This document shows, piece by piece, positions 1 through 64,000 of a stretch of 64,000 nucleotides of DNA. The position numbers were made by a program, and so were the translations under genes. The notes beneath the pieces were generated by a model. The model ran no database searches, was not told the DNA's origin, and was given only the letters and a program-made list of their open reading frames with translations. Position 1 is the first letter of the stretch. Each line of letters begins with the position of its first letter. The stretch lies in sequence record PV796108.1, one strand, 5' to 3'.

Positions 1-43
1 CCATGTAGGTGGTGGCTCATTTCGTCTTGTTGAATCTATTGAA

Positions 44-412
44 ATGGTTAAACCTGTTATTCTTGTGAAAGTTAAGCCTAACAATCATAAAATATGGAAA
101 CATTTCGTTGGATTTACTTTAAGAGTTTTAATTCCAAGGCATCAAATGCATATGGAAAACAATTATGAAATGAATACTCATTTATTTTTTGATAGTTTTG
201 TTTCAAGTCAATGTCCGCATGAAATTAGGGTGAATGCTTGGGGTAATGATTACGAGGAAAGAATTCATCCAATGTATGACCACTTAAAAGGTCTTCATGC
301 TCATACTAGTTATTTGCATTACATTCCAAAGAAAATTGTTGATATCGTCTCAGAAGCTGAGATGTTTCAAAATAAATTAATCGAACAAGGAAAAGGAGAG
401 GTTTTAATATGA
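44..412 (+). CDS. hypothetical protein
   Basis: 122 aa ORF, stop overlaps next start (ATGA). Confidence 0.6.
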   Translation: MVKPVILVKVKPNNHKIWKHFVGFTLRVLIPRHQMHMENNYEMNTHLFFDSFVSSQCPHEIRVNAWGNDYEERIHPMYDHLKGLHAHTSYLHYIPKKIVDIVSEAEMFQNKLIEQGKGEVLI

Positions 413-1125
413 CAATCACAATCAAAATTCAAAAGGTAACAGTTCCAGCTTTAGAAAACTTAACACTTGAGGGCGTGGAATTACAAGTTGAAAATCCATT
501 AACTGCTTTAACTGGTGGCGGTATTCATTCAAGCATTGCTGATTTAGTAGAAGCAATTATTGCAGATGCAGAGCAAGAAGCAGGTAACGAGCCTGATATT
601 GATGCTGATTTCCCTGATGATATGCCTGATGGACTTCGTGCATTCTTAGAAGCACAACGAGCTGCTCAACAAGAAGTGAAAAAAGAACATCCAGGTTTTA
701 CAACTTCTTTCCCGTTCGCAGGTAACATTCAAGCTGGATTTAATCCATTAGAAAGTTTAAAAATCCCTAATCAAGTGGATATTGCAAAGGAATTAGGTAA
801 GTTACATATTCCTACTAAAGAAGAAATTGCTGAACAACTACAACAAATGGATGGTTTCCCATTCGGTAAGTTAATTAAAGTTGGTGTTCCAACTGAAGGT
901 AATGAAGAAGGTGCTAGCGACTTTCTTAAAGCGTTAAAAGCAGCAACTGAGCAAGCTGAAGAAGGCGGCGGTGTTGGATTCCCAGGTTTACCAACATGTA
1001 TCGTTGCTGGAGAAGGTATCAATCCTCAAGCAATTGACCCAGCTGTAGCAATCAAGATGTTGGCTCAGGCTGGTGCATTAGGCAACATTGCTAACATTTC
1101 AGCTTTTAAGAAAGGGATTAAGTAA
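409..1125 (+). CDS. hypothetical acidic protein
   Basis: 238 aa, RBS GGAGAGG, high-expression codon style, followed by terminator. Confidence 0.8.
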   Translation: MTITIKIQKVTVPALENLTLEGVELQVENPLTALTGGGIHSSIADLVEAIIADAEQEAGNEPDIDADFPDDMPDGLRAFLEAQRAAQQEVKKEHPGFTTSFPFAGNIQAGFNPLESLKIPNQVDIAKELGKLHIPTKEEIAEQLQQMDGFPFGKLIKVGVPTEGNEEGASDFLKALKAATEQAEEGGGVGFPGLPTCIVAGEGINPQAIDPAVAIKMLAQAGALGNIANISAFKKGIK

Positions 1126-1153
1126 GCGGCTCTTATGAGCTGCTTTCTTTTTT
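1124..1153 (+). terminator. intrinsic terminator
   Basis: AAGCGGCTC-ttat-GAGCTGCTT hairpin plus T tract. Confidence 0.7.
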
Positions 1154-1165
1154 ATCTAGGGGGAT

Positions 1166-1645
1166 ATGAAAATGATTAGATTTTATATTTTCAACCATAC
1201 AACTGTTAGAAGACAAACTGAAGCATTCTTTCAGAAACATGGATTAAAATATGAAGCAAAATCAACAAGAGAGATATCATTTAATTTGTTTTGTGATATG
1301 TTAAGTAAAACGGTTGATGGAATAGGAGACATTATTAATCTTAAATCTCCAATTTTCGAAAAGAATAAGGTTGACCCAGAAGAATTAACGTTAAGTCAGC
1401 TTTATGCTTTTGGAATGCAACACATTGACATATTCAAGAAACCAATTATCTTTAATGGTGAGAAGACTTCAGGTGGCATAACCGAGAATTCATTAAATAG
1501 TTTCTTACCAAGTAAGGCACGTAGACAAACACTCAATCGAATCCTGACTCAAATTCGTGTAATCGAAGACAAGAGAGAGGAGGAGAGAATACAACAAGAA
1601 CTAGCAAGACAACAACGAAAGAAAGTGAGTGTAACCACATCATGA
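1166..1645 (+). CDS. Spx/ArsC-family regulator lacking CXXC
   Basis: KTVDGIGDIINLKS resembles Spx MTEDGTDEIISTRS; KKPII resembles RRPII; FLPSKARR resembles FLPRKVR; no N-terminal CxxC. Confidence 0.75.
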   Translation: MKMIRFYIFNHTTVRRQTEAFFQKHGLKYEAKSTREISFNLFCDMLSKTVDGIGDIINLKSPIFEKNKVDPEELTLSQLYAFGMQHIDIFKKPIIFNGEKTSGGITENSLNSFLPSKARRQTLNRILTQIRVIEDKREEERIQQELARQQRKKVSVTTS

Positions 1646-1731
1646 TGTATTATGGAATTGTATTAGGATTTACAGGAGCATTTGTTTCATCAACGATCTT
1701 TGGTATTATTGTAAGTTTATTTTCTATTTAA
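1642..1731 (+). CDS. small hydrophobic peptide (29 aa)
   Basis: MMYYGIVLGFTGAFVSSTIFGIIVSLFSI, ATGA-coupled to upstream gene; not in ORF track. Confidence 0.4.
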   Translation: MMYYGIVLGFTGAFVSSTIFGIIVSLFSI

Positions 1732-1744
1732 AGGAGAGATTCAT

Positions 1745-2017
1745 ATGTTAACAAAAGTAGAAACTGGTACTCATAAGTTTGAACTAGATATTCCGTTGGT
1801 TGATAGAACGATTCATCTAGCAAAACAAACTTGTCCACATTGCGATGTTGTTATCGGTGAAGGAATCTTCATTGATACGATTGATGAGAAAGAAATGGTT
1901 ACAAAAGGTGATATTCACCAATGTCCAAATTGTAGTGAGTTTTATGGGGTAATGGATAAACCAGTATTTCCACAAGGAATTGATACGATCTGGACAAAGG
2001 TTAAAATTAAAAAATAA
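1745..2017 (+). CDS. Zn-ribbon protein
   Basis: CPHC and CPNC motifs, RBS AAGGAG. Confidence 0.7.
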   Translation: MLTKVETGTHKFELDIPLVDRTIHLAKQTCPHCDVVIGEGIFIDTIDEKEMVTKGDIHQCPNCSEFYGVMDKPVFPQGIDTIWTKVKIKK

Positions 2018-2053
2018 TGGGAGTTACGGCTCCCTGAGAAAGGAGGGGGCAAG

Positions 2054-2233
2054 ATGAACTTGTTCGCATATCATTTAGTAGAACAGCTAATAACAGATTA
2101 TACAGAACAGAACCCAACGGCATCATTTGACGATGTAAAAGGGCGAGTTCATCAGCATTTTAATATCCACACATCTCAAGCAGATGATATGATTAATGTG
2201 TTGATTCGTCGAGGTATGAGACGGGCAGGATAG
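2054..2233 (+). CDS. hypothetical protein (59 aa)
   Basis: RBS AGGAGGGGG, open frame MNLFAYHLVEQ...GMRRAG; not in ORF track. Confidence 0.55.
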   Translation: MNLFAYHLVEQLITDYTEQNPTASFDDVKGRVHQHFNIHTSQADDMINVLIRRGMRRAG

Positions 2234-2328
2234 TTTCCTGTCTAAAGTAGGAAAGAGGGTTGCTTCCCCCGCACCCACACTCCCTTTTTCCTGCTTTAGA
2301 GAAGGAATTATTCTTCTAGGAGGTAATT

Positions 2329-2655
2329 ATGGTTACATTATCAAGTAAGAAACTTCTTCGTAAGTATTATTTCAAAGCTTTTTGTAAGTACAACAAGTCA
2401 TTAGTACTTCCTTTATCTTTAGTACTTATCATCTTAGGTGGTATTTGCTGGGCAAAAGGAGAAAGTTGGTTTGTATTTTTAGTAACAGTTATTGTTCCTA
2501 TGATTCTAGCTTTATTCATTTCTGTTATTCATTTTCATGTTGAAATTAAGCCGATGGTAAAAATCGTCTTAGTAGAAGCAATTGAAGAATGGAATCAAGA
2601 AAGTTTGAACATCGAATATTCATCATTACAAAGTAAGTTCAATCGTACTTACTAA
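2329..2655 (+). CDS. membrane protein
   Basis: two hydrophobic segments, RBS AGGAGG. Confidence 0.7.
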   Translation: MVTLSSKKLLRKYYFKAFCKYNKSLVLPLSLVLIILGGICWAKGESWFVFLVTVIVPMILALFISVIHFHVEIKPMVKIVLVEAIEEWNQESLNIEYSSLQSKFNRTY

Positions 2656-2666
2656 GGAGGGTAATT

Positions 2667-3011
2667 ATGGATTTTAAAAATGCAGAAGATGCACAAAGGT
2701 TTATTCATTTTCATCCTAACTTATCTTTAGAAATAAAGAGAGCGGCAGATGGAGCTGTAATGGATTATTTACACAAAGGCATTCAGATTCAATTAAAGCA
2801 ATACAAGTTTGATGATAAAGTTGGTTTTAGTAGATATATGGATGGTTTTACTTTATCAGTTGGTGTTCCTCATTCTGATCCATCATCTATTACAGACCCT
2901 TACAACAATGAAATAGAGGTAATTGGGGATACATTAGAAGAAACTTTTATTAATTTGGCTAATAAAGTCTATGAAATGTATGGGACTTATCCTCAGTACA
3001 GAACTTATTAG
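2667..3011 (+). CDS. hypothetical protein
   Basis: 114 aa, RBS AAGGAGG. Confidence 0.7.
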   Translation: MDFKNAEDAQRFIHFHPNLSLEIKRAADGAVMDYLHKGIQIQLKQYKFDDKVGFSRYMDGFTLSVGVPHSDPSSITDPYNNEIEVIGDTLEETFINLANKVYEMYGTYPQYRTY

Positions 3012-3129
3012 TTTTTGTTAATTTTAAGGAGGTGATAAGCATGACTCGTGAAGAATGGAATGAATTCGCAGAACATCTTGCTCACAGCTCTGTCCATGAA
3101 ATTACAGAATTGAAAGGAGATAACTAATT

Positions 3130-3939
3130 ATGTTTCAAAAAGGTATGAACGTTTATTATATTGAGGTTCAAGAAGGTGCTTCATCTTTTAATTTCTTTAT
3201 GCCATATGAAGATGCTCAAGATGTAGTCAACTTTATTCAAAATACACCAGGTATTTCAATTAAAAATCATGGTGAAGGTATTATTCAAACGGAGGTAACA
3301 GATGCTTCTCTACGTGATATGGAAAAACTTGACCTTCCTACTGATTATTGTTTTAAAGTTAATTTTCAAGGTAGTCATGCAGTACTAGTTGATGGTACTT
3401 GTCGTTATTCTTCTAAACTTATTCAATTAGCGAAAGGGGAGATAGAAGAAGTGGTAGTTGAACAATCAGAAGAAGTCGTTCAACAAGTTATACAACAAGA
3501 CCCGAAACAATCTGCTAAAGATGCATTAAAAGCAAAAATGGCTCAAACTCAAGCGAAACCAGCAGTTCAAGTTGGTCAGCAACCAGTCGTTACAGTAGGT
3601 CAATCACCAGTTGTTACAGCTGGCCCAGCACCTCAGCAACGAGATGATTCATTAAATGCGATTCGTCAGCAAACGCAAGAACAAAAAGCAACTCATGTAT
3701 CACCTGTTGTTGGTAGACCAGTTACAATTGGTGCAGCAGTTAATTTACCAACTACAAGACAGATTGGTACTCAGCAGAAAACAGCTGCTTTTACTCCATC
3801 ACCTACTCCACAAAAAAGTAAGATGGATAAGATTTATGATTTATTATTATCACAACAGCAAGATAATCAGCAGTTAGTAGCTGAAGTTCAACAGTTACGA
3901 GCTGAGGTTCAAGCGTTAACACAGGCTTTATATCAATAG
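3130..3939 (+). CDS. hypothetical protein, Gln/Pro-rich linker and C-terminal coiled coil
   Basis: 269 aa, RBS AAAGGAG, terminator downstream. Confidence 0.75.
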   Translation: MFQKGMNVYYIEVQEGASSFNFFMPYEDAQDVVNFIQNTPGISIKNHGEGIIQTEVTDASLRDMEKLDLPTDYCFKVNFQGSHAVLVDGTCRYSSKLIQLAKGEIEEVVVEQSEEVVQQVIQQDPKQSAKDALKAKMAQTQAKPAVQVGQQPVVTVGQSPVVTAGPAPQQRDDSLNAIRQQTQEQKATHVSPVVGRPVTIGAAVNLPTTRQIGTQQKTAAFTPSPTPQKSKMDKIYDLLLSQQQDNQQLVAEVQQLRAEVQALTQALYQ

Positions 3940-3962
3940 GCGGGAGAAATCCCGTCTTTTTA
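3939..3962 (+). terminator. intrinsic terminator
   Basis: GGCGGGA-gaaa-TCCCGTC plus T tract. Confidence 0.7.
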
Positions 3963-3993
3963 TTATATTTTAGTAAATTTTTCTAAATATTTT

Positions 3994-4022
3994 TTTACTT
4001 TCTACAGCTTTTTTCTTATAAT
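3994..4022 (+). promoter_or_regulatory. sigmaA-type promoter
   Basis: TTTACT-17-TATAAT upstream of 4082. Confidence 0.5.
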
Positions 4023-4081
4023 AGTAATGGGATATAGGAAAAAGGTTGTTAGAGTAAAAAAATCAAACAAACGAAGGAGAG

Positions 4082-5563
4082 ATGGAAGTGGCAAAATTAG
4101 TAGGTATCGCTCGTGTTTTAAAAGGTGCTCGTTTTAAATGGTCTGGAGAGGACTTTGAGGTAGTTATCGCAGGTTCTGACCCAGTAGTTAAAACAAATCT
4201 TCATGGAGAGGACAAAGAAGTTGGCAACTTATCTACTTTTATTACAGAAGATGTTTCTGATGTAAATGTAATTGTTGGTGACGCATTTGTTAAACCTGAA
4301 GCACCTTCACACGAATCAACAATCAAGGAAAAATTAAAAGCTAAAGCTCGTTCGAAGAAACCATCACTTGAGTTTCGTCCTGATAGTATTACGATCTCTG
4401 GTGGCTCAATTGACACATCAGCAATTACCAAGAAACAATTGGGTACTGATACAAAAGTGAGTAAGCTTTCATCTGAAGTTGGTAAACTTAAAGTTGGTGC
4501 TCGTTTAACTTCTGACCGAGTAACTTCAGTAGAAAGTAAAGTTGATTCAACAGCATCAGTTGCTCAACGTGCTGAACGATTAGCTGGTTATGCATTAGAT
4601 CAAAATCAAGCAGTAGCAGATTTCCATCAGTCGGAAATCGAAAAAGTTGCTCGTCGTGTTGGAAAATTAGAAGTTAAAAATGAACTTACAAAAACTAAGG
4701 AGGAAAATTCAATGAACTTACAACAAAAATTCGCTCAAAAATCTCAAGAGGTAGCTAACCGTAATAACTTACAGGAGAAATTCGCTGCAAAATCGGCTTC
4801 AAAACAGAAGGGATTTGGTTCTATGTTAAACAACTTCAAAGGTCTATTCGGTAAAGTAGAAGATTTATTTGCATTCTCTCCACTTACAGGTGGTTTAGCT
4901 GTTAAGAAGAAAGATGGCGGTTTAGTAGCTTATCAAGATGGTGGTTTAACTGATGTTTCTGGTTTATCTTTAGACTTCAATGTACCAGCATTCAAGTTAC
5001 CAGTAGCTGCAAAAGATGTGAAAGCTGGAGACGCTGTTCTTCATAACGGTGAAGTTGCTTACGTTATCGGAGTAAACGATGACTACTTAGAAACAATCGT
5101 ACCAGAAAAAGGTTCTAAAGGTTCTGTATTACCTGTTAAGAACGTATTGTTCGGTCAAGCATTCTATGTTGTTGTTAAAACATTAGATGCAGCTGGTAAC
5201 GGTGGTTTCGACCCAATGTTACTTATGGCATTAGGTGATGGAAACAAAGACGACTTACTTCCACTTCTTTTAATGGGTGGAGGTTTAGGCGGTAATGGCG
5301 CTCAAGCTGGTGGAATCGACCCAATGATGTTAATGATGATGGGCGACAAAACTGATGACTTATTACCACTTATCTTAATGCAACAAGGTGGTTTAACTGG
5401 TCAAGGTTTCAATCCTTTATTGTTCTTACTTGGAGACGACAAAGGTTCTAAAAAGGATTTACTTCCATTACTTCTTATGCAACAAGGTGGAGGTCTTTTC
5501 GGTGGACAAGCAGCACCAGCTCCATCTGCACCAGTAGTAGAAGTTAAAAAAGATCAAAAGTAA
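4082..5563 (+). CDS. Met/Leu/Gly-rich repeat protein A (possible internal start at 4712)
   Basis: 493 aa; C-terminal half paralogous to 5701-6507; three DPM(L/M)LM..GD..DLLPLLLM repeats. Confidence 0.85.
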   Translation: MEVAKLVGIARVLKGARFKWSGEDFEVVIAGSDPVVKTNLHGEDKEVGNLSTFITEDVSDVNVIVGDAFVKPEAPSHESTIKEKLKAKARSKKPSLEFRPDSITISGGSIDTSAITKKQLGTDTKVSKLSSEVGKLKVGARLTSDRVTSVESKVDSTASVAQRAERLAGYALDQNQAVADFHQSEIEKVARRVGKLEVKNELTKTKEENSMNLQQKFAQKSQEVANRNNLQEKFAAKSASKQKGFGSMLNNFKGLFGKVEDLFAFSPLTGGLAVKKKDGGLVAYQDGGLTDVSGLSLDFNVPAFKLPVAAKDVKAGDAVLHNGEVAYVIGVNDDYLETIVPEKGSKGSVLPVKNVLFGQAFYVVVKTLDAAGNGGFDPMLLMALGDGNKDDLLPLLLMGGGLGGNGAQAGGIDPMMLMMMGDKTDDLLPLILMQQGGLTGQGFNPLLFLLGDDKGSKKDLLPLLLMQQGGGLFGGQAAPAPSAPVVEVKKDQK

Positions 5564-5590
5564 TTCCCAATTAAAAATGATGAGATGTAA

Positions 5591-5619
5591 AAGAGGGGTG
5601 TAACCCATCCCTCTTTTTT
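5591..5619 (+). terminator. intrinsic terminator
   Basis: AAGAGGGG...CCCCTCTT plus T tract. Confidence 0.7.
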
Positions 5620-5700
5620 ATAATTTGTTTTATAAGTTCTTTTATAAAATATAGAAGGACTTACAAACAAATTATAGGAAAATAGAGGAGGAAGTTTATT

Positions 5701-6507
5701 ATGAAAAACTTATTAGCAGGTGTAAAAGGTCAATTTGGAAAGGTAGAGAACGTATTTGCATTTTCACCAGTAACAGGCGGTCTAGCAGTTCGTGTTGGTT
5801 ATGGTAAAGAGTTCGTTGCATTCCAAGATGGTCAATTAGTAGATGTTGCAGGTCTAACTCTTGATTTCAAAGTACCAGCGTTCAAATTACCAGTGAATGC
5901 TTCAGAAGTAAAAGCTGGCGATGTTGTTCAAAATGGTGCTGAATACTTATATGTTACAGCAGTAGCTGATGGTTATGTAGAAGCTGTATCTCCAGCTCGT
6001 CGTGAAAAAGTGAATGTATTACCAACTACGAATCTATTATTCGGTAAACCATTCTTCACTGTTGTTCGTACTATCGACGGAGCAGGTGCTGGTTTCGACC
6101 CAACAATGCTTATGTTAATGTCTGATGGTGGAAGCAAAGAAGACTTACTTCCATTCTTACTTATGTCTGGTGGCTTAAATGGTCAACAAGGACAAATGAA
6201 TCCAATGATGCTTATGGCTCTTCAGGATTCTACTGATGACCTATTACCTCTTTTACTCATGCAACAAGGTGGCGCATTAGGTGAAGGTTTCAATCCATTA
6301 ATGATGCTTGCAATGGGTGGAGACAAAGGCGGTAAGTTAAATGATTTACTTCCACTTATGATGATGCAACAAGGTGGAGGCGCTGCTGGTGGTATTAACC
6401 CAATGATGCTTATGATGATGGGTGACGGCGGTTCTGACATGAAAGACTTGATGATGATGCAAGCTTTATCAGGTGGAAATGGCTTCAATCTTTTCGGAGC
6501 TAAGTAA
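5701..6507 (+). CDS. Met/Leu/Gly-rich repeat protein B
   Basis: 268 aa, RBS GAGGAGG, four (D/N)PMM(L/M)M..D..DL(L/M) repeats, paralog of 4082. Confidence 0.85.
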   Translation: MKNLLAGVKGQFGKVENVFAFSPVTGGLAVRVGYGKEFVAFQDGQLVDVAGLTLDFKVPAFKLPVNASEVKAGDVVQNGAEYLYVTAVADGYVEAVSPARREKVNVLPTTNLLFGKPFFTVVRTIDGAGAGFDPTMLMLMSDGGSKEDLLPFLLMSGGLNGQQGQMNPMMLMALQDSTDDLLPLLLMQQGGALGEGFNPLMMLAMGGDKGGKLNDLLPLMMMQQGGGAAGGINPMMLMMMGDGGSDMKDLMMMQALSGGNGFNLFGAK

Positions 6508-6713
6508 TGGATTTCGGTAATATGAACCCGAAAGAGTTACGAGCTATGGCAAGAAAGTTAAATGCCATGGCTCAAGCTCTTGAGTTGGCTCAAAATCCAG
6601 AAAAGTTCATGCAAAAGAAAGTCCGTTCTAAAATGAATGGTGTTAAACGTAAAATGAAGAATCAAGTTATCAATGGTGTTTTGGGTAATTCACTTTCCAA
6701 TAAATCAAAATGA
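6507..6713 (+). CDS. small basic Met-rich protein
   Basis: TAATG coupling to upstream gene, 68 aa. Confidence 0.65.
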   Translation: MDFGNMNPKELRAMARKLNAMAQALELAQNPEKFMQKKVRSKMNGVKRKMKNQVINGVLGNSLSNKSK

Positions 6714-6815
6714 GTTTATCATTAAGACTTGGAAAGCCATGTATTGGATGTAAGTTCATTGAACTTTTATCATAAAAAATAAAAAAAATTGACAATTGAA
6801 AGGGAGTTATTAATT

Positions 6816-7667
6816 ATGCGTAAAGTAGTATATGGTTCAACAACAGTAGACATCGAGGACAACAACTTAACAGTACAGGACATTCGTGAGGTAATGTCTG
6901 AAACATACCCTGAGTTAGCAAATGCAACACACACTGAAGCTGATGGCGTTATTACATTTAAAGTCCAAGCTGGTACAAAAGGTGCGGTTCGTATTGTTAA
7001 GTATGGTTCAACAACAATCGACATCGAAGATGATGCTCTAACTGTAAATGATATCCGTGAAGTAATGGCGGAAACTTACCCTGAATTAGCCAATGCATCT
7101 CATACACAAGAGGGTAACGTAATCGAGTTCAAGGTACAAGCAGGAACAAAAGGAGCCGTACGAGTTGTTAAGTACGGTTCCACTTCAATTGATATCGAAG
7201 ACGATGCATTAACTGTCAACGATATTCGTGAGGTAATGGCTGAGACTTATCCTGAACTTGCTAACGCTTCACATACACAGGAAGGTAACGTAATCGAATT
7301 TAAAGTGCAAGCTGGTACGAAAGGTGCTGTCCGTGTTGTAAAATACGGTAGCACTTCTATCGACATTGAGGATGATGCATTGACTGTTAATGACATCCGT
7401 GAGGTAATGGCTGAGACTTATCCTGAGTTGGCTAATGCGTCTCATACTCAAGAAGGCAATGTTATTGAGTTCAAGGTGCAAGCTGGAACCAAAGGTGCTA
7501 CTCGTGTAGTAAAATATGGTTCTACTACAATTGATATCGAGGATGACGCTTTAACAGTTAACGACATTCGTGAAGTAATGGCTGAAACGTATCCAGAACT
7601 AGCAAATGCTTCTCACACTCAAGAGGGCAATGTGATCGAATTTAAAGTACAAGCAGGTACAAAAGGT
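6816..7667 (+). repeat. tandem coding repeat, 168 nt plus 4 x 171 nt
   Basis: units at 6816-6983, 6984-7154, 7155-7325, 7326-7496, 7497-7667; protein nearly identical, codons divergent. Confidence 0.95.
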
Positions 7668-7715
7668 GGTCTTGAGTTCTTCAAAGCTATTGCACCAAAA
7701 TTAAGAAAGAAGTAA
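6816..7715 (+). CDS. polyubiquitin-like precursor, 5 tandem PRTRC protein C-like Ubl units plus 15 aa tail
   Basis: RBS AAAGGGAG before ATG 6816; units contain YPEL and end in GTKG, as recalled for PRTRC protein C; next to E2/JAB/E1. Confidence 0.85.
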   Translation: MRKVVYGSTTVDIEDNNLTVQDIREVMSETYPELANATHTEADGVITFKVQAGTKGAVRIVKYGSTTIDIEDDALTVNDIREVMAETYPELANASHTQEGNVIEFKVQAGTKGAVRVVKYGSTSIDIEDDALTVNDIREVMAETYPELANASHTQEGNVIEFKVQAGTKGAVRVVKYGSTSIDIEDDALTVNDIREVMAETYPELANASHTQEGNVIEFKVQAGTKGATRVVKYGSTTIDIEDDALTVNDIREVMAETYPELANASHTQEGNVIEFKVQAGTKGGLEFFKAIAPKLRKK

Positions 7716-7722
7716 TATGAAT

Positions 7723-7755
7723 GGGATGGAGGCCTTGGGCTTTCATCCCTTTTTT
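7723..7755 (+). terminator. intrinsic terminator after polyUbl gene
   Basis: GGGATG...CATCCC plus T tract. Confidence 0.65.
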
Positions 7756-7795
7756 CGGTGTAATTATATTTGTATTATTAAAAGGAGGTAATTGT

Positions 7796-8170
7796 ATGAG
7801 TCAAGAAGCTACAGATTTACAAGTTTCATTGGAAAGTATTCTTACAGATGACGGTGAAGAAACAGTTCCAGCACCTGAAACAAGAAGTTCATGGGAGGTT
7901 GCAGGTTTTGGTGGTCTTGAGGCATTTGTTTGTGAGAGATTAGAAGCTTTACCAAACCAACCAATTGTTAATGGTACAGTGAAAGCTAATGTTGAAAGAA
8001 TTATGTCAGCAGAAAAGGTTGAGGATTTAAGTGATATCTCAACTGGTACTTTAGAAACAATTGTAGAAGAATTAAGACGTTCAGTTAATAGTCATTTAAG
8101 TCGTCTTGATGATTTTGCGCCTCGTGTTGGTCGTGCAATGCCAATTGAAAGAGAAAGTGACTTTATCTAA
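7796..8170 (+). CDS. hypothetical acidic protein in Ubl cassette
   Basis: RBS AAAGGAGG before ATG 7796, in frame with track ORF 7721. Confidence 0.75.
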   Translation: MSQEATDLQVSLESILTDDGEETVPAPETRSSWEVAGFGGLEAFVCERLEALPNQPIVNGTVKANVERIMSAEKVEDLSDISTGTLETIVEELRRSVNSHLSRLDDFAPRVGRAMPIERESDFI

Positions 8171-8184
8171 AGGAGGGAATTAAC

Positions 8185-9723
8185 TTGACGAACTTAGAAA
8201 CATTAAGAAATCGAGTTTCACATATTGTAACGTCTAGAAGACTGGTAGATGATGGTCTTATCAAGGAACATATCACAATTCCACAATCTGAAGTGGAAGA
8301 AGGTAAGATTGTTAGAGAAGTAGTTTTCGAAGCAATTAAAGATACATTCACTGGATGTCGTATTAATCCAAATAAACATTCGTTTTCAGTTAAATTGGAT
8401 GGTGCAATCAGTGTTAAAGCACAGGAGCTTTATGATTATATTCAAGAGCATCCACATTGGAAGTCTTTCTTAGAGTCACAGCATTCTAGCAAGTTACGTA
8501 CAATTTTAAATCTCTCAAATGTTTATCAAGAAAGGAGAGAATTAAAATATAAGAAAGAAGATGATGGGCGCCGTTTCATTTATGTACCATTTGAACCAAA
8601 GGACATTCCGAGTTATAACCAACAAGGTCTGTATTATATGCTTCAGTACTTATCTGAAAGTTTTAGTCGTGAACGTAGAGCTTCTGAGATTTTTGATGAA
8701 GTTATGCAATTGATTGAGACTGAACGTGAACGTCGTATCGAAGAACGTAACCGTTTAATGGCACGTATCGAAGCGAAGTACAAGGAAGATATCAAAGCAA
8801 GCTTGTTGAAACCCATCGGAGCGATTCAAGGAGATGTTCGTGAGAAACTTATCCAAGAACGTATGGTGAAATGGTGTAATGAGCAAGGTTTAGCACCAGC
8901 TATCCCTCAAGAGCTTACATATCAAAACATTATTCCAGTAGGTACAGAAGTATCTGTAGTTGTTAAGTCAGGTTCTCAAGAAGAAGGATGGTTTGCAGTT
9001 CCACGTTCTGGAGGATTTGATATTCCTGAAGGATTTGAACGTTTAATGGTTTATGATAATGTAACTCGTCACGATGCATTACACCAACGTTCTCGTAATG
9101 GTTCAGCTCCAATCGTAATCAATGAAGATACTTTCACTGAGTTTGACATTGCTTATTGGAATCATTTAATCCCAGCGGAACATGCTCAGTATAAAGCAGG
9201 TTATGAGGCTGTAGTTGCTTCTGTAACGGCTGCTGAAATTAAAGTAGTACAAGACTTACTTGATGAGCAAAAACGTGAGGAAGAGGCACGTATTCAACGT
9301 CAGAAGGAAGAGCTTGCACAACGACGTGAAGAATTAAGACGTCAACGTGAGCGTGAAGATGAAGAGTTACGTAATCTTGAACGTTCTTATGACAATGAAA
9401 ATGAACAAAAGCGTCAAGAAAGAAAACGTAGAAGCTTAGATGCGATTGCTCGTCAGTTACAAGAACAAGCTGAAACACATTCTGTACCAGAGGACGATGA
9501 TTTGTTTGAAGAGATTATCGAATCTGATTACAAACTCTTGTATAATCCATTTGGTGTAGATAGTAAGTTTACGTTAGTTCATCCAGATGGTGAGGAAGAA
9601 AACTTCTCAAGTGAAGATGATTTAAAGGTTCGTGTCTTTGAAGAATTAGAATTAGATGAACATGAAGCAGTTGTTTATCACAAAATTAATCAAAGTCGTG
9701 TGTACAAAGCTTTAGAAAAATAA
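8185..9723 (+). CDS. hypothetical coiled-coil protein occupying the PRTRC protein F position
   Basis: 512 aa, TTG start with RBS AAAGGGAGG, two charged coiled-coil stretches; assignment is positional only. Confidence 0.75.
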   Translation: MTNLETLRNRVSHIVTSRRLVDDGLIKEHITIPQSEVEEGKIVREVVFEAIKDTFTGCRINPNKHSFSVKLDGAISVKAQELYDYIQEHPHWKSFLESQHSSKLRTILNLSNVYQERRELKYKKEDDGRRFIYVPFEPKDIPSYNQQGLYYMLQYLSESFSRERRASEIFDEVMQLIETERERRIEERNRLMARIEAKYKEDIKASLLKPIGAIQGDVREKLIQERMVKWCNEQGLAPAIPQELTYQNIIPVGTEVSVVVKSGSQEEGWFAVPRSGGFDIPEGFERLMVYDNVTRHDALHQRSRNGSAPIVINEDTFTEFDIAYWNHLIPAEHAQYKAGYEAVVASVTAAEIKVVQDLLDEQKREEEARIQRQKEELAQRREELRRQREREDEELRNLERSYDNENEQKRQERKRRSLDAIARQLQEQAETHSVPEDDDLFEEIIESDYKLLYNPFGVDSKFTLVHPDGEEENFSSEDDLKVRVFEELELDEHEAVVYHKINQSRVYKALEK

Positions 9724-9753
9724 ACCGTTAGATAACTAAGGAGGAAATTTATT

Positions 9754-10479
9754 ATGGCAAACCGTCCAGATTCTATTAACATTGAGATTTTACAAGAGGG
9801 TGTTACAGTTAAAACAACGAAAGGTGGCGTAACATCTATCAAGGAAACAAATCTTGAGCAGATTCAACGTCAATTAACAAGCAATGAGCGTATTGAGACG
9901 CCGTTGCTTCCAAGTATTTGGGGTGTTCAAAAGTATGTAAAGCGTGGTAAACGTGAGCTTTATGTAATCACGACTCCTCCAGGGGTACGTAAAGTACAGT
10001 ATACTGGTGATGACCGTGGTGAGTATGAGATTCCTGTACCAGCAGCAGTTTGGTTTGTAACATCACAAGAACGTTCTGGTGGTGGACGTCAATTAGTTCA
10101 TACAACAGTTTATGCAATTAAAAATCCTATTTTAACAGGTATTGAACAATTGTATCGTATGCCATTTAGTAACTGCGATAACTCATACATTTGCTGGGGA
10201 GATGAGAGTCCACAAATTTCATCACCAAAAAGTATTCAATCTATTCCAGACCGTTTCTTTGGAATGCCTTTCAACAGTGATTTAGGAAGTAATGCGTATC
10301 AACCGATTAAAGAAGAGATTGATGGAAAAGAGATTAGTCACTTCCGTATCAATCATTTATTCCGTTACTTAGATCGTAAGTTGAAAGCAGACAAGGATTT
10401 CCGTTTCCCGAACAATCATTTAAACAGTTACGAGTCATTTAAACGTGTACTTGACCACGAGCTTCGTCGTTTATCTTAA
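9754..10479 (+). CDS. prokaryotic E2-like enzyme (Prok-E2_D / PRTRC protein B-like)
   Basis: TPLLP, IPVPAAVW, LYRMPFSNCDNSYICWGD (putative catalytic Cys in ICWG), FFGMPFNSDL. Confidence 0.8.
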   Translation: MANRPDSINIEILQEGVTVKTTKGGVTSIKETNLEQIQRQLTSNERIETPLLPSIWGVQKYVKRGKRELYVITTPPGVRKVQYTGDDRGEYEIPVPAAVWFVTSQERSGGGRQLVHTTVYAIKNPILTGIEQLYRMPFSNCDNSYICWGDESPQISSPKSIQSIPDRFFGMPFNSDLGSNAYQPIKEEIDGKEISHFRINHLFRYLDRKLKADKDFRFPNNHLNSYESFKRVLDHELRRLS

Positions 10480-10532
10480 TCTATATTTTGGTAGTTAATA
10501 AAAAAACAAACAATTAAAAGGAGAGATTTATT

Positions 10533-11912
10533 ATGACTAAAGCAGCAAAATCAAGCGCAATGGCGGCACTACGAGCAAAAATGGCAGGACAAACAATGGC
10601 ATATCACATGGGACCTCAAACAGCTGAGGTCTATGCACAAAAGCCAACAAACTATGTTACAGCAGGTAATGGTGTTTTCCGTGTTATCCAAAAGGATATC
10701 GGTGCTTTCGTAACAAAAGTTGCTGATGGTAAGATTCCAGGCTTCCCAGAGATGGAGGAAGGCGTACATTTACAAATTCCAAAGATTCCTTATAAGTATT
10801 GGTTACAAGTATTATCATTCTACAAAGATGTTAATGCGAAAGATGGTACTGAAGCATCTGTATTATTCTTCTGGAACACAAACAATGTAACATTACCAAC
10901 TCATTATGACCCAACGCCAGCACAAGCTGCAAAAGGTGAGTTAGGACCAGAAGTAAAAGGTTTAACACAAGATGGTCAATTAATCATTTATTGCCCAGTA
11001 CAAAAGAACTCTGGTAGTTTATCAGACTTCACGAAAGATTCATTTGTAGATTACTTACGTCTACATACAGCTCAGTTATGTGAAACACATTCTCATAATA
11101 CAATGGGAGCGTTCTGGTCAGGAACTGACGATAGCAATGAGAACTATCCACAGTTCTATGGTGTTATTGGTAAAGTTTCAAGCAAAGAACCTGAACATCG
11201 TTTCCGTTATGCATTAGGTAAAGAAAAATTTGATTGCGAACTATGGGAATTATTCGAAAAGCCTAAAGTTCAAAAGATGGAAATTGTAACAATCGACATT
11301 CCAGGTGTTGGCACTGTTGAAGATGTACAAGAAATTAAAAATCTTGACTTTAAAGGTCCATGGCCGATGGTTGATTATCCAAGTGATTGGATGGGTCAAC
11401 ATAGTAAAAGTTACTACACTCCCAGTTACGGCACAGCCTATACTCGTAAAACCTACGGTACAGGTGGTACAGCAGTCCAAACCCACGGAGGTCAAGGTGG
11501 CGGAATCTTTCCCAGCTACGGACACTGGCCAGAAGAATGGGACACTCTTGGGGGCTGGGCTGACGCTGGCAATCAGTCTGGCCTTGGGTTGGCTGCGGAA
11601 GTAGCTGGCGAAGGAGACTATGGTTTCGGAGAAGGTACCAGGCAAGGGCAAGAATCTTTCAACGAAGCGTACAAAAAATTCTTACAAGAACCAGTCGAGG
11701 GCCAAGGGACGTGGACGTTCTCAAAAGCAAGGGAAAAGAAAGTAGCTGAAGGTCAGCTTGAAACTGATGGTACAGTAGTTGATTATGTAATCATGGAACC
11801 AACAGAAGCTGAAGAATGTGATGAGATTCATTCAATGATTGGTGAATTAATTAACTTTGGTGTTTATGCAACCATCGTTGATATTGCGAAAGAAGAACAT
11901 CTTGTAGAGTAG
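10533..11912 (+). CDS. JAB/MPN+ metalloprotease (PRTRC protein A-like) with long C-terminal extension
   Basis: E in GTEASVLFFW plus ETHSHNTMGAFWSGTDDSNE = JAMM E...HxH-x7-S-xx-D. Confidence 0.85.
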   Translation: MTKAAKSSAMAALRAKMAGQTMAYHMGPQTAEVYAQKPTNYVTAGNGVFRVIQKDIGAFVTKVADGKIPGFPEMEEGVHLQIPKIPYKYWLQVLSFYKDVNAKDGTEASVLFFWNTNNVTLPTHYDPTPAQAAKGELGPEVKGLTQDGQLIIYCPVQKNSGSLSDFTKDSFVDYLRLHTAQLCETHSHNTMGAFWSGTDDSNENYPQFYGVIGKVSSKEPEHRFRYALGKEKFDCELWELFEKPKVQKMEIVTIDIPGVGTVEDVQEIKNLDFKGPWPMVDYPSDWMGQHSKSYYTPSYGTAYTRKTYGTGGTAVQTHGGQGGGIFPSYGHWPEEWDTLGGWADAGNQSGLGLAAEVAGEGDYGFGEGTRQGQESFNEAYKKFLQEPVEGQGTWTFSKAREKKVAEGQLETDGTVVDYVIMEPTEAEECDEIHSMIGELINFGVYATIVDIAKEEHLVE

Positions 11913-11980
11913 GCATTAGCCTACTTTACATTTTTTTATTGCACTACATATCTTATTTATATTAAAAGGAGAGATTTATT

Positions 11981-12838
11981 ATGAAACTTGAAAAAACTTA
12001 TTCTTTAGATACTATGTACAGAACTGCTAAACATTTTATCGTAATTGGAGCTGGGGGTAACGGTGGTTATTTCATTCCACAATTAGCTCGTATGGTTTCT
12101 GTTCAAAATAAAATTCGTGAAGTACAACGTTTACCATTACACCGTATTACAATCATTGAAGCTGATGGAGTAGAAGCGAAGAATTTAACTCGTCAAAACT
12201 TTATTGCAGCTGATATTGATAAAAATAAAGGTGAAGTAATGGCTGCTCGTTATGCTCGTGCTTTTGGTCTTGAAATTGGATTAGTAGGGCAATATCTTGA
12301 TAGTCATGAGATGTTACTTAAAATTATGCGTGAAAGTACATCAAAAGAAGTACCAGTTATTTGTGGTATGGTAGACAACAATAAAACTCGTAAATTAATG
12401 CATGATGCATTTAAAGCATACTCAGGTGCATTCTATCTTGATGTAGGTAATGAAGAGTTTGCAGGACAATGTGTTCTTGGTTACAACCACAACAAAGATC
12501 GTTTTGTTTTACCAAGAGAAGGTGGAGATTCAATCCAAAGCTTTAGTTTACCAAGTGTTTGTGAAGTATTCCCAGAGGTAATGGAAGCGCAAGACAAATT
12601 ACCAACTGAAATGTCTTGTGCAGAACGTTCTGAGTCAGCTCCTCAAAATATTTATACAAACATGACAGCATCAAATGAAGCATTAGGATTTGTGAACCAT
12701 TTATTAACAGACAATGTAAATGGTTCAACACCAACTGGTTTACGTGTTCATACAACAATCTTTGATGCTAACACAATGAATAAAACAACTCGTTTTAATC
12801 GTACGAGTGAGCTTGAAAAATATGTGGCGGGGAAATAA
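11981..12838 (+). CDS. ThiF/E1-like activating enzyme (PRTRC ThiF-like)
   Basis: IGAGGNGG, NLTRQNF, VDNNKTR, LDVGN, SCAE...PQN..TN. Confidence 0.9.
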   Translation: MKLEKTYSLDTMYRTAKHFIVIGAGGNGGYFIPQLARMVSVQNKIREVQRLPLHRITIIEADGVEAKNLTRQNFIAADIDKNKGEVMAARYARAFGLEIGLVGQYLDSHEMLLKIMRESTSKEVPVICGMVDNNKTRKLMHDAFKAYSGAFYLDVGNEEFAGQCVLGYNHNKDRFVLPREGGDSIQSFSLPSVCEVFPEVMEAQDKLPTEMSCAERSESAPQNIYTNMTASNEALGFVNHLLTDNVNGSTPTGLRVHTTIFDANTMNKTTRFNRTSELEKYVAGK

Positions 12839-12865
12839 TCCCTGCCCTCCTTTTTGGAGGTAGTT

Positions 12866-13297
12866 ATGTATACAACAATTGATTTATTATCAAAGAGTCT
12901 TAATGAAAATCAAATTCGTGGTAGATTAGGCTTAGATTACTCTGACATAGTTGAATTAAAACATGTACATATGCCCGTTCTTCTTCATGGAAGAAAAGGT
13001 GAAATGCATTATTACTTGTTAAAAAATCCAGATAATTATCCTGGCGCTCAAGCTGATACTTTATCTGATATGAAAAGTATTGTTGCTGTTTCTCCAGAAC
13101 TTGAACCATGGATAGAAGAACTAATAAGTGAAACAGACGAACACGACGGAAGTTTCATTGGTCGAACTAATAACTACAAAAATGATATTTACCCATATTG
13201 GTGGTTAGTTTCTCATACATTAATACCATGTTTATCAGAGTCTAATACAAGTTCAATTGTGCAACTAAAAAGTGATGAAGACTTAACAATAGATTAG
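12866..13297 (+). CDS. hypothetical protein, C-terminal tag; paralog of 13307
   Basis: MYTTI start, YYLL..P..Y.G, YWW; ends SNTSSIVQLKSDEDLTID. Confidence 0.75.
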   Translation: MYTTIDLLSKSLNENQIRGRLGLDYSDIVELKHVHMPVLLHGRKGEMHYYLLKNPDNYPGAQADTLSDMKSIVAVSPELEPWIEELISETDEHDGSFIGRTNNYKNDIYPYWWLVSHTLIPCLSESNTSSIVQLKSDEDLTID

Positions 13298-13306
13298 AGG
13301 TGACAC

Positions 13307-13741
13307 ATGTACACAACAATAAGACAATTAATGGATGATGTCGGTTTTGATGAGGTAGCTTATCAGATTGGAATGGCTGCAAAAGATATGAATAAAGCAT
13401 TTGATTTTGAAATACCTGTTTACTTAGTAGGAGAAAATCATAACAAGCAATGGTATTACTTGATAGACCATCCTGATGGATATGAAGGAGGAAATAGTAA
13501 TGTTCTTGTTGCATTACAAGATATCAAAATCTATAAAGAACGAGAAGTTCGTCCATATTCAGACTGGGAAAATCTTAGGGATGAAGTAGACGAAGATGGC
13601 GATTTCCTTGGTGATTATAATGATTATGATTCGGCAATCAACAAGTATTGGTGGATTTCTTTTAGCCAACCAATCACATTGTTTGAGTACGATAACAATC
13701 AAAATCTTAGAAAGTTAAATAAAGAAACCCCTTTTGAGTGA
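13307..13741 (+). CDS. hypothetical protein, C-terminal tag; paralog of 12866
   Basis: MYTTI start; ends NNQNLRKLNKETPFE. Confidence 0.75.
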   Translation: MYTTIRQLMDDVGFDEVAYQIGMAAKDMNKAFDFEIPVYLVGENHNKQWYYLIDHPDGYEGGNSNVLVALQDIKIYKEREVRPYSDWENLRDEVDEDGDFLGDYNDYDSAINKYWWISFSQPITLFEYDNNQNLRKLNKETPFE

Positions 13742-13827
13742 GCAATTTGTAATGGAATGTTGTATTCTATTAAATGGGATACAACCTGCCATTATAAGTG
13801 GCACTAAAATTGGGGAGGGACTTATAA

Positions 13828-14901
13828 ATGCTAGACTTTTTATTAGTTGCGATTTCCATTATTGGATTTATCGCATTAGGCGCTTTTGCGTATTCGATTT
13901 GGAAGGCTGCAAGAAACCATGAAACAACACACTATGACACGAAGGACGAACATGCTTATGGAGAATTTGCATTCAACAATAAGTTATGGGTATTACCTGT
14001 AGTTGCTATTTTGATGTTTACAATCTTCTTCTTTAACTTATGTACAACTCGTGTTCAACCAGGTTATAACGGCATTACATATTCATTAGTATCAGGTTTA
14101 AAGAATGACGTTAAGACACCAGGTTTAAAAGTGCATTATCCATGGGAAACAATTCATGATTATCCAACATCAACAGAAACGGTTTATTTAAAGAAACCAA
14201 AGAAAGATGATGGAGAGGATGACAAGAGCTTTTCAGTGAATACAAACGATGGTAAGAGTGTAGATGTAGATGCAGTTTATTCATATCATATGCAATCTGA
14301 AAAACTTCCACACATCTTTGCACGTTTCCGTCGTCAGCCATCTAATAAAATTGAGGAATCTTATATTAAACAAGAGATTTCTAACCATGTACAAGCTGCA
14401 ACAACAAAGTATTCTGTTCTAGAAGTATATTCACACAAACGTTCTGAAATCACAAAAGAGATTAAAGACAATCTAGCAAAATCACTTGTGAAAGATGGTA
14501 TTGTACTAGAGAAGTTTACAATCGCAGATGTTCGTCCTGATAAAGATACAAAAGTTAAACTTCAGGCTATTGCTGACATGCAAAACGAACAAGAACGTTT
14601 AGCTCGTGAAGAACAGGTTAAGCGTCAACAAGCAGCGAATGATAAGATTGAAGCTGAAGGTAAGAAAGTTACAGAACTTATCAACGCAGATCGTGATGCA
14701 GAGAAAATCCGTATCAATGCTGAAGCACAATCTGTAGCCAACGAAAAATTAAAAGCTTCATTAAGTCCAGAAGTTATTCAATCTGAATGGATTAAGAAAT
14801 GGAATGGACAAAAATCTGTTGTTGAAGGTGGTTCTGGTTCTATTATTAACATGCCAGCTGACATTATTAAACAACAATTGGAACAAGGGGCTAAGAAGTA
14901 A
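13828..14901 (+). CDS. SPFH/band 7/prohibitin-domain membrane protein
   Basis: two TM segments, TRVQPGYNGI, DGKSVDVD, FTIADVRPD, coiled-coil tail, KKWNG. Confidence 0.85.
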   Translation: MLDFLLVAISIIGFIALGAFAYSIWKAARNHETTHYDTKDEHAYGEFAFNNKLWVLPVVAILMFTIFFFNLCTTRVQPGYNGITYSLVSGLKNDVKTPGLKVHYPWETIHDYPTSTETVYLKKPKKDDGEDDKSFSVNTNDGKSVDVDAVYSYHMQSEKLPHIFARFRRQPSNKIEESYIKQEISNHVQAATTKYSVLEVYSHKRSEITKEIKDNLAKSLVKDGIVLEKFTIADVRPDKDTKVKLQAIADMQNEQERLAREEQVKRQQAANDKIEAEGKKVTELINADRDAEKIRINAEAQSVANEKLKASLSPEVIQSEWIKKWNGQKSVVEGGSGSIINMPADIIKQQLEQGAKK

Positions 14902-15143
14902 TAACCAACACTGTCGGAGGTGTTAAATTCGCTTCTTAACATTATCTGCATTTTTAGAAGTATTAATGGGGTAACACAGGGGTATTAAACATAAATCAGT
15001 GGGAGCTTAACGGCTCCCCTCTTTCAGGGAGGAGTAATCCTCCCCTTTCTGTTTTAAGTAATGATTCTTGAATGAGTCCCAAGAGTCAAGTAGGGCAAGG
15101 AAGAGAATTCCCCTAGATTCTCTTCCCTGAAGGAGATGATAAT

Positions 15144-15482
15144 ATGGAAAGAATAGTAGTTTATGAAGCATATGATTATGTATCAGGATGTATTATTCTA
15201 GGTATATTTATAGGAGTAGGATTTTGGATGGCTTATTACGGTGGAAGAAGAAAAATTCTCTATGGCATACTAGGAACACTTGGAATTCTATTATGTATAT
15301 TTGGAATATTATCAGCTAATCTTGAATCACTACAAAAACCAGTTAATCAGTACCTTGTTGATAAGAAAGTCATTCCACAAATTGACTTCGGAAGATACCA
15401 AGTTATTGGACAGCAAGGCGACACCTTCTTATTAGAAAGAATTGAACACACAAAAACATTTAGAGTAGATAATAGGAGGTAG
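15144..15482 (+). CDS. membrane protein, paralog of 15488 and 54367
   Basis: two TM segments then IDFGRYQVIGQQGDTFLLE. Confidence 0.7.
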   Translation: MERIVVYEAYDYVSGCIILGIFIGVGFWMAYYGGRRKILYGILGTLGILLCIFGILSANLESLQKPVNQYLVDKKVIPQIDFGRYQVIGQQGDTFLLERIEHTKTFRVDNRR

Positions 15483-15487
15483 ATACG

Positions 15488-15829
15488 ATGCAAGAACTCG
15501 TTAGTTATAGTCCACCATGGTACAGCATATTCATGATTGCATTTGGAATTGGATATGGAGTTGTTTGTGTAGTTATTGCTTTTGTCCATCACAAGCAAGG
15601 TAAAAGTAATCGCATATCTACCATACTAGCTTGTCTATTTGGAATTTTACTTTGTGCAGGATTAATTCTATTTAATATGACTGACCTTAAAACAAAGAAT
15701 GTAAAATACCAAATTCATAAAAATGATATTCCTTCTATTGATTTCGCTGACTATAAGATAGAAGAACAAACAGGAAATTACTTTATTATAGAAAAGCGTG
15801 AAAAAGAAAAGGATGTTGAATTTAAATAA
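15488..15829 (+). CDS. membrane protein, paralog of 15144
   Basis: two TM segments then IDFADYKIEEQTGNYFIIE. Confidence 0.7.
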   Translation: MQELVSYSPPWYSIFMIAFGIGYGVVCVVIAFVHHKQGKSNRISTILACLFGILLCAGLILFNMTDLKTKNVKYQIHKNDIPSIDFADYKIEEQTGNYFIIEKREKEKDVEFK

Positions 15830-15844
15830 TGGGAGGTAGTTATT

Positions 15845-16186
15845 ATGTTAAAAGCACTGTTTCCAAAGAAACCTACACCTCATGAGTTAGAAATAATAAG
15901 ACTACAAAAGAAAATAGCACAACTAGAAGATGAGAATCATGAGTTACAAATGAAATTAAAAGTGAAACGAGTTATTGATGCGCCGACGCCAGTTAATGGT
16001 TTAATCATGACTTCTAATACATACGAAGTCTTTTCTCGTCATGAGAAGATGACACTAAGTGAAGGTGCTATCAGATGGAGAGGTCTTGAAATAGTTAAAA
16101 CAAACTCATTGGCATTTACAGATGGGTTGTTGTACTATCTTTCAGAGTATGAAGAATACATGAAAGAGAAAGGCGTGAAAGGATGA
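15845..16186 (+). CDS. hypothetical protein with short coiled coil
   Basis: 113 aa, RBS GGGAGG. Confidence 0.7.
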   Translation: MLKALFPKKPTPHELEIIRLQKKIAQLEDENHELQMKLKVKRVIDAPTPVNGLIMTSNTYEVFSRHEKMTLSEGAIRWRGLEIVKTNSLAFTDGLLYYLSEYEEYMKEKGVKG

Positions 16187-16635
16187 ACATCAAGACATTA
16201 AGTATTCTTCATAGTAATTTAAGCGCAGAAGAAAGAGGTATTTTCTATAAAGACATTCTGCAAAAATTACATGAGAAGAGACAACAAAAAGATATGGTTT
16301 TAAATTTAACTGGTTTACCATATTCTAGTGCAAAGCATGTGCAACAGATGGAATGTGGTATGCCTGTTTATCTATTAAAGAACCCTAACGTTCATGATAG
16401 ATATGCTATTTCTGCTTATTTAGATGAAGAATGTACGCAACATGTAGGCTGGGTTAGTCGTGGCGGAGGTACTTTATTCCCTCAGGCACAAGCAAATCAT
16501 GAAGTTTACAGAAAAATTATCCAAAAAGAGAAATTTATTCTTGCATATCCGTTTAAAAGTGGATACTATATAACCAAAAGCTTGAGCAATCAAAATACTT
16601 TAGGCGTTATGAAACACGATGAAGTATTATATTGA
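16183..16635 (+). CDS. HIRAN-like domain protein with C-terminal tag
   Basis: LLKNPNVHDRYAISAY...HVGWV resembles HIRAN EPxNxxDxxAI...IGYV; ends NQNTLGVMKHDEVLY. Confidence 0.55.
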   Translation: MNIKTLSILHSNLSAEERGIFYKDILQKLHEKRQQKDMVLNLTGLPYSSAKHVQQMECGMPVYLLKNPNVHDRYAISAYLDEECTQHVGWVSRGGGTLFPQAQANHEVYRKIIQKEKFILAYPFKSGYYITKSLSNQNTLGVMKHDEVLY

Positions 16636-16837
16636 TATTCATTTTGAACAAGGGAGATAGTTTTTGTCTCTCTTTTTGAAAATGAATACGCCAAACAGTA
16701 CCCGTGCAGAAAGGAACCCAAAAGAGTAAGCGTCAGCTGCACACGTAGGGGAATCATGGACTTTTGTTTTCTACCCTCTGGACTAGAGATATACCTCAAA
16801 ACAGAGGGTATTTTCATAAATAAAGGAGGGTAAGACA

Positions 16838-17266
16838 ATGATTGATAAGTTAAAACACTTTGTAACATTTAGTGAAGCTTTAAAGAAAGAAACTGAACAT
16901 GGTAAAGAATTTACTGTTGGTGGAAAGATAACCAGCATATTGAACACAACACACTTTGTTGATAAAATAGAAGAACCGAAAGATCATTTTGTATACCTTA
17001 TGTTGGACGATGCAGTTGGTGAGCAATCCGTAGCCTTACCTTTAGGTGCTTACGAACATGCAGTTGCTCGTTACGGCATTGGAGTAGGTTCTATTGTTTT
17101 AGTTCAAGGGATGTTACAAATCTTAGATTTTTCATTTGAGTACAAGGATAAACGAGGAATGATTTACAAGTCAAATGGTGTAAATCATCCAGAACAAACT
17201 AAACGTATTGTAGGATGGAAAGTAACTCCATTACCTGAAGAAGTACCGACACTATCGAAGGATTAA
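16838..17266 (+). CDS. stand-alone OB-fold protein resembling DnaE C-terminal OB domain
   Basis: FTVGGKITSI...YLMLDDAVGEQSV...GSIVLVQG pattern. Confidence 0.6.
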   Translation: MIDKLKHFVTFSEALKKETEHGKEFTVGGKITSILNTTHFVDKIEEPKDHFVYLMLDDAVGEQSVALPLGAYEHAVARYGIGVGSIVLVQGMLQILDFSFEYKDKRGMIYKSNGVNHPEQTKRIVGWKVTPLPEEVPTLSKD

Positions 17267-17283
17267 TTTCCTTCGTTTTTTAT

Positions 17284-17839
17284 GTGTGTAAAAGGTTCTT
17301 TGTCCGTTCGATTCGGGATACACACACCTAAGTACAAGAGTAATGATGCATATACATAATCAGTGCCTCTTTGAATTGTTGCCAATAGGGGTGAATGGGT
17401 TTCGGCTAATTAAAACGTCCAGCTTCAGTATATTTCATTACTCTCCCTTATGGGAAAGCTCATACGTATCGTGTGGGTTTCCTCATAAGGGAGACAGCCA
17501 TGTGACAGAAGTAAGAGTTATTGATCGTAGCTTCCTTGAAATCGAGATGCCAATAGATTCGTATAAGACAAGAGATTAAGAAGTTATTCTTATGCCTGTT
17601 ATCTTATATGAGTTGCGGCCTTACAGAGGTGTCTACTCTGATGCGAATGACCGTAGAAGCACTCTTATGAAAGTCTGAGGTGAATCTCTTATGATTGAAA
17701 GTAACTAGAACTTGCCGAGAAGGGGTAAACTCTGAACCCTTTGGACAGGTGCATCCTTCAAAGCATTAACTTCCTAAGTTCAAAAACTTTCAAGTGAATG
17801 ATAAGGAGTATGGGCTACTAACTATGCTCCTTGTTTTTC
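17284..17839 (+). ncRNA. candidate large structured ncRNA
   Basis: no RBS-supported ORF over about 670 nt; tRNA-like 5' element, long hairpin 17442-17494, terminator 17803-17839. Confidence 0.5.
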
Positions 17840-17988
17840 TTGGATATACAAGGGGGCTTATAACCCCACGTCTCATAATATCTCTTCCATAAATACGACA
17901 TTTTAAAAATTAGGTAAGAGAGCTGGCACTCTTTTATCGGGCGATGTGCGTCGCCTTGTATATCTATTTTCTTAAAGGGGGAAAAGCA

Positions 17989-18579
17989 ATGAATCTTGTA
18001 AAGCATTTCTACAAACGATGGGTAGAGCGAGTAGTAAAAATCGAAGATGAAATTGAAGTTAATCGGTATGTTACAGAGAACCAAGAGTTAATTAAAGAAC
18101 ATGCGGAAACAATGTATTGTTATGCTACCTTTATGTACAAAGGACAGATTGGTGACCATGTAACTCGTAACTATTACATAAAAGATAATTACATATTAAT
18201 TACGAACGCATCAGATGACGCATTAATTACTATTTTTGAAGTGGATTATGGATTTACTGGAGATGTAAATGACTTTATCCGCAAACGTACAATGGAAGAG
18301 ATTCAAGCTCTTTATGATGAATTAGAAGAAGCAGAGCTAGAAGTTGCTGTTACAGTGGACGAAGCAAATGCTAAACTACTTTCATTGGATGTTGAAATAG
18401 AAGAACTGAAGAAACGTTTGGAACAAGCTAAGAGTGAACATAAGTTTATTTTAGAAGGAACAAAGCGTTTAAATGAAAAACCTATGTTGATTAATGGTCA
18501 AATCAGGGCATTGTCTGCAAAGTTAATTCAATCCAAATACTATCTGAAGGATATTGCTGAAGATAAGAAAGGAAATTAA
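17989..18579 (+). CDS. coiled-coil hypothetical protein
   Basis: RBS AAAGGGGG before ATG 17989. Confidence 0.75.
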   Translation: MNLVKHFYKRWVERVVKIEDEIEVNRYVTENQELIKEHAETMYCYATFMYKGQIGDHVTRNYYIKDNYILITNASDDALITIFEVDYGFTGDVNDFIRKRTMEEIQALYDELEEAELEVAVTVDEANAKLLSLDVEIEELKKRLEQAKSEHKFILEGTKRLNEKPMLINGQIRALSAKLIQSKYYLKDIAEDKKGN

Positions 18580-18581
18580 TC

Positions 18582-18953
18582 ATGTCTAACTTATTAGATA
18601 AGTACAAAGATACTCCTATTTATTTTTATGGAGGATACATCATGATTCTTACTCCTAATGAAAAGAACACGTTCTATGGAATTCCACCTGTTTTAACTAA
18701 GATGTTAGCAGATGCTGGCATCGAATTAAAACCACATAAAGATAAACAAAGTACGGAAAAAGGTTGGAGAATCACGGACCAAGTTACTTACTTAACAAGA
18801 CAAGATTTTTCATTCCGTTTTCCTAAAATCATGGAAGAAATATATCCGTTAATGATTGATAAACCAGAAGGAAAGTTAGTTGATCTAAGTGAGTTTACTG
18901 ACAATGGTTATGGATTAAAACAATTTAAAAGTGAGAAGGACTTACTTTTATAA
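18582..18953 (+). CDS. GIP..W..HW..GW family protein, C-terminal tag
   Basis: YGIPP...KPH...KGW; ends DNGYGLKQFKSEKDLLL. Confidence 0.7.
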   Translation: MSNLLDKYKDTPIYFYGGYIMILTPNEKNTFYGIPPVLTKMLADAGIELKPHKDKQSTEKGWRITDQVTYLTRQDFSFRFPKIMEEIYPLMIDKPEGKLVDLSEFTDNGYGLKQFKSEKDLLL

Positions 18954-18966
18954 AGGAGAGAAGCAG

Positions 18967-19542
18967 ATGATTACAAATGTATATGTACATGACTTTCAAA
19001 CGATATCAGAAGCAGAGTTTCATGTAATTAAAAAGATGGTTTCTACAGGGAATCCAACTTTGATCTTAGTAGACTCATCCGATTTATGTTTTAGAGATGA
19101 GGCACCACTTACATTGAAAACTCGTATTGATGCAATACAAGCTATTATTGCAACACAAGGTTTTACGAATGTTCATATTGGACATATTCAGCATTATGAA
19201 TTAACATGTCCAGAAGAATTCGATGGATACGCAATGTATTATGAGCAAAAAATTAATATGTGGTTGAAACATTTTGAATTACCTATGGAAATACTTATCT
19301 ATCAAGATACAATCGGTAAAGAACTAGAAGTAGTATATGCATTAGCTGATTATTTAAAAGCTAATATTTACTTACTTACAAATGTCTCTACTATGAAAAA
19401 CTTAATGAGAGATAAACAAATTTATTTCTGGTATGACACAATGGAACATAATGAGTCAATGTGGCAGAAGTTTACTCCAGAATGTTTACATCATATGAGA
19501 GAAGCATTCTTACACGACAAGGTAATGGCGCAGAGGGTATAA
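18967..19542 (+). CDS. degenerate nucleotidyltransferase (NMNAT/cytidylyltransferase-like fold)
   Basis: HDFQTI...PLTLKTRIDAIQAII resembles RFQPFH...PFTAGERIEMIRAAL, but no HxGH. Confidence 0.35.
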   Translation: MITNVYVHDFQTISEAEFHVIKKMVSTGNPTLILVDSSDLCFRDEAPLTLKTRIDAIQAIIATQGFTNVHIGHIQHYELTCPEEFDGYAMYYEQKINMWLKHFELPMEILIYQDTIGKELEVVYALADYLKANIYLLTNVSTMKNLMRDKQIYFWYDTMEHNESMWQKFTPECLHHMREAFLHDKVMAQRV

Positions 19543-19610
19543 TCCCTCTGTTTTTTATTTGTATGAACATATTATAATGAGGGTAATTGTACCGCTAAAG
19601 GAGGATTTAT

Positions 19611-19946
19611 ATGCACGAATTAATAATGGCTGCTGAAATTGAAGAAGGGTTAGATGTTCCTAGTTTATATGTTCATTTGGAACATCCATATTATCCATAT
19701 GTAAAATATACAAATAAACCACAACACACCATTATACCTAGCCCTGTACATCCAAGAGCTGTAGAATGGTGTAAGAAGTATAATATTCCACTAAAACCAC
19801 ATTTTGATGCAACATTGGATAAAATGGGATATAAACAAAGTAGTTTTTGTGTCTTTCATATCGTAGCACAAAAAGATTTCGAAAAATTATTTCCTCCTAT
19901 TAATAAAACTGCATTTCATAAGTTAAAAGGGGAGTCGATAATATGA
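19611..19946 (+). CDS. GIP..W..HW..GW family protein, C-terminal tag
   Basis: VEWCKKYNIPLKPHF; ends INKTAFHKLKGESII. Confidence 0.7.
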   Translation: MHELIMAAEIEEGLDVPSLYVHLEHPYYPYVKYTNKPQHTIIPSPVHPRAVEWCKKYNIPLKPHFDATLDKMGYKQSSFCVFHIVAQKDFEKLFPPINKTAFHKLKGESII

Positions 19947-20254
19947 AGATAGGCGAAATATTATATTCTTGTTTTGAAAATAGACATGGTGATACAAAGT
20001 ATCGCAAGTATACTATAGTTGAAAAGAAAAGAAAGTTTGAACATGGAATACCACCTCATGTTGTACCTTGGTTAAAAGAAAACAATGTGCCATATGGTAA
20101 GCATTGGTCTCCTCGTACAAGTGCAAAGGGTTGGGTGTCCACCTATTATGTAGAAGTTCAAGAAATCGAAGAATCACTGTATGAAGCGCATTCCAAAAAA
20201 GTGAATCAAGCTATGCTTGGATTTCTTAAACAAGAAGAACAGAATTTATTGTAA
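19943..20254 (+). CDS. GIP..W..HW..GW family protein, C-terminal tag
   Basis: GIPPHVVPW..HW..KGW; ends VNQAMLGFLKQEEQNLL. Confidence 0.75.
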   Translation: MKIGEILYSCFENRHGDTKYRKYTIVEKKRKFEHGIPPHVVPWLKENNVPYGKHWSPRTSAKGWVSTYYVEVQEIEESLYEAHSKKVNQAMLGFLKQEEQNLL

Positions 20255-20265
20255 GGAGTGTTTTT

Positions 20266-20565
20266 ATGCAATTAGTAACAAAATTACGTCCAGAAGAACC
20301 AAATGACAGTGAATATCGTGTGTATACATATACAGCAGCAGGTACACATAAGTTAGGTATTCCTGCTCATGTTGGTGCATGGTGTATATCAAATGGTATT
20401 CGTATATCAAGTCATTGGCACGCCTATGATGAATGGGAAGGATGGTTGTGTACTCAGAATTTACTTGTTGATTTCATTACAAAGGAGGAATATGAGAATT
20501 TAAAGCGTAAAGAAAACAACAAAGGTGCTGTTAATGAATTAAAAACAGAAATATTATTTGATTAA
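20266..20565 (+). CDS. GIP..W..HW..GW family protein, C-terminal tag
   Basis: GIPAHVGAW..HW..EGW; ends NNKGAVNELKTEILFD. Confidence 0.75.
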   Translation: MQLVTKLRPEEPNDSEYRVYTYTAAGTHKLGIPAHVGAWCISNGIRISSHWHAYDEWEGWLCTQNLLVDFITKEEYENLKRKENNKGAVNELKTEILFD

Positions 20566-20576
20566 GGGGGTAACTT

Positions 20577-20897
20577 ATGAACCACTTGAGTCATGTTGGT
20601 GAAACTAACTATGCAAGAATAGTAGGTCGTGGTGGAAGTGTTCGACATAACAAGTATGTTATACTTGCAAAAGAACAACCAATTCGAAGTGGTTTTCCTC
20701 CTGAAATAGCTGAATGGGCTGAATCCAAAGGCTTAGTATTGTCTGAACATTGGACAGAATCACATAAAAGTGATGGATGGAAAGCTAGTTTATACGTATC
20801 TGTTGAACGTGTTGATGAAGATGAATATCTACGGCACAAAAAATTCAGCAACAATGATGTAGTAAACAAATTAAAATCAGAAACCGAAGTATGGTAA
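20577..20897 (+). CDS. GIP..W..HW..GW family protein, C-terminal tag
   Basis: GFPPEIAEW..HW..DGW; ends NNDVVNKLKSETEVW. Confidence 0.75.
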   Translation: MNHLSHVGETNYARIVGRGGSVRHNKYVILAKEQPIRSGFPPEIAEWAESKGLVLSEHWTESHKSDGWKASLYVSVERVDEDEYLRHKKFSNNDVVNKLKSETEVW

Positions 20898-20908
20898 GGA
20901 GAGATTAT

Positions 20909-21346
20909 ATGACAAACGAAAAGAAACAAATCCAATGGGATAGAAATGAACAAGAAGAAACTGCTGTAACTGAGCAAACTGGTATTTATCAAGAAAAAGC
21001 AAATGGTTTTTTCTACGAAAGAGAATGGTTGAGAATCAAAAAGAATGTAGATGCTAAAACATTTGCATTATTAGAAGCATGGTGTGAGGAACACAAAGAT
21101 TATAAAGGATTACCATTTCCAATTATCACACTTTGCTCAGTTGGCGGTAACAATACGAAGTTTGTTCGTAAACATAATAAGTATCTTTATAACTCTTATT
21201 ATAAACGCAAACAACGTGCAACTGATAAAGACCACATGGGTTACGCTGAGTTGTATCGCATCCTTGCTTTTGCATTCTATGGTTATGGTAATTGGTCTAA
21301 TAGTGACCGTCGTCGAAAAGGTCTTGCCCCAATTCGAAAAGGATAA
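20909..21346 (+). CDS. hypothetical basic protein
   Basis: RBS AAGGAGAG before ATG 20909. Confidence 0.7.
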   Translation: MTNEKKQIQWDRNEQEETAVTEQTGIYQEKANGFFYEREWLRIKKNVDAKTFALLEAWCEEHKDYKGLPFPIITLCSVGGNNTKFVRKHNKYLYNSYYKRKQRATDKDHMGYAELYRILAFAFYGYGNWSNSDRRRKGLAPIRKG

Positions 21347-21410
21347 TATAATGGTAGAGGAAGGTTCTATTGGAATCTTCTTCTATTTTTCTATTAAAGG
21401 GGATGTTGAC

Positions 21411-21797
21411 ATGTTAATCGGTAAAACAGATACAACGCTTAATATTGAAACTGCAACAGTTTACAATCAAAAAACGTTTGTTAGCCTTAACAACAATAGC
21501 AATTATGTATTAGAACTACGTATGTATATCCCAGAATTATTCTTACAATTAAAAGCAATTTTCTTTAAAGAAGACCTATCTGCATTTGTTGTTGAAAATC
21601 CAGAATTCAATTTGCGAATCATTAACAAAGGTCAATCATATGACCCTGGTGAGCAAGGTGTTTATCGTACAAACTTGTATATGAATAATGAGACACCAAT
21701 TGTTGAGCTTATCGCAAACCATGGCAAAGTAGATGTTCCTATCTTAAAGTCAGATGCTGATGAGATTACAGCATTTATTCATAACTTTGTAAAATAA
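21411..21797 (+). CDS. hypothetical protein
   Basis: RBS AAAGGGG before ATG 21411 (track ORF 21084 overextends). Confidence 0.7.
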   Translation: MLIGKTDTTLNIETATVYNQKTFVSLNNNSNYVLELRMYIPELFLQLKAIFFKEDLSAFVVENPEFNLRIINKGQSYDPGEQGVYRTNLYMNNETPIVELIANHGKVDVPILKSDADEITAFIHNFVK

Positions 21798-21806
21798 ATA
21801 AACTAT

Positions 21807-22053
21807 CTCGTGCCTTCTGAGGGGTGCTGGTCACATCCCTAGAACAGAAGTGTTTAAAAAATCATTTGAAAATCCTATTACAAAAGTTGGGAGAGGTATT
21901 AGCCTCTCTCAGAGGGCACGAGTACATAATTGTTCTACCTTCTGAGGGGTGCTGCTCATACCCTTTGTAAGACGTTGATTAGTCAAGCTATTTTCCTTCC
22001 TGGGAAAAGGGGAAGTTGGAAGCTTCCCTTAGAGGGTAGAACTACCTTCTGAG
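21807..22053 (+). repeat. two tandem multi-stem units plus a partial third, upstream of dnaE
   Basis: CCTTCTGAGGGGTGCTG at about 21813 and 21938, CTACCTTCTGAG at 22042; each full unit closed by a long inverted repeat. Confidence 0.75.
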
Positions 22054-22077
22054 TAATAAGGGAGAGGGAGTGATAGG

Positions 22078-23367
22078 GTGAAGCAGGATTTATCCTTAGC
22101 GTTAGAGACAATTAATGTCCTAGCGGAAGACCCTATAACAGCGCAATTAGAAGCACAATTTTGTCATTTACACTTACACACACCATGGAGTATGCTCGAT
22201 GGTTTTTGCGTGATTGATGACTTAATTAAGTTAGCGAAAGAAAGAGGTATGACACACATTGGTATTAGTGACCACGGTAACTGTCATGGTCATATAGAGT
22301 TTTATACCAAGTGTAAGAAAGCAGGTATTACACCTGTACTAGGTTGTGAATTATATGAAGCTCCTCAAATGAAGTGGAAGAAAGAGGAGTATGATAAGAT
22401 GTCACCGCAATGGAGTGGCTGGCGTCCAACTATCAACCACCTACTTGTTATCGCTAAGAACAACGAAGGCTATGCGAATCTATTAGAACTATCTAGTCGT
22501 GGTTATTTAGAAGGGTTCTATCGTAAGCCTCGTGTTGATTACAATCTATTAAAACGATTAAGCAAAGGTTTAATCGCAACCAGTGCATGTCTTGGTGGTT
22601 CGATCCCCCAATGTATTTTAAGAGGGAAAGAACGAGTGGGTAGAAACATTGCAAAATTCTATAAGAAGATTTTCGATGAGTTCTACTTTGAAATACAACC
22701 AAGTGAATTGCCAGAACAAAAAATTGTTAATGCCAAATTGATACAATGGTCTAAAGAAATGGATATTCCACTAGTGGTTACAAGTGATGCACACATGCTT
22801 CGTAAAGAAGACAAACCAGTCCATGCTAGTTTAACTACAATTGGACGTAATGAAGATGTATCCGACATTAGTGTGTATGACCATGCTTACTTTATGACTG
22901 TTAAAGAAATGCAAGACTATGGTATTCCACAAGAAGCTATAGACAATGCACAAAAGATCGCTGAGAAATGTGATGTTACAATTGAAATGGGTAACTTACA
23001 ATTCCCAGAGTATGAAGTACCTGAAGGATTTGACTTCGATTCATACTTAGTTCATTTATGTGAACAAGCATTCTTTAAAATGGCACTAGAAAAAGATATT
23101 GATGTTGATTTATACTTACAACGTATGAATTACGAGTTAGATGTAATCAAGCAAAAGCAATTATCTGCTTATATGATTATTGTTTGGGATTTCATTGATT
23201 ATGCAAAACGAAATCAGATATTAGTAGGTCCTGGACGGGGTTCAGCAGCTGGTTCATTGGTTGCTTATTTACTTCGTATTACCAACTTAGACCCTATTAA
23301 GTATGATTTATTATTCGAACGATTCTTGAACCCTGAACGTAATGCAATGCCCGACGTAGATACTGAT
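22078..23367 (+). CDS. dnaE: DNA polymerase III alpha, exon 1 (join 22078-23367, 24136-25147, 25501-26423; 1074 aa)
   Basis: PHP motifs HLHLH, SDHG, SDAH; [10 protein letters not shown]; FERFLNPER; ends PDVDTD. Confidence 0.95.
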
Positions 23368-24135
23368 ATGGAAATGTCCCACCTACTAGTAATAGTAGTG
23401 TTGGAACTCTGTAAACTGCTGGGAGTCCTAAAGCTCTATCAACCAAAACAGAACCTGAATAAGGTATATGCGACAAAAGCCGTATATGGGGAAGCTTCTT
23501 AGAAAACTCTGTATACAAGTGCTTGTGATTGGGGAAGCTTCTCAGAAAACTCTGGTCACTGGTTTGAAAATGATAGAGATGTACAATGGGTAATCAGCAT
23601 CCAAGCTTCGTACGTTATGATAAGGAAGTGTTCTAAGTAGACAATATCATACGCTGTATCCTTTGCGATATGTAATCCCGTAAGTCTACATCTCGTCATG
23701 TAGTTGGTTTTCCCTCCAATGTGAGCCGTCAATGTGAGTGAACAGACCCAGTACTTTGAGTAATAGAAGAAGGTTCAACGACTATCGAAAGCGTAGCTTC
23801 TATGTGAATAGGAGTGAATAAGCGAGTAGAGTAGAATATATCAAACTAAAGTAACATTGGAGTCGGTCCCTATGCGGGAGGACGAAAGATGGCGCCCTAA
23901 AAAGCCTTCTGGTCTCCATGACTCAAATGATATATTCGAAGCGCAGAGTGCCCGACTGATCTTTATTATGCAGACTAAAGCTTGTTGAGGCTCAAATGTG
24001 TAAGAAAGAAGCAAGGGTAATGATATAGTCTAGTCCCGACTGTCTGAATCAAAACAATAAATTGATGAATAGCCGTAAGAGTGAGACCTAACAGCGACAG
24101 ACATGAGAAATATAGCGAAAGCTAGGGTATAAACG
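23368..24135 (+). ncRNA. group I intron 1 in dnaE (768 nt, no endonuclease ORF)
   Basis: exon ends in U, intron ends in G; P AAACTGCTGGGA 23413, Q AATCAGCATCC 23592, R GTTCAACGACTA 23773, S GATATAGTCT 24022; splicing restores PDVDTD/FDYERR in frame. Confidence 0.9.
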
Positions 24136-25147
24136 TTCGACTACGAAAGAAGGCATGAAGTAATTGATTATGTAACACGTAAATACGGAGCAGATAAAGT
24201 ATCTCAGATTGGTACATTCGGTACATTATCAACTCGTATGGCGTTAAAAGATATTGGTCGTGGATTAGGTATCGACCACAACATCATTAATGAAATGAAT
24301 AAACTAATTCCTGTACACCAAGGGAAAGTTGCTTCTATTGAAGATGCATTAAAACAAGTACCTGAATTACAAGAATATCAAACTATGTATCCTGAGCTAT
24401 TTGAGTTAGCTATGAAGGTAGAAAGTTTACCACGTACAAACTCAATCCATGCTTGCGGAATGGTTATTGCGCCAAAATCACTATATGGTTCCATCCCATT
24501 AATTAAAGGAAAAAATGGTGAGATTGTAACGCAATATGAAGGCCCGACACTAGAAAAACTAGGAATTATCAAGTTTGACTTCTTAGGATTAAAGAACTTA
24601 TCTGTAATTGATATTGCACGTAAGTTAGCAAAGGAACGTCATGGTGTTGACATTGACCCCGATGCATTAGAGCCAGAAGACCCTAAGGTATTTGCTACTA
24701 TACAACAAGGATTCACTGATGGATTATTCCAGATTGAATCTGAAGGAATGAAGAAGCTATTCCGTGGTATTAATAAGGTAGACTTTGAGACACTTATTGC
24801 AGGTGTAGCATTGTATCGTCCAGGTCCGATGGAGCATATTCCTGATTATCAAGCTAAGTCAAATGGATTAAAAGAAGTATCCTATCCACATGCTGACCTA
24901 GAACGTATCACAAAGAACACGTTCGGTATTGCTATTTATCAAGAACAAATCATGCAGATTACTGGACAGTTCGGTGGATATTCTCCAGGTAAACAAGATG
25001 GATTCCGTAAAGCAATTGGTAAAAAATCTCAAGAGGTTATGGACAAGGTATTACCTGAATTAAATCAAGATATCTTAGACCACAACTACTCTCATGAGAT
25101 TGCAGAATACATTATTAATATCATTAAACCATTCGTTGGTTATGGGT
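24136..25147 (+). CDS. dnaE: DNA polymerase III alpha, exon 2
   Basis: FDYERRHEV..., SIHACG, KFDFLGLKNL, FQIES, LYRPGP, YQEQIM; ends FVGYG. Confidence 0.95.
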
Positions 25148-25500
25148 TAACATACAGGCCCCGTTACACAGTGATGTGTAAATGAGAACTCCGAATATGC
25201 TGGGACGAACCTTAGAGCCTTTAGTACGAGCATATGCCGTAACAATCTAAAGGATTGGTCAATCAGCAGGGATAGACCTTTTTGCTGACATCAGCAATAT
25301 GGTAGGCCCCCAGAGACTACCAAGGAGTATCTTTATCTTTCTATAATGGAGAGTTTGATCCTACTGGCTCAGGTGTTTTTCACCTCCTTGTCAATGAATC
25401 AAATTAGCGGTTAGCTTTCGAGCTTTCCGTTATGGAAAGATGAAGATGATGGTATAGTCCACTCCCCTACTTAAATATCGGGAAACCGAGGGTTCGAAGG
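25148..25500 (+). ncRNA. group I intron 2 in dnaE (353 nt, no ORF)
   Basis: P1 GGGU/GCCC with U-G; P AATATGCTGGGA 25194, Q AATCAGCAGG 25261, R CAGAGACTA 25311, S GGTATAGTCC 25451; terminal G; splicing restores GYGFNRSHAACY. Confidence 0.92.
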
Positions 25501-26423
25501 TTAACCGTTCACATGCTGCTTGTTATGCATACATCTGTTATCAAACTGCATTCTTCAAAACACACTATCCAATTGAGTTTATGTGTGGATTACTAACTAT
25601 CTTTGGTGAAAACCAAGATAAATGTGTACAGTACATTGAAGAGTCTAAGCGTATGGGTATTAGCGTTCAACAGCCTGACATCAACTTCAGTGAGCGTGGA
25701 TTCTCTATTGATGGTAAGTCCCTTCGTTATGGACTAGCAAGCATCAAGGGGATGGGAGAAGCTGTAGTAGATAATATCTTAGCAGCACGACCATTCAGTT
25801 CACTTGAAGACCTTATCAAACGAGTACCAAAACGTATTATGAACAAACGTGTTATTAATGTTCTATGTCGTTCTGGAGCTTTGGATGGATTAGGTCATGA
25901 GCATAAGAACCGATTAGCAATCCTTCAGTATCTATATATGCTTCGTGGAGATAAAGACGACATCTCTTATGATGTATCTAAGTATGATAAACAAGCCATG
26001 TTGAAAGATGAGAAGGAATTGATTGGTGTTTATGTAAGCTCACATCCATTAGAAGGTATGTGTGAGAAGTTGAACTTAGATTACATTGCAGACAATGAAG
26101 TATTTGAAAATGCTGGCATCATAAGAAGCTTCAAGGAAATTCGAACAAAGAGTAGTAAGTTAATGGCAATGGTTAATCTCGAAACATTATCTGGTGAATT
26201 AAAACTTGTTGTATTCCCAGATGTGTATGAGAAACTAGATGTTCCATTACAAGATGGACTTATCGTTAAGTTCTCTGCTTACTTTAAGTTTAATTTCCAG
26301 TACAATGAACGTTCTTGTTTAGCCAAGAAGTTTACTGTACCAAAGCGGATTAATTCTCAGATACTGAAGAATCAAGTAGCAGAACCAAAAAATCTATTTG
26401 TCATTGAAAAACGTGAACAATAA
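25501..26423 (+). CDS. dnaE: DNA polymerase III alpha, exon 3
   Basis: FNRSHAACY, KTHYPIEF, PDINFS, YGLASIKGMG, SSHPL, C-terminal OB fold. Confidence 0.95.
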
Positions 26424-26467
26424 AGTGGGGCGGGAAACCGCCCTATTTCTTATGAAGGAGGATTCAA

Positions 26468-26728
26468 ATGATCTTAATTGGAATCGTTCTATTTGCTGCA
26501 ATCGTAGCTGCTTGCATCGTTTACCCGATGTATCTACATGGAACAATAAAAAATTTAAAAGGTACTATTGATTTCTACAAAGAAGAAAACGATATGTTAA
26601 GAACTTATATTAGTAAACGCAACTGGACTGAAAACATTCAGAGTCAAGTTAGAAGTGGAAGAGGATTAGAAGTTATTAATGGAGGCCGATCTTATAATAG
26701 AAAGGGGAGAAAAGAAGATGCAAATTGA
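26468..26728 (+). CDS. single-TM plus coiled-coil protein
   Basis: N-terminal TM, RBS AAGGAGG. Confidence 0.7.
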   Translation: MILIGIVLFAAIVAACIVYPMYLHGTIKNLKGTIDFYKEENDMLRTYISKRNWTENIQSQVRSGRGLEVINGGRSYNRKGRKEDAN

Positions 26729-27029
26729 TGAATATCGTGGAATTTTACCAGCTGATGTATTTGATTCATTAAATGCAGGTAACGCTATCCAATTTGAATG
26801 TGCTTATAATCATAGCTCTTTCATGAATAATAGAAAAAAGTATGAAGAATATGTTATGAGCTGGATTGAAAGAATTACGAATCATTTCAATGAATGCAAG
26901 AAAACAAATCATAAGTTAAAGTACCACATATATTCACCACACAATCATGCAAAAGTAATTATATATCCACCTGGATATCAAGAAACAAATACAACACTTG
27001 GAATGAAAACAGAAGACGTATTATATTAG
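26718..27029 (+). CDS. hypothetical protein, C-terminal tag
   Basis: RBS GGGGAG; ends ETNTTLGMKTEDVLY. Confidence 0.7.
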   Translation: MQIDEYRGILPADVFDSLNAGNAIQFECAYNHSSFMNNRKKYEEYVMSWIERITNHFNECKKTNHKLKYHIYSPHNHAKVIIYPPGYQETNTTLGMKTEDVLY

Positions 27030-27046
27030 AAAGAAGTGAAAATAAC

Positions 27047-27217
27047 TTGGTAATTATCGCATGTATTCTTTTTGTAGCAACTATTGTACTAATAGACTAT
27101 ATTATGAATTTAAGAACAAAAATTAAAATGTTAGAGCACGACAATTTCTATTTACGAACGAAGGTCGAAAGGCTTACGATAAAGTTAAAAGATGAAGCTT
27201 TATCAAAGGAGAGATAG
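27047..27217 (+). CDS. single-TM plus coiled-coil peptide, architecture like 26468
   Basis: TTG start, LVIIACILFVATIVL...; not in track. Confidence 0.45.
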   Translation: MVIIACILFVATIVLIDYIMNLRTKIKMLEHDNFYLRTKVERLTIKLKDEALSKER

Positions 27218-27218
27218 T

Positions 27219-27392
27219 ATGCGTAAAATGATAATGTGCATGGAAATCGAAATGCTTGGTTTTAGGTACGACTCAGTTGGTGAGTACACTAAGCATTATG
27301 AAGAAATGATTGAAAAAGGTTACGAACAACAACATCGTGAAGTGAATCAGATTGAAAGTGGTATTGAAGTTTTTTATTACAAACCTCTTTGA
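27219..27392 (+). CDS. hypothetical protein
   Basis: RBS AAAGGAGAG before ATG 27219. Confidence 0.6.
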   Translation: MRKMIMCMEIEMLGFRYDSVGEYTKHYEEMIEKGYEQQHREVNQIESGIEVFYYKPL

Positions 27393-27417
27393 CAATTCAA
27401 AGGTTTATTAGTAGAAT
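27389..27417 (+). promoter_or_regulatory. sigmaA promoter
   Basis: TTGACA-17-TAGAAT. Confidence 0.75.
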
Positions 27418-27419
27418 AA

Positions 27420-27949
27420 TAGTACCACATTACATACTAACTAAACCTTCATGTTTTCAATAATGTGGTACTAGGGGTTGAGTCATCATTGTCCGTAGGT
27501 TTGACTCTACTTGCCGACTACATACAGGGCTGTTACGATAACGGTAATTTTCCTGTCACGTCAGTAAGTATGATAGTAATAGGAGGGAGTTGCTATCAAA
27601 GCAATTGCGATTAGTTGGTTACTCAGGCGCCGAGTGCCAACATAATTCAATTGGACATTTCCAAACGGAAATATTGTTATTCTTCACGTAAGACGGTTTA
27701 GGCGCTGTCTTACAAAAACATGTTGAAATCAGCATATGTTTCTATCGTTTCATACCATTTTTTAGTACATAATATATGAGCCTACTCAACTTATATGTTG
27801 TGTACGAAGTGTTCATAGTGAGTCCTAAGTTCTTGTCCGTTCTCAGGACTCACACAACTATTTGGGTGACTGAAAGCACTTGAATAGAATTACTTACACT
27901 ATTATCTTTATGTTTGCCTTGGAGCTTCCCGTGCTTCAAGGCTTTTTTT
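27420..27949 (+). ncRNA. candidate about 530 nt ncRNA with own promoter and terminator
   Basis: no ORF; 13 bp stem 27420-27432/27461-27473 and at least four more hairpins. Confidence 0.6.
27916..27949 (+). terminator. intrinsic terminator
   Basis: GCCTTGGAGC-ttcccgt-GCTTCAAGGC plus T7. Confidence 0.8.
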
Positions 27950-28006
27950 GTGCAGTTATTACATAGTGATAGCGGGGAAAGTGAACCGCTACAAGGAGGA
28001 GATTCT

Positions 28007-28786
28007 ATGGCAGAATTCGAATTATTTAATTATGGTGATAGTGAAGTAAGAACATGTGTGAAAGACACACAAATTTGGTTTGTTGCCAATGATGTATGTA
28101 ATGTACTAGAAATTGTGAATCCACGCACATCTATTCAACGTTTAGATGATGACGAAAAGGATGTACACAGTGTGGACACCCATGGTGGAGCACAAAACAT
28201 GACGGTTATTAACGAGTCTGGATTGTATTCACTAGTATTAACATCTCGTAAGCCTCAAGCAAAAGCATTTAAGAAATGGATTACATCAGAAGTAATTCCA
28301 GCATTACGAGAACATGGTACGTATTCATTAGAGCGTAAGACTCCAGCTGAAATGATGCTTATGTATGCTGAACAAATGGTACGTCAGGAAAAAGAAATGG
28401 CTGCATTAAAAGAAACACAGCAATTACAACAGTCTCGTATTGAAGGTACAGAACAACGAGTGGAAACATTAATCCATCACATGACTGAAGTACCTGACCG
28501 TGCGAAACTAACACGTAAGATTAATGAACTATGTCGTACAAGAGGATGGAATCAACAAATCTCTTGGCACGAAGTGTATTATATTATAAAGTCGAAGTAT
28601 GGGATTGATATCCGACGTCGTGTACAACTTCAACGTCAACGTATTCAACAAGAACGTCAGCAACAAGGTAAGCCTTTATACCATGAGAAAACAATCGCTA
28701 AGAAGGTTAATGGTTTAGACGTATTAGAAGAACAAGGATTGCTTAATGAAGCATACGAGGCAATTGTGGGGCTTATTACGGCGTAA
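28007..28786 (+). CDS. BRO-N domain antirepressor-like protein
   Basis: FNYGDSEVR, WFVANDVC, INESGLYSL, AKAFKKWITSEVIPALREHGTY; RBS AAGGAGG. Confidence 0.9.
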   Translation: MAEFELFNYGDSEVRTCVKDTQIWFVANDVCNVLEIVNPRTSIQRLDDDEKDVHSVDTHGGAQNMTVINESGLYSLVLTSRKPQAKAFKKWITSEVIPALREHGTYSLERKTPAEMMLMYAEQMVRQEKEMAALKETQQLQQSRIEGTEQRVETLIHHMTEVPDRAKLTRKINELCRTRGWNQQISWHEVYYIIKSKYGIDIRRRVQLQRQRIQQERQQQGKPLYHEKTIAKKVNGLDVLEEQGLLNEAYEAIVGLITA

Positions 28787-28816
28787 GCCCCCTTGCTTTT
28801 CTAAGGAGGGAGAAGA

Positions 28817-29230
28817 ATGGGTGGATTACTTTATCCATATTTATTACTGACCTTAATTGTTATCATTGTTATTTATTTAGTATGTGGCATTCGTGGTAAG
28901 GATTGGTTATTAAAAGCAGGTTTATCAGGTATGATTACATCTACTTTATTTTACTTGCCTATATTTATTATTGTTACCTCTGAAGCAGAAACAACATGGG
29001 CGGTAGTAGAAGAGAAACCAATTAAGATTACAAAGAAACACGAAAATAGTTTTACTTATCAACTAGATGATGCAGCAAAAGAAAAAAGTAGCTTTGTTTA
29101 TTATCATACGACTGATAGTAAAGAAGGAAAGGTTGTTATATCTAGAAAAGTATTTGTAGATGACTTCATTGACAAATGGTTTGATGCACCAAACAACAAG
29201 AAATATGATGTCTACTTACCAAAGGAGTGA
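28817..29230 (+). CDS. membrane protein
   Basis: two N-terminal TM segments. Confidence 0.7.
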   Translation: MGGLLYPYLLLTLIVIIVIYLVCGIRGKDWLLKAGLSGMITSTLFYLPIFIIVTSEAETTWAVVEEKPIKITKKHENSFTYQLDDAAKEKSSFVYYHTTDSKEGKVVISRKVFVDDFIDKWFDAPNNKKYDVYLPKE

Positions 29231-29234
29231 GGAG

Positions 29235-29492
29235 ATGAGAGACTATAAAGGCAAAGAAATTGTTGTCGGAAATAAACGTGCCCATTTTAATTTTTATAAA
29301 AGCATTATCGGAAAGAAAGGTACAGTTACTGAACGTGCGAATATGAAAAGTTGGTTTGTAAACATTGATCGTAGCGAAACTGTAGCTGTTTATGATGAAT
29401 GGATTGTGCATGAAGATGATTTACTTGTTATTCCTAAAGAAAATGAAGAAACAATCACTTCAATGAAACAAGAGGACCTAGCATATGATTAA
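29235..29492 (+). CDS. SH3/KOW-like array protein, C-terminal tag
   Basis: VVGNKRA...WIVHEDDL; ends ENEETITSMKQEDLAYD. Confidence 0.75.
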   Translation: MRDYKGKEIVVGNKRAHFNFYKSIIGKKGTVTERANMKSWFVNIDRSETVAVYDEWIVHEDDLLVIPKENEETITSMKQEDLAYD

Positions 29493-29745
29493 AAGTTATG
29501 TTGGTAAAGAAGTTATTATTGGAGGTAAACGTGCCGCAGACCTTTGTTACTTTAAACTTGTTGGAAAGAAAGCAAAAGTTACTGGGGTTAAAAGTTACAA
29601 AGAATGGTATGTAGATATTGATAGAAGTGAAGATATGGGTATTTACAACAATTGGATTGTACATGAAGAAGATTTACTTGTCACTTCTCAAGAAAATCAT
29701 GAAACAGTAACATATATGAAGCCAGAGGTTTTGCCTTATGACTAA
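29485..29745 (+). CDS. SH3/KOW-like array protein, C-terminal tag
   Basis: IIGGKRA...WIVHEEDL; ends ENHETVTYMKPEVLPYD. Confidence 0.75.
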   Translation: MIKSYVGKEVIIGGKRAADLCYFKLVGKKAKVTGVKSYKEWYVDIDRSEDMGIYNNWIVHEEDLLVTSQENHETVTYMKPEVLPYD

Positions 29746-29962
29746 TAAAAAGTTTTGTGTTGTTGGTGATAAACGTGCAAATGATTTTGGATATGACCCT
29801 ATTGTTGGTCAAAAAGTACAGGTTCTTTCTAAAGATGATAACTATACAACAGTTAGGGTTGATAAGTGGGGACATTGGTATATAGCAAATGAAGATGCAA
29901 TATACAGTGCTGACAACAATAAAGATAATCTTCCTTTTATGAATCGAGATGATGAAATATGA
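29738..29962 (+). CDS. SH3/KOW-like array protein, C-terminal tag
   Basis: VVGDKRA...WYIANEDA; ends NNKDNLPFMNRDDEI. Confidence 0.7.
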   Translation: MTNKKFCVVGDKRANDFGYDPIVGQKVQVLSKDDNYTTVRVDKWGHWYIANEDAIYSADNNKDNLPFMNRDDEI

Positions 29963-30201
29963 AAAATGGAGACATCATGATTGTTGGTCATAAGCGTGCA
30001 ATGAAATATGGATATCGCAAAGCGATAGGATGCAAAGTTATTCTTGGCAAACGACATACAGTTTTCAATGAATTATGGGGAGTAAGGCTGATGCATACAG
30101 ACCCACATCAATTCCATGACTATTTTGTACATGAAGAAGATATTCTTCCTATCACAAATGAACATGCTCTTACGCAATTGAAAGGAGAATTAGACGTATG
30201 A
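29959..30201 (+). CDS. SH3/KOW-like array protein, C-terminal tag
   Basis: IVGHKRA...FVHEEDI; ends TNEHALTQLKGELDV. Confidence 0.7.
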   Translation: MKNGDIMIVGHKRAMKYGYRKAIGCKVILGKRHTVFNELWGVRLMHTDPHQFHDYFVHEEDILPITNEHALTQLKGELDV

Positions 30202-30443
30202 ATGCAGGAGAAAGAAGAATTGTAGGCAAAAAGCATTCTAGGTCATTAAGCTACATTCCTTTAGAAGGAAAAGAAGTACAACTCGCTATGCCACATAGAG
30301 GACTAAAAGATACATGGTTTATAAATCCAATTCGTAAAGATGGCAGTGTAGCTGGTGACCGTTGGTATGTTCATGTTGAAGACTTATTAGCAACGAACAA
30401 CCAACAAAGACTTTCTACTATGAAAGGAGAGATAGAAGTATGA
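30198..30443 (+). CDS. SH3/KOW-like array protein, C-terminal tag
   Basis: IVGKKH...WYVHVEDL; ends NNQQRLSTMKGEIEV. Confidence 0.7.
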   Translation: MNAGERRIVGKKHSRSLSYIPLEGKEVQLAMPHRGLKDTWFINPIRKDGSVAGDRWYVHVEDLLATNNQQRLSTMKGEIEV

Positions 30444-30715
30444 AATGGTATGAAGCTATACATGAAATGAGTAAGGGTAAAATCGTAAGTCCAGAAGGTC
30501 ATGCGGCACATTACTTTATTCATAATGATTCAGCTTTTGTTTGTATGCCAAAGCAAGATTATGTATTCACAACAAGTAGTTTGCCAGCTTGGATTAAAAA
30601 AGATTGGCATGTAACACATGAAACAATCCCAGAAGCTTATAAAGCAGAGGCTGATAAACTGCTAAAGGCTGGTGATGAATTTGTACGTAAAATTTCCGAT
30701 AGGATCAATAGTTAA
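30440..30715 (+). CDS. hypothetical protein (untagged)
   Basis: MKWYEAIHEMSKGKIV start, ATGA coupled. Confidence 0.65.
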   Translation: MKWYEAIHEMSKGKIVSPEGHAAHYFIHNDSAFVCMPKQDYVFTTSSLPAWIKKDWHVTHETIPEAYKAEADKLLKAGDEFVRKISDRINS

Positions 30716-30947
30716 AATCATAAAATGTGACTCTCAAAGTCAATCCTACAAAGACCAAGTAGGTAAACAAGGAATTGTCCTACGCCAAGGTATCAACTAT
30801 TTAGGAAACCTGGTTGTTCAGATTGAATTAGGAGAAAGCAGTATATTCTCTGGAACATGGTGGATAGAAGAAGATGATTTGGTTTTATTAAGAAACATAA
30901 GTAATAAATATACTTCCCATTTTTTAAATAAGGAGGTAGAACTATGA
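30672..30947 (+). CDS. SH3/KOW-like array protein, C-terminal tag
   Basis: VGKQGIV...WWIEEDDL; ends SNKYTSHFLNKEVEL; start uncertain. Confidence 0.65.
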   Translation: MMNLYVKFPIGSIVKIIKCDSQSQSYKDQVGKQGIVLRQGINYLGNLVVQIELGESSIFSGTWWIEEDDLVLLRNISNKYTSHFLNKEVEL

Positions 30948-31228
30948 GTAAGTTTAGGATTCGTGACAAAGTTATTGTTGGAACTAAATATGCTAAGGAG
31001 CATTATTATGACAATATAGCTGGTCAAGAAGGAGTTATTGTTGATGGACCTGAAAGAAAAGGAATGGGGCCAGATAGCAAAATAGTCGAGCCAGCTTGGA
31101 GCGTAAAAGCATTGTCTACTCATACTGGACATATGATAGTTATGTATGTTCACACTGAAGACCTTCATACTTTAGGCAATGAAAATGCATTGAAGCTTCT
31201 TAATCTGAACAAGGAAATTGAAATATAG
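30944..31228 (+). CDS. SH3/KOW-like array protein, C-terminal tag
   Basis: IVGTKYA...YVHTEDL; ends GNENALKLLNLNKEIEI. Confidence 0.7.
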   Translation: MSKFRIRDKVIVGTKYAKEHYYDNIAGQEGVIVDGPERKGMGPDSKIVEPAWSVKALSTHTGHMIVMYVHTEDLHTLGNENALKLLNLNKEIEI

Positions 31229-31240
31229 AGGAGGGAGAAA

Positions 31241-31537
31241 ATGAAAGGAGACAGGCTACAAGTTCGTATTACTGATAAACGATTTACAGGATGGAAATAT
31301 CATTACGGTAATATTTATGACGTAGAAGATAACGGAAGAAATCAATATAGGGTTCTTGTTACTGAAAACAATACAAAGCAAATGGAAGTTGTAGCAAAAG
31401 AGTCATTTGACCAGCAAGATTATATTAGTAGCTTTTATAAAGCTGGGCAATGCTTAATAGGTAGCAAGTATGCTGAAATCTATAGAGCAACTAATATAGG
31501 CAACCTGGGTTTAATGAAACAGGATGAATTATTGTAG
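31241..31537 (+). CDS. hypothetical protein, paralog of 31803, C-terminal tag
   Basis: GW.YH.G.IYDV...Y.VLVTENNT; ends TNIGNLGLMKQDELL. Confidence 0.75.
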   Translation: MKGDRLQVRITDKRFTGWKYHYGNIYDVEDNGRNQYRVLVTENNTKQMEVVAKESFDQQDYISSFYKAGQCLIGSKYAEIYRATNIGNLGLMKQDELL

Positions 31538-31548
31538 GAGTTGGTGAT

Positions 31549-31806
31549 ATGAGTAAACGAATTAAAAATGGAACAGTTGTGACAATAGGTAGCGAAAAAG
31601 CTGCTACTCATAACTATTCAACAGTTGTAGGTCATAAAGCTACAGTAAGAAAATATGAAAGTAACATCATTGCATCGTATTATGAGGTAGTAGTAGAAGG
31701 ATTTGAAGATTGGGATGCTGTATGGTATATACAAGCAGTAGATTGTATCCCCATCCCTATTGATAATATGAAGTCACTTGAATCATTAAAAGAGGATGTA
31801 CTATGA
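31549..31806 (+). CDS. SH3/KOW-like array protein, C-terminal tag
   Basis: IGSEKAA..YSTVVGHKATV...WYIQAVDC; ends DNMKSLESLKEDVL. Confidence 0.7.
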   Translation: MSKRIKNGTVVTIGSEKAATHNYSTVVGHKATVRKYESNIIASYYEVVVEGFEDWDAVWYIQAVDCIPIPIDNMKSLESLKEDVL

Positions 31807-32102
31807 AGAAAGGTGACAAACTCAAGATAGAAGTAATAGACCATGGATTGTCAGGATGGGAATGGCACCATGGTCATATCTATGATGTATCTGTACTTGA
31901 TTCTCATACTTATCAAGTATTAGTAACAGAGAATAATACAGCTCAAATGAAAAAAGCAAGTCTAAAAGATTATAGTCAAATGGAATACATGGTTGATTAT
32001 TATGAGAGAGGTCGTGCTCAAATCACAACTGACTCTTCTAGAGTGTACGAACCTAGCAATAAAGGCAATTTGATTATGATGAAGAAAGATGATTTATTGT
32101 AG
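31803..32102 (+). CDS. hypothetical protein, paralog of 31241, C-terminal tag
   Basis: ends SNKGNLIMMKKDDLL. Confidence 0.75.
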   Translation: MKKGDKLKIEVIDHGLSGWEWHHGHIYDVSVLDSHTYQVLVTENNTAQMKKASLKDYSQMEYMVDYYERGRAQITTDSSRVYEPSNKGNLIMMKKDDLL

Positions 32103-32137
32103 TAAATTATAGAAAACAAAAAGGGAGAGAATGTATT

Positions 32138-33070
32138 ATGACAGCAGTTAATGTATTAGCAAAGCCTTATATTATAGTGTCCCACTTAGATATGGACGGG
32201 GTGGTACCTGACATCCTTGCTCACCACATCTTGCCACAAAACGATTTAAATCAAACACACTTTGTTTCTAATGACCGAGTGAACAAAAAGATTGTTGATA
32301 TTCTTTCATTAGAAAATATCAAAGACTATGTGTTGTTTATCGTTGACCATTCTCCATCTAAAGAAACATATGATTTATTAGTAGAGAAAGAAGTGGATTA
32401 CTACATCTTCGACCACCATGAATCAAGCAAAATCAAAGAGATTGAAGATGCACGTATTCATTTCTCACTAACTGAATGTGGTACATCTCTATTTAAAGAT
32501 TACTTATTTGAAACATATGATTATAGTCACAAATCAATTGGTGAGTTAGCGGCGTTAGATCGCATCGCTACACTTACACGAGACTATGACTTATGGTTAC
32601 ATACAGACCAAGACTCCAAGGATTTAAATACATTGTTGTATGAGTATGGGATTAAAGATTTTGTTAATCGTTACAAAGAGAAGTTGATTCCATTATTCAC
32701 TGAAGAAGATTCTCGTGTTGTTGAATTAGCTGAAAGACGTAAAGAGTCTTACTTCAAAAAGTCTTTAGCTATCTCAATTGAGAAAGAAGACTTACTTGGT
32801 AATAAATATGCATGGCTTCCAATGGAACAATACCATAGTGAATTAGGTCATTACATCTTAGAGAATAAAGAAATCGAATATGTAATGCTTCTTGATATGC
32901 GTAAGAACAAAGTATCTTTACGTGGTCATGGTAATGTTAATCTAAGCAAGCTTGCTGAAGTATTAGGACTACACTTCGGAGGAGAGGGCGGCGGTCATCC
33001 ACCTGCTGCTGGATTTAGTTTTGCTCCAGAACGATTTGTTGAGGTATACAAAGAGTTATTTGGGCAATAA
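32138..33070 (+). CDS. DHH/DHHA1 phosphoesterase (NrnA-like)
   Basis: SHLDMDG, IVDHS, IFDHHES, GGGHPPAAG. Confidence 0.9.
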   Translation: MTAVNVLAKPYIIVSHLDMDGVVPDILAHHILPQNDLNQTHFVSNDRVNKKIVDILSLENIKDYVLFIVDHSPSKETYDLLVEKEVDYYIFDHHESSKIKEIEDARIHFSLTECGTSLFKDYLFETYDYSHKSIGELAALDRIATLTRDYDLWLHTDQDSKDLNTLLYEYGIKDFVNRYKEKLIPLFTEEDSRVVELAERRKESYFKKSLAISIEKEDLLGNKYAWLPMEQYHSELGHYILENKEIEYVMLLDMRKNKVSLRGHGNVNLSKLAEVLGLHFGGEGGGHPPAAGFSFAPERFVEVYKELFGQ

Positions 33071-33206
33071 TATAGGTAAATCTATTTCACACTCAGATTT
33101 ATCTGACGTTGTAGGCTCTTCCAATTATGGGAGGGCCTCTCCATATTAAAACAATTGTTCCTTTATATTGTTATTCATGGTAAAATATACTTTATGATGA
33201 CAATAT

Positions 33207-33563
33207 TTGGAGGGGATTTCTGTGTCAATTTTGACTACGAAAACAATTGAAAAACAAATCTTCAACTTATCTGAAGTGAAGCAAGGGGATATGTTGGAAT
33301 GTAAATATCGTTACGATGTTAACGACCCAGCAAGCGAAAAACCAGCAATGATTGTTGTAAATGAAGTACAAGAAGAAGCAATGTCAGCAACAATCTTTCC
33401 AAAAAATCGTTCACCGTACTTCATCTCGTTTGTCCCAGGTGATTTCGAAGGACATGGAAGCAGCATGGAAATCGTAGGTATCCCAGTATTAACTGGTAAG
33501 AACTTATTAGACTTCTTATCACCAGAAGAACCTACACCAGTTCCACCAGCACTAGAACAATAG
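33207..33563 (+). CDS. hypothetical protein
   Basis: 118 aa, start uncertain, terminator downstream. Confidence 0.65.
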   Translation: MEGISVSILTTKTIEKQIFNLSEVKQGDMLECKYRYDVNDPASEKPAMIVVNEVQEEAMSATIFPKNRSPYFISFVPGDFEGHGSSMEIVGIPVLTGKNLLDFLSPEEPTPVPPALEQ

Positions 33564-33630
33564 ACTCCCTTGTGGGGGTCTTCTTTTTATTCGGTATTAT
33601 TAGATATTAGTAAATTTTCTGTAATTTAGA

Positions 33631-33659
33631 TTGATTTACTAGTAGCTATTTAATATAAT
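33631..33659 (+). promoter_or_regulatory. sigmaA promoter
   Basis: TTGATT-17-TATAAT. Confidence 0.7.
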
Positions 33660-33718
33660 AGAGTTTGGCATCCAGAAGATTACATAAGGTCAAATATAAA
33701 AACTAGGAGGCTGATGTA

Positions 33719-35215
33719 ATGAAAAAGTTTGGAGCAATAGCTTCGGCTATCGCACTCTCTGCTAGCTTGTTCTCATTTGCGAACACTTCAAGTGCAGAGG
33801 AAGTCACTGTAGGTACAGGGTTTTCGGTAGGTAATCAGTATGAAAATGGTGGTTATGAAGCAGAAGCGTTTCAACCAGTAACAGAAGCATGGAGCTTTAA
33901 CTCTCGTTTCGTGGGAGCGAACACAAGTGAATTGCATTCTAAGTATGAACCACTTAATAAGGTAAACATTTTGCAAACTATCTTAGATAAAGATGGTACG
34001 TACTACACAATCGAAAGTGGCAAAGGTAATAACCCAGCGATTGTTGCTTATTCTAAAGACAGTATTAAGCAATGGTCTTACACACCACCACGAGGCGCAC
34101 AGAATTTAGTATTAGGCAATGATAACAAATTATACTTCCGTGATATGACAAACTTGTATTCTGTAGATAAAGCGTCTGGTAAGTTATTATGGACTGTAGA
34201 AATTCCATCAACAGGTACTTCACCTGGCAACTTCCCAAGTGTATCTATTGATAAAGATGGCACTATCTACACAAATGGTTTAAATGAAATTTCAGCAGTT
34301 ACTCCAAATGGTGAGATTAAATGGACTCGATACATCAATCAAAACATTACTTCATTCATCAAGATTGATAAAGAAGGTCGATTAATCTTCATCACTGGTA
34401 CAAAAGTACGTGCTTATGACAAAGATGGTAATGAAATTTGGAGTAAGTACATTGAGAACGATAAAGTAGGTAACATCGAATTATTAGAAAACGATGAGCT
34501 TTTAGTTTCAACAAACAAATCCAATCCTGAGCTTACCATTTTAAATCGTTCAACAGGTAAACCAGTAAAAGTAATGCCAATGACTTCTACACCACGTAGT
34601 GTTACTGTATCAGATGTTGACGGTTCTATTTATGTAGCTGGTGATGAATTAAAGATTTACGACAAACAGTTCAACTTAAAAACAATTATCGCTAAGAAAG
34701 TAAACCATGTATTATTAGACAAAGACAACAACGCATTCTTCAGTATTGATAACGATGGTGTATACTCTGTTAACCCTGAAGGTACTGAACGTTGGGTTTA
34801 CAAGCCAGACAATGCTACTCATAACTGGACTTCTAATCTAGCAATGGATAAAGAAGGTAAAGTATATGCGGGCTTACGTGAAACAGTTGGGACAGTAAAT
34901 GAATTTTCTATGGTTGTATTAGGTGCTAACATTGATAAAGCTTGTCAACGTGTGAGTGTTGTATTAAACTCTCAACTTAACAAGAATGTTCCTGACTATG
35001 CACACAAAGCAACTCCATTTTACAATGCAAGTGTATGTGACACTACATTCACATTCCAATTTGAAAGCAGCGATCCATCTATCTTAAATGATAAAGACAA
35101 GCATATTGCAGAAGCAAAAGCTCGTTTAGCTAATACAGGTGACTTTGCTAACAAAGTTAAGTTTATCTGGAAAGATGTAAAAACAAATCAAGTATTCCAT
35201 GAACAAGTACAATAA
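33719..35215 (+). CDS. secreted PQQ-like beta-propeller protein
   Basis: signal peptide ending SSA-EE; repeated DKDG.IY / G..KW motifs. Confidence 0.8.
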   Translation: MKKFGAIASAIALSASLFSFANTSSAEEVTVGTGFSVGNQYENGGYEAEAFQPVTEAWSFNSRFVGANTSELHSKYEPLNKVNILQTILDKDGTYYTIESGKGNNPAIVAYSKDSIKQWSYTPPRGAQNLVLGNDNKLYFRDMTNLYSVDKASGKLLWTVEIPSTGTSPGNFPSVSIDKDGTIYTNGLNEISAVTPNGEIKWTRYINQNITSFIKIDKEGRLIFITGTKVRAYDKDGNEIWSKYIENDKVGNIELLENDELLVSTNKSNPELTILNRSTGKPVKVMPMTSTPRSVTVSDVDGSIYVAGDELKIYDKQFNLKTIIAKKVNHVLLDKDNNAFFSIDNDGVYSVNPEGTERWVYKPDNATHNWTSNLAMDKEGKVYAGLRETVGTVNEFSMVVLGANIDKACQRVSVVLNSQLNKNVPDYAHKATPFYNASVCDTTFTFQFESSDPSILNDKDKHIAEAKARLANTGDFANKVKFIWKDVKTNQVFHEQVQ

Positions 35216-35295
35216 GTAATGAAAAGGATGAGTTTCTTCTCTATAATAAGAGAAAAGGCTCGTCCTTTTTTTATGCTGCGAAGGAGGGATTCTAT

Positions 35296-35478
35296 ATGGA
35301 CTTAAAAGAAAGATTGAATTGGATATTTGTAGCGCTACTTGCAACAAACCTTTTAGATATTTTATTCTTGGCTACATCACCAGAACCATTGTTTTATCAT
35401 CTATTTAAAATGGGAACAAACTCAATCTACTATGTAGTGGTTTTATATGTTTCATTCTTTTCTCATCGAGAATTTTAA
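35296..35478 (+). CDS. small membrane protein
   Basis: RBS AAGGAGGG, hydrophobic 60 aa. Confidence 0.55.
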   Translation: MDLKERLNWIFVALLATNLLDILFLATSPEPLFYHLFKMGTNSIYYVVVLYVSFFSHREF

Positions 35479-35497
35479 ATGAAAGGGGAGATAATAT

Positions 35498-35671
35498 ATG
35501 TATTTCAGTATGAAAAAGAATCGTTACAACTCTTCAAGTTGGTTTAACATAAACTTTAAATACAATTACGCACCATTTAATAATATAGAAGCTATGTCCT
35601 CTTTAAAAAAAGAAAAAGACTTTGATGAAAAGAAGCCTGTAATGTCTACAGGTTTCTCATGGTCAGCATAG
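35498..35671 (+). CDS. 57 aa peptide containing the tag motif internally
   Basis: RBS AAAGGGGAG; contains NNIEAMSSLKKEKDF; not in track. Confidence 0.55.
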   Translation: MYFSMKKNRYNSSSWFNINFKYNYAPFNNIEAMSSLKKEKDFDEKKPVMSTGFSWSA

Positions 35672-35680
35672 GAGGTAGTT

Positions 35681-35980
35681 ATGAGGTATTATATGGGTCA
35701 AGATGGAAACATTATAAAAGGGATAGCTTGTATGTCTTATTGGGGCGACTGGATTGCACTAGAAAGACAAGATAATATAAACGTAAGACCAGCTTCTATA
35801 GAACAGTTACAACGAGTGAAGCCTGATTCTATTATTAAGTATGTAAGTAAAGAGTACAGAGAACTTTCAGAACACGATTTAAAACGCAATCATACATGGA
35901 AAAGAATACAATCTCCTGATGAATTATATGTCTCTAATGAAACGTATAAACAAACTTTAAAGGAGGAAGAACAGTTTTAA
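35681..35980 (+). CDS. S..Y..L...DL..N..W family protein, C-terminal tag
   Basis: YVSKEYRELSEHDLKRNHTW; ends SNETYKQTLKEEEQF. Confidence 0.75.
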   Translation: MRYYMGQDGNIIKGIACMSYWGDWIALERQDNINVRPASIEQLQRVKPDSIIKYVSKEYRELSEHDLKRNHTWKRIQSPDELYVSNETYKQTLKEEEQF

Positions 35981-35994
35981 TAAGGAGGGGTAAC

Positions 35995-36330
35995 ATGAGA
36001 AATGTCATATTCAGAGGTAATCAGTACGAAGTGTATGCAATTGTTCAGTATCAACAAATGAGAATGATACTAACAAAACAAACAGGAAAAGAAAAAGAAG
36101 TACATCGGCCTGTACCAGTTGATAAGTTATTACTAGGTCAAAGTGGAAAAATAATTTATCACGATGCATCAACAGAAAAATTCGTAGTTAAACCATATCC
36201 GTATATCCATCCTTATTATGAAGGATTAAAATGGTTGAAGCTTCCTCTACATAATGAATCAGATTTCAGAATATTACCTATTGAAAACAACGAATCCATT
36301 GTTACCCTAAAAAAAGAAGAAGTGATTTAG
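35995..36330 (+). CDS. YE(A/V)YAI family protein, C-terminal tag
   Basis: YEVYAIV; ends ENNESIVTLKKEEVI. Confidence 0.75.
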   Translation: MRNVIFRGNQYEVYAIVQYQQMRMILTKQTGKEKEVHRPVPVDKLLLGQSGKIIYHDASTEKFVVKPYPYIHPYYEGLKWLKLPLHNESDFRILPIENNESIVTLKKEEVI

Positions 36331-36343
36331 GGAGGAGGCAATC

Positions 36344-36700
36344 ATGCGGAAAGTACAAATCATAGATGGAAATGGCGAACCTGTATTTCAATGCAATGCA
36401 TATGCAGTTATGACAGACGATGTTAGTGTTTCTTTTCTGTTAAAAAAAGCTAAGAACGAACTTAAATATTATCGACCACGAACAGTAGAAGGTATGAGAA
36501 AACAAGTTGGTAAAAGACTTGTTTACAAAGATGACATCATAGATAAATCCATAGAAACGGCTGGTGGTTATTTCGAAGGGTATTATCAGAACTACAAATG
36601 GGTTTCATGGGTCATCAGCAACGGAAAGACTTATCGGATATTAGATACTACGAATAATGATAGCAAAATCTCTTTGAAAAAAGAGGAAGAAATTGTCTAA
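36344..36700 (+). CDS. hypothetical protein, C-terminal tag
   Basis: CNAYAVM; ends TNNDSKISLKKEEEIV. Confidence 0.75.
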   Translation: MRKVQIIDGNGEPVFQCNAYAVMTDDVSVSFLLKKAKNELKYYRPRTVEGMRKQVGKRLVYKDDIIDKSIETAGGYFEGYYQNYKWVSWVISNGKTYRILDTTNNDSKISLKKEEEIV

Positions 36701-36717
36701 CTTTTCCTATTTTTCTA

Positions 36718-36746
36718 TTGATTTAATATCCAATATTTGCTATAAT
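36718..36746 (+). promoter_or_regulatory. sigmaA promoter
   Basis: TTGATT-17-TATAAT. Confidence 0.7.
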
Positions 36747-36800
36747 ATGAGTATGTCATATAGAAATATATGGCATAAATAATTTTATAGGAGTGGGTAT

Positions 36801-37736
36801 ATGCCGACAACATCTCAAATCATTTCTTTTGCTTTGCAACAAAAAGGAAAGCCTTACGTATTTAATACTGCGGGTCCAAACACATTTGACTGTAGTGGGT
36901 TTATTCATTATGTGCTGAAAAGCTGTGGAATCCCAAACACTCGTACAAGTGTAGAAGGGTATTGGAATCAGTCAACTTTATTCGATAAAGTATCTTATCC
37001 AACACCAGGACATTTAGTGTTCTTCCAAAACACTTACAAACCAGGTCCATCTCACATGGGTATCCTTATCAATGAGAATGAGTTCATTCATGCTTCTGAT
37101 GAAACAACAGGTGTTATCGTTTCAAAAGTAAATAGCACGTATTGGAACAAGTATTTCTTAGGTTACGGTACATTAAAGAACGTAACTTCTGATAATACTA
37201 GATTCATTGATATGCCTAAATCTCATTGGGCTTATACAGCTGTTGAGTATTTAGCAGAACGAGGACTTATGAATGGTTATGGCAATGGATACTTCGGAAC
37301 TGGCGACGGTATCACTCGTGAGCAATTAGCTTCTGTTGTATACCGAATCGTTCAACCAGAGGACTCAGGCTACAATCCATTCAATGATATTGACAACAGT
37401 AGTTTTCAACCAGCGATCCGTGCGCTTGCGAAATTAGGAGTCTTTACTCCTGATGAATATGGACGTTTTAATCCATATCGTGTTGCAACTCGTGCAGAAG
37501 TAGCTATCGTAATTGCAAAATCCTTTGGCTTCAAAGTAAAAGCAAACTATGAGTTTATTGACATGGCAGGTCATTGGGCAAATGAATCTGTAAAAGCATT
37601 ATATAGTAACGGAATCGTAACTGGTTCTGGTGACCGTATGTTCCGTCCAGGTGACGTAGCAGCTCGTGAACAAGTTGCTGTAATGTTATACAAAGCGATT
37701 CACGTTGACCCGAATTTCTATCCACAACCAATTTAG
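36801..37736 (+). CDS. NlpC/P60 cell-wall peptidase with C-terminal SLH domains
   Basis: FDCSGF, SHMGI, FIHAS; SLH motifs FIDMPKSHWA, ITREQLA, ATRAEVA, AAREQVA. Confidence 0.92.
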   Translation: MPTTSQIISFALQQKGKPYVFNTAGPNTFDCSGFIHYVLKSCGIPNTRTSVEGYWNQSTLFDKVSYPTPGHLVFFQNTYKPGPSHMGILINENEFIHASDETTGVIVSKVNSTYWNKYFLGYGTLKNVTSDNTRFIDMPKSHWAYTAVEYLAERGLMNGYGNGYFGTGDGITREQLASVVYRIVQPEDSGYNPFNDIDNSSFQPAIRALAKLGVFTPDEYGRFNPYRVATRAEVAIVIAKSFGFKVKANYEFIDMAGHWANESVKALYSNGIVTGSGDRMFRPGDVAAREQVAVMLYKAIHVDPNFYPQPI

Positions 37737-37745
37737 TAACAAACT

Positions 37746-37775
37746 TGTCCTGAGCATGACGCTATAAACTGCTCA
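37746..37775 (+). other. compact H-type pseudoknot motif
   Basis: TGTC/GACG stem; loop TGAGCA pairs with downstream TGCTCA. Confidence 0.45.
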
Positions 37776-37843
37776 ACTTGCATCCTAGATACTACATGAA
37801 TGGCTTCATAAAATTGAGATTCCTAAAGGGAGGAAGAAAGTTT

Positions 37844-38323
37844 ATGAAAAAATTAACGACAGTAGCATTAGCAGGAGCATTAGCATTAGGTGGTTTAGCA
37901 GGAGTTGCAGCATTTGATGCAAAACCAGCGGCAGCGGCTGAGAAAGCAGTACAGTACGCAAACCCATCGGATTCTTGGGGAATCGACAATACATCAATCT
38001 TACATCAGTTTATTCCAGATTTACCAGCTGAGTATAAAGAAAACCTGATGCATAGCTACAAAACGGGTAATTATTTTACAATCATTGGCGCATATTCAGC
38101 TTCATTAGGACCTGCTGACCAAGTGAAAATTTTCCGTGTAGCAGACGATGGTAGTGGCGATCTTTCTCGTTACAAAACGATTGATTGGAAGTACGTGTCT
38201 GAACTTGGTAAGGTAGTTTGGGATACTCAAATTACAGACAACTACCAACCAGGTCAATATGTAGCTGTTGCTTATTTATATGGTCAACATTACAAAACTG
38301 GTTTCTTCACTATCAACAAGTAA
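37844..38323 (+). CDS. secreted protein (Bacillus cereus-group DUF-like)
   Basis: signal peptide MKKLTTVALAGALALGG...AAA; RBS GGGAGG; own terminator. Confidence 0.75.
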   Translation: MKKLTTVALAGALALGGLAGVAAFDAKPAAAAEKAVQYANPSDSWGIDNTSILHQFIPDLPAEYKENLMHSYKTGNYFTIIGAYSASLGPADQVKIFRVADDGSGDLSRYKTIDWKYVSELGKVVWDTQITDNYQPGQYVAVAYLYGQHYKTGFFTINK

Positions 38324-38333
38324 AATGTTAAAA

Positions 38334-38364
38334 AAGAGCAGGAGCTTCGGTTCCTGTTTTTTAT
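38334..38364 (+). terminator. intrinsic terminator
   Basis: GCAGGAGC-ttcg-GTTCCTGT plus T tract. Confidence 0.75.
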
Positions 38365-38395
38365 TTTGCATTTTATAATAGAAAGGAGTGATATA

Positions 38396-38719
38396 ATGAG
38401 AGAGCCAGTTATTAAATACAAAGGGCAAATAATTAAACCTGTAGCTATTGTTTTTAGAAGAAGTGGTAGTAAAGGTGATAGATATATTGCATTGGTTCAT
38501 ACACCAGGACAATATTATCATCCTGTCACGATAGAGAGGATTCTTAGAGATAAGGTTACACCAGAAATCATATATGAATCACCAAAGTATATGAGGATAC
38601 TCTCGCACGATTTAGAGAAGAATTACAGTTGGTATCAAATAAGAAAAGAAGATATCATAATCCATAATGATTCGAATGGAGATGCCTTCCAGTATTTAAA
38701 GCAAGAAGAGGTGATATGA
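38396..38719 (+). CDS. S..Y..L...DL..N..W family protein, C-terminal tag
   Basis: YESPKYMRILSHDLEKNYSW; ends DSNGDAFQYLKQEEVI. Confidence 0.75.
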   Translation: MREPVIKYKGQIIKPVAIVFRRSGSKGDRYIALVHTPGQYYHPVTIERILRDKVTPEIIYESPKYMRILSHDLEKNYSWYQIRKEDIIIHNDSNGDAFQYLKQEEVI

Positions 38720-39093
38720 TGAAGAAAGCATTTGCTCTTATTCCAGGTGAGCTTCCAGAAGAAGAACTATATGGAGATGAAAAATGTGATTACGAGGATT
38801 ATCAAAATCCAATAAGAAAAGAAGTATTAGCTATTGCTACTCGTTTTGACGAAAGGCTAGTTGGATTACATAGACATGAAGGTGCGAGTTACTGGCCCAT
38901 GACTCTTAAAGAATTTGAAGCTGATGATGATGATTACATAGAAGTTTTTGTATCGGAACAGTATCATCAACTAAGTACCGAAGATTTACGAGAAAATTAT
39001 GTATGGTCTACGGTTATAAATGATGACTATGAAATACGTGACGGATTAAACAATGATAATGTTGTGAATATGAAAGGAGAGATTGAGATATGA
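38716..39093 (+). CDS. S..Y..L...DL..N..W family protein, C-terminal tag
   Basis: FVSEQYHQLSTEDLRENYVW; ends NNDNVVNMKGEIEI. Confidence 0.75.
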   Translation: MMKKAFALIPGELPEEELYGDEKCDYEDYQNPIRKEVLAIATRFDERLVGLHRHEGASYWPMTLKEFEADDDDYIEVFVSEQYHQLSTEDLRENYVWSTVINDDYEIRDGLNNDNVVNMKGEIEI

Positions 39094-39416
39094 AACGAGC
39101 ATTTGCCACAACAAGAGAAATGAGGGGTAGAGGCCCAGAAGTAGAAGCATTAGCTATTATGCTGCGTAGAGATGGTAGAACAATCGTCTTGCACAGAGAT
39201 GACAGAGGCGGACATCCTAAACGAGTTGAGGATATTGAGAACGCAGATTACGGTAGAGGGAAAACAATATTTGTATCCGATAAATATTATGACCTCAAGA
39301 GAGAAGACTTACGTTATAACCATAGATGGTCAGATGTATATCAAGAAGAATTTAGAATAGAAGCTGATAGCAATATCACTGCTTTCACATCTATGAAAGG
39401 AGAAGAGGTCTTATGA
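39090..39416 (+). CDS. S..Y..L...DL..N..W family protein, C-terminal tag
   Basis: FVSDKYYDLKREDLRYNHRW; ends DSNITAFTSMKGEEVL. Confidence 0.75.
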   Translation: MKRAFATTREMRGRGPEVEALAIMLRRDGRTIVLHRDDRGGHPKRVEDIENADYGRGKTIFVSDKYYDLKREDLRYNHRWSDVYQEEFRIEADSNITAFTSMKGEEVL

Positions 39417-39739
39417 CAAAAGCATTTGCACATGTAAAAACAGGTAATAGAGTAGTAGAAGTTGAAGCAATCGCAATTGTTGTTCGTAAAGGCGGTAGGA
39501 TGATTGCTTTATATCATTCTCAAGGATGTGGGTTTCATCCACTTAGTCTTGCAGGTATGATGCGAGATGATGATGGTGAAATGGAAATCATATATAGGTC
39601 TCCAAATTATGACAAGTTAAGTAAAAGGGATTTTAGAGACAACTACATATGGAAACTCATACAGGATGGTAACTATAGAATAGAACAACCAAATAATTTA
39701 GAGGCTGTTTCTACTATGAAAGGTGAGTTACTAATATGA
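39413..39739 (+). CDS. S..Y..L...DL..N..W family protein, C-terminal tag
   Basis: YRSPNYDKLSKRDFRDNYIW; ends NNLEAVSTMKGELLI. Confidence 0.75.
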   Translation: MTKAFAHVKTGNRVVEVEAIAIVVRKGGRMIALYHSQGCGFHPLSLAGMMRDDDGEMEIIYRSPNYDKLSKRDFRDNYIWKLIQDGNYRIEQPNNLEAVSTMKGELLI

Positions 39740-40044
39740 AAACTGTATGTTTTGAACATGGAACAGAATATGATGCACATGCTATTATTCAAGCAGGTAA
39801 TATTGTGTATCTATTAGTAACAAGAGAGGGCGCTAACATGTCCCCTATGACACCTTTTGATTTACAATGTCATGTTAACGGTAAAATTGAATATATTTCT
39901 CCTGAATTAAAAAGAAGGAGGCTCCATAAACATGGTACAAGATTTAATGGTGAAGACTTCTACTGGATAAACACAGGTGCAAAATGGTCTTACAAAAATA
40001 ACAATAACACCATAACTTCATTAAAGAACGAAATACCGCTATGA
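39736..40044 (+). CDS. YE(A/V)YAI family protein, C-terminal tag
   Basis: YDAHAII; ends NNNNTITSLKNEIPL. Confidence 0.75.
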   Translation: MKTVCFEHGTEYDAHAIIQAGNIVYLLVTREGANMSPMTPFDLQCHVNGKIEYISPELKRRRLHKHGTRFNGEDFYWINTGAKWSYKNNNNTITSLKNEIPL

Positions 40045-40343
40045 GACCTGTATATCTTTCAACATTCGAAGAAGTATATGAAGCATATGCAATTGTAAAG
40101 GAAGGTAATAACACTGATGTTCTTATTAAAAGTATTGATGAAGGCAATGTAGCTACAAACCCGTACCATGTAGCACAATTCTTTGAGGGAGAAGTTATTT
40201 ATATAGATGAATCACTTAAAAGATTTGATGGGACTAGGGCGGTTTGTATTGGCTACACATGGATAGAGGAAGAAGATCATTGGCGTTATGTAGATATTAA
40301 CTCAGGTGCAGCACTTAATATGAAAGAAGAATTACCATATTAA
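40041..40343 (+). CDS. YE(A/V)YAI family protein, C-terminal tag
   Basis: YEAYAIV; ends INSGAALNMKEELPY. Confidence 0.75.
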   Translation: MRPVYLSTFEEVYEAYAIVKEGNNTDVLIKSIDEGNVATNPYHVAQFFEGEVIYIDESLKRFDGTRAVCIGYTWIEEEDHWRYVDINSGAALNMKEELPY

Positions 40344-40364
40344 AAAGGGAGGTATTCGCCTCCC

Positions 40365-40688
40365 CTACTTTTCTAATTTATATGTAATTACTTCACCTGG
40401 TTCTTCTTTACGATTCCAACCCGCCCAACGTCTACTTCCACCTGAACCTTTCTTCTTCATATTTCTACCACCTGTTATATTAGGAGATAGAACTTCTTTA
40501 AATACTGGAGCTTTCTTTCCTGCTTCCTCTTTCGCTTTACGTTCTGCTCTTAGTTGAGCTAACTTTTCTTGCTTATACATCTTCTTTATTTCTTTCTTAT
40601 TTTTACCATGTTCTTTACGATTCTTTTCTTTCCTTCTTTTCCTTTCTTCTTCCTCCATCATCTTGAGTAATGCATCTTTATTCTTCAT
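40365..40688 (-). CDS. Lys/Glu-rich basic protein, only convincing minus-strand gene
   Basis: 107 aa, RBS AAGGGG, convergent with 40343 across a GGGAGG...CCTCCC hairpin. Confidence 0.7.
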   Translation of the reverse strand: MKNKDALLKMMEEEERKRRKEKNRKEHGKNKKEIKKMYKQEKLAQLRAERKAKEEAGKKAPVFKEVLSPNITGGRNMKKKGSGGSRRWAGWNRKEEPGEVITYKLEK

Positions 40689-40699
40689 GTCACTTAACC

Positions 40700-41245
40700 C
40701 CCTTATTGCTATGTGCTATTGTATCCTAAAAACATACCCGATGGGTAGAGAATGTTACTATAAGTAAGCAGACGTATCCCATCGAGTAAGTCTACTTTTA
40801 GCAGTATAGTCAGTGATGTTTACAAGTAGGGACATATGACTCATACCACACCGTTCATAATCATACCTCTATATCCACCACAAATATACAGATATAAATA
40901 CGAACGCACAAAGCACCTTCATTATAACACCGATAAATCGGAACAATCTTTCTACAAGCACATCGCTAGTCTACCTTGCTTGCTAATCTGATTGTCTACC
41001 CTGAGCAAACGTTACTAAGCTCATAGCGACCCACCCCCTGATACGTCTTTTATTGGTTAATTCCAAAAGGCATTGCAACAGGATTGCTTCCTTTATAGTC
41101 ACGTACACATATGAAGGTAAAGTGTTTACACGCAACTACCAGATTCCTTTGGATTTCATCCATACGATGGCTCTGGTAAACCTGTCAAGTTTAACGTGTT
41201 AGTTGGTAATTCCACGCCAGTACAGTGGCATTAATCGTACTGGAT
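40700..41245. ncRNA. ORF-free structured region, candidate ncRNA or long leader of the minus-strand gene
   Basis: about 600 nt without ORF; stems 41217-41243, 41137-41178, 40739-40784. Confidence 0.35.
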
Positions 41246-41353
41246 TATATTCAGTTGTTATATGTAAAAACAAAGTGGTTTGTTTAGCACTACTTATTGT
41301 ATATCGTTTTTTCTTGTATTACAATACCTTTTATGAAAGGAGTGGAAATAAAA

Positions 41354-41719
41354 ATGATTAAACTTTTATCACCTATAGGTACAGAAGTAGAAGTGATATG
41401 TGTCACATCAGAAGTACATAAAGTACGAGAAAATGTACCTATGCGGGAAAAAGGAGTGATGGTTCGAAGAGAAATAGAAAGAGAGTATAAGATATTCAAA
41501 GCTCTTGTAAAAGGATATGGCGGCGGTTGTCACCCGTATTTAGTAAAAGACGATATAAAAGTTGAGTATGCATCCGACAAGTTGGATTCATTATCCTTGA
41601 TACATATAAAAAACAACTATGAATGGATGAATTTCCGCACAACCAATCCATTAAAGTTCATGAAGCAGAATAAGAACAACATTAAAGATTGGAAGCAGGA
41701 AGAAGAAATCTTATATTGA
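41354..41719 (+). CDS. hypothetical protein, C-terminal tag
   Basis: RBS AAAGGAG; ends NKNNIKDWKQEEEILY. Confidence 0.7.
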   Translation: MIKLLSPIGTEVEVICVTSEVHKVRENVPMREKGVMVRREIEREYKIFKALVKGYGGGCHPYLVKDDIKVEYASDKLDSLSLIHIKNNYEWMNFRTTNPLKFMKQNKNNIKDWKQEEEILY

Positions 41720-41732
41720 AAGGAGAGATGAA

Positions 41733-42059
41733 ATGATAAGAATACAACGAGATTCTGGAATTATACGTGAAGTATATGGGGTAGTAAGAACAAAGGGTTC
41801 TATGCCAGCTTATGCAACTTTAGAAAAGAAACGAAATGGCGACGTTGGGACAGCCTCTTCATTTGAAAAAGTTAAGTTGCTCGGCGATGAAATCCTATAC
41901 AGGGATGATTCGTTACAAGCAAATGAAGAAGATGGATATGATGGATTCATATGGTATTTCTCTTCTATTGATACAAATCCAATGGATATAGTAATACCTG
42001 ATACCAATGGTTTAACAACAAGATTTATGAAACAAGAAGTAACTTCTGAATTGGAGTGA
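41733..42059 (+). CDS. YE(A/V)YAI-like family protein, C-terminal tag
   Basis: REVYGVV; ends TNGLTTRFMKQEVTSELE. Confidence 0.7.
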   Translation: MIRIQRDSGIIREVYGVVRTKGSMPAYATLEKKRNGDVGTASSFEKVKLLGDEILYRDDSLQANEEDGYDGFIWYFSSIDTNPMDIVIPDTNGLTTRFMKQEVTSELE

Positions 42060-42063
42060 TAAT

Positions 42064-42363
42064 ATGAAAAGAATATATGAGCCTGATACAAAGAAAATCA
42101 TAGATATATTTGGCGTTATATTGTCACCTTATGGTATATATATGGTTTTAATAAAAGAAGATTCAGGTGGTGCATGTACTTTTTCTGAAGCAGTAGAGAT
42201 AGGTGCGACTCTTATATATGAAGATGAGTTTCTATCTTCGCACCAACATCACATAGAAAAGTATTATTATTGGAAAGGTTATGGAAAAGATAACCCAATG
42301 GAAAAACTGATTGAAAACAATGAATCAGGTGCTTGCGGATTAAAAAAAGAAGCACCATTATAA
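42064..42363 (+). CDS. YE(A/V)YAI-like family protein, C-terminal tag
   Basis: DIFGVIL; ends ENNESGACGLKKEAPL. Confidence 0.7.
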   Translation: MKRIYEPDTKKIIDIFGVILSPYGIYMVLIKEDSGGACTFSEAVEIGATLIYEDEFLSSHQHHIEKYYYWKGYGKDNPMEKLIENNESGACGLKKEAPL

Positions 42364-42516
42364 GTGTACTACTTAAAAGAAGAAAGTTTTCATGTCTGTT
42401 AGGACAAAAGAAATTGACAAAAAAGTGCTCTTCTACTCTATTGACTGAAAAAAATTAATAGGTTGTGCTAGATGGTAGCCCCCGTATTTGGTATGCTTAT
42501 GAAAGGGGGTGAGAAC

Positions 42517-42900
42517 ATGGAAATCCTGTACTATTCACAGACAGGTAATGTTCGCCGTTTTATCGAAAAACTCCAAACAGAGATTCAAATGGATTGTACA
42601 TCCATTATAGATAAGTCTACAACAAAGGAAGAATACATATTGATAACACCAACTACAGGATTTGGACAAGTTCCAGACCCTGTTGCTGTATTTCTACAAG
42701 AAAATCATATGTATTTAAAGGGAGTTATAGGTAGCGGTAATATGAACTGGGGCGAGAACTATTGCGGCGCAGCTCGAACTGTCAGTACAACCTATGGTGT
42801 GCCGTTAATTCATACATTTGAGTTGCATGGTACTCCTAACGATTTAAAATTAGTCAAGGGAAGGGTGGAAGAAATTGAATCATCTAGAATTAAACAATGA
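42517..42900 (+). CDS. nrdI: flavodoxin NrdI
   Basis: YYSQTGNVRRF, LITPTTGFGQVP, GSGNMNWG. Confidence 0.93.
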   Translation: MEILYYSQTGNVRRFIEKLQTEIQMDCTSIIDKSTTKEEYILITPTTGFGQVPDPVAVFLQENHMYLKGVIGSGNMNWGENYCGAARTVSTTYGVPLIHTFELHGTPNDLKLVKGRVEEIESSRIKQ

Positions 42901-44971
42901 AGTAGTTACTACAGAAAAAGAAGGCTTCTACAACCTGGAAAAGGATATAGAAGCACGAGATGAGTTATTAAAAGAGATTGAACAGAAAACAAAAAAGTTT
43001 TCATCTGAGCAAAAGCGTTACGAATATTTAATTCGCTATCGCTACTACAAGGATATACGAGATTTATATACTTGGCAACAGATTGAGGAAATCCACCAGT
43101 ATTTGTATTCTTTTGGTTTTGAATTCCAGTCTTACATGGCAACTTCAAAGTTCTTTAAAGATTACGTACTACGCACAAATGATAAGAAACAATACCTTGA
43201 GAACTATGAACAGCACGTAGCAATCGTAGCTCTTACATTAGCTAAAGGTAGCTTCTTTAAAGCATTAGAGTATGCAAAGGTAATGGTTCAACAGGACTAT
43301 CAACCAGCAACGCCTACTTTCTTGAACACAGGAAGAGAACGTGGCGGAGAACAAATCTCTTGTTTCTTATTATCATGTGGAGATAGCTTAAATGATATCA
43401 ATCATATGTTATCAACAGCATTCCAATTATCTAAGATTGGTGGCGGTGTTGCCATCGACTTAACAAACCTTCGTGCAAGGGGAGAAGTTATTAAAGAGAT
43501 CGAGAACGCAGCAAGTGGCGTTGTACCTGTTATGAAACTATTAGAAGATGGTTTCGCTTATGTAAATCAGCTAGGACAACGTGCTGGTGCTTGTGCAGTT
43601 TACTTGAATATCTTCCATTGGGATGTAGAAGAATTTCTAGCAACAAAACGTATTGCTGGTGATGAGAAATCTCGTTTACAAACTCTTTCTATTGGTTTAA
43701 TTGCAGACGATATCTTCTTCCGATTAGCAAAAGAAAATAAAGACATGTATGTGTTTGCTCCTTATACAGTTGAAAAAGAATATGGTGTTCCATTCTCAAG
43801 CATTGATATGGATAAAATGTACGATGAACTAGTAGCAAATCCTAATATCAAGAAACGTAAGCTTGAATTATCAGCTCGTGAAATGTTAGTTAAGATTGCA
43901 ACAGTACAATTAGAATCAGGCTACCCATACTTTATGTATAAAACGAATGCAAACGAAGGACATGCTCTGAAACATATTGGCCCAGTAAAAATGAGTAATT
44001 TATGTACAGAAATCTTCCAAGCTCAAACAGATTCTTCTATTGATAACTATGGTGGAAAAGATGAGATTGGTTATGATGTTAACTGTACACTAGGCTCTCT
44101 TAATATTGTTAACGTAATGGAAAATAAATCTTTCCAGAATGCAGTACACAATGCAATTGAAATGCTTTCAACTATCTCAGAAGATGCGGACATCTCGAAC
44201 GCACCATCAGTTCAAAAAGCAAAAGACGACCTACATGCAGTTGGTCTAGGCGCAATGAACTTACATGGATTCTTAGCTAAGAATAAAATTCATTATGAAT
44301 CAGAAGAAGCAATTGATTTTGTGTCTACATTCTTTATGATGCTAAACTACTATTCTCTTGAAAAGAGTATGGAGATAGCGAAAGAGAAGGGGGCTTTCCG
44401 TGGCTTTGGTGGAAGCGATTATGGAACTGGTGTTTACTTTGATAGATATCTGTCTAACTCTTATGAGCCGAAAACGGAAAAAGTAAAAGCACTGTTTGAA
44501 GGTGTTGAAGTTCCTGGTATTGATGAGTGGATTCAATTAAAAGCACAGGTTATGGAGCATGGATTATACAATGCTTACAGACTAGCAGTGGCTCCTACGC
44601 AAAGTATTTCATATGTACAGAATGCTACATCAAGCATTATGCCTATCGTAAATGTAATTGAGCAACGTACGTATGCAAATGCAACGACAGTATATCCAAT
44701 GCCTTTCTTGAATAAAGAAACTTATTGGTATTATAAGTCTGCTTACGATATGGACATGATGAAATTGATTGACTTGGTTGCGGCAGCACAAGAACACGTT
44801 GACCAAGGCATTAGCTGTACTTTATATGTAAACTCTGATATTCCAACAAATACACTTGGTCGTTATTATGCATATGCGAATAAGAAGGGCTTGAAGTCAC
44901 TCTATTACACTCGTATTAAGAAACAAAGTGTTGAAGATGGCTCGTTAGAATGTATTTCTTGTAGCGTATGA
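42875..44971 (+). CDS. nrdE: class Ib ribonucleotide reductase alpha
   Basis: QPATPTFLN, ISCFLL, NQLGQRAGA, SNLCTE, CTLGSLN, AVAPT, KSLYYTR, C-terminal CISCSV; no intron or intein seen. Confidence 0.97.
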   Translation: MNHLELNNEVVTTEKEGFYNLEKDIEARDELLKEIEQKTKKFSSEQKRYEYLIRYRYYKDIRDLYTWQQIEEIHQYLYSFGFEFQSYMATSKFFKDYVLRTNDKKQYLENYEQHVAIVALTLAKGSFFKALEYAKVMVQQDYQPATPTFLNTGRERGGEQISCFLLSCGDSLNDINHMLSTAFQLSKIGGGVAIDLTNLRARGEVIKEIENAASGVVPVMKLLEDGFAYVNQLGQRAGACAVYLNIFHWDVEEFLATKRIAGDEKSRLQTLSIGLIADDIFFRLAKENKDMYVFAPYTVEKEYGVPFSSIDMDKMYDELVANPNIKKRKLELSAREMLVKIATVQLESGYPYFMYKTNANEGHALKHIGPVKMSNLCTEIFQAQTDSSIDNYGGKDEIGYDVNCTLGSLNIVNVMENKSFQNAVHNAIEMLSTISEDADISNAPSVQKAKDDLHAVGLGAMNLHGFLAKNKIHYESEEAIDFVSTFFMMLNYYSLEKSMEIAKEKGAFRGFGGSDYGTGVYFDRYLSNSYEPKTEKVKALFEGVEVPGIDEWIQLKAQVMEHGLYNAYRLAVAPTQSISYVQNATSSIMPIVNVIEQRTYANATTVYPMPFLNKETYWYYKSAYDMDMMKLIDLVAAAQEHVDQGISCTLYVNSDIPTNTLGRYYAYANKKGLKSLYYTRIKKQSVEDGSLECISCSV

Positions 44972-45027
44972 TGAAGGGTGTCCATACTATGGACGCCCCA
45001 CAATATAATAATGATGAGGTGGAAGCA

Positions 45028-45996
45028 ATGACAATCAAAGCGGTTAACTGGTTAAAGCAAGAAGATGGCTATTCAGCTACTTTCTATAAACAACAAAAAG
45101 AACAAATGTGGTTCGAGGATGAAATCCCTGTATCAGAAGACAAGAATAGATGGTTCGATATGACAGAAGACGAGAAGCGAGCATTTAAGCTAGCTCTTGG
45201 CGGTCTGACACTTCTTGATACACAACAAGGTGAAATGGGTATGCCTTTAATAGCTCTTCATACAGATGGTATGCAGAAGAAAAAAGTTATGAACTTATTC
45301 GCTATGATGGAAGATGTTCATAGTAAATCTTACTCTCATATCTTCCAGACTCTTTGTAAAGAAAAAGAGATTGATGAGATTTTTGATTGGATAGAAACAA
45401 ATGAATTACTTCAATATAAAGCTGGTCGTATTACAAATTATTACCGTAGCCTATTAAAGCCAGATGTAGCTAAACGTGATTTATACATGGCTATGGTAGC
45501 AAGTGTATGTTTGGAAACTTACTTATTCTATAGTGGTTTCTTCTTCCCGTTATACTTAAAGGGACAAGGACGTATGACTCGTTCTGGAGAAATCATCAAG
45601 TTGATTTGTAGGGACGAAGCAATTCACGGTTTGTTTGTTGGAACTGTAGCTCAAGAAGTATACAAAGAGTTATCAGTAGAAGAACAAAAAGCTTGTGATG
45701 AAGAAACAATGGAATTGATTCTTGACTTATACAATAACGAAGTTAAGTACACAGGTTTAGTTTATGATCCAATTGGGTTAACAGACCAAGTATTAGCTTA
45801 TGTTCGTTACAATGCTAACCGTGCATTACTTGTACTAGGCAAAGAAGCTTGGTTCCCTGAAGAAGATGTAAATCCAATTGTTTTAAATGGTATGAAAAAT
45901 ACTACTGACAATTATGATTTCTTTAGCCAGAAAGGAAACGCATACGTTAAGCCGACCAACATTGTTCCTATGACTGACGAAGACTTCGAGTTTTAA
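45028..45996 (+). CDS. nrdF: class Ib ribonucleotide reductase beta
   Basis: GLTLLDTQQ, MEDVHSKSYS, LETYLFYSGF, RDEAIHG, YDFFSQKGNAY; RBS GAGGTG before ATG 45028. Confidence 0.97.
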   Translation: MTIKAVNWLKQEDGYSATFYKQQKEQMWFEDEIPVSEDKNRWFDMTEDEKRAFKLALGGLTLLDTQQGEMGMPLIALHTDGMQKKKVMNLFAMMEDVHSKSYSHIFQTLCKEKEIDEIFDWIETNELLQYKAGRITNYYRSLLKPDVAKRDLYMAMVASVCLETYLFYSGFFFPLYLKGQGRMTRSGEIIKLICRDEAIHGLFVGTVAQEVYKELSVEEQKACDEETMELILDLYNNEVKYTGLVYDPIGLTDQVLAYVRYNANRALLVLGKEAWFPEEDVNPIVLNGMKNTTDNYDFFSQKGNAYVKPTNIVPMTDEDFEF

Positions 45997-46050
45997 TAAA
46001 GAGAATGAGGTGCTACTTCGGTAGTACCTCTTATTTTTGGGGAGAGTATT

Positions 46051-46287
46051 ATGCCAGCTTTTAAAACGATTTTGAGGGGAAATAACTTACTGGTTCTATT
46101 AAAAAGAGTACAGGAGTTAGAAGCAAAAGGATATGAGTGCGCTCATCCCATCCAGAGGCAAGAGAGGCACAAAGTTTATGCTGATGGATATGAACAATCA
46201 AAAAAGGCTTACACAAAACATGAGGATGTTTATTTCACTCGTTACTTTGTACAAATGATTAAGAAGGAAAAGGAAGGTGTATCCTAA
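46051..46287 (+). CDS. hypothetical protein
   Basis: 78 aa, RBS GGGGAG. Confidence 0.65.
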   Translation: MPAFKTILRGNNLLVLLKRVQELEAKGYECAHPIQRQERHKVYADGYEQSKKAYTKHEDVYFTRYFVQMIKKEKEGVS

Positions 46288-46628
46288 TGTATAACAAAGA
46301 TGTTAAACCGTTTCACCATATCTCAGCGTACCATGTTGTATATACGTTTATGGAATTAGCTTGGGATGAAGCAGAACCAAATGGTTATTTACGAGACATG
46401 TATCAAACTACGTTATTAGATTGGTATCATGATTTGAAAGATGAAGTAGCTATGTCTTCAGCTCATTCTGCTTTTGAAGATTTCTACAACAATAATGATG
46501 TGGAAAGAGATCAGTTGGATGAATTCAAATCACAATTAGAAATCTTATGTGATAAGATAATTAGGAATTGGAAACAACGAGATGAAGTTATCCAGTTTAT
46601 TATTGATGGATACAAGGAGGAGTATTGA
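46287..46628 (+). CDS. hypothetical protein
   Basis: TAATG coupling. Confidence 0.7.
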   Translation: MYNKDVKPFHHISAYHVVYTFMELAWDEAEPNGYLRDMYQTTLLDWYHDLKDEVAMSSAHSAFEDFYNNNDVERDQLDEFKSQLEILCDKIIRNWKQRDEVIQFIIDGYKEEY

Positions 46629-46907
46629 TTGGTTAAATTCCCTTTAGGTCAAACAGTTATGACACAAGGTGTTAACATGCTTATGGAAGAAGGTAGTATT
46701 GAAAGAACAGATGTAAACAAGATGTTTATAAGCCATGCAACAGGTGAGTGGGGAGAACTTACCAAAGCAGATGCGAAGATGAATGAGAAAGCTATTGAAG
46801 ATGGTGACCGCATTCTATCTAAATATACAAAGAATGGTTATGAGTTCTATGTAATTACAGAAGCAGACCGTTCCGTAACAACAGTGTTACTTACAGATGA
46901 ATATTAA
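46629..46907 (+). CDS. conserved mobile-element hypothetical protein
   Basis: FPLGQ.V.T, H..GEWG, ITEADRSVTTVLL.DEY pattern common in plasmids and phages. Confidence 0.75.
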   Translation: MVKFPLGQTVMTQGVNMLMEEGSIERTDVNKMFISHATGEWGELTKADAKMNEKAIEDGDRILSKYTKNGYEFYVITEADRSVTTVLLTDEY

Positions 46908-46964
46908 TGGTTGAGTTTTACTTTCATCTAAAGTAACATATTGGTAAGAAAGGGAGAGGGGAAT

Positions 46965-47180
46965 ATGAAATACATAAGGCAATTATATGCACTCTTTGCT
47001 GGGGCAATAGCCATTGGCATCTTACTGCTCTTCGCATATATCCTTTCATTTTTTGAACATGGATATGTCGTTATTTACGTAATCATTGGTGCATTATGTT
47101 GTTTATTAATAGGCAATATGGCTTTAGATATTGCTGAAGATATAAAAAAGGCAAGGCAAAAAAGGAGAGAAGCGAAATGA
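46965..47180 (+). CDS. small membrane protein
   Basis: two TM segments, RBS GGGAGAGG. Confidence 0.65.
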   Translation: MKYIRQLYALFAGAIAIGILLLFAYILSFFEHGYVVIYVIIGALCCLLIGNMALDIAEDIKKARQKRREAK

Positions 47181-47485
47181 ATAAACGTATCTTTAGAAAG
47201 AAAACAAAATGGGAAGAACCACAATGTCCAATCTGTCATGGTGAAATTGATTTTGTGCAAGATAATCCTGATGTAACATCTGCATGTATTAAATGTAAGA
47301 ATGTAACATATGGTCATCCAACTGATGAAACTATGGTAATTACAATTAATGGTCGTCCATATCTTATTGACGATAACTTAGATGAAAAATCATGGAGAGT
47401 AGAAGTCAGCAAGTATGAAAAAGTAGTAAATCAATTACGTAAGTTTTATCAACGTAGTGGAGGGATTCGCCGTGTACGTTCCTGA
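47177..47485 (+). CDS. Zn-ribbon protein
   Basis: CPIC and CIKC motifs. Confidence 0.65.
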   Translation: MNKRIFRKKTKWEEPQCPICHGEIDFVQDNPDVTSACIKCKNVTYGHPTDETMVITINGRPYLIDDNLDEKSWRVEVSKYEKVVNQLRKFYQRSGGIRRVRS

Positions 47486-47993
47486 TATTTGGGTAACAAG
47501 TGATACCCACCACGGTCATAAAAACATTTTGAAGTTTGAACCAAGCCGTAAGTGGGACAACACAGATGATATGGATGAAGCACTGATTCAGCGTTGGAAC
47601 TCTAAAGTTAAAAAGAATGACATCATCTTTCATGTAGGTGATGTTTTCTTATGTGGAGCAAAACGTGCTGAGTATATTGCTAGCCGTTTACATGGTCGCA
47701 AGATATTAATCTTAGGTAACCATGATAGCTTCAGTAAAAAGAAGTACAGAGATATGGGATTTGATGTTCATAACTATTATTTCTATGAAGACTTTCTATT
47801 AAGCCATTATCCACAGGATGATAGATTGCTATTACAAGCACAGCAGTATGGATTACGTGGCAACATTTGTGGTCATGTACATTCCAACATCGAAGGATTA
47901 AATCCCGATGTTCATTTTTGTGCTTGTGTAGAGAATCATGATTTCTATCCTGTTCATATAGATACAATCAAACAAAGTTTCAAGGGGGAGTAA
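47457..47993 (+). CDS. calcineurin-like metallophosphoesterase
   Basis: SDTHHGH, HVGD, LGNHD, SHYP, GHVH; start may be GTG near 47474. Confidence 0.9.
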   Translation: MEGFAVYVPDIWVTSDTHHGHKNILKFEPSRKWDNTDDMDEALIQRWNSKVKKNDIIFHVGDVFLCGAKRAEYIASRLHGRKILILGNHDSFSKKKYRDMGFDVHNYYFYEDFLLSHYPQDDRLLLQAQQYGLRGNICGHVHSNIEGLNPDVHFCACVENHDFYPVHIDTIKQSFKGE

Positions 47994-47996
47994 GTT

Positions 47997-48329
47997 ATGT
48001 CTGATGAGAAACAAACCTCAGGTGTAGGTTGTATGTACACTGTACTAGCGACCTTATTGATTCCTGTTGCCATGATGACAAATGGCTTGGCTTTAATGTG
48101 GGCATGGAATTGGTTAGCTGTTCCAACTTTTGATGTGCCAACACTTAGTTATTTACAAGCAGTTATTATCAACTTCTTATTATTGTTTGTTCGTAAAGGA
48201 ACACCATCGAACAACAAAATGGAAACGGACGAAGATCTTGTTCGTTCCTTCAAACAAATATTAGGGAAGGTATTCTTAGTACCAATCTTTAATATTGTTC
48301 TTGCACTTGTTTTAAAATTATTTATTTAA
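47997..48329 (+). CDS. membrane protein
   Basis: multiple hydrophobic segments. Confidence 0.7.
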   Translation: MSDEKQTSGVGCMYTVLATLLIPVAMMTNGLALMWAWNWLAVPTFDVPTLSYLQAVIINFLLLFVRKGTPSNNKMETDEDLVRSFKQILGKVFLVPIFNIVLALVLKLFI

Positions 48330-48349
48330 TTAAAAAGGGGATATGTAAA

Positions 48350-48598
48350 ATGGCAATCGAAGTAATCAAGTATTCAAAACCAAATTGTGGACCATGTATA
48401 TTAGTAGGAAACTTCTTGGAAGAACATGATGTAAAGCATGTAGAGAAAGATATCTATGAGCACACAGAAGAGTATCAAAAGCTAGGAGTATTCGGTTCTC
48501 CAATCACTGTAGCTTATAAAGACGGAGAGCAAGTATTCTTATCTGCTGGTTTTAAAGAAAATGAGTTAGAGAAACTTGTAGTTTTAGTAAACGAATAG
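48350..48598 (+). CDS. nrdH: NrdH/glutaredoxin-like redoxin
   Basis: YSKPNCGPC active site, P in GSPIT, 82 aa. Confidence 0.8.
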   Translation: MAIEVIKYSKPNCGPCILVGNFLEEHDVKHVEKDIYEHTEEYQKLGVFGSPITVAYKDGEQVFLSAGFKENELEKLVVLVNE

Positions 48599-48611
48599 GG
48601 GGTCATGTGAC

Positions 48612-49298
48612 ATGACAGTATTGGCGATACTTTTCATCATAACAGTATTTGCTTGTCTTTACTTAATGGTTGGTGGCTTATCAAAAGATCAAAAAGTAAG
48701 AGAAGTAAAAAACAAGCTTCGTCGAATTGAATCGGAGCATGAAAAAGAAATCAAAGATTTAAAAACAAAGCATGACAAAGAAATTGATAAACGTAACGAG
48801 ATTATAGATGAAGTCATGGCAAGAGCTGCTGACAAGATTCGTAGTCTTGGTGCAATTGTTGATAAAAAACAAGGCAGAGGTTCTGCTCATGAAATCGTGA
48901 CAGAACGCATTCATTTCAGCGAGAATCGTGAAGATATTTCATATCGAGTTATGTATGATGCATTCGCAAAACAACTGGATAAGAAACCTGAACAACCAAA
49001 ACCAGTTCAAATGAAGAAACATGTAACATCATTTGGTGGCTGGAGTGGTGGAGGCGGTTCTTCATCATCTTCATCAAGTTCTAGCTCAAGCTCCAGACGT
49101 TCTGGAAGTAGTTCATCTTCTCGTTCTTCTAGCTCAAGCAGTTATGATTACAGTTCACCATCTTATTCTTCATATGATAGTGACAGTAGTTCTTCTTATA
49201 GCTCAGGTGGTAGCTGTAGTTCTAGCTCAAGTTCAAGTAGCTATGATTCAAGTTCTAGTTCAAGTGATTCATCAGGAGGCTACGGTGGCTGCGATTGA
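48612..49298 (+). CDS. membrane-anchored coiled-coil protein with Ser-rich tail
   Basis: N-terminal TM; about 85 aa S/G/Y/D tail ending GGYGGCD. Confidence 0.8.
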   Translation: MTVLAILFIITVFACLYLMVGGLSKDQKVREVKNKLRRIESEHEKEIKDLKTKHDKEIDKRNEIIDEVMARAADKIRSLGAIVDKKQGRGSAHEIVTERIHFSENREDISYRVMYDAFAKQLDKKPEQPKPVQMKKHVTSFGGWSGGGGSSSSSSSSSSSSRRSGSSSSSRSSSSSSYDYSSPSYSSYDSDSSSSYSSGGSCSSSSSSSSYDSSSSSSDSSGGYGGCD

Positions 49299-49353
49299 TA
49301 GGGGGTATCTTACCCCCTCCCAGCTTTACCGTCATCCAAGAGATACTATCACG

Positions 49354-49557
49354 ATGCGTGACTATGCAGATAATATCCAACCTTTAATAGTTGATTATGC
49401 ATATGACTCATATGATAAGATTCTGACTGAAGAGATGAAAAAATATATGGAACAACTCCACAAACAACTATATAGCAGTATTATGGATGGGTATAGTGAC
49501 AATCCTTCTAATAAGAAAACTGTTAAACGTATGAAACAGGAGGTTGAGGTTTCATGA
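49354..49557 (+). CDS. hypothetical protein, C-terminal tag, possible tail-tube-like fragment
   Basis: starts RDYADNIQPL; ends SNKKTVKRMKQEVEVS; start uncertain. Confidence 0.55.
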   Translation: MRDYADNIQPLIVDYAYDSYDKILTEEMKKYMEQLHKQLYSSIMDGYSDNPSNKKTVKRMKQEVEVS

Positions 49558-50054
49558 CGACATTTAGAGGTGCTGATATTATTGCTACATTTAATGACCA
49601 AGTAATTGGGGCATTAAACGAAATGGATTTTTCAGTATCCAGAGAAGATAGTTCTATTTATACTATAGGTGCTGCACCTGGGCATCATTCTTTTTCAAGA
49701 GGAATGACATTAGATAGAGTTGTACATGAAGATGCACGAGAAGATATTAGAAGGCAACTTGCAGAGAGTTATGGAGTAGATAATGATATTCCTTTTTATC
49801 AGTGGGCAAGAGCAACACGATTATCTATGCGTCATGGTAGAAGAGGATATCCTGATATCAGTCTACAAGTAGACAGTATTGATTATAGTATCATGTACCC
49901 TGCTACTTTCAGTGTTGTTAAAAGTAAAGCACAGGATTTTAAAAGATTTATTCGTCCAATTGAAATGGATGAAAGTAAGTTCAAATATGTTGATACTAGT
50001 AACTCCGTTAGAAGCTGGAAGCTTAATCGAGAGGAGGAAGTTTATTATGACTAG
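49554..50054 (+). CDS. tail-tube N-terminus-like fragment, C-terminal tag
   Basis: TFRGADIIATFNDQVIGAL..M.FSVSRE...IYTIG...SFSRG; ends SNSVRSWKLNREEEVYYD. Confidence 0.5.
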   Translation: MTTFRGADIIATFNDQVIGALNEMDFSVSREDSSIYTIGAAPGHHSFSRGMTLDRVVHEDAREDIRRQLAESYGVDNDIPFYQWARATRLSMRHGRRGYPDISLQVDSIDYSIMYPATFSVVKSKAQDFKRFIRPIEMDESKFKYVDTSNSVRSWKLNREEEVYYD

Positions 50055-50358
50055 CGATTATGCGAAACTTTCAAACTCAAGAATAACTGAAGAAGCAGTT
50101 AGGTTAATACGAGAAGCTTGTGCTCCATATACTGGACAACCAATTAATCAAAACAAACGAAGCATGGCAGATGCTATGGCTCGTTCACTACAAAAATTCT
50201 TTACAGATGATTGGAAAGTAGAAGTTGCTGAAGATGGCATGGGGACATTTACATATTTGAAACCCATTACGGTAACAACAGCAACGATTGATATGCGACA
50301 TGTTCTTAACAACAACTTCTTTGTAGATAAAATGAAAGAAGAAACTGCATATGATTAA
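50047..50358 (+). CDS. tail-sheath C-terminal-domain-like fragment, C-terminal tag
   Basis: SDYAKLSNSRITEEAVRLIREACAPYTGQP; ends NNNFFVDKMKEETAYD. Confidence 0.5.
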   Translation: MTSDYAKLSNSRITEEAVRLIREACAPYTGQPINQNKRSMADAMARSLQKFFTDDWKVEVAEDGMGTFTYLKPITVTTATIDMRHVLNNNFFVDKMKEETAYD

Positions 50359-50656
50359 TTACTCAGATATGATTAATCGAGAAATGCAAACAATCTCAGC
50401 AACGTTTGAAAGCCGAGAAGATAGAGAACAAACTGTTCAATATATGAATCAACTCATTAGAAGTAAATTATCTAGTATGAAAGAAGGAACAATCGTAAAT
50501 GGTATCAAGTGTGAGCAAGGTAATGATGGGAGATTTAAATTAAATATAAATTTCTATGTACCAGCTCCATTAGATAAAATCAATGTAAAGATTGGTACTC
50601 CTAATACGAATCAATTTAATGTAAATACATTGAAGCACGAAGCCTCTTGCGATTAA
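50351..50656 (+). CDS. possible sheath C-terminal-like fragment, C-terminal tag
   Basis: helix-helix then FKLNINFYVPAPLDKINVKI; ends TNQFNVNTLKHEASCD. Confidence 0.45.
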   Translation: MINYSDMINREMQTISATFESREDREQTVQYMNQLIRSKLSSMKEGTIVNGIKCEQGNDGRFKLNINFYVPAPLDKINVKIGTPNTNQFNVNTLKHEASCD

Positions 50657-50690
50657 GTAAGGGGCTTTTTTTATGAAAGGAGGTGAGTTA

Positions 50691-50816
50691 ATGACGTGCT
50701 CTCAATGTGATGGTAAAGGAGCAGTTCCTATAGACATGACTATACATACTAGTGTATATAAAGTATGTGGGAAATGTGATGGTACTGGAAAGGAGGAGAG
50801 GGATGGCAATTGCTAA
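50691..50816 (+). CDS. DnaJ-type Zn-finger micro-protein (41 aa)
   Basis: CSQCDGKG and CGKCDGTG; RBS AAAGGAGG; not in track. Confidence 0.6.
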   Translation: MTCSQCDGKGAVPIDMTIHTSVYKVCGKCDGTGKEERDGNC

Positions 50817-51312
50817 AGAGATAGAAACTGGAATGATCTTGGGGAAATTTATAGACGAAAAAGGTCTCGTGAATTATAAACGTGACCCTGAAACTCGTGA
50901 ATATATCTTAGATGAGAATGGCGAGCATGTAATTGTATGTACGCCATATTATTATCAAGTATATTTACATTCACGTCGTGAAAGAACTACGGGTGTTTAT
51001 GTTCCAAGGACACTTGCTCCATATCTACGTAAGTTGAATATTAAATTTACTGGAAGAAAAGCAAATCACCGTGGTTTAGGTGTAGTCGAATATGCGGTTG
51101 GATGTAGGTTAAAAAGGATTTCGAAAACAGAATATGATGGTACAAATATTCATGGAGCTGCTAAAGCTTATTATGAACACATGAATAACGAGGACGTACA
51201 TATTAAAATGGCAATCGAAGAAAATAGTCCTTATTTAGAACCTATCAGAAGTAGTATGCTAGCATTAGTAGGGGTAAAAGAGGATGAAAATTTATCCTCT
51301 TGTTACTCTTAA
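50803..51312 (+). CDS. hypothetical protein
   Basis: RBS GGAGGAG before ATG 50803. Confidence 0.75.
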   Translation: MAIAKEIETGMILGKFIDEKGLVNYKRDPETREYILDENGEHVIVCTPYYYQVYLHSRRERTTGVYVPRTLAPYLRKLNIKFTGRKANHRGLGVVEYAVGCRLKRISKTEYDGTNIHGAAKAYYEHMNNEDVHIKMAIEENSPYLEPIRSSMLALVGVKEDENLSSCYS

Positions 51313-51420
51313 ATAGCTAGTGTTTTCAATTGAGTTTTATATTAAACTATGAGAAAATGGAAATACAAGATTGTTTTTCCATCTCAGATAAATTACACAG
51401 ATGAAAGGAAGTTTTATATT

Positions 51421-51963
51421 ATGGCAATTTCAACAACAACAATCGTGGGGCGTTTAACAAAAGACCCAGAATTAGAAATGAAACAAATCAATGGAGACAG
51501 TGTAGCCTTTACTAAATTTACTGTAGCAGTAGATGAGTACAATAGTGATGCTGACTTCTACAATGTAGTAGCATGGAGAAAACAAGCGGAGAACGCAGCG
51601 AAGTTCCTTGCGAAAGGTAGAGAAGTAGCTGTAACTGGTCGCATGAAAATGAAAAGCTACACGAAAAATGTGAATGGACAAGAGGTATACATCCCAGCTC
51701 CAGAATTACGTGCAGCAGACATTCAGTTCCTTGGTGGACGTCAAGAGAATTCTCAAGGCGGAAATGCTAATGGACAACAACAACGCCAACAACGTCCAGC
51801 TAATCAAGGCAACCGTGGTGGTCAACAAAGCAACTACCGTGGAAACCAAGGACAAAACTCTGGTTATAGCAATCAGAATCAAAACACAGGCCCAGTACCA
51901 GGTCAAAACAATACTGGTGGCGGAAGCCCTTGGGGAATGAGTGACGACGACCTACCGTTCTAA
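51421..51963 (+). CDS. ssb: single-stranded DNA-binding protein
   Basis: IVGRLTKDPEL, DFYNVVAWRKQAE, KGREVAVTGR, Q/G-rich linker, DDDLPF tail. Confidence 0.95.
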   Translation: MAISTTTIVGRLTKDPELEMKQINGDSVAFTKFTVAVDEYNSDADFYNVVAWRKQAENAAKFLAKGREVAVTGRMKMKSYTKNVNGQEVYIPAPELRAADIQFLGGRQENSQGGNANGQQQRQQRPANQGNRGGQQSNYRGNQGQNSGYSNQNQNTGPVPGQNNTGGGSPWGMSDDDLPF

Positions 51964-52001
51964 GGTAGGTTTTCACCCCTTAGGGGGAAGGGAGATTTAG
52001 A

Positions 52002-52328
52002 ATGAGTGAACAACGTAGAACTAGAAAAGAATTACGCACAGGGCTGTATCAGTTCTTAATGATGATGTATACATCGTATTTAGAATCACAGTCACAAGAA
52101 GATGCAAAGTCATTTGTACAACAGGAATTGCAACATCAATATCGCTTATTCTTTAGTGAAGACATTGATGATGAAATTCTTTTTCTTTTGCTTGAAGAAA
52201 GAGTTGCGGCTATTAAAGATAAATTAATAGAAGCAAGACAGAGCAAAGAAGAGGATTTAATCCTTCATTACACAGAACAAATAGAAGATATGAAGAAAGT
52301 AATGTCATCAATCAAAAAGGGGAAATGA
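52002..52328 (+). CDS. hypothetical helical protein
   Basis: RBS AAGGGAG. Confidence 0.7.
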   Translation: MSEQRRTRKELRTGLYQFLMMMYTSYLESQSQEDAKSFVQQELQHQYRLFFSEDIDDEILFLLLEERVAAIKDKLIEARQSKEEDLILHYTEQIEDMKKVMSSIKKGK

Positions 52329-53407
52329 GAATGTCAGAATTAGATAAAGCCATGGCAGCCATTAACAAAAAATTAGGTAGAACAGTAGTAACACGTTTAA
52401 CAGAGGACTTTGTACCTCATGTAAATGTATTTAACACTGGTTCGCTAACACTGGATTTAGCAATAGGTCGTGGGGGATTCCCTCGTGGTCGTATCATTGA
52501 AATATTCGGTGAGGAGTCATCAGGTAAAACGACTCTTTGTTTATTGGCAATTGCTGAGATGCAAAAGCTGAATGAGGGAGCATGTGTATTCGTAGACTAT
52601 GAACATACATTTGATGCTCAGTTAGCAACTGCATATGGTGTAGATGTAGAGAAGTTAATTTACATCGACCCAAAAACAGCAGAAGAAGGTATTGATGTTA
52701 CTGAAGCATTAGTACGTACTGGTGAAGTTAGACTTGTTGTAAAGGATAGTGTATCCGCAATGGTACCAGCTAAGATTGCTGAATCATCTATTGAACAACA
52801 AACAATGGGCTTGCTTGCTCGATTCATGAGTACAGTATGTCAGAAACTTACTGGTCCAGCTTATGCAAATGATTGCTCTATTATCTTCATCAACCAAGTA
52901 CGTGAAAAGATTGGTGGTTTCTCTCCAGTTCCTGGTCAAGCAGCGCTTACTACTTCTGGTGGACGAGCATTACCATTCTATTCAACTGTACGTCTTCACA
53001 TCAAACGCAAAGACCGTTTAAAAGCACCAGACGGAACTCCAATTGGTCAAAAGATTCTTGCTCGTGTTATTAAGAATAAGATTGGTGTTCCAAATAAAGA
53101 GGCATTATTTGATTTATACTACAATGTTGGTGTGGATAAAGTTGATGAGATTGCTCAGATTGCAAAATTAGCAGGTATCATCAAGCAAGGTGGAGCATGG
53201 CTTCGCTTTGAAGAAGAGAACGGTGAGATTCGAAACATTGATGGAGTAGAATATCGTTGGCAAGGTAATGCGAAGTATCTTGAGTTCTTACAAAACAATC
53301 CTATGTTCGTAATGGAACTGGAAGATCGTATTCGTGGTCGTGAAGTAGAAGCTCCTGAAGCTCGTATTGAAGATGGAGAAGGACAAGCAACTGAAGATGG
53401 ATACTAA
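52325..53407 (+). CDS. recA: recombinase RecA
   Basis: GEESSGKTT, DYEH, DSVSAMVP, FINQVREKIG, GGRALPFYS; no intron or intein. Confidence 0.96.
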   Translation: MRMSELDKAMAAINKKLGRTVVTRLTEDFVPHVNVFNTGSLTLDLAIGRGGFPRGRIIEIFGEESSGKTTLCLLAIAEMQKLNEGACVFVDYEHTFDAQLATAYGVDVEKLIYIDPKTAEEGIDVTEALVRTGEVRLVVKDSVSAMVPAKIAESSIEQQTMGLLARFMSTVCQKLTGPAYANDCSIIFINQVREKIGGFSPVPGQAALTTSGGRALPFYSTVRLHIKRKDRLKAPDGTPIGQKILARVIKNKIGVPNKEALFDLYYNVGVDKVDEIAQIAKLAGIIKQGGAWLRFEEENGEIRNIDGVEYRWQGNAKYLEFLQNNPMFVMELEDRIRGREVEAPEARIEDGEGQATEDGY

Positions 53408-53454
53408 GAATTAGGCGGGAAACCGCCTTTTCTTTTTATTAAAGGAGCGATACT

Positions 53455-54165
53455 ATGGAACAAGTAAAACAATTAATTAAAGATGCAAAGAAGATTACAT
53501 TCTTAACTGGTGCTGGTATGAGTACAGCAAGTGGAATTCCAGACTTCCGTTCCAGTAAAGGATTAAAAGGAAAGAATATTCCCTTTGAAAAACTATTAAG
53601 TCTTCCATACTTTAAACAGAACCGTGTTGAGTTCTGGGAAAACTTATATGAAATCTTACAACTAGATTCATTACATACAAAAGAACCAAATGCAGGTCAC
53701 AAATGGATTGCTGATTTGCAAAAGGAGAAAAAGATTTGGGTAGCAACGCAAAACATTGATGCTCTTCACCAAAGAGCTGGAAGTGAAAATGTAATTGAAG
53801 TACATGGCAACTTAATTAGTGGTCATTGTACAGAATGTAATGGCGTATTCCCAATTGATTACTCAGGTAAAGAAAGACCAAAGTGTCCAATAGATGGAAT
53901 GATATTGAAACCAGATATCGTTTTATATGGTGAAGATGTAAAAGATATGCATGATGCTATTACTCATGTTGTTACATCTGATGTAGTCATTGCTATGGGT
54001 ACAAGCCTTCAAGTATTTCCATTTAACTCATTAGTAGATAATGCGGCAATGAGTCCAACAACTACAACTATCTTAGTCAATGAATCTGAAACTGAAAAAG
54101 ATAGATTGTTTGACCATAAGTTAAACATGAACATTGTAGACTTCGTAAAGGAAGTGACTCAGTAA
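53455..54165 (+). CDS. cobB: Sir2/CobB NAD-dependent deacylase
   Basis: GAGMSTASGIPDFRS, TQNIDALH, EVHG, KPDIVLYGE, GTSLQVFP. Confidence 0.93.
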   Translation: MEQVKQLIKDAKKITFLTGAGMSTASGIPDFRSSKGLKGKNIPFEKLLSLPYFKQNRVEFWENLYEILQLDSLHTKEPNAGHKWIADLQKEKKIWVATQNIDALHQRAGSENVIEVHGNLISGHCTECNGVFPIDYSGKERPKCPIDGMILKPDIVLYGEDVKDMHDAITHVVTSDVVIAMGTSLQVFPFNSLVDNAAMSPTTTTILVNESETEKDRLFDHKLNMNIVDFVKEVTQ

Positions 54166-54389
54166 TGACTCGTGAATATAAAAGGCTTGGACAAGATGGT
54201 TGGGAAGATGTACACATTTCAACATTAGAACCAGGTGATGTTATTTGTATTTATGATAACAATGAGCGTCATGTAGATTTTAGAGGTAATAATGTATGGA
54301 CTGTCCAACAAAAACCATACCAAGACAAAGACAGTAAGCTGTACTATGTGGAGGTGTTAGAAGACTATGGAGATTCTGTACTCGTATAA
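54165..54389 (+). CDS. hypothetical protein
   Basis: TAATG coupling, LEPGDVI. Confidence 0.65.
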   Translation: MTREYKRLGQDGWEDVHISTLEPGDVICIYDNNERHVDFRGNNVWTVQQKPYQDKDSKLYYVEVLEDYGDSVLV

Positions 54390-54669
54390 CTCAAGTTCTA
54401 AGTGGGGTGCGTTTGGTGTAGCTCTTTTTATTGCTTTCATTCTTTTCTTACTTGCTTATGCAAAAGGAGTAGAAGAGAAAAAAATTAAATCAGCTATTAC
54501 CATTTCATTAGTAGGTGTAATAGCCATAGGAGCATCTGTTTATATTGCAATGAGTGCTCCAAGGAAAGTAATGAAAGTAACAGTTAAAGATGGACAGACT
54601 TTGGATTTATTGAAATATGAATTACTTGACCAAGAAGGAAAAATCTACACCATTATAGAAAGGAAGTAA
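54367..54669 (+). CDS. membrane protein, paralog of 15144/15488
   Basis: two TM segments then LDLLKYELLDQEGKIYTIIE. Confidence 0.7.
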   Translation: MEILYSYNSSSKWGAFGVALFIAFILFLLAYAKGVEEKKIKSAITISLVGVIAIGASVYIAMSAPRKVMKVTVKDGQTLDLLKYELLDQEGKIYTIIERK

Positions 54670-54673
54670 GGAA

Positions 54674-55078
54674 ATGAGAAAGTATCATCTTCTAGATAAG
54701 AAAAAAGAAGCTGTATTCATTGTAAACGTAAAAGAATATGCAAATCATTATGTTCGATTTCAAGTAGATGAAGTATATTCTTGGTCTTTAAGTGGCGAAG
54801 TATATGAGTCAGAACATTATCTTGAAGGTTCTATTAAATGGGATACGTGCTGTCATTTTTACTTTGGTGAACAAGACAATGCAGGTTACATTCATATGTG
54901 TGGTATGCAATCGTTTAACAATCATATCGCATTATTAAAAGCATTGAATGAGTTGGCTTTCAGTTTAATGGACCGAGAAGATGACAACATGGAACCATGG
55001 GAAATGGAGATTCCTGAGAAGTATTTATTCTCAATCAAAGAAATAAATGTAGAAGAGGATGACGATGATATACGCTAA
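54674..55078 (+). CDS. hypothetical protein
   Basis: 134 aa. Confidence 0.7.
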   Translation: MRKYHLLDKKKEAVFIVNVKEYANHYVRFQVDEVYSWSLSGEVYESEHYLEGSIKWDTCCHFYFGEQDNAGYIHMCGMQSFNNHIALLKALNELAFSLMDREDDNMEPWEMEIPEKYLFSIKEINVEEDDDDIR

Positions 55079-55895
55079 AGATTTTCATGGAACAACAGAT
55101 GATGAAAGAATTCAATCTGCGATTCTTGCAGCGAATCAAAGTAAAACCTCTAAGACTGTACAACTAGAAGATAAAGATTATTACATTGAATCTAAAATTC
55201 ATGTAATGGAAGATGTAGAATTATTGTTTGGATATGGTTCACGATTCGTTGCCGTAAAAGATACACCTCTTATGGAAGTGCAAAGGAACGCATCTGTTAC
55301 CAATCCATACATTGCTATTGATACAGCAGACTTTGATTCACCTATCTTCTTATTAGATGGTAAGCATAGGTATTACAATAGCTGGAATCGAACAGCTATT
55401 AAAGATGGTGTCATCGTAAACTGGTCAGGTTCTAATAAAGGAACAGCTTTTAAGTTTTATGCTGGTGGTAAAGATCATGAGATTTCATTTGTAAATGTAT
55501 CTAACATAAAGATTGCTGGTTTAAAACGAGGCATTGATTTAGAAGTTGAGAAACCAGAAGAAGGCATGGCATGGGTAAATGCTAATCGCTTTAGTGGAAT
55601 CACAATTGAGGATTGCATTGAAATGATTGTGATGAATGGGACTGAAACCATTCCATCTGAATGTAGTGGTAATATCTTTACTGGATTACAACTACAACCT
55701 TCTAGCATGACAGAAAAAGTTTTAAAAGTATGTGGGCAACACAATCGTTTTGATGGTATGATTTGGGATGTACATATGATTCCTACAGAGAATTATGTAG
55801 AGCTTACAGAACAAAGCGCACATACCAAATTAGACATTAGTGCATTGCCAGAACGTGCTGTAAGAGATTTAGGGAAATATACTGCTATGGTATAG
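55059..55895 (+). CDS. pectate-lyase-like right-handed beta-helix protein
   Basis: DFHGTTDDERIQSAILAA start, repeated beta-helix strands. Confidence 0.65.
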   Translation: MTMIYAKDFHGTTDDERIQSAILAANQSKTSKTVQLEDKDYYIESKIHVMEDVELLFGYGSRFVAVKDTPLMEVQRNASVTNPYIAIDTADFDSPIFLLDGKHRYYNSWNRTAIKDGVIVNWSGSNKGTAFKFYAGGKDHEISFVNVSNIKIAGLKRGIDLEVEKPEEGMAWVNANRFSGITIEDCIEMIVMNGTETIPSECSGNIFTGLQLQPSSMTEKVLKVCGQHNRFDGMIWDVHMIPTENYVELTEQSAHTKLDISALPERAVRDLGKYTAMV

Positions 55896-55905
55896 GAGGT
55901 TCTAT

Positions 55906-56103
55906 ATGGACATCGTTGTGCATTTGCAGACAGATGAGAATACAATTCGTATTTTTAATGCAAAGAAACTAAAAGCTTATGTTAAGTTGGAATTAAACTA
56001 TAAAAGTATTGAAGAGTTCTTGAGTGATTATGAATGGTGGCAAGCAGATTTATTAGCTAATAATCCAGAATTACTTCACTTGGAACATGAAGAGGGACTT
56101 TAG
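55906..56103 (+). CDS. hypothetical protein
   Basis: RBS AGGAGG. Confidence 0.6.
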   Translation: MDIVVHLQTDENTIRIFNAKKLKAYVKLELNYKSIEEFLSDYEWWQADLLANNPELLHLEHEEGL

Positions 56104-56120
56104 TCCTTCTTCTTTATTAC

Positions 56121-56438
56121 ATGAAAAGGGAGAGAATTAAAATGAAATATTTCGTATTAACTTGTAAAAGAAATGTATGGTTATCAAATGGCTTATGTTT
56201 TATTAAAGACAAATCTTATGATGCAGTTGCTACAAAAAATACAATCGTTACTTTAAATGAATTAAAACGTCCTCATGTTATTGCCACACTAGATATTTAT
56301 GATGACTTCAAAGAACACTTTGATATTGATATCGTTACAACATGGGATGAGCTTTGCCACAATCCAATGCGTCAAAAACGTGTAGAGCAAGCAAGGCGTT
56401 ACCTGAATAAAATAGAAACGCCAATTGCAGTACACTAA
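56121..56438 (+). CDS. hypothetical protein
   Basis: 105 aa; start may be the second Met. Confidence 0.6.
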
Positions 56439-56458
56439 TTTTTTTAGGGGGAAATGGG

Positions 56459-57412
56459 ATGCATCCAGAATATGAATACTTGAATCTATGTAAAGATGTA
56501 ATGACAAACGGAACAAAGAAAGAAGATAGAACAGGTACAGGAACAGTCTCTGTGTTTGGTCGTCAAATGCGTTTTGATTTACAAAAAGGTTTTCCACTCT
56601 TAACAACTAAGCGAGTACCATTCCGTTTAATCGCAAGTGAATTGTTATGGTTTATGAAAGGTGATACAAACATTCGTTACCTTTTAAAATACAACAATAA
56701 CATCTGGAATGAATGGGCGTTTAAAAGATGGATTGAAAGTGATGAATATACAGGGCCAGATATGACAAACTTCGGTATTCGTTCTCAAGAGGATGAAGAG
56801 TTCAAGAAGTTATATGATGAACAAATGGAAGCCTTCAAGACAGCCATTCTTGAAAATGAAGAGTTTGCAGAACGTTACGGTGACTTAGGAGATGTATACG
56901 GTAAGCAATGGCGTAACTGGGAAACACGAGATGGAGATTTCATCGACCAGTTAAAAGATGTAATTGAAACGATTAAAAAGAATCCTGATTCTCGTCGTAT
57001 GATTGTTTCAGCTTGGAATCCAGAAGATGTTCCTTTTATGGCATTACCGCCTTGCCATTCTTTATATCAGTTCTATGTAGCTGATGGTAAATTATCATGT
57101 CAGTTATATCAACGTAGCGGAGATATCTTCTTAGGTATTCCATTTAATATTGCAAGCTACTCATTACTAACACACTTAATCGCACATGAATGCGGACTTG
57201 AAGTAGGAGAGTTTGTTCATACAATCGGAGATGCTCACATCTATACGAATCATTTCGATCAGATTGAAGAACAATTATCTCGTGAACCAAAAGAGTTTCC
57301 AAAGCTTGTACTAAATCCAAATGTAAAGAATGCTCTTGATTTCAACATGGAAGATTTAGCAATCGAAGGATACGTTCCACATCCAGCAATCAAAGCACCA
57401 GTTGCAGTATAG
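56459..57412 (+). CDS. thyA: thymidylate synthase
   Basis: DRTGTGT, FPLLTTK, DSRR, MALPPCH, YQRSGD, FNIASY, HIY. Confidence 0.98.
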
Positions 57413-57430
57413 GAAAAGGAGTAGAGGGGA

Positions 57431-57931
57431 ATGCCACTTTCATTAATCGTAGCGATGGACGAATGTGATGGTATCGGGAAGGACAATAAACTTCCTTGGT
57501 ACCTTCCGAATGACCTGAACTATTTTAAAGAGAAAACAGAATTTAAAGCCATGATTATGGGTCGTAAAACTTTTGAATCTTTACCAAAGGTTCTTGAGAA
57601 TCGAATCCATTATGTTCTTTCTTCTAAAGAACTAAAGACAGATAACCCATTAGTATTTCGTGGGTCTTCTATCTCCGAGGTATTACATTATCGTCATTCA
57701 TTAGAAGAGGTATTTGTAATCGGCGGAGCTAATATCTATGAGCAGTTTCTACCTTTTGTAGATAGATTGTATATTACTCGTGTACATGACATCTTTGAAG
57801 TAGATACAACTTTCCCAAAAATAAATTTGGATGAGTGGGTACAGGTAGATGAACAACCTGGAAAGGTAGATGAAAAGAATAAACACGAGCATACATTTTA
57901 TGTGTATCATCGTAAGAGTCCATCCCAATAA
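57431..57931 (+). CDS. dfrA: dihydrofolate reductase
   Basis: IGKDNKLPWYLPNDL, IMGRKTFES, IGGANIY, DTTFP. Confidence 0.97.
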   Translation: MPLSLIVAMDECDGIGKDNKLPWYLPNDLNYFKEKTEFKAMIMGRKTFESLPKVLENRIHYVLSSKELKTDNPLVFRGSSISEVLHYRHSLEEVFVIGGANIYEQFLPFVDRLYITRVHDIFEVDTTFPKINLDEWVQVDEQPGKVDEKNKHEHTFYVYHRKSPSQ

Positions 57932-58066
57932 TCGCTTGACAGACGAGAGGAAAAAGATTACAATGTAGGAAACTTCCTTTCTTTGTTTGTTGCGAATATA
58001 TTAAAAAAGGGGCGAGGGCTAAACACCTTCGTCCTTTTTTGTGCAAAAAATTAAAGGGGAGATAAC

Positions 58067-59986
58067 ATGATAGAATTATTAGAACAACTTAACCCACAGC
58101 AACAAGATATTGTAAAAGATACGAGAGGACCGTTATTGGTATTAGCAGGAGCAGGTTCTGGTAAGACTCGTGTACTTACGTATCGTATTGCATATTTACT
58201 TAGTCAAGGTGTAAAGCCATGGAACATCTTAGCCATTACATTTACAAATAAAGCAGCGAGAGAAATGCGTGAGCGTTTAGAACAGTTATCTGGCAAGCAA
58301 GCTTTAGATGTATGGATGGGAACATTCCATGGTATTTGTTTACGAATTTTGTTCCGATTTGGTAAGGAGATTGGATTGGAAAATATCACAATCATTGATG
58401 AGAAGGAACAGAAGAAGTTAATGAAAGAAACATTGGAAACAATTGCATCAAGTATTGAGATTGAACAAGCATTGTCAATCATCAGTACATTTAAAAACAA
58501 ATTGGTTACACCTCAAGCAGCTTTAGAGGATGCGCCGAATAATCCATACGGAGAAGAAATTGCTCATGTATATATGGCGTATGAAGAAAAGAAGACGGAG
58601 CTAGATTATCTGGACTTCGATGATATTATCATGAAGGCGATTCATTTATTAGAAGTGAATGAAGTAGCTCGTGATACATATCAACAACAGTTCCACTTTG
58701 TATCATGTGATGAGTCTCAAGATACGAATGATGCTCAGTATAAGTTGATTAAATTGTTGTCAGCTCAACATGGTAATGTAATGTATGTTGGTGATACTGA
58801 CCAAGGTATTTATTCATGGCGTGGAGCAGAGATCAAAAATATTTTGAATCTGAAAAATTATTATCCCAATTTAAAAGAGTATCAGCTTGGACAAAATTAT
58901 CGTTCAACTCAAGTAATTGTAGATGCTTCGAATGCATTAGTGAAACGTAATAAACAACGTTTAGAAAAAGAAGCATTCTCACAAAATGAGTATGGGGATA
59001 AGATTACATTGTATCAAGCAGATGATGATTCACGAGAAGCGGATTATATTGCAAATATTATTCGTCGTGGTCATAATGTTCGTGGTATTCCATATAAAGA
59101 CTTTGCAGTTCTTTATCGTATGAATAGACAATCACGAGCAGTTGAATCAGCTTTAACTCATGCTGGTATTCCATATCAAATTATTAATGGAACAAACTTC
59201 GCAGACCGTAAAGAAGTCAAAGATTTAATTGGTTACTTACGTGGCATCAACAATCCGAATGATACATTAGCTTTAGAACGTGTTATTAACACACCGAAAC
59301 GTGGTATTGGTGATACAACCTTAAAGCGTGTCAAAGATTATGGTGACGAATGTGGTATTACTTTTGGTAAAGCATTAGAAGTTGTAGAAGATGTTCCAAA
59401 AGTAAATGCGAAGACAGCAACAAAGATTAAAGACTTCTTATCATTAATGGAGAATATGAGGGCAGCGGCAAAAGAAATGCCTATCGCAGAAATCATTAAA
59501 GAGATTATTGTGAAGACAGAGTACTTGAAGCAGTTCGATATTACCAAAGAAGATGATTTAAACCGTGTTGGAAACATCAAGGAGTTAATCAACTTAGCTG
59601 GTAAGTGGGATGAAGATGATGATAATGAAGGTAAAGGTTTAATGGACTTCTTAGCTGAGTCTTCATTAGCAAGTGATGTTGATTCTTTAGATGGGGAAGA
59701 AGATGCAGTTGTTCTTCAAAGTGTTCATAGTTCGAAAGGATTAGAGTATGAGAATGTATTCTTAGTAGGTTTAGAGGAGAATATGTTCCCGATGGGTCGG
59801 GCCGCTTCTGGTGACGACTTAGAGGAAGAAAGAAGACTGATGTATGTAGCAATGACTCGTGCAAAGAAACGATTGTTTATTTCGAACTGTCGTCAAAGAT
59901 ATGAGTATGGGAATCCACGTCCAGTGTTTAACAAACCATCTCGATTCTTACGAGAAATACCAGAAGTATTTGTGAAGCGAATCTAG
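58067..59986 (+). CDS. pcrA: PcrA/UvrD SF1 helicase
   Basis: AGAGSGKT, TFTNKAA, DESQD, GDTDQ, QNYRS, HSSKGLE, EERRLMYVAMTRA. Confidence 0.96.
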   Translation: MIELLEQLNPQQQDIVKDTRGPLLVLAGAGSGKTRVLTYRIAYLLSQGVKPWNILAITFTNKAAREMRERLEQLSGKQALDVWMGTFHGICLRILFRFGKEIGLENITIIDEKEQKKLMKETLETIASSIEIEQALSIISTFKNKLVTPQAALEDAPNNPYGEEIAHVYMAYEEKKTELDYLDFDDIIMKAIHLLEVNEVARDTYQQQFHFVSCDESQDTNDAQYKLIKLLSAQHGNVMYVGDTDQGIYSWRGAEIKNILNLKNYYPNLKEYQLGQNYRSTQVIVDASNALVKRNKQRLEKEAFSQNEYGDKITLYQADDDSREADYIANIIRRGHNVRGIPYKDFAVLYRMNRQSRAVESALTHAGIPYQIINGTNFADRKEVKDLIGYLRGINNPNDTLALERVINTPKRGIGDTTLKRVKDYGDECGITFGKALEVVEDVPKVNAKTATKIKDFLSLMENMRAAAKEMPIAEIIKEIIVKTEYLKQFDITKEDDLNRVGNIKELINLAGKWDEDDDNEGKGLMDFLAESSLASDVDSLDGEEDAVVLQSVHSSKGLEYENVFLVGLEENMFPMGRAASGDDLEEERRLMYVAMTRAKKRLFISNCRQRYEYGNPRPVFNKPSRFLREIPEVFVKRI

Positions 59987-60079
59987 CAATAGGTTCGCTT
60001 TTCCATTATTTCCATTGGAACGAGTCAACAAAGGTATGGTAATATAAATTCAAGTTCAAACAAAAAGGAGAGGTTTTAA

Positions 60080-61198
60080 ATGGCAACAACAACTAAAGGA
60101 TATGCACCAAGCATGAAACGAATCTATCAACTACACAAAGCTTTCACAAAGATGGCTAACACCCAAGGTACAAAGTATGGCGAGTATGGAATCATCGTTG
60201 CTCCAAGAGACGAGATTTCTAAGTATGAGCCGACATTGGACATTACGAAAACTTACATTAGCACAATCATTAGTTTCTTAGAAGAGATTGATGTAATTTA
60301 TCGTGTTAATGCCGATGAAAAAGGTCCAGCTCGTTTAGATGTTCGTCAGTTTATCAAACTTGAAAGCTTAACGAAGATTGTTGATGTTGTAACAGAGAAA
60401 AATGAATTAGCTCGTCAAGCTTACCATAACCAAAAGGAAGAGGGTCGTTCTCATATGAAGCAAGCAGTAGTTGTTAAAGCAGAAGAAAAAGCAGTTGTAA
60501 CTCCAGCACCAACACCAGTAAAAGAAGAAAAAGTAGAACAAACAGAATTAGTTGTAGCAGAAGTGAAACCTGATGAGTTAACAGCAGCACCAACAGTAGC
60601 TGACTTAAAAGAAACTATTGATGATGGTGTAGGTCACTTAACTGAAACAACAAAAGAATTAGTTTCTTACTTAACTTCTTTATCTTCTCAAATCCAATAT
60701 GCTGACCCAGGTTTAGTAGCTGGATTGCGTCAGGAGAAACAAACTGCTGACAATAAAGCTCGTCGTTTAGAAATTGAATTAAAAGATGTTAAGGATGCAA
60801 ATGAACGACTTGGTTCTACAGCAAAACAAAACATTACAGTAATCACTGAATTAAATAAACGTGTTACTGAATTAGAAGCAAATGAGAAGAAACATATCGC
60901 CGCCGAGCGAGCGCAAGCGAGCAACCTTGAGAAAGCAAAATCAGATTTAACAAATGCTCAAGGTACAATCACGAAACTTCAAGCGGAATTGAAAGCTGCT
61001 CAAGAGAAAGCAGAAGCTTCAATGAGCGTAGAGGTTACGGATTCAATCAAGATGAGTGCTGATGGTTTACGTCAGGACATCAACAACCTTTGCCAGTTAG
61101 CTCCATGGCAGTTTAGCAAGAGTCGTCACCAATATCAAAACAGCATGAAGCGTCAATTAGATTCTATCTGCCGTACACTTGGTATTGATGTAAAATAA
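60080..61198 (+). CDS. hypothetical protein, globular N-terminus and long coiled coil
   Basis: 372 aa, RBS AAAGGAGAGG. Confidence 0.8.
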   Translation: MATTTKGYAPSMKRIYQLHKAFTKMANTQGTKYGEYGIIVAPRDEISKYEPTLDITKTYISTIISFLEEIDVIYRVNADEKGPARLDVRQFIKLESLTKIVDVVTEKNELARQAYHNQKEEGRSHMKQAVVVKAEEKAVVTPAPTPVKEEKVEQTELVVAEVKPDELTAAPTVADLKETIDDGVGHLTETTKELVSYLTSLSSQIQYADPGLVAGLRQEKQTADNKARRLEIELKDVKDANERLGSTAKQNITVITELNKRVTELEANEKKHIAAERAQASNLEKAKSDLTNAQGTITKLQAELKAAQEKAEASMSVEVTDSIKMSADGLRQDINNLCQLAPWQFSKSRHQYQNSMKRQLDSICRTLGIDVK

Positions 61199-61261
61199 TT
61201 CGTAAGAGGGATTCTTCGGAGTCCCTTTTTACATATATTGTGTTTTATTAGGAGGAATACT

Positions 61262-61693
61262 ATGCGTAGATTTGAAGTTGCAGATGGATTTAAAAATGAA
61301 CCAGTTGTCTTACCACAACGTGGAACAAAGAAAGCAGCAGGTTATGACTTCCGTTCTTTAGAAGGAGGGGTTGTACAACCTGGAGAAACTGTAATGTTTA
61401 AAACAGGTGTTACAGTTCTTATGGAAGATGATGAAGTATTATACTTAGTACCACGTAGTGGATTAGCTAAGAAGTACAACATCACACTAATGAACACACC
61501 AGGTGTTATTGATGCAGACTATTACCCAAATGCAATCGGTGCATTAGTTCATAATGCTGGTTCAGAACCATTCATCGTTCATCCAGGAGACCGTATTTGC
61601 CAAGGTATCTTTAGCAAGTTCTTAATCACTGACGATGATGAACCACAAGACGTAGAACGTGAGTCAGGTTGGGGTCATACTGGTACAAAATAA
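61262..61693 (+). CDS. dut: trimeric dUTPase
   Basis: AAGYDF, PRSG, GVIDADY, GDRICQG, RESGWGHTG. Confidence 0.93.
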   Translation: MRRFEVADGFKNEPVVLPQRGTKKAAGYDFRSLEGGVVQPGETVMFKTGVTVLMEDDEVLYLVPRSGLAKKYNITLMNTPGVIDADYYPNAIGALVHNAGSEPFIVHPGDRICQGIFSKFLITDDDEPQDVERESGWGHTGTK

Positions 61694-61745
61694 TGATTGA
61701 ATCTTTGACACCAATAGGTTATTTTTGACTATGAGGTGACAGGAT

Positions 61746-62105
61746 ATGAAATTATCAATCGACAAAGAGTTATCTAACAATATCTACAAGGTAACAGTAT
61801 CAATCACGGAGACACCAACAGAAGACACTGATTTATTTCATGACTTTGGTGATGTGGTAATTCAAACTGGTGGAGAACTAAAGGGTGCAGATGGAACAAC
61901 ACTTCGAGTGCTTCCAGAAGCTTCACGTAAATTCCCAAGCCAGTTCCCAATCACACAAAGGTTTCCTGATTCACAGTATGACAACAAAGGCAAAGAGGTT
62001 GCAAACGCTTGGGCCGAGTCAGTGACGAAACGTATTGAAGCGGAATTAGAAAAGCTCCGTTTGAAAACAGATGACTTCACTGGAAAAGAAGAGTTAACTA
62101 TCTAA
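61746..62105 (+). CDS. hypothetical protein
   Basis: RBS GAGGTG. Confidence 0.7.
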   Translation: MKLSIDKELSNNIYKVTVSITETPTEDTDLFHDFGDVVIQTGGELKGADGTTLRVLPEASRKFPSQFPITQRFPDSQYDNKGKEVANAWAESVTKRIEAELEKLRLKTDDFTGKEELTI

Positions 62106-62154
62106 AGTAGGGGTGGCGAAAGCCATCCTTATTTTATTTGAAAGGAGAGATACA

Positions 62155-62499
62155 ATGATAGATACAGAAGGATACGGCGTAAAACGAATGCTTCAAAAAA
62201 GATTTTTAGTTCATTCTTTTCTATATTACAAACTAGATGACTCCATAATATCTGATTCAGATTATGATGAACTATGTAAAAAAATGATTTATGCAATGGA
62301 ACGAGTAGAAAGACCTACACCATATGATGAATTATGTAAGCCTTGTGGTGATACAGGAAGTGGCTTCTATATTAAAGAATATCCACCAGAGATTGTCACA
62401 TCAGCACTACGTGTTCTATATAAACACAAACAACAAGACCCTAAATTCACACAAACATTTTCAGTGTTTATTTCAAAATGGGGATATGAAATTAAGTAA
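62155..62499 (+). CDS. stand-alone NAD-dependent ligase domain Ia-like protein
   Basis: HSFLYYKLDDSIISDSDYDEL resembles LigA Ia YY..D.P.ISD.EYD; no adenylation domain. Confidence 0.65.
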   Translation: MIDTEGYGVKRMLQKRFLVHSFLYYKLDDSIISDSDYDELCKKMIYAMERVERPTPYDELCKPCGDTGSGFYIKEYPPEIVTSALRVLYKHKQQDPKFTQTFSVFISKWGYEIK

Positions 62500-62512
62500 G
62501 GAGTAGATAACA

Positions 62513-62773
62513 ATGAAAGAAGTATGGGTATTTTCATACGTTGCACTTTATGATAACCATGGTTTAAGTTCTTACACAGAGGTATTTGCAGATGTAAAGG
62601 ATGGTATAAAACATCTACAAGATGAAATAGCTATTATCAAGGAAGATCATTGTTTTGGAGAAGGAAATATCTTTGCGGAAAATGATTGCTGTTTCCATGC
62701 ACTATCTACAAAGTCAGATGTATTTGATTTGTCTCTCAAGAAAAGAGAGGTAAAGACGAAGGTGACATCATGA
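62513..62773 (+). CDS. hypothetical protein
   Basis: RBS AAGGAG. Confidence 0.65.
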   Translation: MKEVWVFSYVALYDNHGLSSYTEVFADVKDGIKHLQDEIAIIKEDHCFGEGNIFAENDCCFHALSTKSDVFDLSLKKREVKTKVTS

Positions 62774-63072
62774 AAAAAATAAAAACAATTATCCGCATGA
62801 TGGACTTAGCAAAAAGAAGAGGGTATGCCTCAATGAAACGATTTGGAAATGATGTTTATTACATATCATATGATAAGCATTATATGAGGCTATATCACTA
62901 TGGGACATTAACATTAAAATTTTCATTGATGGAAAATCGTATTGCATATTATTATGGTGAAAGCATTAGTGATAGAGATAGTATGAATACAGCTCTCTAT
63001 ACACTGGATTATGAAGATGAGTTCTTCCGCTTTTCTAAACATAAAGATGGTGTTTATTTAACAACAGAATAA
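62770..63072 (+). CDS. hypothetical protein
   Basis: ATGA coupling. Confidence 0.65.
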   Translation: MKKIKTIIRMMDLAKRRGYASMKRFGNDVYYISYDKHYMRLYHYGTLTLKFSLMENRIAYYYGESISDRDSMNTALYTLDYEDEFFRFSKHKDGVYLTTE

Positions 63073-63196
63073 TGTTACATATCTTTATCAAATGTAACAA
63101 ACTATTAACGGGTGGATTAATCCTTTATGGATTTCCACCTTTTTCTTTTTCAACAGCTTACATTATAAAAATATTAAATGAGAGGGGAATACACAC

Positions 63197-63967
63197 ATGA
63201 AACATAAAGCATTGTTAGCTTCGATTGGCGTTAGTATCGCCCTAATCGGCACGGGTAGTTATTATGGTTACGGGGAATATCAAAAGTTGGAGGACAAGAA
63301 TAAACAACTTCAACAACATATCATCAAGAAAGACAAGACGATTAAAGAAAAGAATAGTTCTATCGAAGAGAAGGATAAGACTATTGAAGAAAAAGACAAT
63401 AACATTCAAACGCTTCATAGCGAAAAAGGTGTATTAGAAAATGAAGTGAATGAAAAGAATGGCGCAATCGAGGACCTTAAAAAAAAACTAGCTGAACAGG
63501 AGCGCCAGAGGCAGGAAGCTCAACAACTAGCAGCTAAGAAACAAGAAGAGCTAAAGAACTTAGCAAATCAAAAGACTACTCAAAAACAAGAGGCTCCTGC
63601 TCCAAAGCAAATGGCAGCTCCAGCACCTCCAGCAGAGAAGAAAGAAACTCCATCAGGTAAAAGTGTTACTGTTCAAGCTACAGCTTACACAGCTGATCCT
63701 AGTGAGAATGGTGGCACATATGGAGGACGTGTCCTTACAAAAATGGGACATGACTTAACAGCGAATCCAAACATGAAAATGATTGCCGTTGACCCGAATG
63801 TAATTCCACTTGGTTCAAAGGTATATGTTGAAGGTTATGGAGAAGCAATAGCTGGTGATACTGGCGGTGCTATTAAAGGGAATCGCATTGACGTTCTAGT
63901 TGCCTCTGATTCAGAAGCAGATAACTGGGGACGTAAAAATGATGTTGAAGTTAAAATTTTAGATTAG
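63197..63967 (+). CDS. 3D-domain cell-wall protein with N-terminal anchor and coiled coil
   Basis: ATAYTAD, IAVDPNVIPLGSKVYV, AGDTGGAIKGNRIDV. Confidence 0.9.
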   Translation: MKHKALLASIGVSIALIGTGSYYGYGEYQKLEDKNKQLQQHIIKKDKTIKEKNSSIEEKDKTIEEKDNNIQTLHSEKGVLENEVNEKNGAIEDLKKKLAEQERQRQEAQQLAAKKQEELKNLANQKTTQKQEAPAPKQMAAPAPPAEKKETPSGKSVTVQATAYTADPSENGGTYGGRVLTKMGHDLTANPNMKMIAVDPNVIPLGSKVYVEGYGEAIAGDTGGAIKGNRIDVLVASDSEADNWGRKNDVEVKILD

Positions 63968-63976
63968 TATTAACAG

Positions 63977-64000
63977 AAGAGACAGTTACTGTCTCTTTTT
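63977..64000 (+). terminator. intrinsic terminator
   Basis: AAGAGACAG-tta-CTGTCTCTT plus T tract. Confidence 0.75.

Follow-up and report, generated by a model that had tools for sequence, protein, structure and literature searches.

Encapsulin cargo-loading peptides are short, disordered C-terminal peptides of a Gly/Ser-rich L-x-phi-G-S-L type that are carried by unrelated cargo and dock into an HK97-fold shell. The beta-clamp-binding motif and the C-terminal tip of SSB, both short and terminal, fold when bound and link many proteins to a hub. F-box and SOCS-box elements are folded domains, ~40-50 residues long, with Skp1 or Elongin as binding partner. The T4 capsid-targeting sequence (CTS), carried by T-even internal proteins, is portable to foreign proteins (PMC3012670), and for bacterial Ubl systems an acceptor consensus is not known (PMC11601603). 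We observed that ~50 small, otherwise unrelated proteins of the giant Bacillus phage Edson share one 14-residue C-terminal peptide, as do proteins of several relatives. The window analysed here is the last 64 kb of the Edson record (PV796108.1 positions 169814-233813), and coordinates refer to this window unless given as record positions.

A fixed-spacing C-terminal tag on small Edson proteins

With the acidic [ED] residue numbered as position 0, the Edson motif reads N(-10)-x2-[TS]-[VLI]-x2-[LMFW]-K-x-[ED](0)-e-x-phi, then 0-3 residues, with fixed [TS] at -7, [VLI] at -6, [LMFW] at -3, K at -2 and a hydrophobic residue at +3. A sequence-only reading of this DNA had described a variable N-x5-8 spacing; instead, 91% of copies (cluster-weighted) have the Asn at -10, as do 34/35 within the window. 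Using the deposited gene calls and an ORF end of phi-K-x-[ED] or phi-N-[KR]-[ED] with 2-6 residues after it, we counted 35 tagged ORFs of 74-166 aa between 12866 and 50656, exactly the number given earlier and with the same split into 30 K and five N-[KR] copies. This interval had been taken as the extent of the tag, but ~13 further tagged ORFs lie at record 148.8-168.1 kb, outside the window and upstream of the Ubl cassette. Three additional copies have longer trailing extensions (one of them at 35498-35671); the motif is followed by 3-6 residues, and by up to 18 in extended copies. No Pfam match was found for the tag. Across the whole Edson genome there are 44 strict C-terminal matches, where the internal rate of this pattern predicts 1.4 (Poisson P ~4e-49) and a shuffled-tail control gives a mean of 1.9 (maximum 9). 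The tag is a real feature with fixed spacing and a frequency far above chance, and it is more pronounced than first described.

Table 1. Tagged ORFs of the window, including one extended copy. SD, Shine-Dalgarno sequence of the next gene.
Carrier	Position	Strand	Tag	Remarks
Family 8	12866..13297	+	NTSSIVQLKSDEDLTID	Tag at 13244-13294; next start 9 nt past stop, SD after stop
Family 8	13307..13741	+	NNQNLRKLNKETPFE	N-K variant; no coupled gene (gap 86)
Singleton	16183..16635	+	NQNTLGVMKHDEVLY	No coupled gene (gap 202)
Family 1	18582..18953	+	NGYGLKQFKSEKDLLL	
Family 1	19611..19946	+	NKTAFHKLKGESII	K-G-E overlapped by SD
Family 1	19943..20254	+	NQAMLGFLKQEEQNLL	SD after stop
Family 1	20266..20565	+	NKGAVNELKTEILFD	SD after stop
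Family 1	20577..20897	+	NNDVVNKLKSETEVW	SD after stop
Family 9	26718..27029	+	TNTTLGMKTEDVLY	Asn 1 or 2 positions closer than usual
KOW/SH3-like barrel family	29235..29492	+	NEETITSMKQEDLAYD	AF2: barrel residues 1-65, tail unstructured
KOW/SH3-like family	29485..29745	+	NHETVTYMKPEVLPYD	
KOW/SH3-like family	29738..29962	+	NKDNLPFMNRDDEI	Lys-free N-R variant
KOW/SH3-like family	29959..30201	+	NEHALTQLKGELDV	K-G-E = AAAGGAGAA = SD
KOW/SH3-like family	30198..30443	+	NQQRLSTMKGEIEV	
KOW/SH3-like family	30675..30947	+	NKYTSHFLNKEVEL	N-K variant
KOW/SH3-like family	30944..31228	+	NALKLLNLNKEIEI	N-K variant
Family 7	31241..31537	+	NIGNLGLMKQDELL	
KOW/SH3-like family	31549..31806	+	NMKSLESLKEDVL	Joined in later comparison
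Family 7	31803..32102	+	NKGNLIMMKKDDLL	No coupled gene (gap 35)
57-aa ORF	35498..35671	+	..NNIEAMSSLKKEKDFDEKKPVMSTGFSWSA	Tag, then 18-residue extension
Superfamily SF-B	35681..35980	+	NETYKQTLKEEEQF	
SF-B	35995..36330	+	NNESIVTLKKEEVI	SD after stop
SF-B	36344..36700	+	NNDSKISLKKEEEIV	No coupled gene (gap 100)
SF-B	38396..38719	+	NGDAFQYLKQEEVI	
SF-B	38719..39093	+	NNDNVVNMKGEIEI	
SF-B	39090..39416	+	NITAFTSMKGEEVL	
SF-B	39413..39739	+	NLEAVSTMKGELLI	AF2 pLDDT >90 residues 1-94, <50 residues 97-108
SF-B	39736..40044	+	NNNTITSLKNEIPL	
SF-B	40041..40343	+	NSGAALNMKEELPY	Then terminator-like hairpin; no + strand gene for 1 kb downstream
SF-B	41354..41719	+	NKNNIKDWKQEEEILY	
SF-B	41733..42059	+	NGLTTRFMKQEVTSELE	
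SF-B	42064..42363	+	NESGACGLKKEAPL	No coupled gene (gap 153)
Singleton	49285..49557	+	NKKTVKRMKQEVEVS	
N-terminal half from phage tail-tube gene	49554..50054	+	NSVRSWKLNREEEVYYD	Lys-free N-R variant at motif
With 31-residue piece of tail-sheath gene	50047..50358	+	NNFFVDKMKEETAYD	
Family 13	50351..50656	+	NQFNVNTLKHEASCD	End overlaps terminator-like hairpin

The carriers had been described as unrelated, and BLAST and HHalign with the tails removed agree, giving at least 10 unrelated groups with HHalign probabilities of <=6% between most of them. AF2 returned two different confident folds, a novel alpha/beta fold and a KOW/SH3-like barrel, and the tail was unstructured in both models, although its low pLDDT (~40-55) could stem from shallow alignments (13 and 8 paralogs). 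Disorder is predicted for the tag. It is portable across folds and gene fragments: two carriers are pieces of tail-tube and sheath genes, and the parent genes lack it. Enzymes and membrane proteins had been said to lack it, and indeed 0/29 ORFs >180 aa are tagged, while TM-like segments occur in 1/35 tagged vs 11/47 untagged small ORFs. Since an N..LL tail is present in nearly all of 117 distant homologs of the KOW-like family, the tail could there be an integral functional element and not an add-on.

For 27 ortholog pairs between Edson and WH1, identity was 71% at motif positions, compared to 46% at interleaved tail positions and 59% over whole proteins, and synonymous codon change was similar (22% in the motif vs 28% in the interleaved tail). 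Judged from these alignments, the tag is conserved at the peptide level, with synonymous change free. Tags end 9-26% of the small ORFs in L014, L015, L018, L019, L021 and L022, compared to 1-2% in the control, and dialects (..NNKEAxxLLSKEW and ..NxxAxxLLRRD) were found on many unrelated small ORFs of other Bacillaceae jumbo-phage contigs. The core residues of L018 use two codons for N, four for A and six for L. At the level of sequence comparison, the tag is clade-wide.

Translational coupling and shared ancestry as alternative origins

The motif might be a by-product of coupling, namely the next gene's SD and upstream initiation sequence read as protein. This would fit with K-G-E being encoded AAAGGAGA(A/G) in six coupled cases, with Gly at x solely when coupled (6/16 vs 0/19), with K-E-W in L018 always being AAG GAG TGG TAA nATG, and with R-R in L015 and L022 always being AGG AGG. 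However, the next SD lies over the phi-K-x-E codons in only 12/35 Edson tags. In 19/35 the next start is at least 4 nt past the stop, leaving the SD after the stop, or no gene is coupled at all (7 of the 19); this class includes all eight ORF ends named when RBS overlap alone was first judged insufficient. As a non-circular test of the RBS effect, uncoupled ORFs were picked by the upstream half-motif alone: 11/15 continue into [KR]-x-[ED] (background 0.018), and 0/15 have an SD-like 4-mer at the charged end. Furthermore, all synonymous codons are in use at the N, A and L positions, untagged coupled genes, for example 44-412 (..GKGEVLI), have K-G-E but lack the N and hydrophobic positions, and those members of the Arg dialect that are uncoupled have K-K-D, encoded AAG AAA. 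The SD positions and uncoupled tags refute the RBS by-product as a sufficient explanation for Edson, where the tag is independent of the RBS, and we regard such an origin as barely credible. In the sister lineages, the charged end is dual-coded throughout, serving also as the next SD (AAG GAG TGG in L018, AGG AGG GAT in L015/L022), so that translation initiation may have shaped part of the motif in them.

It is also very unlikely that the carriers are one fast-evolving superfamily whose tail is the last conserved structural element, such as an oligomerisation helix. Four BLAST clusters do merge by HHalign at 53-93% probability, a beta-strand lies upstream of the Asn in many families, and the distant KOW-like homologs keep the tail. 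Most cluster pairs nevertheless stay at <=6%, the two clearly different predicted folds indicate unrelated folds, some carriers come from tail-tube and sheath genes, and the tail is unpacked in both AF2 models.

A probable docking peptide and its candidate readers

We consider it reasonably probable that the tag works as a portable peptide that docks or targets its carriers to a single putative partner. It would be an intrinsically disordered C-terminal short linear motif whose universal core runs N-x2-[A/T/S]-(phi)-x2-phi and then one basic and one acidic residue, in that order. Within a clade of Bacillaceae jumbo phages, this peptide, apparently maintained by selection, would have been joined to small and soluble proteins that are restricted to their lineage and belong to many unrelated families. 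Binding would make the tag fold, a short N-capped amphipathic helix being the probable form, and ~50 different small proteins per genome would be gathered at one common partner, with individual specificities coming from the variable domains. We infer a binding signal, and its candidate readers are the Ubl cassette of the phage, a component of the virion or procapsid, a protease or unfoldase, and a hub protein of the host.

The Edson cassette comprises a poly-Ubl, a 124-aa protein, a 512-aa protein, Prok-E2_D, JAB and ThiF-E1, and it is conserved across the clade (208 E1 relatives at E <= 1e-10). In one specific version of the docking explanation, which was the second alternative of the sequence-only reading, tagged proteins are substrates or a substrate-adaptor library for this real and clade-conserved cassette. 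The E1 gene is directly followed by a tagged ORF in Edson, L018, L021 and L022, and after one intervening gene in WH1, and both assessable tag-first samples (contigs P0042 and P0121) also carry E1. The claim that the array starts right after E1 thus holds locally, but tagged genes flank the cassette upstream and downstream at distances of up to 38 kb, most of them far from it. The relative KLEB27-3 has a complete cassette (identity Ubl 48%, E2 40%, JAB 43%, E1 45%) and tag matches at chance level (3/308 ORFs), and L020 has the cassette and 0 tags within 10 kb of it. Because of the tags on both sides and of these two genomes, a functional link between tag and cassette is no more than possible; because every sampled member has the cassette, their co-occurrence is inseparable from clade membership. 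A docking box fits all the evidence, the likeness to F-box and SOCS-box proteins being an analogy, and the cassette as its reader seems doubtful to us. The other alternative was a SUMO-like acceptor, with the phage Ubl conjugated to the Lys of phi-K-x-E. Although 30/35 copies match psi-K-x-[ED] literally, in a disordered tail and with the cassette adjoining the array, the Lys is shifted or lost to N-[KR] in 5/35, two of them N-R-[DE] without Lys at the motif, variants rightly cited earlier against this role. Sister dialects end in L-L-R-R-D, without a motif Lys, or in S-K-E-W, with Lys in another register. The invariant part, N..[AST]..phi/LL, lies upstream of K-x-E, so that the most invariant residues (N -10, [AST] -7, hydrophobic positions) are outside the SUMO consensus, and the E2 is Prok-E2_D, not Ubc9-like. 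Since Arg-Arg dialects and Lys-free copies exist, an acceptor lysine is disfavoured; the tag Lys is not an obligatory conjugation acceptor, and we find a SUMO-like role extremely unlikely. The earlier interpretation as a whole is partly supported.

Two further specific versions of the docking explanation concern other readers. As a virion or procapsid signal, the tag would have small proteins loaded into the head or tail and co-injected, in the manner of the T4 CTS and encapsulin peptides. Tail-tube and sheath genes are the source of two carriers, and in WH1 the cassette-adjacent gp208 and the poly-Ubl gp211 are annotated as virion structural proteins. We nonetheless judge this quite unlikely: 0 tagged proteins are virion-associated in the WH1 annotation, tagged genes lie amid nucleotide-metabolism and replication genes outside the structural block, and the head proteins have no tag-like motif at plausible maturation sites. 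A degron, improbable in our view, would set the time of proteolysis through the ClpP homolog of the phage paired with a host unfoldase, through the phage AAA ATPase, or through FtsH/SPFH. The tag is C-terminal and disordered, Edson encodes a ClpP homolog, a classic AAA ATPase lies amid its upstream tagged genes, and an SPFH protein adjoins its cassette; both the AAA ATPase and the SPFH protein are common to Edson and WH1 and have no KLEB27-3 homolog by tblastn. On the other hand, KLEB27-3 has ClpP and yet no tags, and the motif stands at a variable distance from the free C-terminus (3-6 and up to 18 residues), unlike in ssrA-type tags. To our knowledge, no known degron matches the motif.

Comparison with known systems

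The tag resembles SUMO sites of the psi-K-x-[ED]/Ubc9 type in its 30/35 matching copies, its disordered region and the nearby Ubl/E1/E2 cassette, but its Lys is variable, it has Arg-Arg dialects, its conserved core is upstream of K-x-E, Prok-E2_D stands in place of Ubc9, and the tag, in contrast to SUMO sites, is always at the C-terminus. With poxvirus PRANC/F-box and SOCS-box proteins it shares a variable target-binding domain joined to a constant C-terminal element, many paralogs and a large virus; those elements are folded and ~40-50 residues long, whereas the tag has ~14 residues and is predicted to be unstructured. Degrons of the ssrA-type/ClpX class are likewise C-terminal, disordered and portable, but they need a free alpha-carboxylate at a fixed distance, while the tag is trailed by 3-6 and up to 18 residues. 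Encapsulin peptides are similar in being short, disordered and C-terminal on unrelated proteins; their consensus differs, and their cargo docks in a shell, whereas the tag carriers are phage early-region ORFans with a putative partner.

The bacterial hub-binding motifs (beta-clamp, SSB tip) also connect many proteins to one hub through a short terminal peptide. Their sequence differs from the tag, and none of them matches it in the number of carriers or in being limited to lineage-specific ORFans of a single phage clade. Edson's own SSB (51421-51963) has a classical ..DDDLPF tip. As with the T4 CTS, one short terminal peptide is the sole feature common to diverse, fast-evolving small phage proteins (PMC3012670). 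The CTS is N-terminal and cleaved by the prohead protease, whereas the Edson tag is C-terminal, and no protease motif that could be linked to it was found. Carriers of the CTS are proven virion proteins and those of the tag are known here from their genes; the CTS has a handful of carriers, compared to ~50 per genome for the tag.

The C-terminal tag and its carriers

The window matches, without differences, the final 64 kb (169814-233813) of Bacillus phage Edson (PV796108.1). Edson (233.8 kb; host B. cereus) has vB_BceM_WH1 (WH1) as its sole close relative among GenBank phages. Nearly all genes of the window lie on the plus strand, and their products are annotated as hypothetical proteins except for enzymes of nucleotide metabolism and replication. 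Using the deposited gene calls, we confirmed the 35 ORFs at 12866-50656 that the sequence-only reading had described as sharing one C-terminal tag; 30 carry [LMFW]-K-x-[ED] and five carry [LMFW]-N-[KR]-[ED]. The upstream Asn noted in that reading is real, but its spacing is not the loose N-x5-8 proposed: with the acidic residue of the tag set as position 0, Asn falls exactly at -10 in 91% of copies (cluster-weighted) and in 34 of the 35 in the window. Further positions are [TS] at -7, [VLI] at -6, [LMFW] at -3 and K at -2, with E common at +1 and a hydrophobic residue at +3. The acidic anchor is trailed by 2-6 residues, or by 8-18 in three copies.

Genome-wide, 44 ORFs end in the strict pattern, whereas its frequency at internal sites predicts 1.4 (P ~4e-49) and shuffled tails give 1.9 (at most 9). 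All but one of these (43/44) lie on the plus strand at 148-221 kb of the Edson record, and the whole-genome scan returned zero strict matches in the structural block. The tag therefore extends beyond the 12866-50656 interval to which it had been assigned. The array there stands, but about 13 tagged ORFs lie outside the window, upstream of the Ubl cassette, and in three more copies, among them window 35498-35671, the C-terminus extends further beyond the tag. Enzymes and membrane proteins had been said to lack the tag, and indeed none of the 29 ORFs longer than 180 aa carries it; TM-like segments occur in 1/35 tagged ORFs versus 11/47 small untagged ones.

We aligned 27 reciprocal Edson-WH1 ortholog pairs and found that motif positions are 71% identical, compared to 46% for the interleaved tail and 59% for whole proteins. 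At conserved residues, the codon has changed in 22% of motif positions versus 28% of others. A conserved motif with codons that turn over indicates that selection acts on the peptide and not on the DNA. WH1 itself has about 38-40 tags within the scanned 90 kb. In its gp261, the ortholog of window 41354, the tag is present and 10 residues that partly repeat it come next (..DWKQEDERMWKEDWMYD).

The tagged proteins of Edson and WH1 were clustered by BLAST with their tails removed, which gave tandem paralog families and singletons. HHalign joined four groups as a superfamily (SF-B) at 53-93% probability, and two others also joined; every other group pair scored at most 6%. AlphaFold2 models built from alignments of window paralogs gave two distinct folds, both predicted with confidence. 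For 39413 (SF-B; ORFs are cited by window start), a 94-residue alpha/beta domain was predicted at pLDDT >90, for which Foldseek found no PDB match. For 29235 the prediction was a KOW/SH3-like barrel, with SPbeta YorP as the best small match (TM 0.62). The tag is the most conserved stretch in both families' alignments, yet in both models it has no secondary structure (pLDDT ~40-55, versus 76-96 for the adjoining domains). Pfam and PHROG annotation of the carriers was essentially empty, and SF-B had one near-identical match in 5.8 billion proteins and none in IMG/VR.

Two carriers are chimeras. The N-terminus of 49554 corresponds to the N-terminal part of the tail-tube protein of Edson itself (55% over 49 aa; against the tube protein of KLEB27-3, a cassette-bearing relative, 37% over 109 aa). 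In 50047, 31 residues are a fragment of the sheath (52%). Since the chimeras are tagged and the parental structural proteins are not, the tag is portable. The two proteins could be decoys or dominant-negative assembly fragments. Together, the HHalign groups, the two folds and these chimeras rule out a single divergent superfamily, and the description of the carriers as unrelated holds.

Dual coding with the Shine-Dalgarno sequence

A tag at the end of closely packed genes might simply be the ribosome-binding site of the next gene, an artefact of translational coupling. In Edson, the Shine-Dalgarno (SD) of the next gene lies on the phi-K-x-E codons in only 12 of the 35 tags. In 19 tags the next start comes 4 nt or more after the stop, and seven of these have no coupled gene. 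For a non-circular test, ORFs were picked by the upstream half-motif alone. Among the 15 uncoupled ORFs found in this way, [KR]-x-[ED] comes next in 11 (background 0.018), and an SD-like 4-mer occurs in those 9 nt in none. The RBS-only explanation is thus ruled out for Edson, as the sequence-only reading had argued. What the RBS alone produces is shown by ORF 44-412 (..GKGEVLI), which is coupled and untagged: it has K-G-E but neither the Asn nor the hydrophobic positions. Gly at x (K-G-E = AAAGGAGAR) is found in coupled genes only, in 6/16 tags versus 0/19. The RBS therefore contributes in part: in Edson it accounts for one tag position only, fixing x as Gly, and in other lineages it dictates K-E-W and R-R-D.

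An exhaustive HMM search, with the KOW-like family as query, led to these lineages. It returned 117 distant homologues, most with a tail of the same design, on contigs that are arrays of small same-strand ORFs from the same broad phage group. A tblastn search of all phage genomes with a 22-aa tail, too insensitive a query, matched only itself. On the related contigs, many BLAST-unrelated ORFs have a local dialect of the tag in common (see table). All dialects share a core of N at -10 and [A/T/S] at -7, with one hydrophobic residue at -3 and another at either -6 or -4. Under a dialect-tolerant definition, for which internal-cut controls give 1-2%, the tagged small ORFs number 49/240 in Edson, 8/40 in L014, 8/33 in L015, at least 7/27 in L018, 3/35 in L019, 0/23 in L020 and 3/194 in KLEB27-3. 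An 845-aa protein of L014 is 36% identical to KLEB27-3 gp277 and 27% to its Edson counterpart. The 87-aa KLEB27-3 gp156, which adjoins NrdE, ends in ..GINKETFQDVKKDTVLW. In a phage that otherwise has no tags, this ending appears to be a genuine one and could be a relic.

The charged end of the dialects follows the SD closely. In L018, K-E-W is always written AAG GAG TGG TAA nATG, which contains the AAGGAG of the next gene (AAG 9/9, GAG 11/11); elsewhere in the same tags N uses two codons, A four and L six. The R-R of L015 and L022 is always AGG AGG (SD AGGAGG), followed by GAT TAA (T)ATG, and uncoupled members of this Arg dialect have K-K-[DN], coded AAG AAA. The charged end of the tag and the next RBS thus use the same codons. 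Much of the variation between dialects at the charged end comes from the register of the embedded SD, yet the basic and acidic character of that end persists without an SD. Because the charged end proved to be SD-encoded, the argument from dialects to a co-evolving, phage-encoded reader of the tag is weakened.

Location of features in Edson and related phages, and dialects of the tag
Feature	Sequence	Coordinates	Strand	Remark
Six-gene Ubl cassette	Window	6816-12838		
SPFH/Band-7 protein	Window	13828-14901		Just downstream of cassette
Three ORFs (474, 315, 280 aa)	Window	22078-26423		Similar to WH1 genes annotated DNA polymerase III alpha subunit
Segment absent or truncated in WH1	Window	~30.4 to 37.4 kb		
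Beta-propeller protein, 498 aa	Window	33719-35215		PQQ_2/BamB-like, weak Kelch
NlpC/P60 peptidase	Window	36801-37736		Three SLH domains
Chimeric ORFs	Window	49554-50358		Own tail-tube/sheath-like fragments, new sequence and tag
256-aa ORF	Window	63197-63967		WH1 ortholog gp300 annotated "enterotoxin"
ClpP homolog	Edson record	16443-17021	-	41% to KLEB27-3 gp083; outside window
Tail-tube gene	Edson record	109361-109936		Parent of fragment in 49554
Sheath-like gene	Edson record	109995-111572		Parent of fragment in 50047
Classic-clade AAA ATPase	Edson record	162781-163860		Outside window
gp261	WH1 record	207409-207795		
gp156	KLEB27-3 record	140953-141216		
SD-fixed C-terminal 2-3 residues	L018	4708-8300		Many small proteins
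SD-fixed C-terminal 2-3 residues	L015	11757-12785		Many small proteins
SD-fixed C-terminal 2-3 residues	L022	11073-11868		Many small proteins
Dialect	L014, L018			..NNKEAxxLL[DS]KE[WY]
Dialect	L015, L022			..NxxAxxLLRR[DN] or ..LLKKD
Dialect	L019			..TNKxAxxFLxK[KR]
Dialect	L021			Same as Edson's

The Ubl cassette and candidate partners of the tag

The cassette encodes, in order, a poly-Ubl, a 124-aa protein, a 512-aa protein, a Prok-E2_D protein, a JAB-like protein and a ThiF E1. The poly-Ubl has five Prok_Ub repeats of ~57 aa, every unit ending in AGTKG. The 124-aa protein has a conserved C-terminal ..D-F-I, also present in KLEB27-3 gp198, L020 and L022. The JAB gave a weak Prok-JAB match and the E2 matched only Prok-E2_D in Pfam. 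With the 512-aa protein as query, tblastn found Edson and WH1 only. In WH1, the poly-Ubl and a 493-aa protein upstream are annotated as virion structural proteins. The E1 is related at E <= 1e-10 to 208 proteins, many of them encoded on contigs of 205-247 kb that bear the name Bacillus, Priestia, Cytobacillus or Gottfriedia and are probably complete jumbo-phage genomes within bacterial assemblies; the cassette is therefore a clade-wide feature.

Band_7 genes are close to the cassette in L021 and L022 as in Edson, and tblastn found no SPFH/Band-7 homologue in KLEB27-3. The beta-propeller and NlpC/P60 genes sit between blocks of tagged genes; the propeller protein was rejected as a reader of the tag because WH1 is without that segment. 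Since all three ORFs at 22078-26423 correspond to WH1 genes annotated as DNA polymerase III alpha, this gene appears to be split by intervening sequences of ~0.4-0.7 kb; in KLEB27-3 an HNH endonuclease separates the two pieces. Among the tagged genes upstream, the AAA ATPase gene adjoins an ORFan of 690 aa. The ORF next to the 256-aa ORF is annotated "terminal repeat-encoded protein P".

We consider it probable that the tag is a common docking or targeting signal of the short linear motif type, by which small unrelated proteins would be addressed to a common partner. The docking box suggested earlier would in that case be a peptide and not a folded domain: Pfam found no folded box domain (F-box/PRANC/SOCS-box) in any of the 35 proteins, and the tail is ~14 aa and unstructured in the models. 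That the partner is the Ubl cassette seems doubtful. Tagged ORFs directly follow the E1 in Edson, L021, L022 and L018, in line with an array said to begin there, but they also occur upstream of the cassette. All assessable tag-bearing genomes belong to the cassette-bearing clade (the L014 contig ends before its cassette position). But KLEB27-3 has the complete cassette (identities: Ubl 48%, E2 40%, JAB 43%, E1 45%, large protein 24%) with tags at chance level over its whole genome, and L020 has none near its cassette, so the cassette does not need the tag. It is likewise rather unlikely that ~50 small binders per genome use the tag to dock on the E2 or on the large protein of the cassette and act there as exchangeable adaptors for substrates or as Ubl carriers. 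Such binders would span at least 10 folds and diversify through tandem duplication, and a jumbo phage would thereby possess an E3-less "adaptor library" with which to aim Ubl conjugation at numerous targets in the host or in rivals. For bacterial Ubl systems, no consensus motif of the targets is known, nor are the targets of most types of operon (PMC11601603). A role of the tag lysine as a SUMO-like acceptor, suggested by psi-K-x-[ED] in 30 of the 35 copies, is hardly credible: the motif is an N-[KR] variant in five copies, of which two lack Lys there, L-L-R-R-D dialects occur in related phages, the invariant core lies outside the SUMO consensus, and the cassette E2 is not of the Ubc9 type.

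Other partners were weighed as well. By analogy with the T4 capsid-targeting sequence (PMC3012670), the tag might address its carriers to a virion or procapsid component. This seems quite unlikely, as the WH1 annotation marks no tagged protein as a virion protein; a prohead-protease or maturation motif that the tag would share with the head proteins was also discarded, none being found at their maturation sites. A protease or unfoldase would fit the presence in Edson of a ClpP homolog, of the AAA ATPase and of the SPFH protein, but the variable distance to the free C-terminus argues against an ssrA/ClpX-type degron, and we regard such a partner as decidedly improbable. A host hub protein is a further candidate. 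A presence/absence screen for the reader (Edson and WH1 versus KLEB27-3) left 35 candidates, too many to discriminate, and a sigma-70 promoter scan, with sites rarer than in shuffles, was uninformative on expression class.

Significance and comparison with known systems

The concept of one terminal peptide on unrelated proteins is already known. What is new is the peptide itself, its scale (~20% of small ORFs), its clade-wide spread and its dual coding with the RBS; searches of a literature library on WH1, on KLEB27-3 and on C-terminal motifs common to early proteins of phages turned up neither the tag nor these phages. Large phages abound in small ORFans without functional clues, and across this whole clade of Bacillaceae jumbo phages roughly one small protein in five has the same, experimentally tractable handle. 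The partner of one 14-residue peptide would put some 50 proteins per genome into one pathway, possibly Ubl conjugation, virion loading, timed turnover or host-hub hijacking, and the tag would double as a portable means of delivering cargo to that partner. The tag further illustrates cleanly how a peptide signal and the SD of the following gene can occupy the same codons, in registers that differ between lineages (K-G-E, K-E-W, R-R-D), and as such it is a caution for motif discovery in compact genomes.

Among known systems, the tag resembles a SUMO acceptor site in its tetrapeptide, but Lys is not invariant here. F-box, PRANC and SOCS-box domains are folded boxes of ~40-50 aa, unlike the short tail. 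The T4 capsid-targeting sequence is likewise a short terminal peptide and the only element common to diverse small proteins; however, it is N-terminal and has a prohead-protease cleavage site, whereas the tag is C-terminal and shares no maturation-site motif. The ssrA/ClpX degron keeps a fixed distance to the free C-terminus, which the tag does not. The tag fits short linear motifs of the docking type (SLiM/MoRF): as far as models and alignments indicate, the tag is disordered beside folded domains in two unrelated families, is conserved above its flanks at a few positions under peptide-level selection, and is a portable element on evolutionarily unrelated proteins.

Follow-up and report, generated by a model that had tools for sequence, protein, structure and literature searches.

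A gap of about 610 nt, left without annotation in the genomes of both Bacillus phage Edson (PV796108, 233.8 kb; host B. cereus) and phage vB_BceM_WH1, lies between the gene for a 57-aa hypothetical protein and that for an antirepressor-like protein, and raises the question of what, if anything, it encodes. The original prediction, made within the 64,000-nucleotide stretch of Edson DNA that we refer to as the window, placed a stand-alone non-coding transcription unit in this gap and proposed a new phage non-coding RNA (ncRNA) as its product, with a protein sponge or an antitoxin-like RNA as examples of what such a product might be. A locus of this kind could also be a long leader of the gene that follows it, a precursor of several small RNAs, an element that acts as DNA, or a carrier of short translated reading frames.

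In this study, we examine the boundaries, coding capacity, folding and variation of the locus, together with its presence in public RNA libraries. The reading that we favor, with a probability of about 60%, is that the locus is a stand-alone gene for an abundant, structured ncRNA of about 527 nt, belonging to the B. cereus jumbo phages of the Edson/WH1 type, which acts in trans through invariant loops.

Boundaries and coding capacity of the locus

Four full-length relatives of the locus were available for comparison, which together with Edson make up five variants. Phage vB_BceM_WH1 (LC597490, 229.8 kb) is 89% identical to Edson over 581 bases around the locus, the short Logan contig L005 is 97% identical, and the likewise short contig MTEW01000832.1 (L006) is 91% identical. 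The most diverged variant, L004, resides in a 229-kb Logan contig; it is of the WH1 type in its 5' half and about 65% identical in its 3' half. L004, L005, and L006 were recovered by way of neighboring proteins, as was L012, a partial copy of the RNA locus.

The RNA gene occupies positions 27389-27949, from promoter to terminator, on the + strand of Edson, and its predicted non-coding product measures about 527 nt on that strand (Table 1). Its neighbors are small genes of unknown function and the downstream antirepressor-like gene, whose protein in Edson contains a Bro-N domain. The TTGACA-17-TAGAAT promoter of the original prediction is present at 27389-27417, where it matches the consensus at 11 of 12 positions and constitutes the top promoter-like site within 26000-30000. 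Neither hexamer changes in any relative, while spacer and upstream sequence are variable in WH1, L004, and L012, and transcription is expected to start at about position 27424. The strong terminator that had been predicted is likewise in place and is kept in all variants. It ends 58 nt before the Bro-N start codon; no sigma-A-like promoter was seen between the two, and some role in cis for read-through transcripts is therefore possible. A further hairpin, which lies outside the RNA gene and immediately precedes the Shine-Dalgarno sequence of the Bro-N gene, keeps its stem in L004 and differs there in its loop.

No conserved coding capacity was found in the locus. All open reading frames (ORFs) inside it are of 49 aa or less (frames of 28-49 aa are present), and not one is kept in position or in frame across the five variants; a 35-aa frame beginning with ATG, for example, is without its start codon in WH1 and missing altogether from L004. 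Within the 5' half the variants differ by 1-nt indels, and indels that are not multiples of three occur. The original prediction had seen no ORF at this locus and had named translated micro-ORFs as the kind of finding that would speak against it; no micro-ORF is conserved across the five variants.

The terminator was also examined for a partner that might prevent its formation. No conserved antiterminator partner of its 5' arm was found: the best upstream partner lies at different positions in different variants, and z is near 0 in four of the five. The protein encoded downstream carries a Bro-N domain at its N-terminus in Edson and WH1 and a P22_AR_N domain in L004, and the RNA is retained throughout. 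The preservation of the RNA through this exchange of the N-terminal domain suggests that the RNA is independent of the downstream gene.

Table 1. Features of the RNA locus and its 3' flank in phage Edson (positions in the window)
Feature	Positions	Strand	Description
Sigma-A-type promoter	27389-27417	+	-35 TTGACA at 27389-27394, 17-nt spacer, -10 TAGAAT at 27412-27417
P1	27424-27469	+	9-bp stem, conserved 28-nt loop
H2	27480-27507	+	hairpin, variable loop
H3	27508-27570	+	long hairpin, three segments
H4	27571-27598	+	hairpin, purine-rich apical loop; three two-sided stem changes
H5	27602-27653	+	about 21 bp; invariant 7-nt apical loop AGGCGCC (27625-27631)
H5b	27654-27678	+	small hairpin; missing from the L004 variant
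H6	27688-27713	+	10 bp, variable loop
H7	27720-27735	+	small hairpin; loop keeps AAUCAG
J7/8	27738-27764	+	unpaired junction; 5' part GUUUCU(U)AUCG conserved
H8	27765-27805	+	16-bp hairpin; invariant loop GCCUACUCAAC at 27780-27790
H9	27818-27853	+	hairpin; invariant loop GUUCUUGUCCGUUCU at 27829-27843
H10	27858-27887	+	hairpin; shorter and of different sequence in L004
Single-stranded 3' tail	27888-27915	+	conserved: UUACUUAC(A/G)CUAUUAUCUUUAUG
Intrinsic terminator	27916-27949	+	hairpin 27916-27942 with 10-bp stem, 6 G-C pairs and 7-nt loop, then T7
Hairpin outside the RNA gene	27970-27991	+	immediately 5' of the Bro-N Shine-Dalgarno sequence (27993-27999); ATG at 28007

Hairpins, covariation, and invariant loops

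The 527 nt of the + strand fold with a minimum free energy of -164 kcal/mol, as compared to -120.8 +/- 6.1 kcal/mol in dinucleotide shuffles (z -7.13), whereas the fold of the opposite strand has a z of -2.95, which assigns the structure to the RNA of the + strand. The fold contains many G-U pairs. Its architecture is a row of about eleven consecutive, independent hairpins, comprising P1 and the H2-H10 series with H5b, and the row is followed by the terminator. Hairpin-by-hairpin folding recovered all of these in every variant, the sole exception being H5b, which would appear to be dispensable or variable because it is absent from L004. When the L004 RNA was folded alone, it gave the same hairpin series with a z of -6.0. 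The hairpins that had been predicted at 27688-27713, 27765-27805, 27818-27853, and about 27859-27886 correspond to H6, H8, H9, and H10, and six further hairpins lie upstream of those four. No conserved long-range helix was found, and multi-stem junctions and pseudoknots were without support; the RNA looks like a row of hairpins and not like a nested, pseudoknotted fold.

Support for the individual helices comes from the changes that separate the variants. RNAalifold applied to the five variants identified 21 pairs that are preserved through two-sided changes. For the H7-H9 domain, a covariance model was built and the five sequences were realigned to it, and in this alignment, which is thus fitted to the structure, 97.1% of the cells are paired and 11 of the 35 pairs show two-sided changes. 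None of 500 shuffles reached this level of covariation, and sliding the partners by 1-3 columns left at most two two-sided pairs. The five variants represent about two independent sequence types per half, drawn from one narrow phage group, and the covariation therefore rests on few independent events; we nevertheless consider the comparative evidence for the helices solid, though it stems from few evolutionary events.

The changes are distributed along most of the row. The perfect 13-bp stem that had been predicted at the 5' end pairs 27420-27432 with 27461-27473; 13 bp is the extent of the P1 inverted repeat at the DNA level, of which about 9-10 bp would fall within the RNA if transcription starts at about 27424. 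P1 shows one compensatory change, from C-G to U-A, in WH1 and L004, and H2 differs between the Edson and WH1 types by an exchange of two neighboring pairs (CA/UG to UG/CA). H3 keeps 21 pairs, with one two-sided and several one-sided changes. Nearly all of the H5 stem has been replaced in L004, which folds independently into a hairpin of similar length with the same loop, and the lower stem of H5 is perfect in L012. H6 retains its stem in L004 despite four one-sided changes and one two-sided change. In H8, six two-sided and five one-sided changes leave 100% of the cells paired, and H9 has five two-sided changes, its stem in L004 being nearly all replaced and its loop unchanged. The H4 loop reads AGGAGGG in Edson and GGUGGA in the WH1 type. 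By eye this loop is Shine-Dalgarno-like, a character, and not a sequence, that is common to both variant types.

Four apical loops, designated L5, L7, L8, and L9 after the hairpins that carry them, are invariant (Table 1). Part of the junction J7/8 and the 3' tail are constant as well, the tail being near-invariant even in the diverged 3' half of L004. L004 has almost entirely different stems in H5, H8, and H9 but identical apical loops on them, and comparison of the variants demonstrates selection on particular loops. Between Edson and WH1, the 3' domain of the RNA is 95-98% identical, as compared to 80-92% for most of the flanking genes; within the flanks, the level of the 3' domain is reached solely by the initial 100 nt of the Bro-N gene (97%). 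The conserved loops all differ from each other. L5 includes the palindrome GGCGCC, of which the window has just three copies, and the L5 sequence never varies among the variants found; the loops contain about 60 six-base windows, in which roughly one palindrome is expected by chance. When the Edson and WH1 genomes were searched for sequences that L8 or L9 could target by antisense pairing, only chance-level sites with 1-2 mismatches emerged.

Edson has a second large RNA at 17284-17839, on the same strand, which is about 555 nt long, has a fold z of -3.8, and belongs to no Rfam family. This RNA directly follows the terminator of a gene, lacks a promoter of its own, and begins with a T-arm-like minihelix, whereas the 527-nt RNA has its own consensus promoter. 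Neither blastn-short nor nhmmer detected sequence similarity between the 527-nt RNA and the RNA at 17284-17839 or the rest of the window, and RNAduplex found no complementarity between the conserved elements of the former and the latter RNA (z -1.2 to +1.2). The original prediction had nonetheless connected the two places by a motif held in common with a tRNA-like element at 17296-17309. The similarity is present in Edson, where GTTCTT(T)GTCCGTTC resembles GTTCTTTGTCCGTTC at 17296, but the link fails in the comparison with WH1: there the copy of the 17296 element keeps only TGTCCGTTC (9 nt), which forms the 5' strand and the start of the loop of a T-arm-like hairpin, and the shared motif is therefore probably a coincidence. 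We regard the RNAs at 17284-17839 and 27389-27949 as separate, unrelated large RNAs of the same phage.

Several routes were followed in the search for further members. A blastn search of 50,697 phage records matched only Edson and WH1. A two-loop pattern retrieved only the known MTEW01000832.1 from metagenomes (JGI) and nothing from GTDB genomes or IMG/VR; a DNA polymerase fragment likewise led to no relatives in IMG/VR, and the neighboring-protein route yielded no variant more diverged than L004, L005, L006, and the partial L012. Three matches to patterns of the 3' tail or H5 (L013, L014, and L015) were recognized on inspection as unrelated chance matches. The nearest other phage is KLEB27-3, with 44% protein-level identity in its polymerase. 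Ahead of the KLEB27-3 Bro-N gene, in the syntenic position, lies a non-coding gap of 488 nt in which two short promoter-terminator units can be discerned by eye. Searches of the whole KLEB27-3 genome with nhmmer and the covariance model gave no further member. Across the whole Edson, WH1, and KLEB27-3 genomes, the covariance model R1, which covers H7-H9, scores only the five members; its best match to a non-member (19 bits, E 0.13) is a hairpin in the syntenic gap of KLEB27-3 that resembles the H9 stem and may be a remote relative or a product of chance.

Known RNA families offered no match. No model of Rfam 15 matched the window at the gathering score, and with E values up to 10 the region 27200-28100 and the L004 variant produced chance-level matches only, such as hveRNA (17 bits) and MIR2630 (15 bits). 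With ARAGORN, neither a tRNA nor a tmRNA gene turned up anywhere in the 64 kb. These results agree with the original prediction, which had recognized no tmRNA, RNase P, SRP, or 6S signature and had suggested a cmscan-type check, and the Rfam and ARAGORN searches returned no match to tRNAs, group I or II introns, riboswitches, or T-boxes either.

RNA libraries and alternative readings

Nineteen public runs, belonging to 12 studies, contain all or part of the stretch; their sources include soil, food fermentation, and ticks, and the soil and fermentation runs among X13-X19 have no more than a small fraction of its words. Four runs were compared over 26400-29300, and two of these are oligo-dT tick metatranscriptomes. 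The RNA runs yielded one contig of 442 nt, which matches 27518-27914 and extends by 44 WH1-type bases back to about 27474, and another of 357 nt, which matches 27543-27895. In the same runs, the Bro-N gene was covered by short separate contigs only, not joined to the RNA contig, and the upstream genes were uncovered in one run and covered over 49 nt in the other. In the DNA run X1, a single contig spans the stretch except for an 87-nt diverged block (26913-26999). Uniform DNA contamination would not yield the contig pattern of the RNA runs. The k-mer depths of the RNA contigs were 67.7 and 27.6, as compared to 3-9 for neighboring contigs, although contig depth cannot rank genes; the conclusion that the locus is expressed relies instead on the placement of the contigs, which were assembled from one study and have unmapped ends. 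P1 and the terminator hairpin are missing from the contigs, which may reflect an edge effect or processing.

The proposal of a new phage ncRNA is thus supported by the compensatory changes and by the absence of an Rfam family and of a conserved micro-ORF. Its status as a stand-alone unit is supported as well, given a strong terminator without an antiterminator partner and RNA-library contigs that cover little of the neighboring genes. The locus has the promoter, the terminator, the covariation, the lack of a conserved ORF, and the transcript (seen as contigs only) that mark a stand-alone structured ncRNA in general. From a conserved ncRNA that is separately transcribed and terminated, and from the selection on its loops, we infer an RNA that acts in trans with its loops as contact surfaces. 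To judge from the sequence, the host RNA polymerase, equipped with sigma-A, would initiate at the consensus promoter, probably at an early stage of infection, and the strong intrinsic terminator would release most of the transcripts, while a minority that reads through could supply the downstream antirepressor-like gene. The invariant single-stranded elements would be the working surfaces of an RNA that most likely serves in trans as a scaffold or decoy, with a set of dissimilar loops available to one or more partners; these would be proteins or RNAs and could come from the host or the phage. The RNA might also self-pair through its palindromic L5 loop.

A different view of the same gene anatomy is that the RNA is a leader acting in cis, that is, a very long 5' untranslated region in which the terminator attenuates the Bro-N/P22_AR_N gene, with a ligand or a protein as the possible signal. 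The terminator does end just 58 nt before Bro-N with no sigma-A-like promoter seen between, and the Bro-N contigs that remain unjoined to the RNA contig are consistent with leaky termination. However, the 5' arm of the terminator lacks a conserved antiterminator partner, the RNA is kept where the downstream N-terminal domain is exchanged, and riboswitch, T-box, and leader families give no match; the eleven hairpins and their invariant loops also far exceed the needs of any known attenuator. The comparable non-coding gap that precedes the Bro-N gene in KLEB27-3 would fit a leader, but it consists of two separate promoter-terminator units instead of one leader, and we judge this explanation unlikely. 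The two short units of KLEB27-3, at the syntenic place, can also be taken as a sign that the Edson transcript is a precursor from which a number of small hairpin RNAs are cleaved, all with separate loops and targets. Independent hairpins joined by short linkers, unrelated conserved loops, and contigs that lack P1 and the terminator hairpin are what such a precursor would present. Yet the RNA-library contigs run unbroken over H3-H10, so that long molecules do exist, no processing signals were recognized, and complements of the loops in the phage genomes do not exceed chance, which leaves a precursor distinctly improbable. Most improbable of all is that there is no RNA gene here and that the locus is a DNA-level element, such as an origin, a packaging site, or a recombination site, or else a carrier of translated micro-ORFs. 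The inverted repeats are of course present in the DNA too, and ORFs of 28-49 aa exist; but the fold is strongly strand-specific and includes many G-U pairs, the promoter and terminator point in the same direction, the RNA-library contigs lack the flanks, and no ORF is conserved.

The remaining alternative is compatible with the trans-acting RNA that we favor and concerns how it might work. An RNA-only homo-oligomer of the ROOL, GOLLD, or OLE kind would be held together by a symmetric kissing contact through GGCGCC of L5, with the other invariant loops as further bridges, in the way that palindromic or highly conserved loops make symmetric kissing bridges in OLE, GOLLD, and ROOL (PMC12286853). 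The constancy of L5 despite replacement of its stem and the rarity of GGCGCC in the 64 kb (three sites) would suit such an assembly. On the other hand, about one palindrome is expected by chance among the loop windows, and, as L5 never varies, it affords no covariation from one palindrome to another. The string of hairpins moreover lacks the multi-stem junctions and pseudoknots of ROOL and GOLLD, there is no Rfam similarity, and no tRNA genes lie nearby. Homo-oligomerization is therefore a doubtful proposition for this RNA. Equally tentative is a more ambitious version of the favored reading, in which the RNA would represent a new large phage RNA class that self-assembles through the GGCGCC loop and uses L7, L8, L9, and the 3' tail to trap a host factor at an early stage of infection.

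Relation to known large RNAs

To our knowledge, few large (>400 nt) conserved ncRNA families of bacteria or phages have been described, and those large ncRNAs with an established function either are ribozymes or form the core of an RNA-protein machine. A partner of the conserved loops could reveal a new phage use of RNA, in place of protein, for takeover of the host or evasion of its responses. The RNA is experimentally tractable, with a cultivable phage-host pair in Edson or WH1 on Bacillus cereus, a gene cleanly bounded by its own promoter and terminator, and a second, unrelated large RNA in the genome. The natural variants already flag the important nucleotides in four loops, one junction, and the tail. 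The significance of the RNA is limited by the narrowness of the family.

The sponge RNAs CsrB and RsmZ, which carry a single motif (GGA) repeated in many loops, and 6S RNA resemble the RNA described here in being stand-alone, abundant ncRNAs with structured sites for proteins and, as we propose for the present RNA, action in trans. In contrast to the sponges, each conserved loop of the 527-nt RNA is different. These differences make a CsrB-type sponge with repeated sites improbable and are easier to reconcile with a scaffold or decoy for multiple partners, or with a set of tertiary or quaternary contacts. 6S RNA is distinguished by a large central bubble and has an Rfam model, neither of which was found in the 527-nt RNA. 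As to an antitoxin-like RNA, self-comparison revealed only the P1 inverted repeat and no tandem repeats of the kind found in type III (ToxI-like) antitoxins, and no toxin family was found among the neighboring genes. The sponge and antitoxin examples of the original prediction are, taken broadly, neither supported nor excluded.

OLE, an RNA with dedicated protein partners, is encoded in the chromosomes of extremophilic or anaerobic Firmicutes. Structured and about 600 nt long, this Firmicutes RNA contains a palindromic kissing loop that drives its dimerization (PMC12286853). The 527-nt RNA shares with OLE its large size, its extensive structure, and a palindromic loop; it has no match in Rfam. 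ROOL (RF03087) and GOLLD (RF01998) are large phage RNAs whose function is still unassigned (PMC12286853). Like these, the 527-nt RNA is a phage ncRNA of more than 500 nt with extensive conserved structure and conserved loops, some of them palindromic. Unlike these, it matches neither the ROOL nor the GOLLD model of Rfam up to an E value of 10, as judged from 27200-28100 and L004; it stands in a 64-kb window without a tRNA gene by ARAGORN, whereas ROOL and GOLLD usually lie beside phage tRNA islands; and it forms a linear row of hairpins and has been seen in just one narrow group of Bacillus cereus jumbo phages. The lack of a model match, the lack of nearby tRNA genes, and the different architecture exclude membership in ROOL or GOLLD by the available tests. 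If self-assembly were nevertheless to hold true for this RNA, it would stand as a third, architecturally different phage RNA quaternary machine beside ROOL and GOLLD. Our literature search found no paper on WH1 and none describing this RNA; since it also matches no model and differs in architecture, we class it as a new RNA family within a known kind, the large structured non-coding RNA of phages.

Variation of the RNA gene and its downstream neighbour

Comparison of the diverged RNA gene copy on a 229-kb Logan contig (L004) with that of phage vB_BceM_WH1 (LC597490) showed that the RNA gene is a mosaic in L004, in which the 5' part, to about hairpin H5, is near-identical to the WH1 gene and identity from H5 onward is ~65%. 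This alignment pattern suggests that recombination has occurred within the RNA gene.

The N-terminal domain of the antirepressor-like protein encoded downstream of the RNA is Bro-N in Edson and WH1 and P22_AR_N in L004, and the C-terminal part of the protein is 72% identical between L004 and the window; the protein is domain-swapped between L004 and Edson/WH1. The Bro-N gene has a small hairpin, with the stem AGCGG/CCGCT, directly 5' of its Shine-Dalgarno sequence. The hairpin has the same stem but a different loop in L004, despite the differing N-terminal domain of the gene there, and it may stabilise the mRNA or serve as a site of mRNA processing or regulation. On contig MTEW01000832.1 (L006), the RNA is intact and the gene that follows is called at only 101 aa, past a gap of ~1.2 kb; thus the Bro-N gene may be disrupted on this contig, with the RNA left intact.

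Positions of the features in the window and in related sequences
Feature	Sequence	Position	Strand	Fold z
RNA gene, mosaic comparison	L004	3439-3950		
RNA gene, mosaic comparison	L002 (WH1)	3038-3563		
Downstream gene, comparison	window	28007-28786		
Downstream gene, comparison	L004	4001-4837		
Hairpin and the Shine-Dalgarno sequence after it	window	27970-27999		
Region of possible Bro-N gene disruption	L006	2646-3845		
Syntenic non-coding gap	L003 (KLEB27-3)	22204-22691		-4.2
Hairpin matched by H7-H9 model	L003	22231-22309		
Second large structured RNA	window	17284-17860		-3.8
ORF-less gap	window	2018-2328	+	-5.2 (rough)
ORF-less gap	window	6508-6788	+	-5.3 (rough)
ORF-less gap	window	14902-15143	+	-6.1 (rough)
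ORF-less gap	window	21798-22077	+	-7.3 (rough)
ORF-less gap between polymerase pieces	window	25186-25580	+	-5.3 (rough)
Small-gene run	window	29235-30201		
Small-gene run	L020	479-2472		
DnaE-like DNA polymerase III alpha gene	window	~23500-26423		
DnaE-like DNA polymerase III alpha gene	L002	1-1855		
DnaE-like DNA polymerase III alpha gene	L003	16446-20816		

Other folded non-coding regions

Phage vB_BauM_KLEB27-3 (OM634661) has a syntenic non-coding gap upstream of its Bro-N gene. By eye, this gap contains two short units of ~215 nt and ~135 nt, each with a promoter-like site (TTGACA-17-TATAAT in the second) and a terminator. The covariance model of the H7-H9 domain gave a weak match to a hairpin in KLEB27-3 (19 bits, E 0.13).

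Edson carries a second large structured RNA, which lies directly 3' of the terminator of the upstream gene, lacks a promoter of its own and has no sequence relatedness to the RNA at 27389-27949. Its 5' end is a minihelix with a T-arm-like part that is kept between Edson and WH1 (TGTCCG TTCGATT CGGAC in WH1). Five ORF-less gaps of the window also fold far more stably than shuffles, with z values that are rough, being based on only 15 mononucleotide shuffles per gap; Rfam at gathering score gave no matches to these five gaps.

Small-gene run and split polymerase gene

A 137-aa membrane-like protein is followed by an uninterrupted row of some eight to nine small genes, each of 74-94 aa, whose products look by eye like mutual paralogues; the single member tested matched no Pfam family. 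The DNA polymerase III alpha gene is annotated as separate pieces in WH1 (gp236, gp237) and KLEB27-3. The KLEB27-3 pieces are separated by an HNH endonuclease gene, and an HNH_repeat protein is encoded ahead of the last piece in L004, an arrangement that suggests introns or homing elements at this gene.

Follow-up and report, generated by a model that had tools for sequence, protein, structure and literature searches.

Why would a giant Bacillus phage keep, among its genes for DNA metabolism, a block of small genes, some of which resemble pieces of its own tail tube and tail sheath and all of which end in the same short peptide? The question arises at the end of the 233.8-kb genome of Bacillus phage Edson, in its final 64 kb (positions 169814–233813 of record PV796108.1, 100% identity), the whole stretch of DNA analyzed here and called the window below, where four adjacent genes, A to D (GAKEdson_2830, 2840, 2850 and 2860), are annotated as 'hypothetical'. 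Most small early genes of giant phages are uninterpretable; here two, and possibly a third, go back to defined parts of the tail machine, and they share a sharply defined C-terminal peptide with approximately 50 orphan proteins. We found no literature on WH1, on genes A to D or on a C-terminal tag of this kind.

The four genes form the 3′ end of a probable transcription unit between nrdIEF and ssb-recA (Table 1). In record coordinates, the block lies at 219.1–220.5 kb and the tube and sheath genes at 109.4–111.6 kb on the opposite strand, approximately 108 kb away, and the initial annotation was thus correct in placing the block far from any morphogenesis module. The Edson tube paralogues stand beside the sheath (record 107.9–109.9 kb), whereas gene B, at 219.4 kb and on the opposite strand, is not sheath-adjacent. 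Promoter scans of the block identified none and gave nothing usable for expression timing.

Table 1. Features of the block and its surroundings, in window positions.
Feature	Position	Strand	Remarks
PRTRC-like Ubl cassette	6816..12838	+	Five-repeat Ubl, E2-like, JAB-like and ThiF E1 genes
Terminator-like hairpin bounding the unit upstream	46007-46030		Terminator scan
Probable transcription unit with genes A to D	46051..50656	+	Terminator-like hairpins at both ends (46007-46030 and 50639-50668); after nrdIEF, before ssb-recA
Gene A, GAKEdson_2830, 90 aa	49285..49557	+	Tagged; start ambiguous
Tag of A, last 15 residues from the conserved Asn	49510..49554	+	Motif
Gene B, GAKEdson_2840, 166 aa	49554..50054	+	Tube-derived N-terminal segment, orphan middle, tag
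Tube-like segment of B, residues 1-51	49554..49706	+	Homology to GAKEdson_0980; family-invariant residues all kept
Orphan part of B, residues 52-149	49707..50000	+	No relative outside this phage clade
Tag of B, last 17 residues	50001..50051	+	Identical in five close genomes though dS 0.7-1.0
Gene C, GAKEdson_2850, 103 aa	50047..50358	+	Free-standing sheath C-terminal domain and tag
Tag of C	50311..50355	+	Aligns where the sheath itself ends
Gene D, GAKEdson_2860, 101 aa	50351..50656	+	Tagged; possible second, diverged sheath C-domain copy
Tag of D	50609..50653	+	No overlapping downstream gene
Terminator-like hairpin and T run	50639..50675	+	12 pairs, best of the scanned region; overlaps last codons of D, closes the unit

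In gene B, the first 51 residues correspond to the motif conserved at the N-terminus of tail-tube proteins of the 0305phi8-36 type (phrog_9206), a family which comprises ORF140 of 0305phi8-36, gp026-028 of KLEB27-3 and GAKEdson_0960-0980 and which PHROGs labels 'major head protein'; ORF140 is the only member annotated as found by mass spectrometry. The resemblance to a tail-tube N-terminus had been proposed in the initial annotation, whose quoted residues are present in the annotated genes, and it was borne out by a PHROG search (E=1.8e-6 against phrog_9206), by tblastn against residues 11–59 of the phage's own major tube gene GAKEdson_0980 (55% identity over 49 aa, E=6e-11), by an HMM of five orthologues against the same gene (E=8e-15) and by hhalign against the tube family (99.2%, confident over residues 1–51 only). 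The segment lacks the N-terminal extension of 10–24 residues seen in real tubes, and the conserved C-terminal two-thirds of the tube fold of approximately 190 aa was not detected in B by hhalign or among 1.84 billion representative proteins. In that database all non-orthologous matches of B are confined to residues 2–51/59, and residues 56–166 have zero matches. We considered B as a complete, diverged tube paralogue and rejected this, since MAFFT and hhalign stretch the alignment but confidence is about zero past residue 51. In the distant relative L015, the counterpart of B is split into two tagged genes; L015/P0074 (97 aa) is reduced to tube segment and tag, and the orphan part of B weakly resembles another tagged gene of this relative (P=0.012).

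Gene C is a copy of the final ~95 residues of the phage's own sheath, extending from the second residue of C to the start of its tag. The sheath itself (GAKEdson_0990, 525 aa) matches Phage_sheath_1C at residues 427–521; its N-terminal and middle domains are absent from C, which begins where the last ~95 sheath residues begin. The suggestion that C resembles a sheath C-terminal domain was likewise upheld, by phrog_16991 'tail sheath' (positions 676–727, E=9e-6), by a search against the phage's own sheath (E=1.6e-7) and by an hhalign comparison with the C-termini of 60 sheaths, which covered the full length of C (97.0%, E=1.9e-10). Matches to Pfam models were poorer, with C below every Pfam cut-off (DUF2586, E=8.6e-4). 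Two helices followed by three strands are predicted for its secondary structure. Comparison with the phage's own tail genes thus gave a match of B to its tube and of C to its sheath.

Genes A and D had been put forward as possible further tail pieces, which found no support for A and only a suggestive indication for D. The family profile of D aligns with the sheath C-terminal domain collinearly and from the same start column as C (hhalign P=4e-4, probability 14.9%), and its single sequence ranks third of 254 comparisons (P=0.0026), a level at which ~0.7 such matches are expected by chance. A direct comparison of the D and C profiles gave P=0.45. When 127 small open reading frames were compared with both tail profiles, only B and C stood out, with D third. 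From these alignments, D is possibly a second, more diverged sheath copy. Gene A begins either at GTG 49285, with AGGAGG 5 nt upstream, or at ATG 49354, the start used by the initial annotation. Against Edson structural proteins its best values were E=0.87 (tblastn) and E=0.18 (HMM), and hhalign gave P=0.29 against the sheath C-terminal domain and P=0.62 against the tube; A as a tail piece is unsupported by all three methods.

Structure prediction added little. AlphaFold2, run for C with a 31-sequence alignment and for B with 15 sequences, gave a mean pLDDT of 56 for both and was uninformative; the tube segment of B alone is predicted to be unstructured, whereas the prediction for residues 50–95 of B is a small alpha/beta unit (pLDDT 76–85). 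Foldseek searches of the PDB with these low-confidence models had best values of E=0.46 (C) and E=0.84 (B). Sequence searches of the PDB with B, C and the Edson tube returned nothing credible, a match of B residues 48–130 to the TFIIE-alpha winged helix having E=0.025.

In six related genomes all four reading frames are intact, and the genes evolve under purifying selection (dN/dS 0.08–0.36), with values of 0.15–0.28 for A, 0.12–0.17 for C, 0.26–0.31 for the tube segment of B and 0.08–0.10 for the tag region of B, where dS is 0.7–1.0. Pseudogene remnants are ruled out by the intact frames and these ratios. Between Edson and WH1, B and D share 60% identity, neighboring enzymes 92–97%, and the tube is near-identical. 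The block genes are absent from 0305phi8-36, KLEB27-3 and Moorella MTATph1, all of which have the same tail type. Genes A to D are accessory and fast-evolving, as is usual for host-interaction genes. B and C, perhaps also D, are partial copies made long ago from the tail genes of this phage and since maintained as working genes.

All four genes carry the C-terminal tag, as the initial annotation had stated, including an Asn ten residues before the anchoring Glu. Counted from this Glu, the motif has Asn at −10, Met or Leu at −3, Lys, Asn or Arg at −2, and 3–6 residues after the Glu; the tag is 15–17 residues long, is predicted to be disordered, and occurs on ~50 small proteins of this phage clade that belong to at least nine unrelated families. 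Asn −10 is present in 45 of the 49 tags. Lys occupies −2 in 38, with Met or Leu before it, and is replaced by Asn or Arg in the other 11, gene B among them (Asn at −2, six residues after the Glu). The tag is a modular, protein-level motif and not an artefact of ribosome-binding sites. Ten other tagged families, searched with one representative each, had no Pfam or PHROG match, and an all-against-all phmmer comparison of the tagged proteins returned sheath and Ubl links only, one tagged protein being a single Ubl domain.

What such proteins do can be proposed only tentatively. At a probability of about 35%, we favor the reading that the proteins of the block are soluble mimics of conserved tail-subunit surfaces which act as decoys for host tail sensors, with the tag docking to a shared partner. 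The retained pieces would be the conserved surfaces by which tube and sheath subunits contact their neighbors, and the same pieces may be the parts that a host sensor of tail proteins can recognize. Judging the timing from gene neighborhood only, the mimics would be made together with the replication genes, before tail proteins accumulate, and would occupy host factors that recognize tube or sheath, as decoys or sponges, the tag linking them to one partner that every tagged protein shares. We count in favor of this that the host sensor Avs16 binds a conserved beta-hairpin of tail-tube proteins (PMC13581612). Also on this side are the retention in B of the conserved N-terminal tube segment only, with every family-invariant residue in that stretch kept, and the location of the block beside nrd, ssb and recA, with the tail module on the opposite strand. 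On the other hand, known sensors are activated on binding their target, so a mimic would need to bind without activating, and we know of no tube- or sheath-sensing defence in B. cereus hosts. The poor models of B and C, with a tube segment predicted to be unstructured, would also count against a mimic.

The facts behind the mimic reading also fit its main rival, in which the proteins modulate how the phage assembles its own tail. By imitating subunit interfaces, they might cap free tube and sheath monomers and so prevent off-pathway polymerization until baseplates are ready, or else they might end polymerization; we regard this as possible but doubtful. The retained parts come from polymerizing subunits, and in contractile tails subunits touch one another through the N-terminal hairpin of the tube and the C-terminal domain of the sheath. 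The similarity to Edson's own major tube and sheath and the position of the tag of C at the sheath's C-terminal end agree with such a role, as does a lineage with two sheath and three tube paralogues, which indicates that tail-gene duplication is common in it. However, the genes sit among replication genes, far from the tail module and on the strand opposite to it; relatives with the same tail architecture do without them; and the near-invariant tube that B and D would have to fit changes far more slowly than they do. Rather unlikely, in our view, is that the homology is purely historical and that fragments of tail genes served as raw material for small proteins whose present function, like that of the other ~50 tagged proteins, is unrelated to tails. 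It would accommodate the two-thirds of B without any match, the split of the gene in L015, the ten tagged families without Pfam or PHROG match and the predicted lack of structure in the isolated tube segment, but this segment keeps all family-invariant residues at a dN/dS of 0.26–0.31, and two, possibly three, adjacent genes derive from two partner proteins of one machine, which makes random reuse unlikely.

The initial annotation, which named decoys for tail-sensing defences as its alternative, had as its main proposal that the fragments co-assemble with the tails of rival phages and poison them, or that the tag lets the phage's Ubl system mark the bound proteins. This main proposal we consider improbable. 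The window does contain a Ubl cassette, two tagged paralogues stand directly downstream of its E1 gene, and the single Ubl domain is itself tagged; the Lys at −2 after Met or Leu also resembles the acceptor motif of SUMO conjugation (hydrophobic-Lys-x-Glu), and related elements of ~237 kb in B. cereus group genomes could be competitors. Nevertheless, the cassette lies 37–43 kb upstream of the block, and the Lys is replaced in more than a fifth of the tags, that of B included. In KLEB27-3 the cassette is present, whereas B and C are not and none of the 70 small open reading frames in the 50 kb around it carries a strict tag, which weakens the connection between tag and Ubl in the region examined. 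The link of the tagged proteins to the cassette is therefore weak. The tag as a Ubl C-terminal tail was rejected, as the tail that closes the Ubl repeats contains Gly and does not resemble the tag. As for rival phages, the tube segment of B has 44–57% identity to foreign tubes versus 55% to Edson's own; nothing thus points specifically at competitors, and the phage's own tails would also be hit. Finally, the view that these are not real features, but decaying pseudogenes or, in the case of the tag, the Shine-Dalgarno sequence of the next gene read in frame, is refuted. The downstream ribosome-binding site does overlap the Lys-x-Glu codons in 13 of the 35 tagged window genes, A and B among them, but it lies outside the motif in ~20, several tagged genes precede gaps of 100–1010 nt, D precedes a terminator, and a ribosome-binding site leaves the conserved Asn −10 unexplained; the intact frames in six genomes, with their dN/dS values, speak equally against decay.

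A broader proposal, which we place on the unlikely side, treats the ~50 tagged proteins as one bait-plus-handle system in which each small variable domain binds a different target and the tag hands it to a shared reader. Candidates for the reader would be the PRTRC-like Ubl machinery, a protease, the procapsid, or a beta-propeller protein whose gene lies within the arrays of tagged genes. B and C would then be the first decipherable baits, cut from the phage's own proteins, and the tagged single-Ubl-domain protein would fit as a third case. The locus offers a handle on how phages treat host factors, or their own subunits, that recognize conserved tail surfaces, and on the purpose of a peptide tag that phage proteins share across the genome. 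Should the mimic reading be true, it would also represent a counter-measure made out of part of the immunity-triggering protein itself, of which, to our knowledge, no example has been described.

It is useful to set these genes beside the systems they recall. With tube proteins of the 0305phi8-36 type, B shares the N-terminal motif and every invariant residue in it, and it differs in the missing N-terminal extension and C-terminal two-thirds, in its tag and in its far faster evolution. C aligns with the sheath C-terminal domain (Phage_sheath_1C; phrog_16991), but is much shorter (103 versus 525 aa), carries the tag in place of the sheath's C-terminal end and has its gene elsewhere than in the tail module. 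The gp25/TssE sheath initiators are small baseplate proteins that resemble the sheath inner domain and are ancient residents of baseplate modules. They share with C the idea of a small, free-standing, sheath-domain-like protein that engages neighboring sheath subunits; however, C is a recognizable copy of this lineage's own sheath, and neither C nor D matched Pfam GPW_gp25 at E<=1.

Immune systems that sense tails provide the closest parallel to the proposed decoys. DSR2 is reportedly activated by the tail-tube protein and blocked by phage DSAD1, and, as with Avs16, a conserved tube element serves as the immune trigger while small phage proteins act against sensors. The difference is that we know of no counter-measure that is a fragment of the trigger itself; the decoy role is putative here. 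Bil is a bacterial system that conjugates Ubl to phage tail proteins, and Edson similarly has an E1/E2/JAB/Ubl set alongside tail-related proteins. Its cassette, however, is phage-borne, of the PRTRC type (NCBIfam TIGR03735/6/8) and distant from the block, and KLEB27-3 has the cassette without the tag. For the tag itself, the nearest analogies are the capsid-targeting sequences of T4 internal proteins and the loading peptides of encapsulin cargo. The Edson tag has no sequence relationship to either, and the likeness is one of analogy: in each case, many small proteins that belong to one system but are otherwise unrelated share a short peptide at one end.

Four small consecutive genes of Bacillus phage Edson, here called A, B, C and D (GAKEdson_2830, 2840, 2850 and 2860), include two, B and C, that by homology are built from the conserved N-terminal segment of the tail tube and the C-terminal domain of the tail sheath, respectively, each fused to a C-terminal tag common to many small proteins of the phage clade. 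The 64-kb window is identical to the end of the Edson record PV796108.1 (233,813 bp; host B. cereus), and window coordinates equal record coordinates minus 169,813. All four genes are annotated as 'hypothetical', and their starts and stops overlap. They are the final genes of a unit downstream of nrdIEF and upstream of ssb-recA, and the block sits among replication genes. Terminator-like hairpins bracket the unit, and promoter scans around it gave nothing usable. Since the 3′ hairpin overlaps the last codons of D, conservation of the D C-terminus may be partly an RNA constraint. From its sequence, gene A could begin at either of two start codons, a GTG at 49285 with a strong ribosome-binding site or an ATG at 49354, the start taken in the initial annotation. 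In its annotated 5′ extension (49285-49357), 4/5 substitutions are synonymous and an 8-bp hairpin is kept in five genomes, one change retaining G-U pairing.

Coordinates of the A-D block, its bracketing hairpins and the Ubl cassette in the window
Feature	Coordinates	Strand	Remark
Gene A	49285-49557	+	
Gene B	49554-50054	+	tube-like N-terminal segment and tag
Gene C	50047-50358	+	sheath C-terminal domain and tag
Gene D	50351-50656	+	tagged; possible sheath-domain likeness
Terminator-like hairpin	46007-46030		5′ bracket of the unit ending in A-D
Terminator-like hairpin	50639-50668 (50639-50675 with T run)		3′ bracket; strongest in the region
Poly-Ubl gene	6816-7715		five tandem 57-aa Ubl repeats
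E2-like gene (Prok-E2_D)	9754-10479		
JAB/PRTRC_A-like gene	10533-11912		weak match
ThiF E1 gene	11981-12838		

Other features of the surrounding genome were recorded. A 228-aa protein (48612-49298) overlaps the start of A; it has a membrane helix at its N-terminus, a charged stretch of helix and a long tail rich in Ser, and its final residues are conserved as far out as L015, a distant relative. Three ORFs at 22078-26423 (PHP+NTPase; NTPase+finger; HhH+OB) encode DNA polymerase III alpha, with non-coding gaps of ~735 and ~395 nt between them; phage KLEB27-3 has an HNH endonuclease gene inside its split polymerase gene. The phage SSB (51421-51963) and a 701-aa protein (record 146362-148467) have similar SSB-tail-like acidic ends of the Asp-Asp-Leu-Pro-Phe type. 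About 1 kb (40344-41353) is almost without plus-strand coding; the one gene on the minus strand in this area (40365-40688) lies there, with bidirectional terminator-like hairpins on either side.

The residues quoted in the initial annotation were found in the translated genes, and the resemblance it proposed between B and the tube N-terminus is confirmed. Over residues ~1-51, B matches phrog_9206, a PHROG family, at its N-terminal end (E=1.8e-6). PHROGs labels this family 'major head protein'; its Edson members (GAKEdson_0980, 0970 and 0960) follow the sheath gene immediately downstream, and the annotations of the 0305phi8-36 and KLEB27-3 members read tail tube or tail-tube paralogue, on the basis of virion mass spectrometry in 0305phi8-36. 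Within the Edson genome, B aligns over residues 2-50 with residues 11-59 of the major tube GAKEdson_0980 at 55% identity (tblastn E=6e-11), and a profile of five B orthologues recovers this protein at E=8e-15 and a second paralogue at 5e-4. The hhalign comparison of B with the tube gave 99.2%, with confident alignment ending at residue 51. All tube-family invariant residues in this stretch are kept, and the 10-24-residue N-terminal extension of real tubes is missing. When 1.84 billion representatives were scanned exhaustively with HMMER, all 11 matches outside the orthologues were limited to residues 2-51/59, and residues 60-166 had no match. A diverged whole tube is thus ruled out by homology confined to the N-terminal stretch, and B is a fragment; it is not a tube-family member, because its C-terminal two-thirds, location and neighbourhood are not those of the family. 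The AlphaFold2 model of B has a mean pLDDT of 55.9 (~40 in the tube segment, 76-85 in residues 50-95), with the tag disordered.

The sheath likeness of C was likewise borne out. C matches phrog_16991, 'tail sheath', near the C-terminal end of the family (E=9e-6), and Edson's own sheath GAKEdson_0990 (E=1.6e-7 and 9e-7 in separate comparisons), a 525-aa protein with phrog_16991 at E=8e-60 and Phage_sheath_1C at residues 427-521. Its match to Pfam DUF2586 was below threshold, and it shows no match to gp25-type sheath initiators. In a multiple alignment, C pairs with the last ~95 residues of the sheath, beginning at residue 2 of C and continuing up to its tag, and against 60 sheath C-termini hhalign gave 97.0% (E=1.9e-10). 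C is a domain-level sheath homologue and not a sheath. Its AlphaFold2 model (mean pLDDT 56.5) has two helices followed by three strands. Foldseek searches of the models of B and C, whose mean pLDDT is ~56, found nothing significant in the PDB, and PDB sequence searches were empty. When all 127 small plus-strand ORFs of the region were compared with both tail profiles, B (P=6e-14) and C (P=2.6e-10) alone stood out; D ranked third (P=0.0026; next best 0.013). The D family profile is collinear with the sheath domain matched by C, from the same starting column (P=4e-4, probability 15%), and D is possibly a further, weakly assigned copy of this domain. For A, no relation to any Edson protein was detectable; the suggestion that A and D may be additional tail pieces finds no support for A and is only possible for D.

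Of 50,697 phage records, vB_BceM_WH1 alone is related at the DNA level, with 75.6% identity across the block. Edson, WH1 and three assemblies all have the block intact and in the same gene order. In L015, a 229-kb contig that is more distantly related, the surroundings are likewise nrdF ... ssb-recA-SIR2, and the order is A, a 97-aa B (P0074) that is little beyond tube segment and tag, an extra tagged gene (107 aa, weakly like the second half of B) and a C orthologue (hhalign 97.7%); D has no positional orthologue at this locus (4698-5587). Pairwise dN/dS is 0.08-0.36 across the four genes. In the final 36 codons of B it is 0.08-0.10 at dS 0.7-1.0, and the B C-terminus is hence conserved as protein and not as DNA. 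In Edson compared with WH1, identity is 60% for both B and D, 78% for A and 83% for C; it is 92-97% for the neighbouring enzymes, and the tube itself is almost identical. B and C are absent from 0305phi8-36, KLEB27-3 and Moorella MTATph1, all with the same tail type. A-D are selected, accessory, fast-evolving genes. Separately, sheath homologues with C-domains ~54% identical (P0056-P0062) were seen on ~237-239-kb contigs in B. cereus group genomes, which suggests that this jumbo-phage lineage commonly has resident relatives there.

The tag was surveyed in the 127 plus-strand ORFs that encode 60-260 aa within record 148-221 kb. In 47 of them the pattern hydrophobic-[K/N/R]-x-[E/D] stands 3-5 residues before the C-terminus, against a background elsewhere of 0.57 per position. 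Counted from the acidic residue as position 0, the columns are Asn at −10 (45/49), Leu/Val/Ile at −6 (34/49), Met/Leu at −3 (40/49), Lys at −2 (38/49) and Glu at 0 (41/49). A-D each fit this pattern, as had been claimed, B with a variant (Asn at −2, six residues past Glu). Spanning 15-17 residues, the tag occurs on ~50 small proteins, singletons as well as members of at least nine paralogue families with no relation to one another, encoded across record 148.8-220.5 kb (including window ~1-50656) and at record 5653-6168; ten other tagged representatives had no Pfam or PHROG match. An in-frame Shine-Dalgarno role is partly true, the ribosome-binding site of the next gene overlapping the motif in 13/35 tagged window genes, but in ~20 the site is elsewhere, spacers of 100-1010 nt come after several tagged genes, and a terminator-like hairpin comes after D. 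Given its spread over unrelated families and the ribosome-binding sites located elsewhere, the tag is a modular protein-level element restricted to Edson's clade. A 498-aa PQQ_2/BamB-type beta-propeller, a candidate peptide-binding protein, is encoded between tagged gene arrays (33719-35215).

The Ubl cassette of the initial annotation is real, PRTRC being the nearest named family. It lies 37-43 kb from the block, and two tagged paralogues and an SPFH protein are encoded downstream of it. Apart from its tag, an 82-aa protein (record 151120-151368) consists of one Ubl domain with homology to the poly-Ubl repeats, the tag taking the place of the Gly-containing repeat end. The earlier proposal, that the fragments poison or Ubl-mark the tails of rival phages, is quite improbable: KLEB27-3 also carries a PRTRC-like cassette, with 0 strict tags among the 70 small ORFs of the surrounding 50 kb, and has neither B nor C; the Lys of the tag is variable; and B is equally similar to own and foreign tubes.

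We know of no phage gene for a tagged tail-protein fragment outside the tail module, and literature searches turned up none. The main rival reading, which we regard as rather unlikely, is that the fragments cap or chaperone the phage's own tube and sheath subunits; reuse of tail pieces for a function unrelated to tails also seems doubtful. In contractile tails, the tube N-terminal segment and the sheath C-terminal domain carry subunit-subunit contacts. We tentatively favour, at a probability of about 0.35, that the fragments would act as soluble mimics of these interfaces and occupy host factors that recognise tail proteins, the tag serving to dock them to a putative common partner, because the retained pieces would carry the contacts and because a host defence is reported to sense a tube hairpin. 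Avs16, a host STAND sensor, has been reported to bind a conserved beta-hairpin of tube proteins (PMC13581612).
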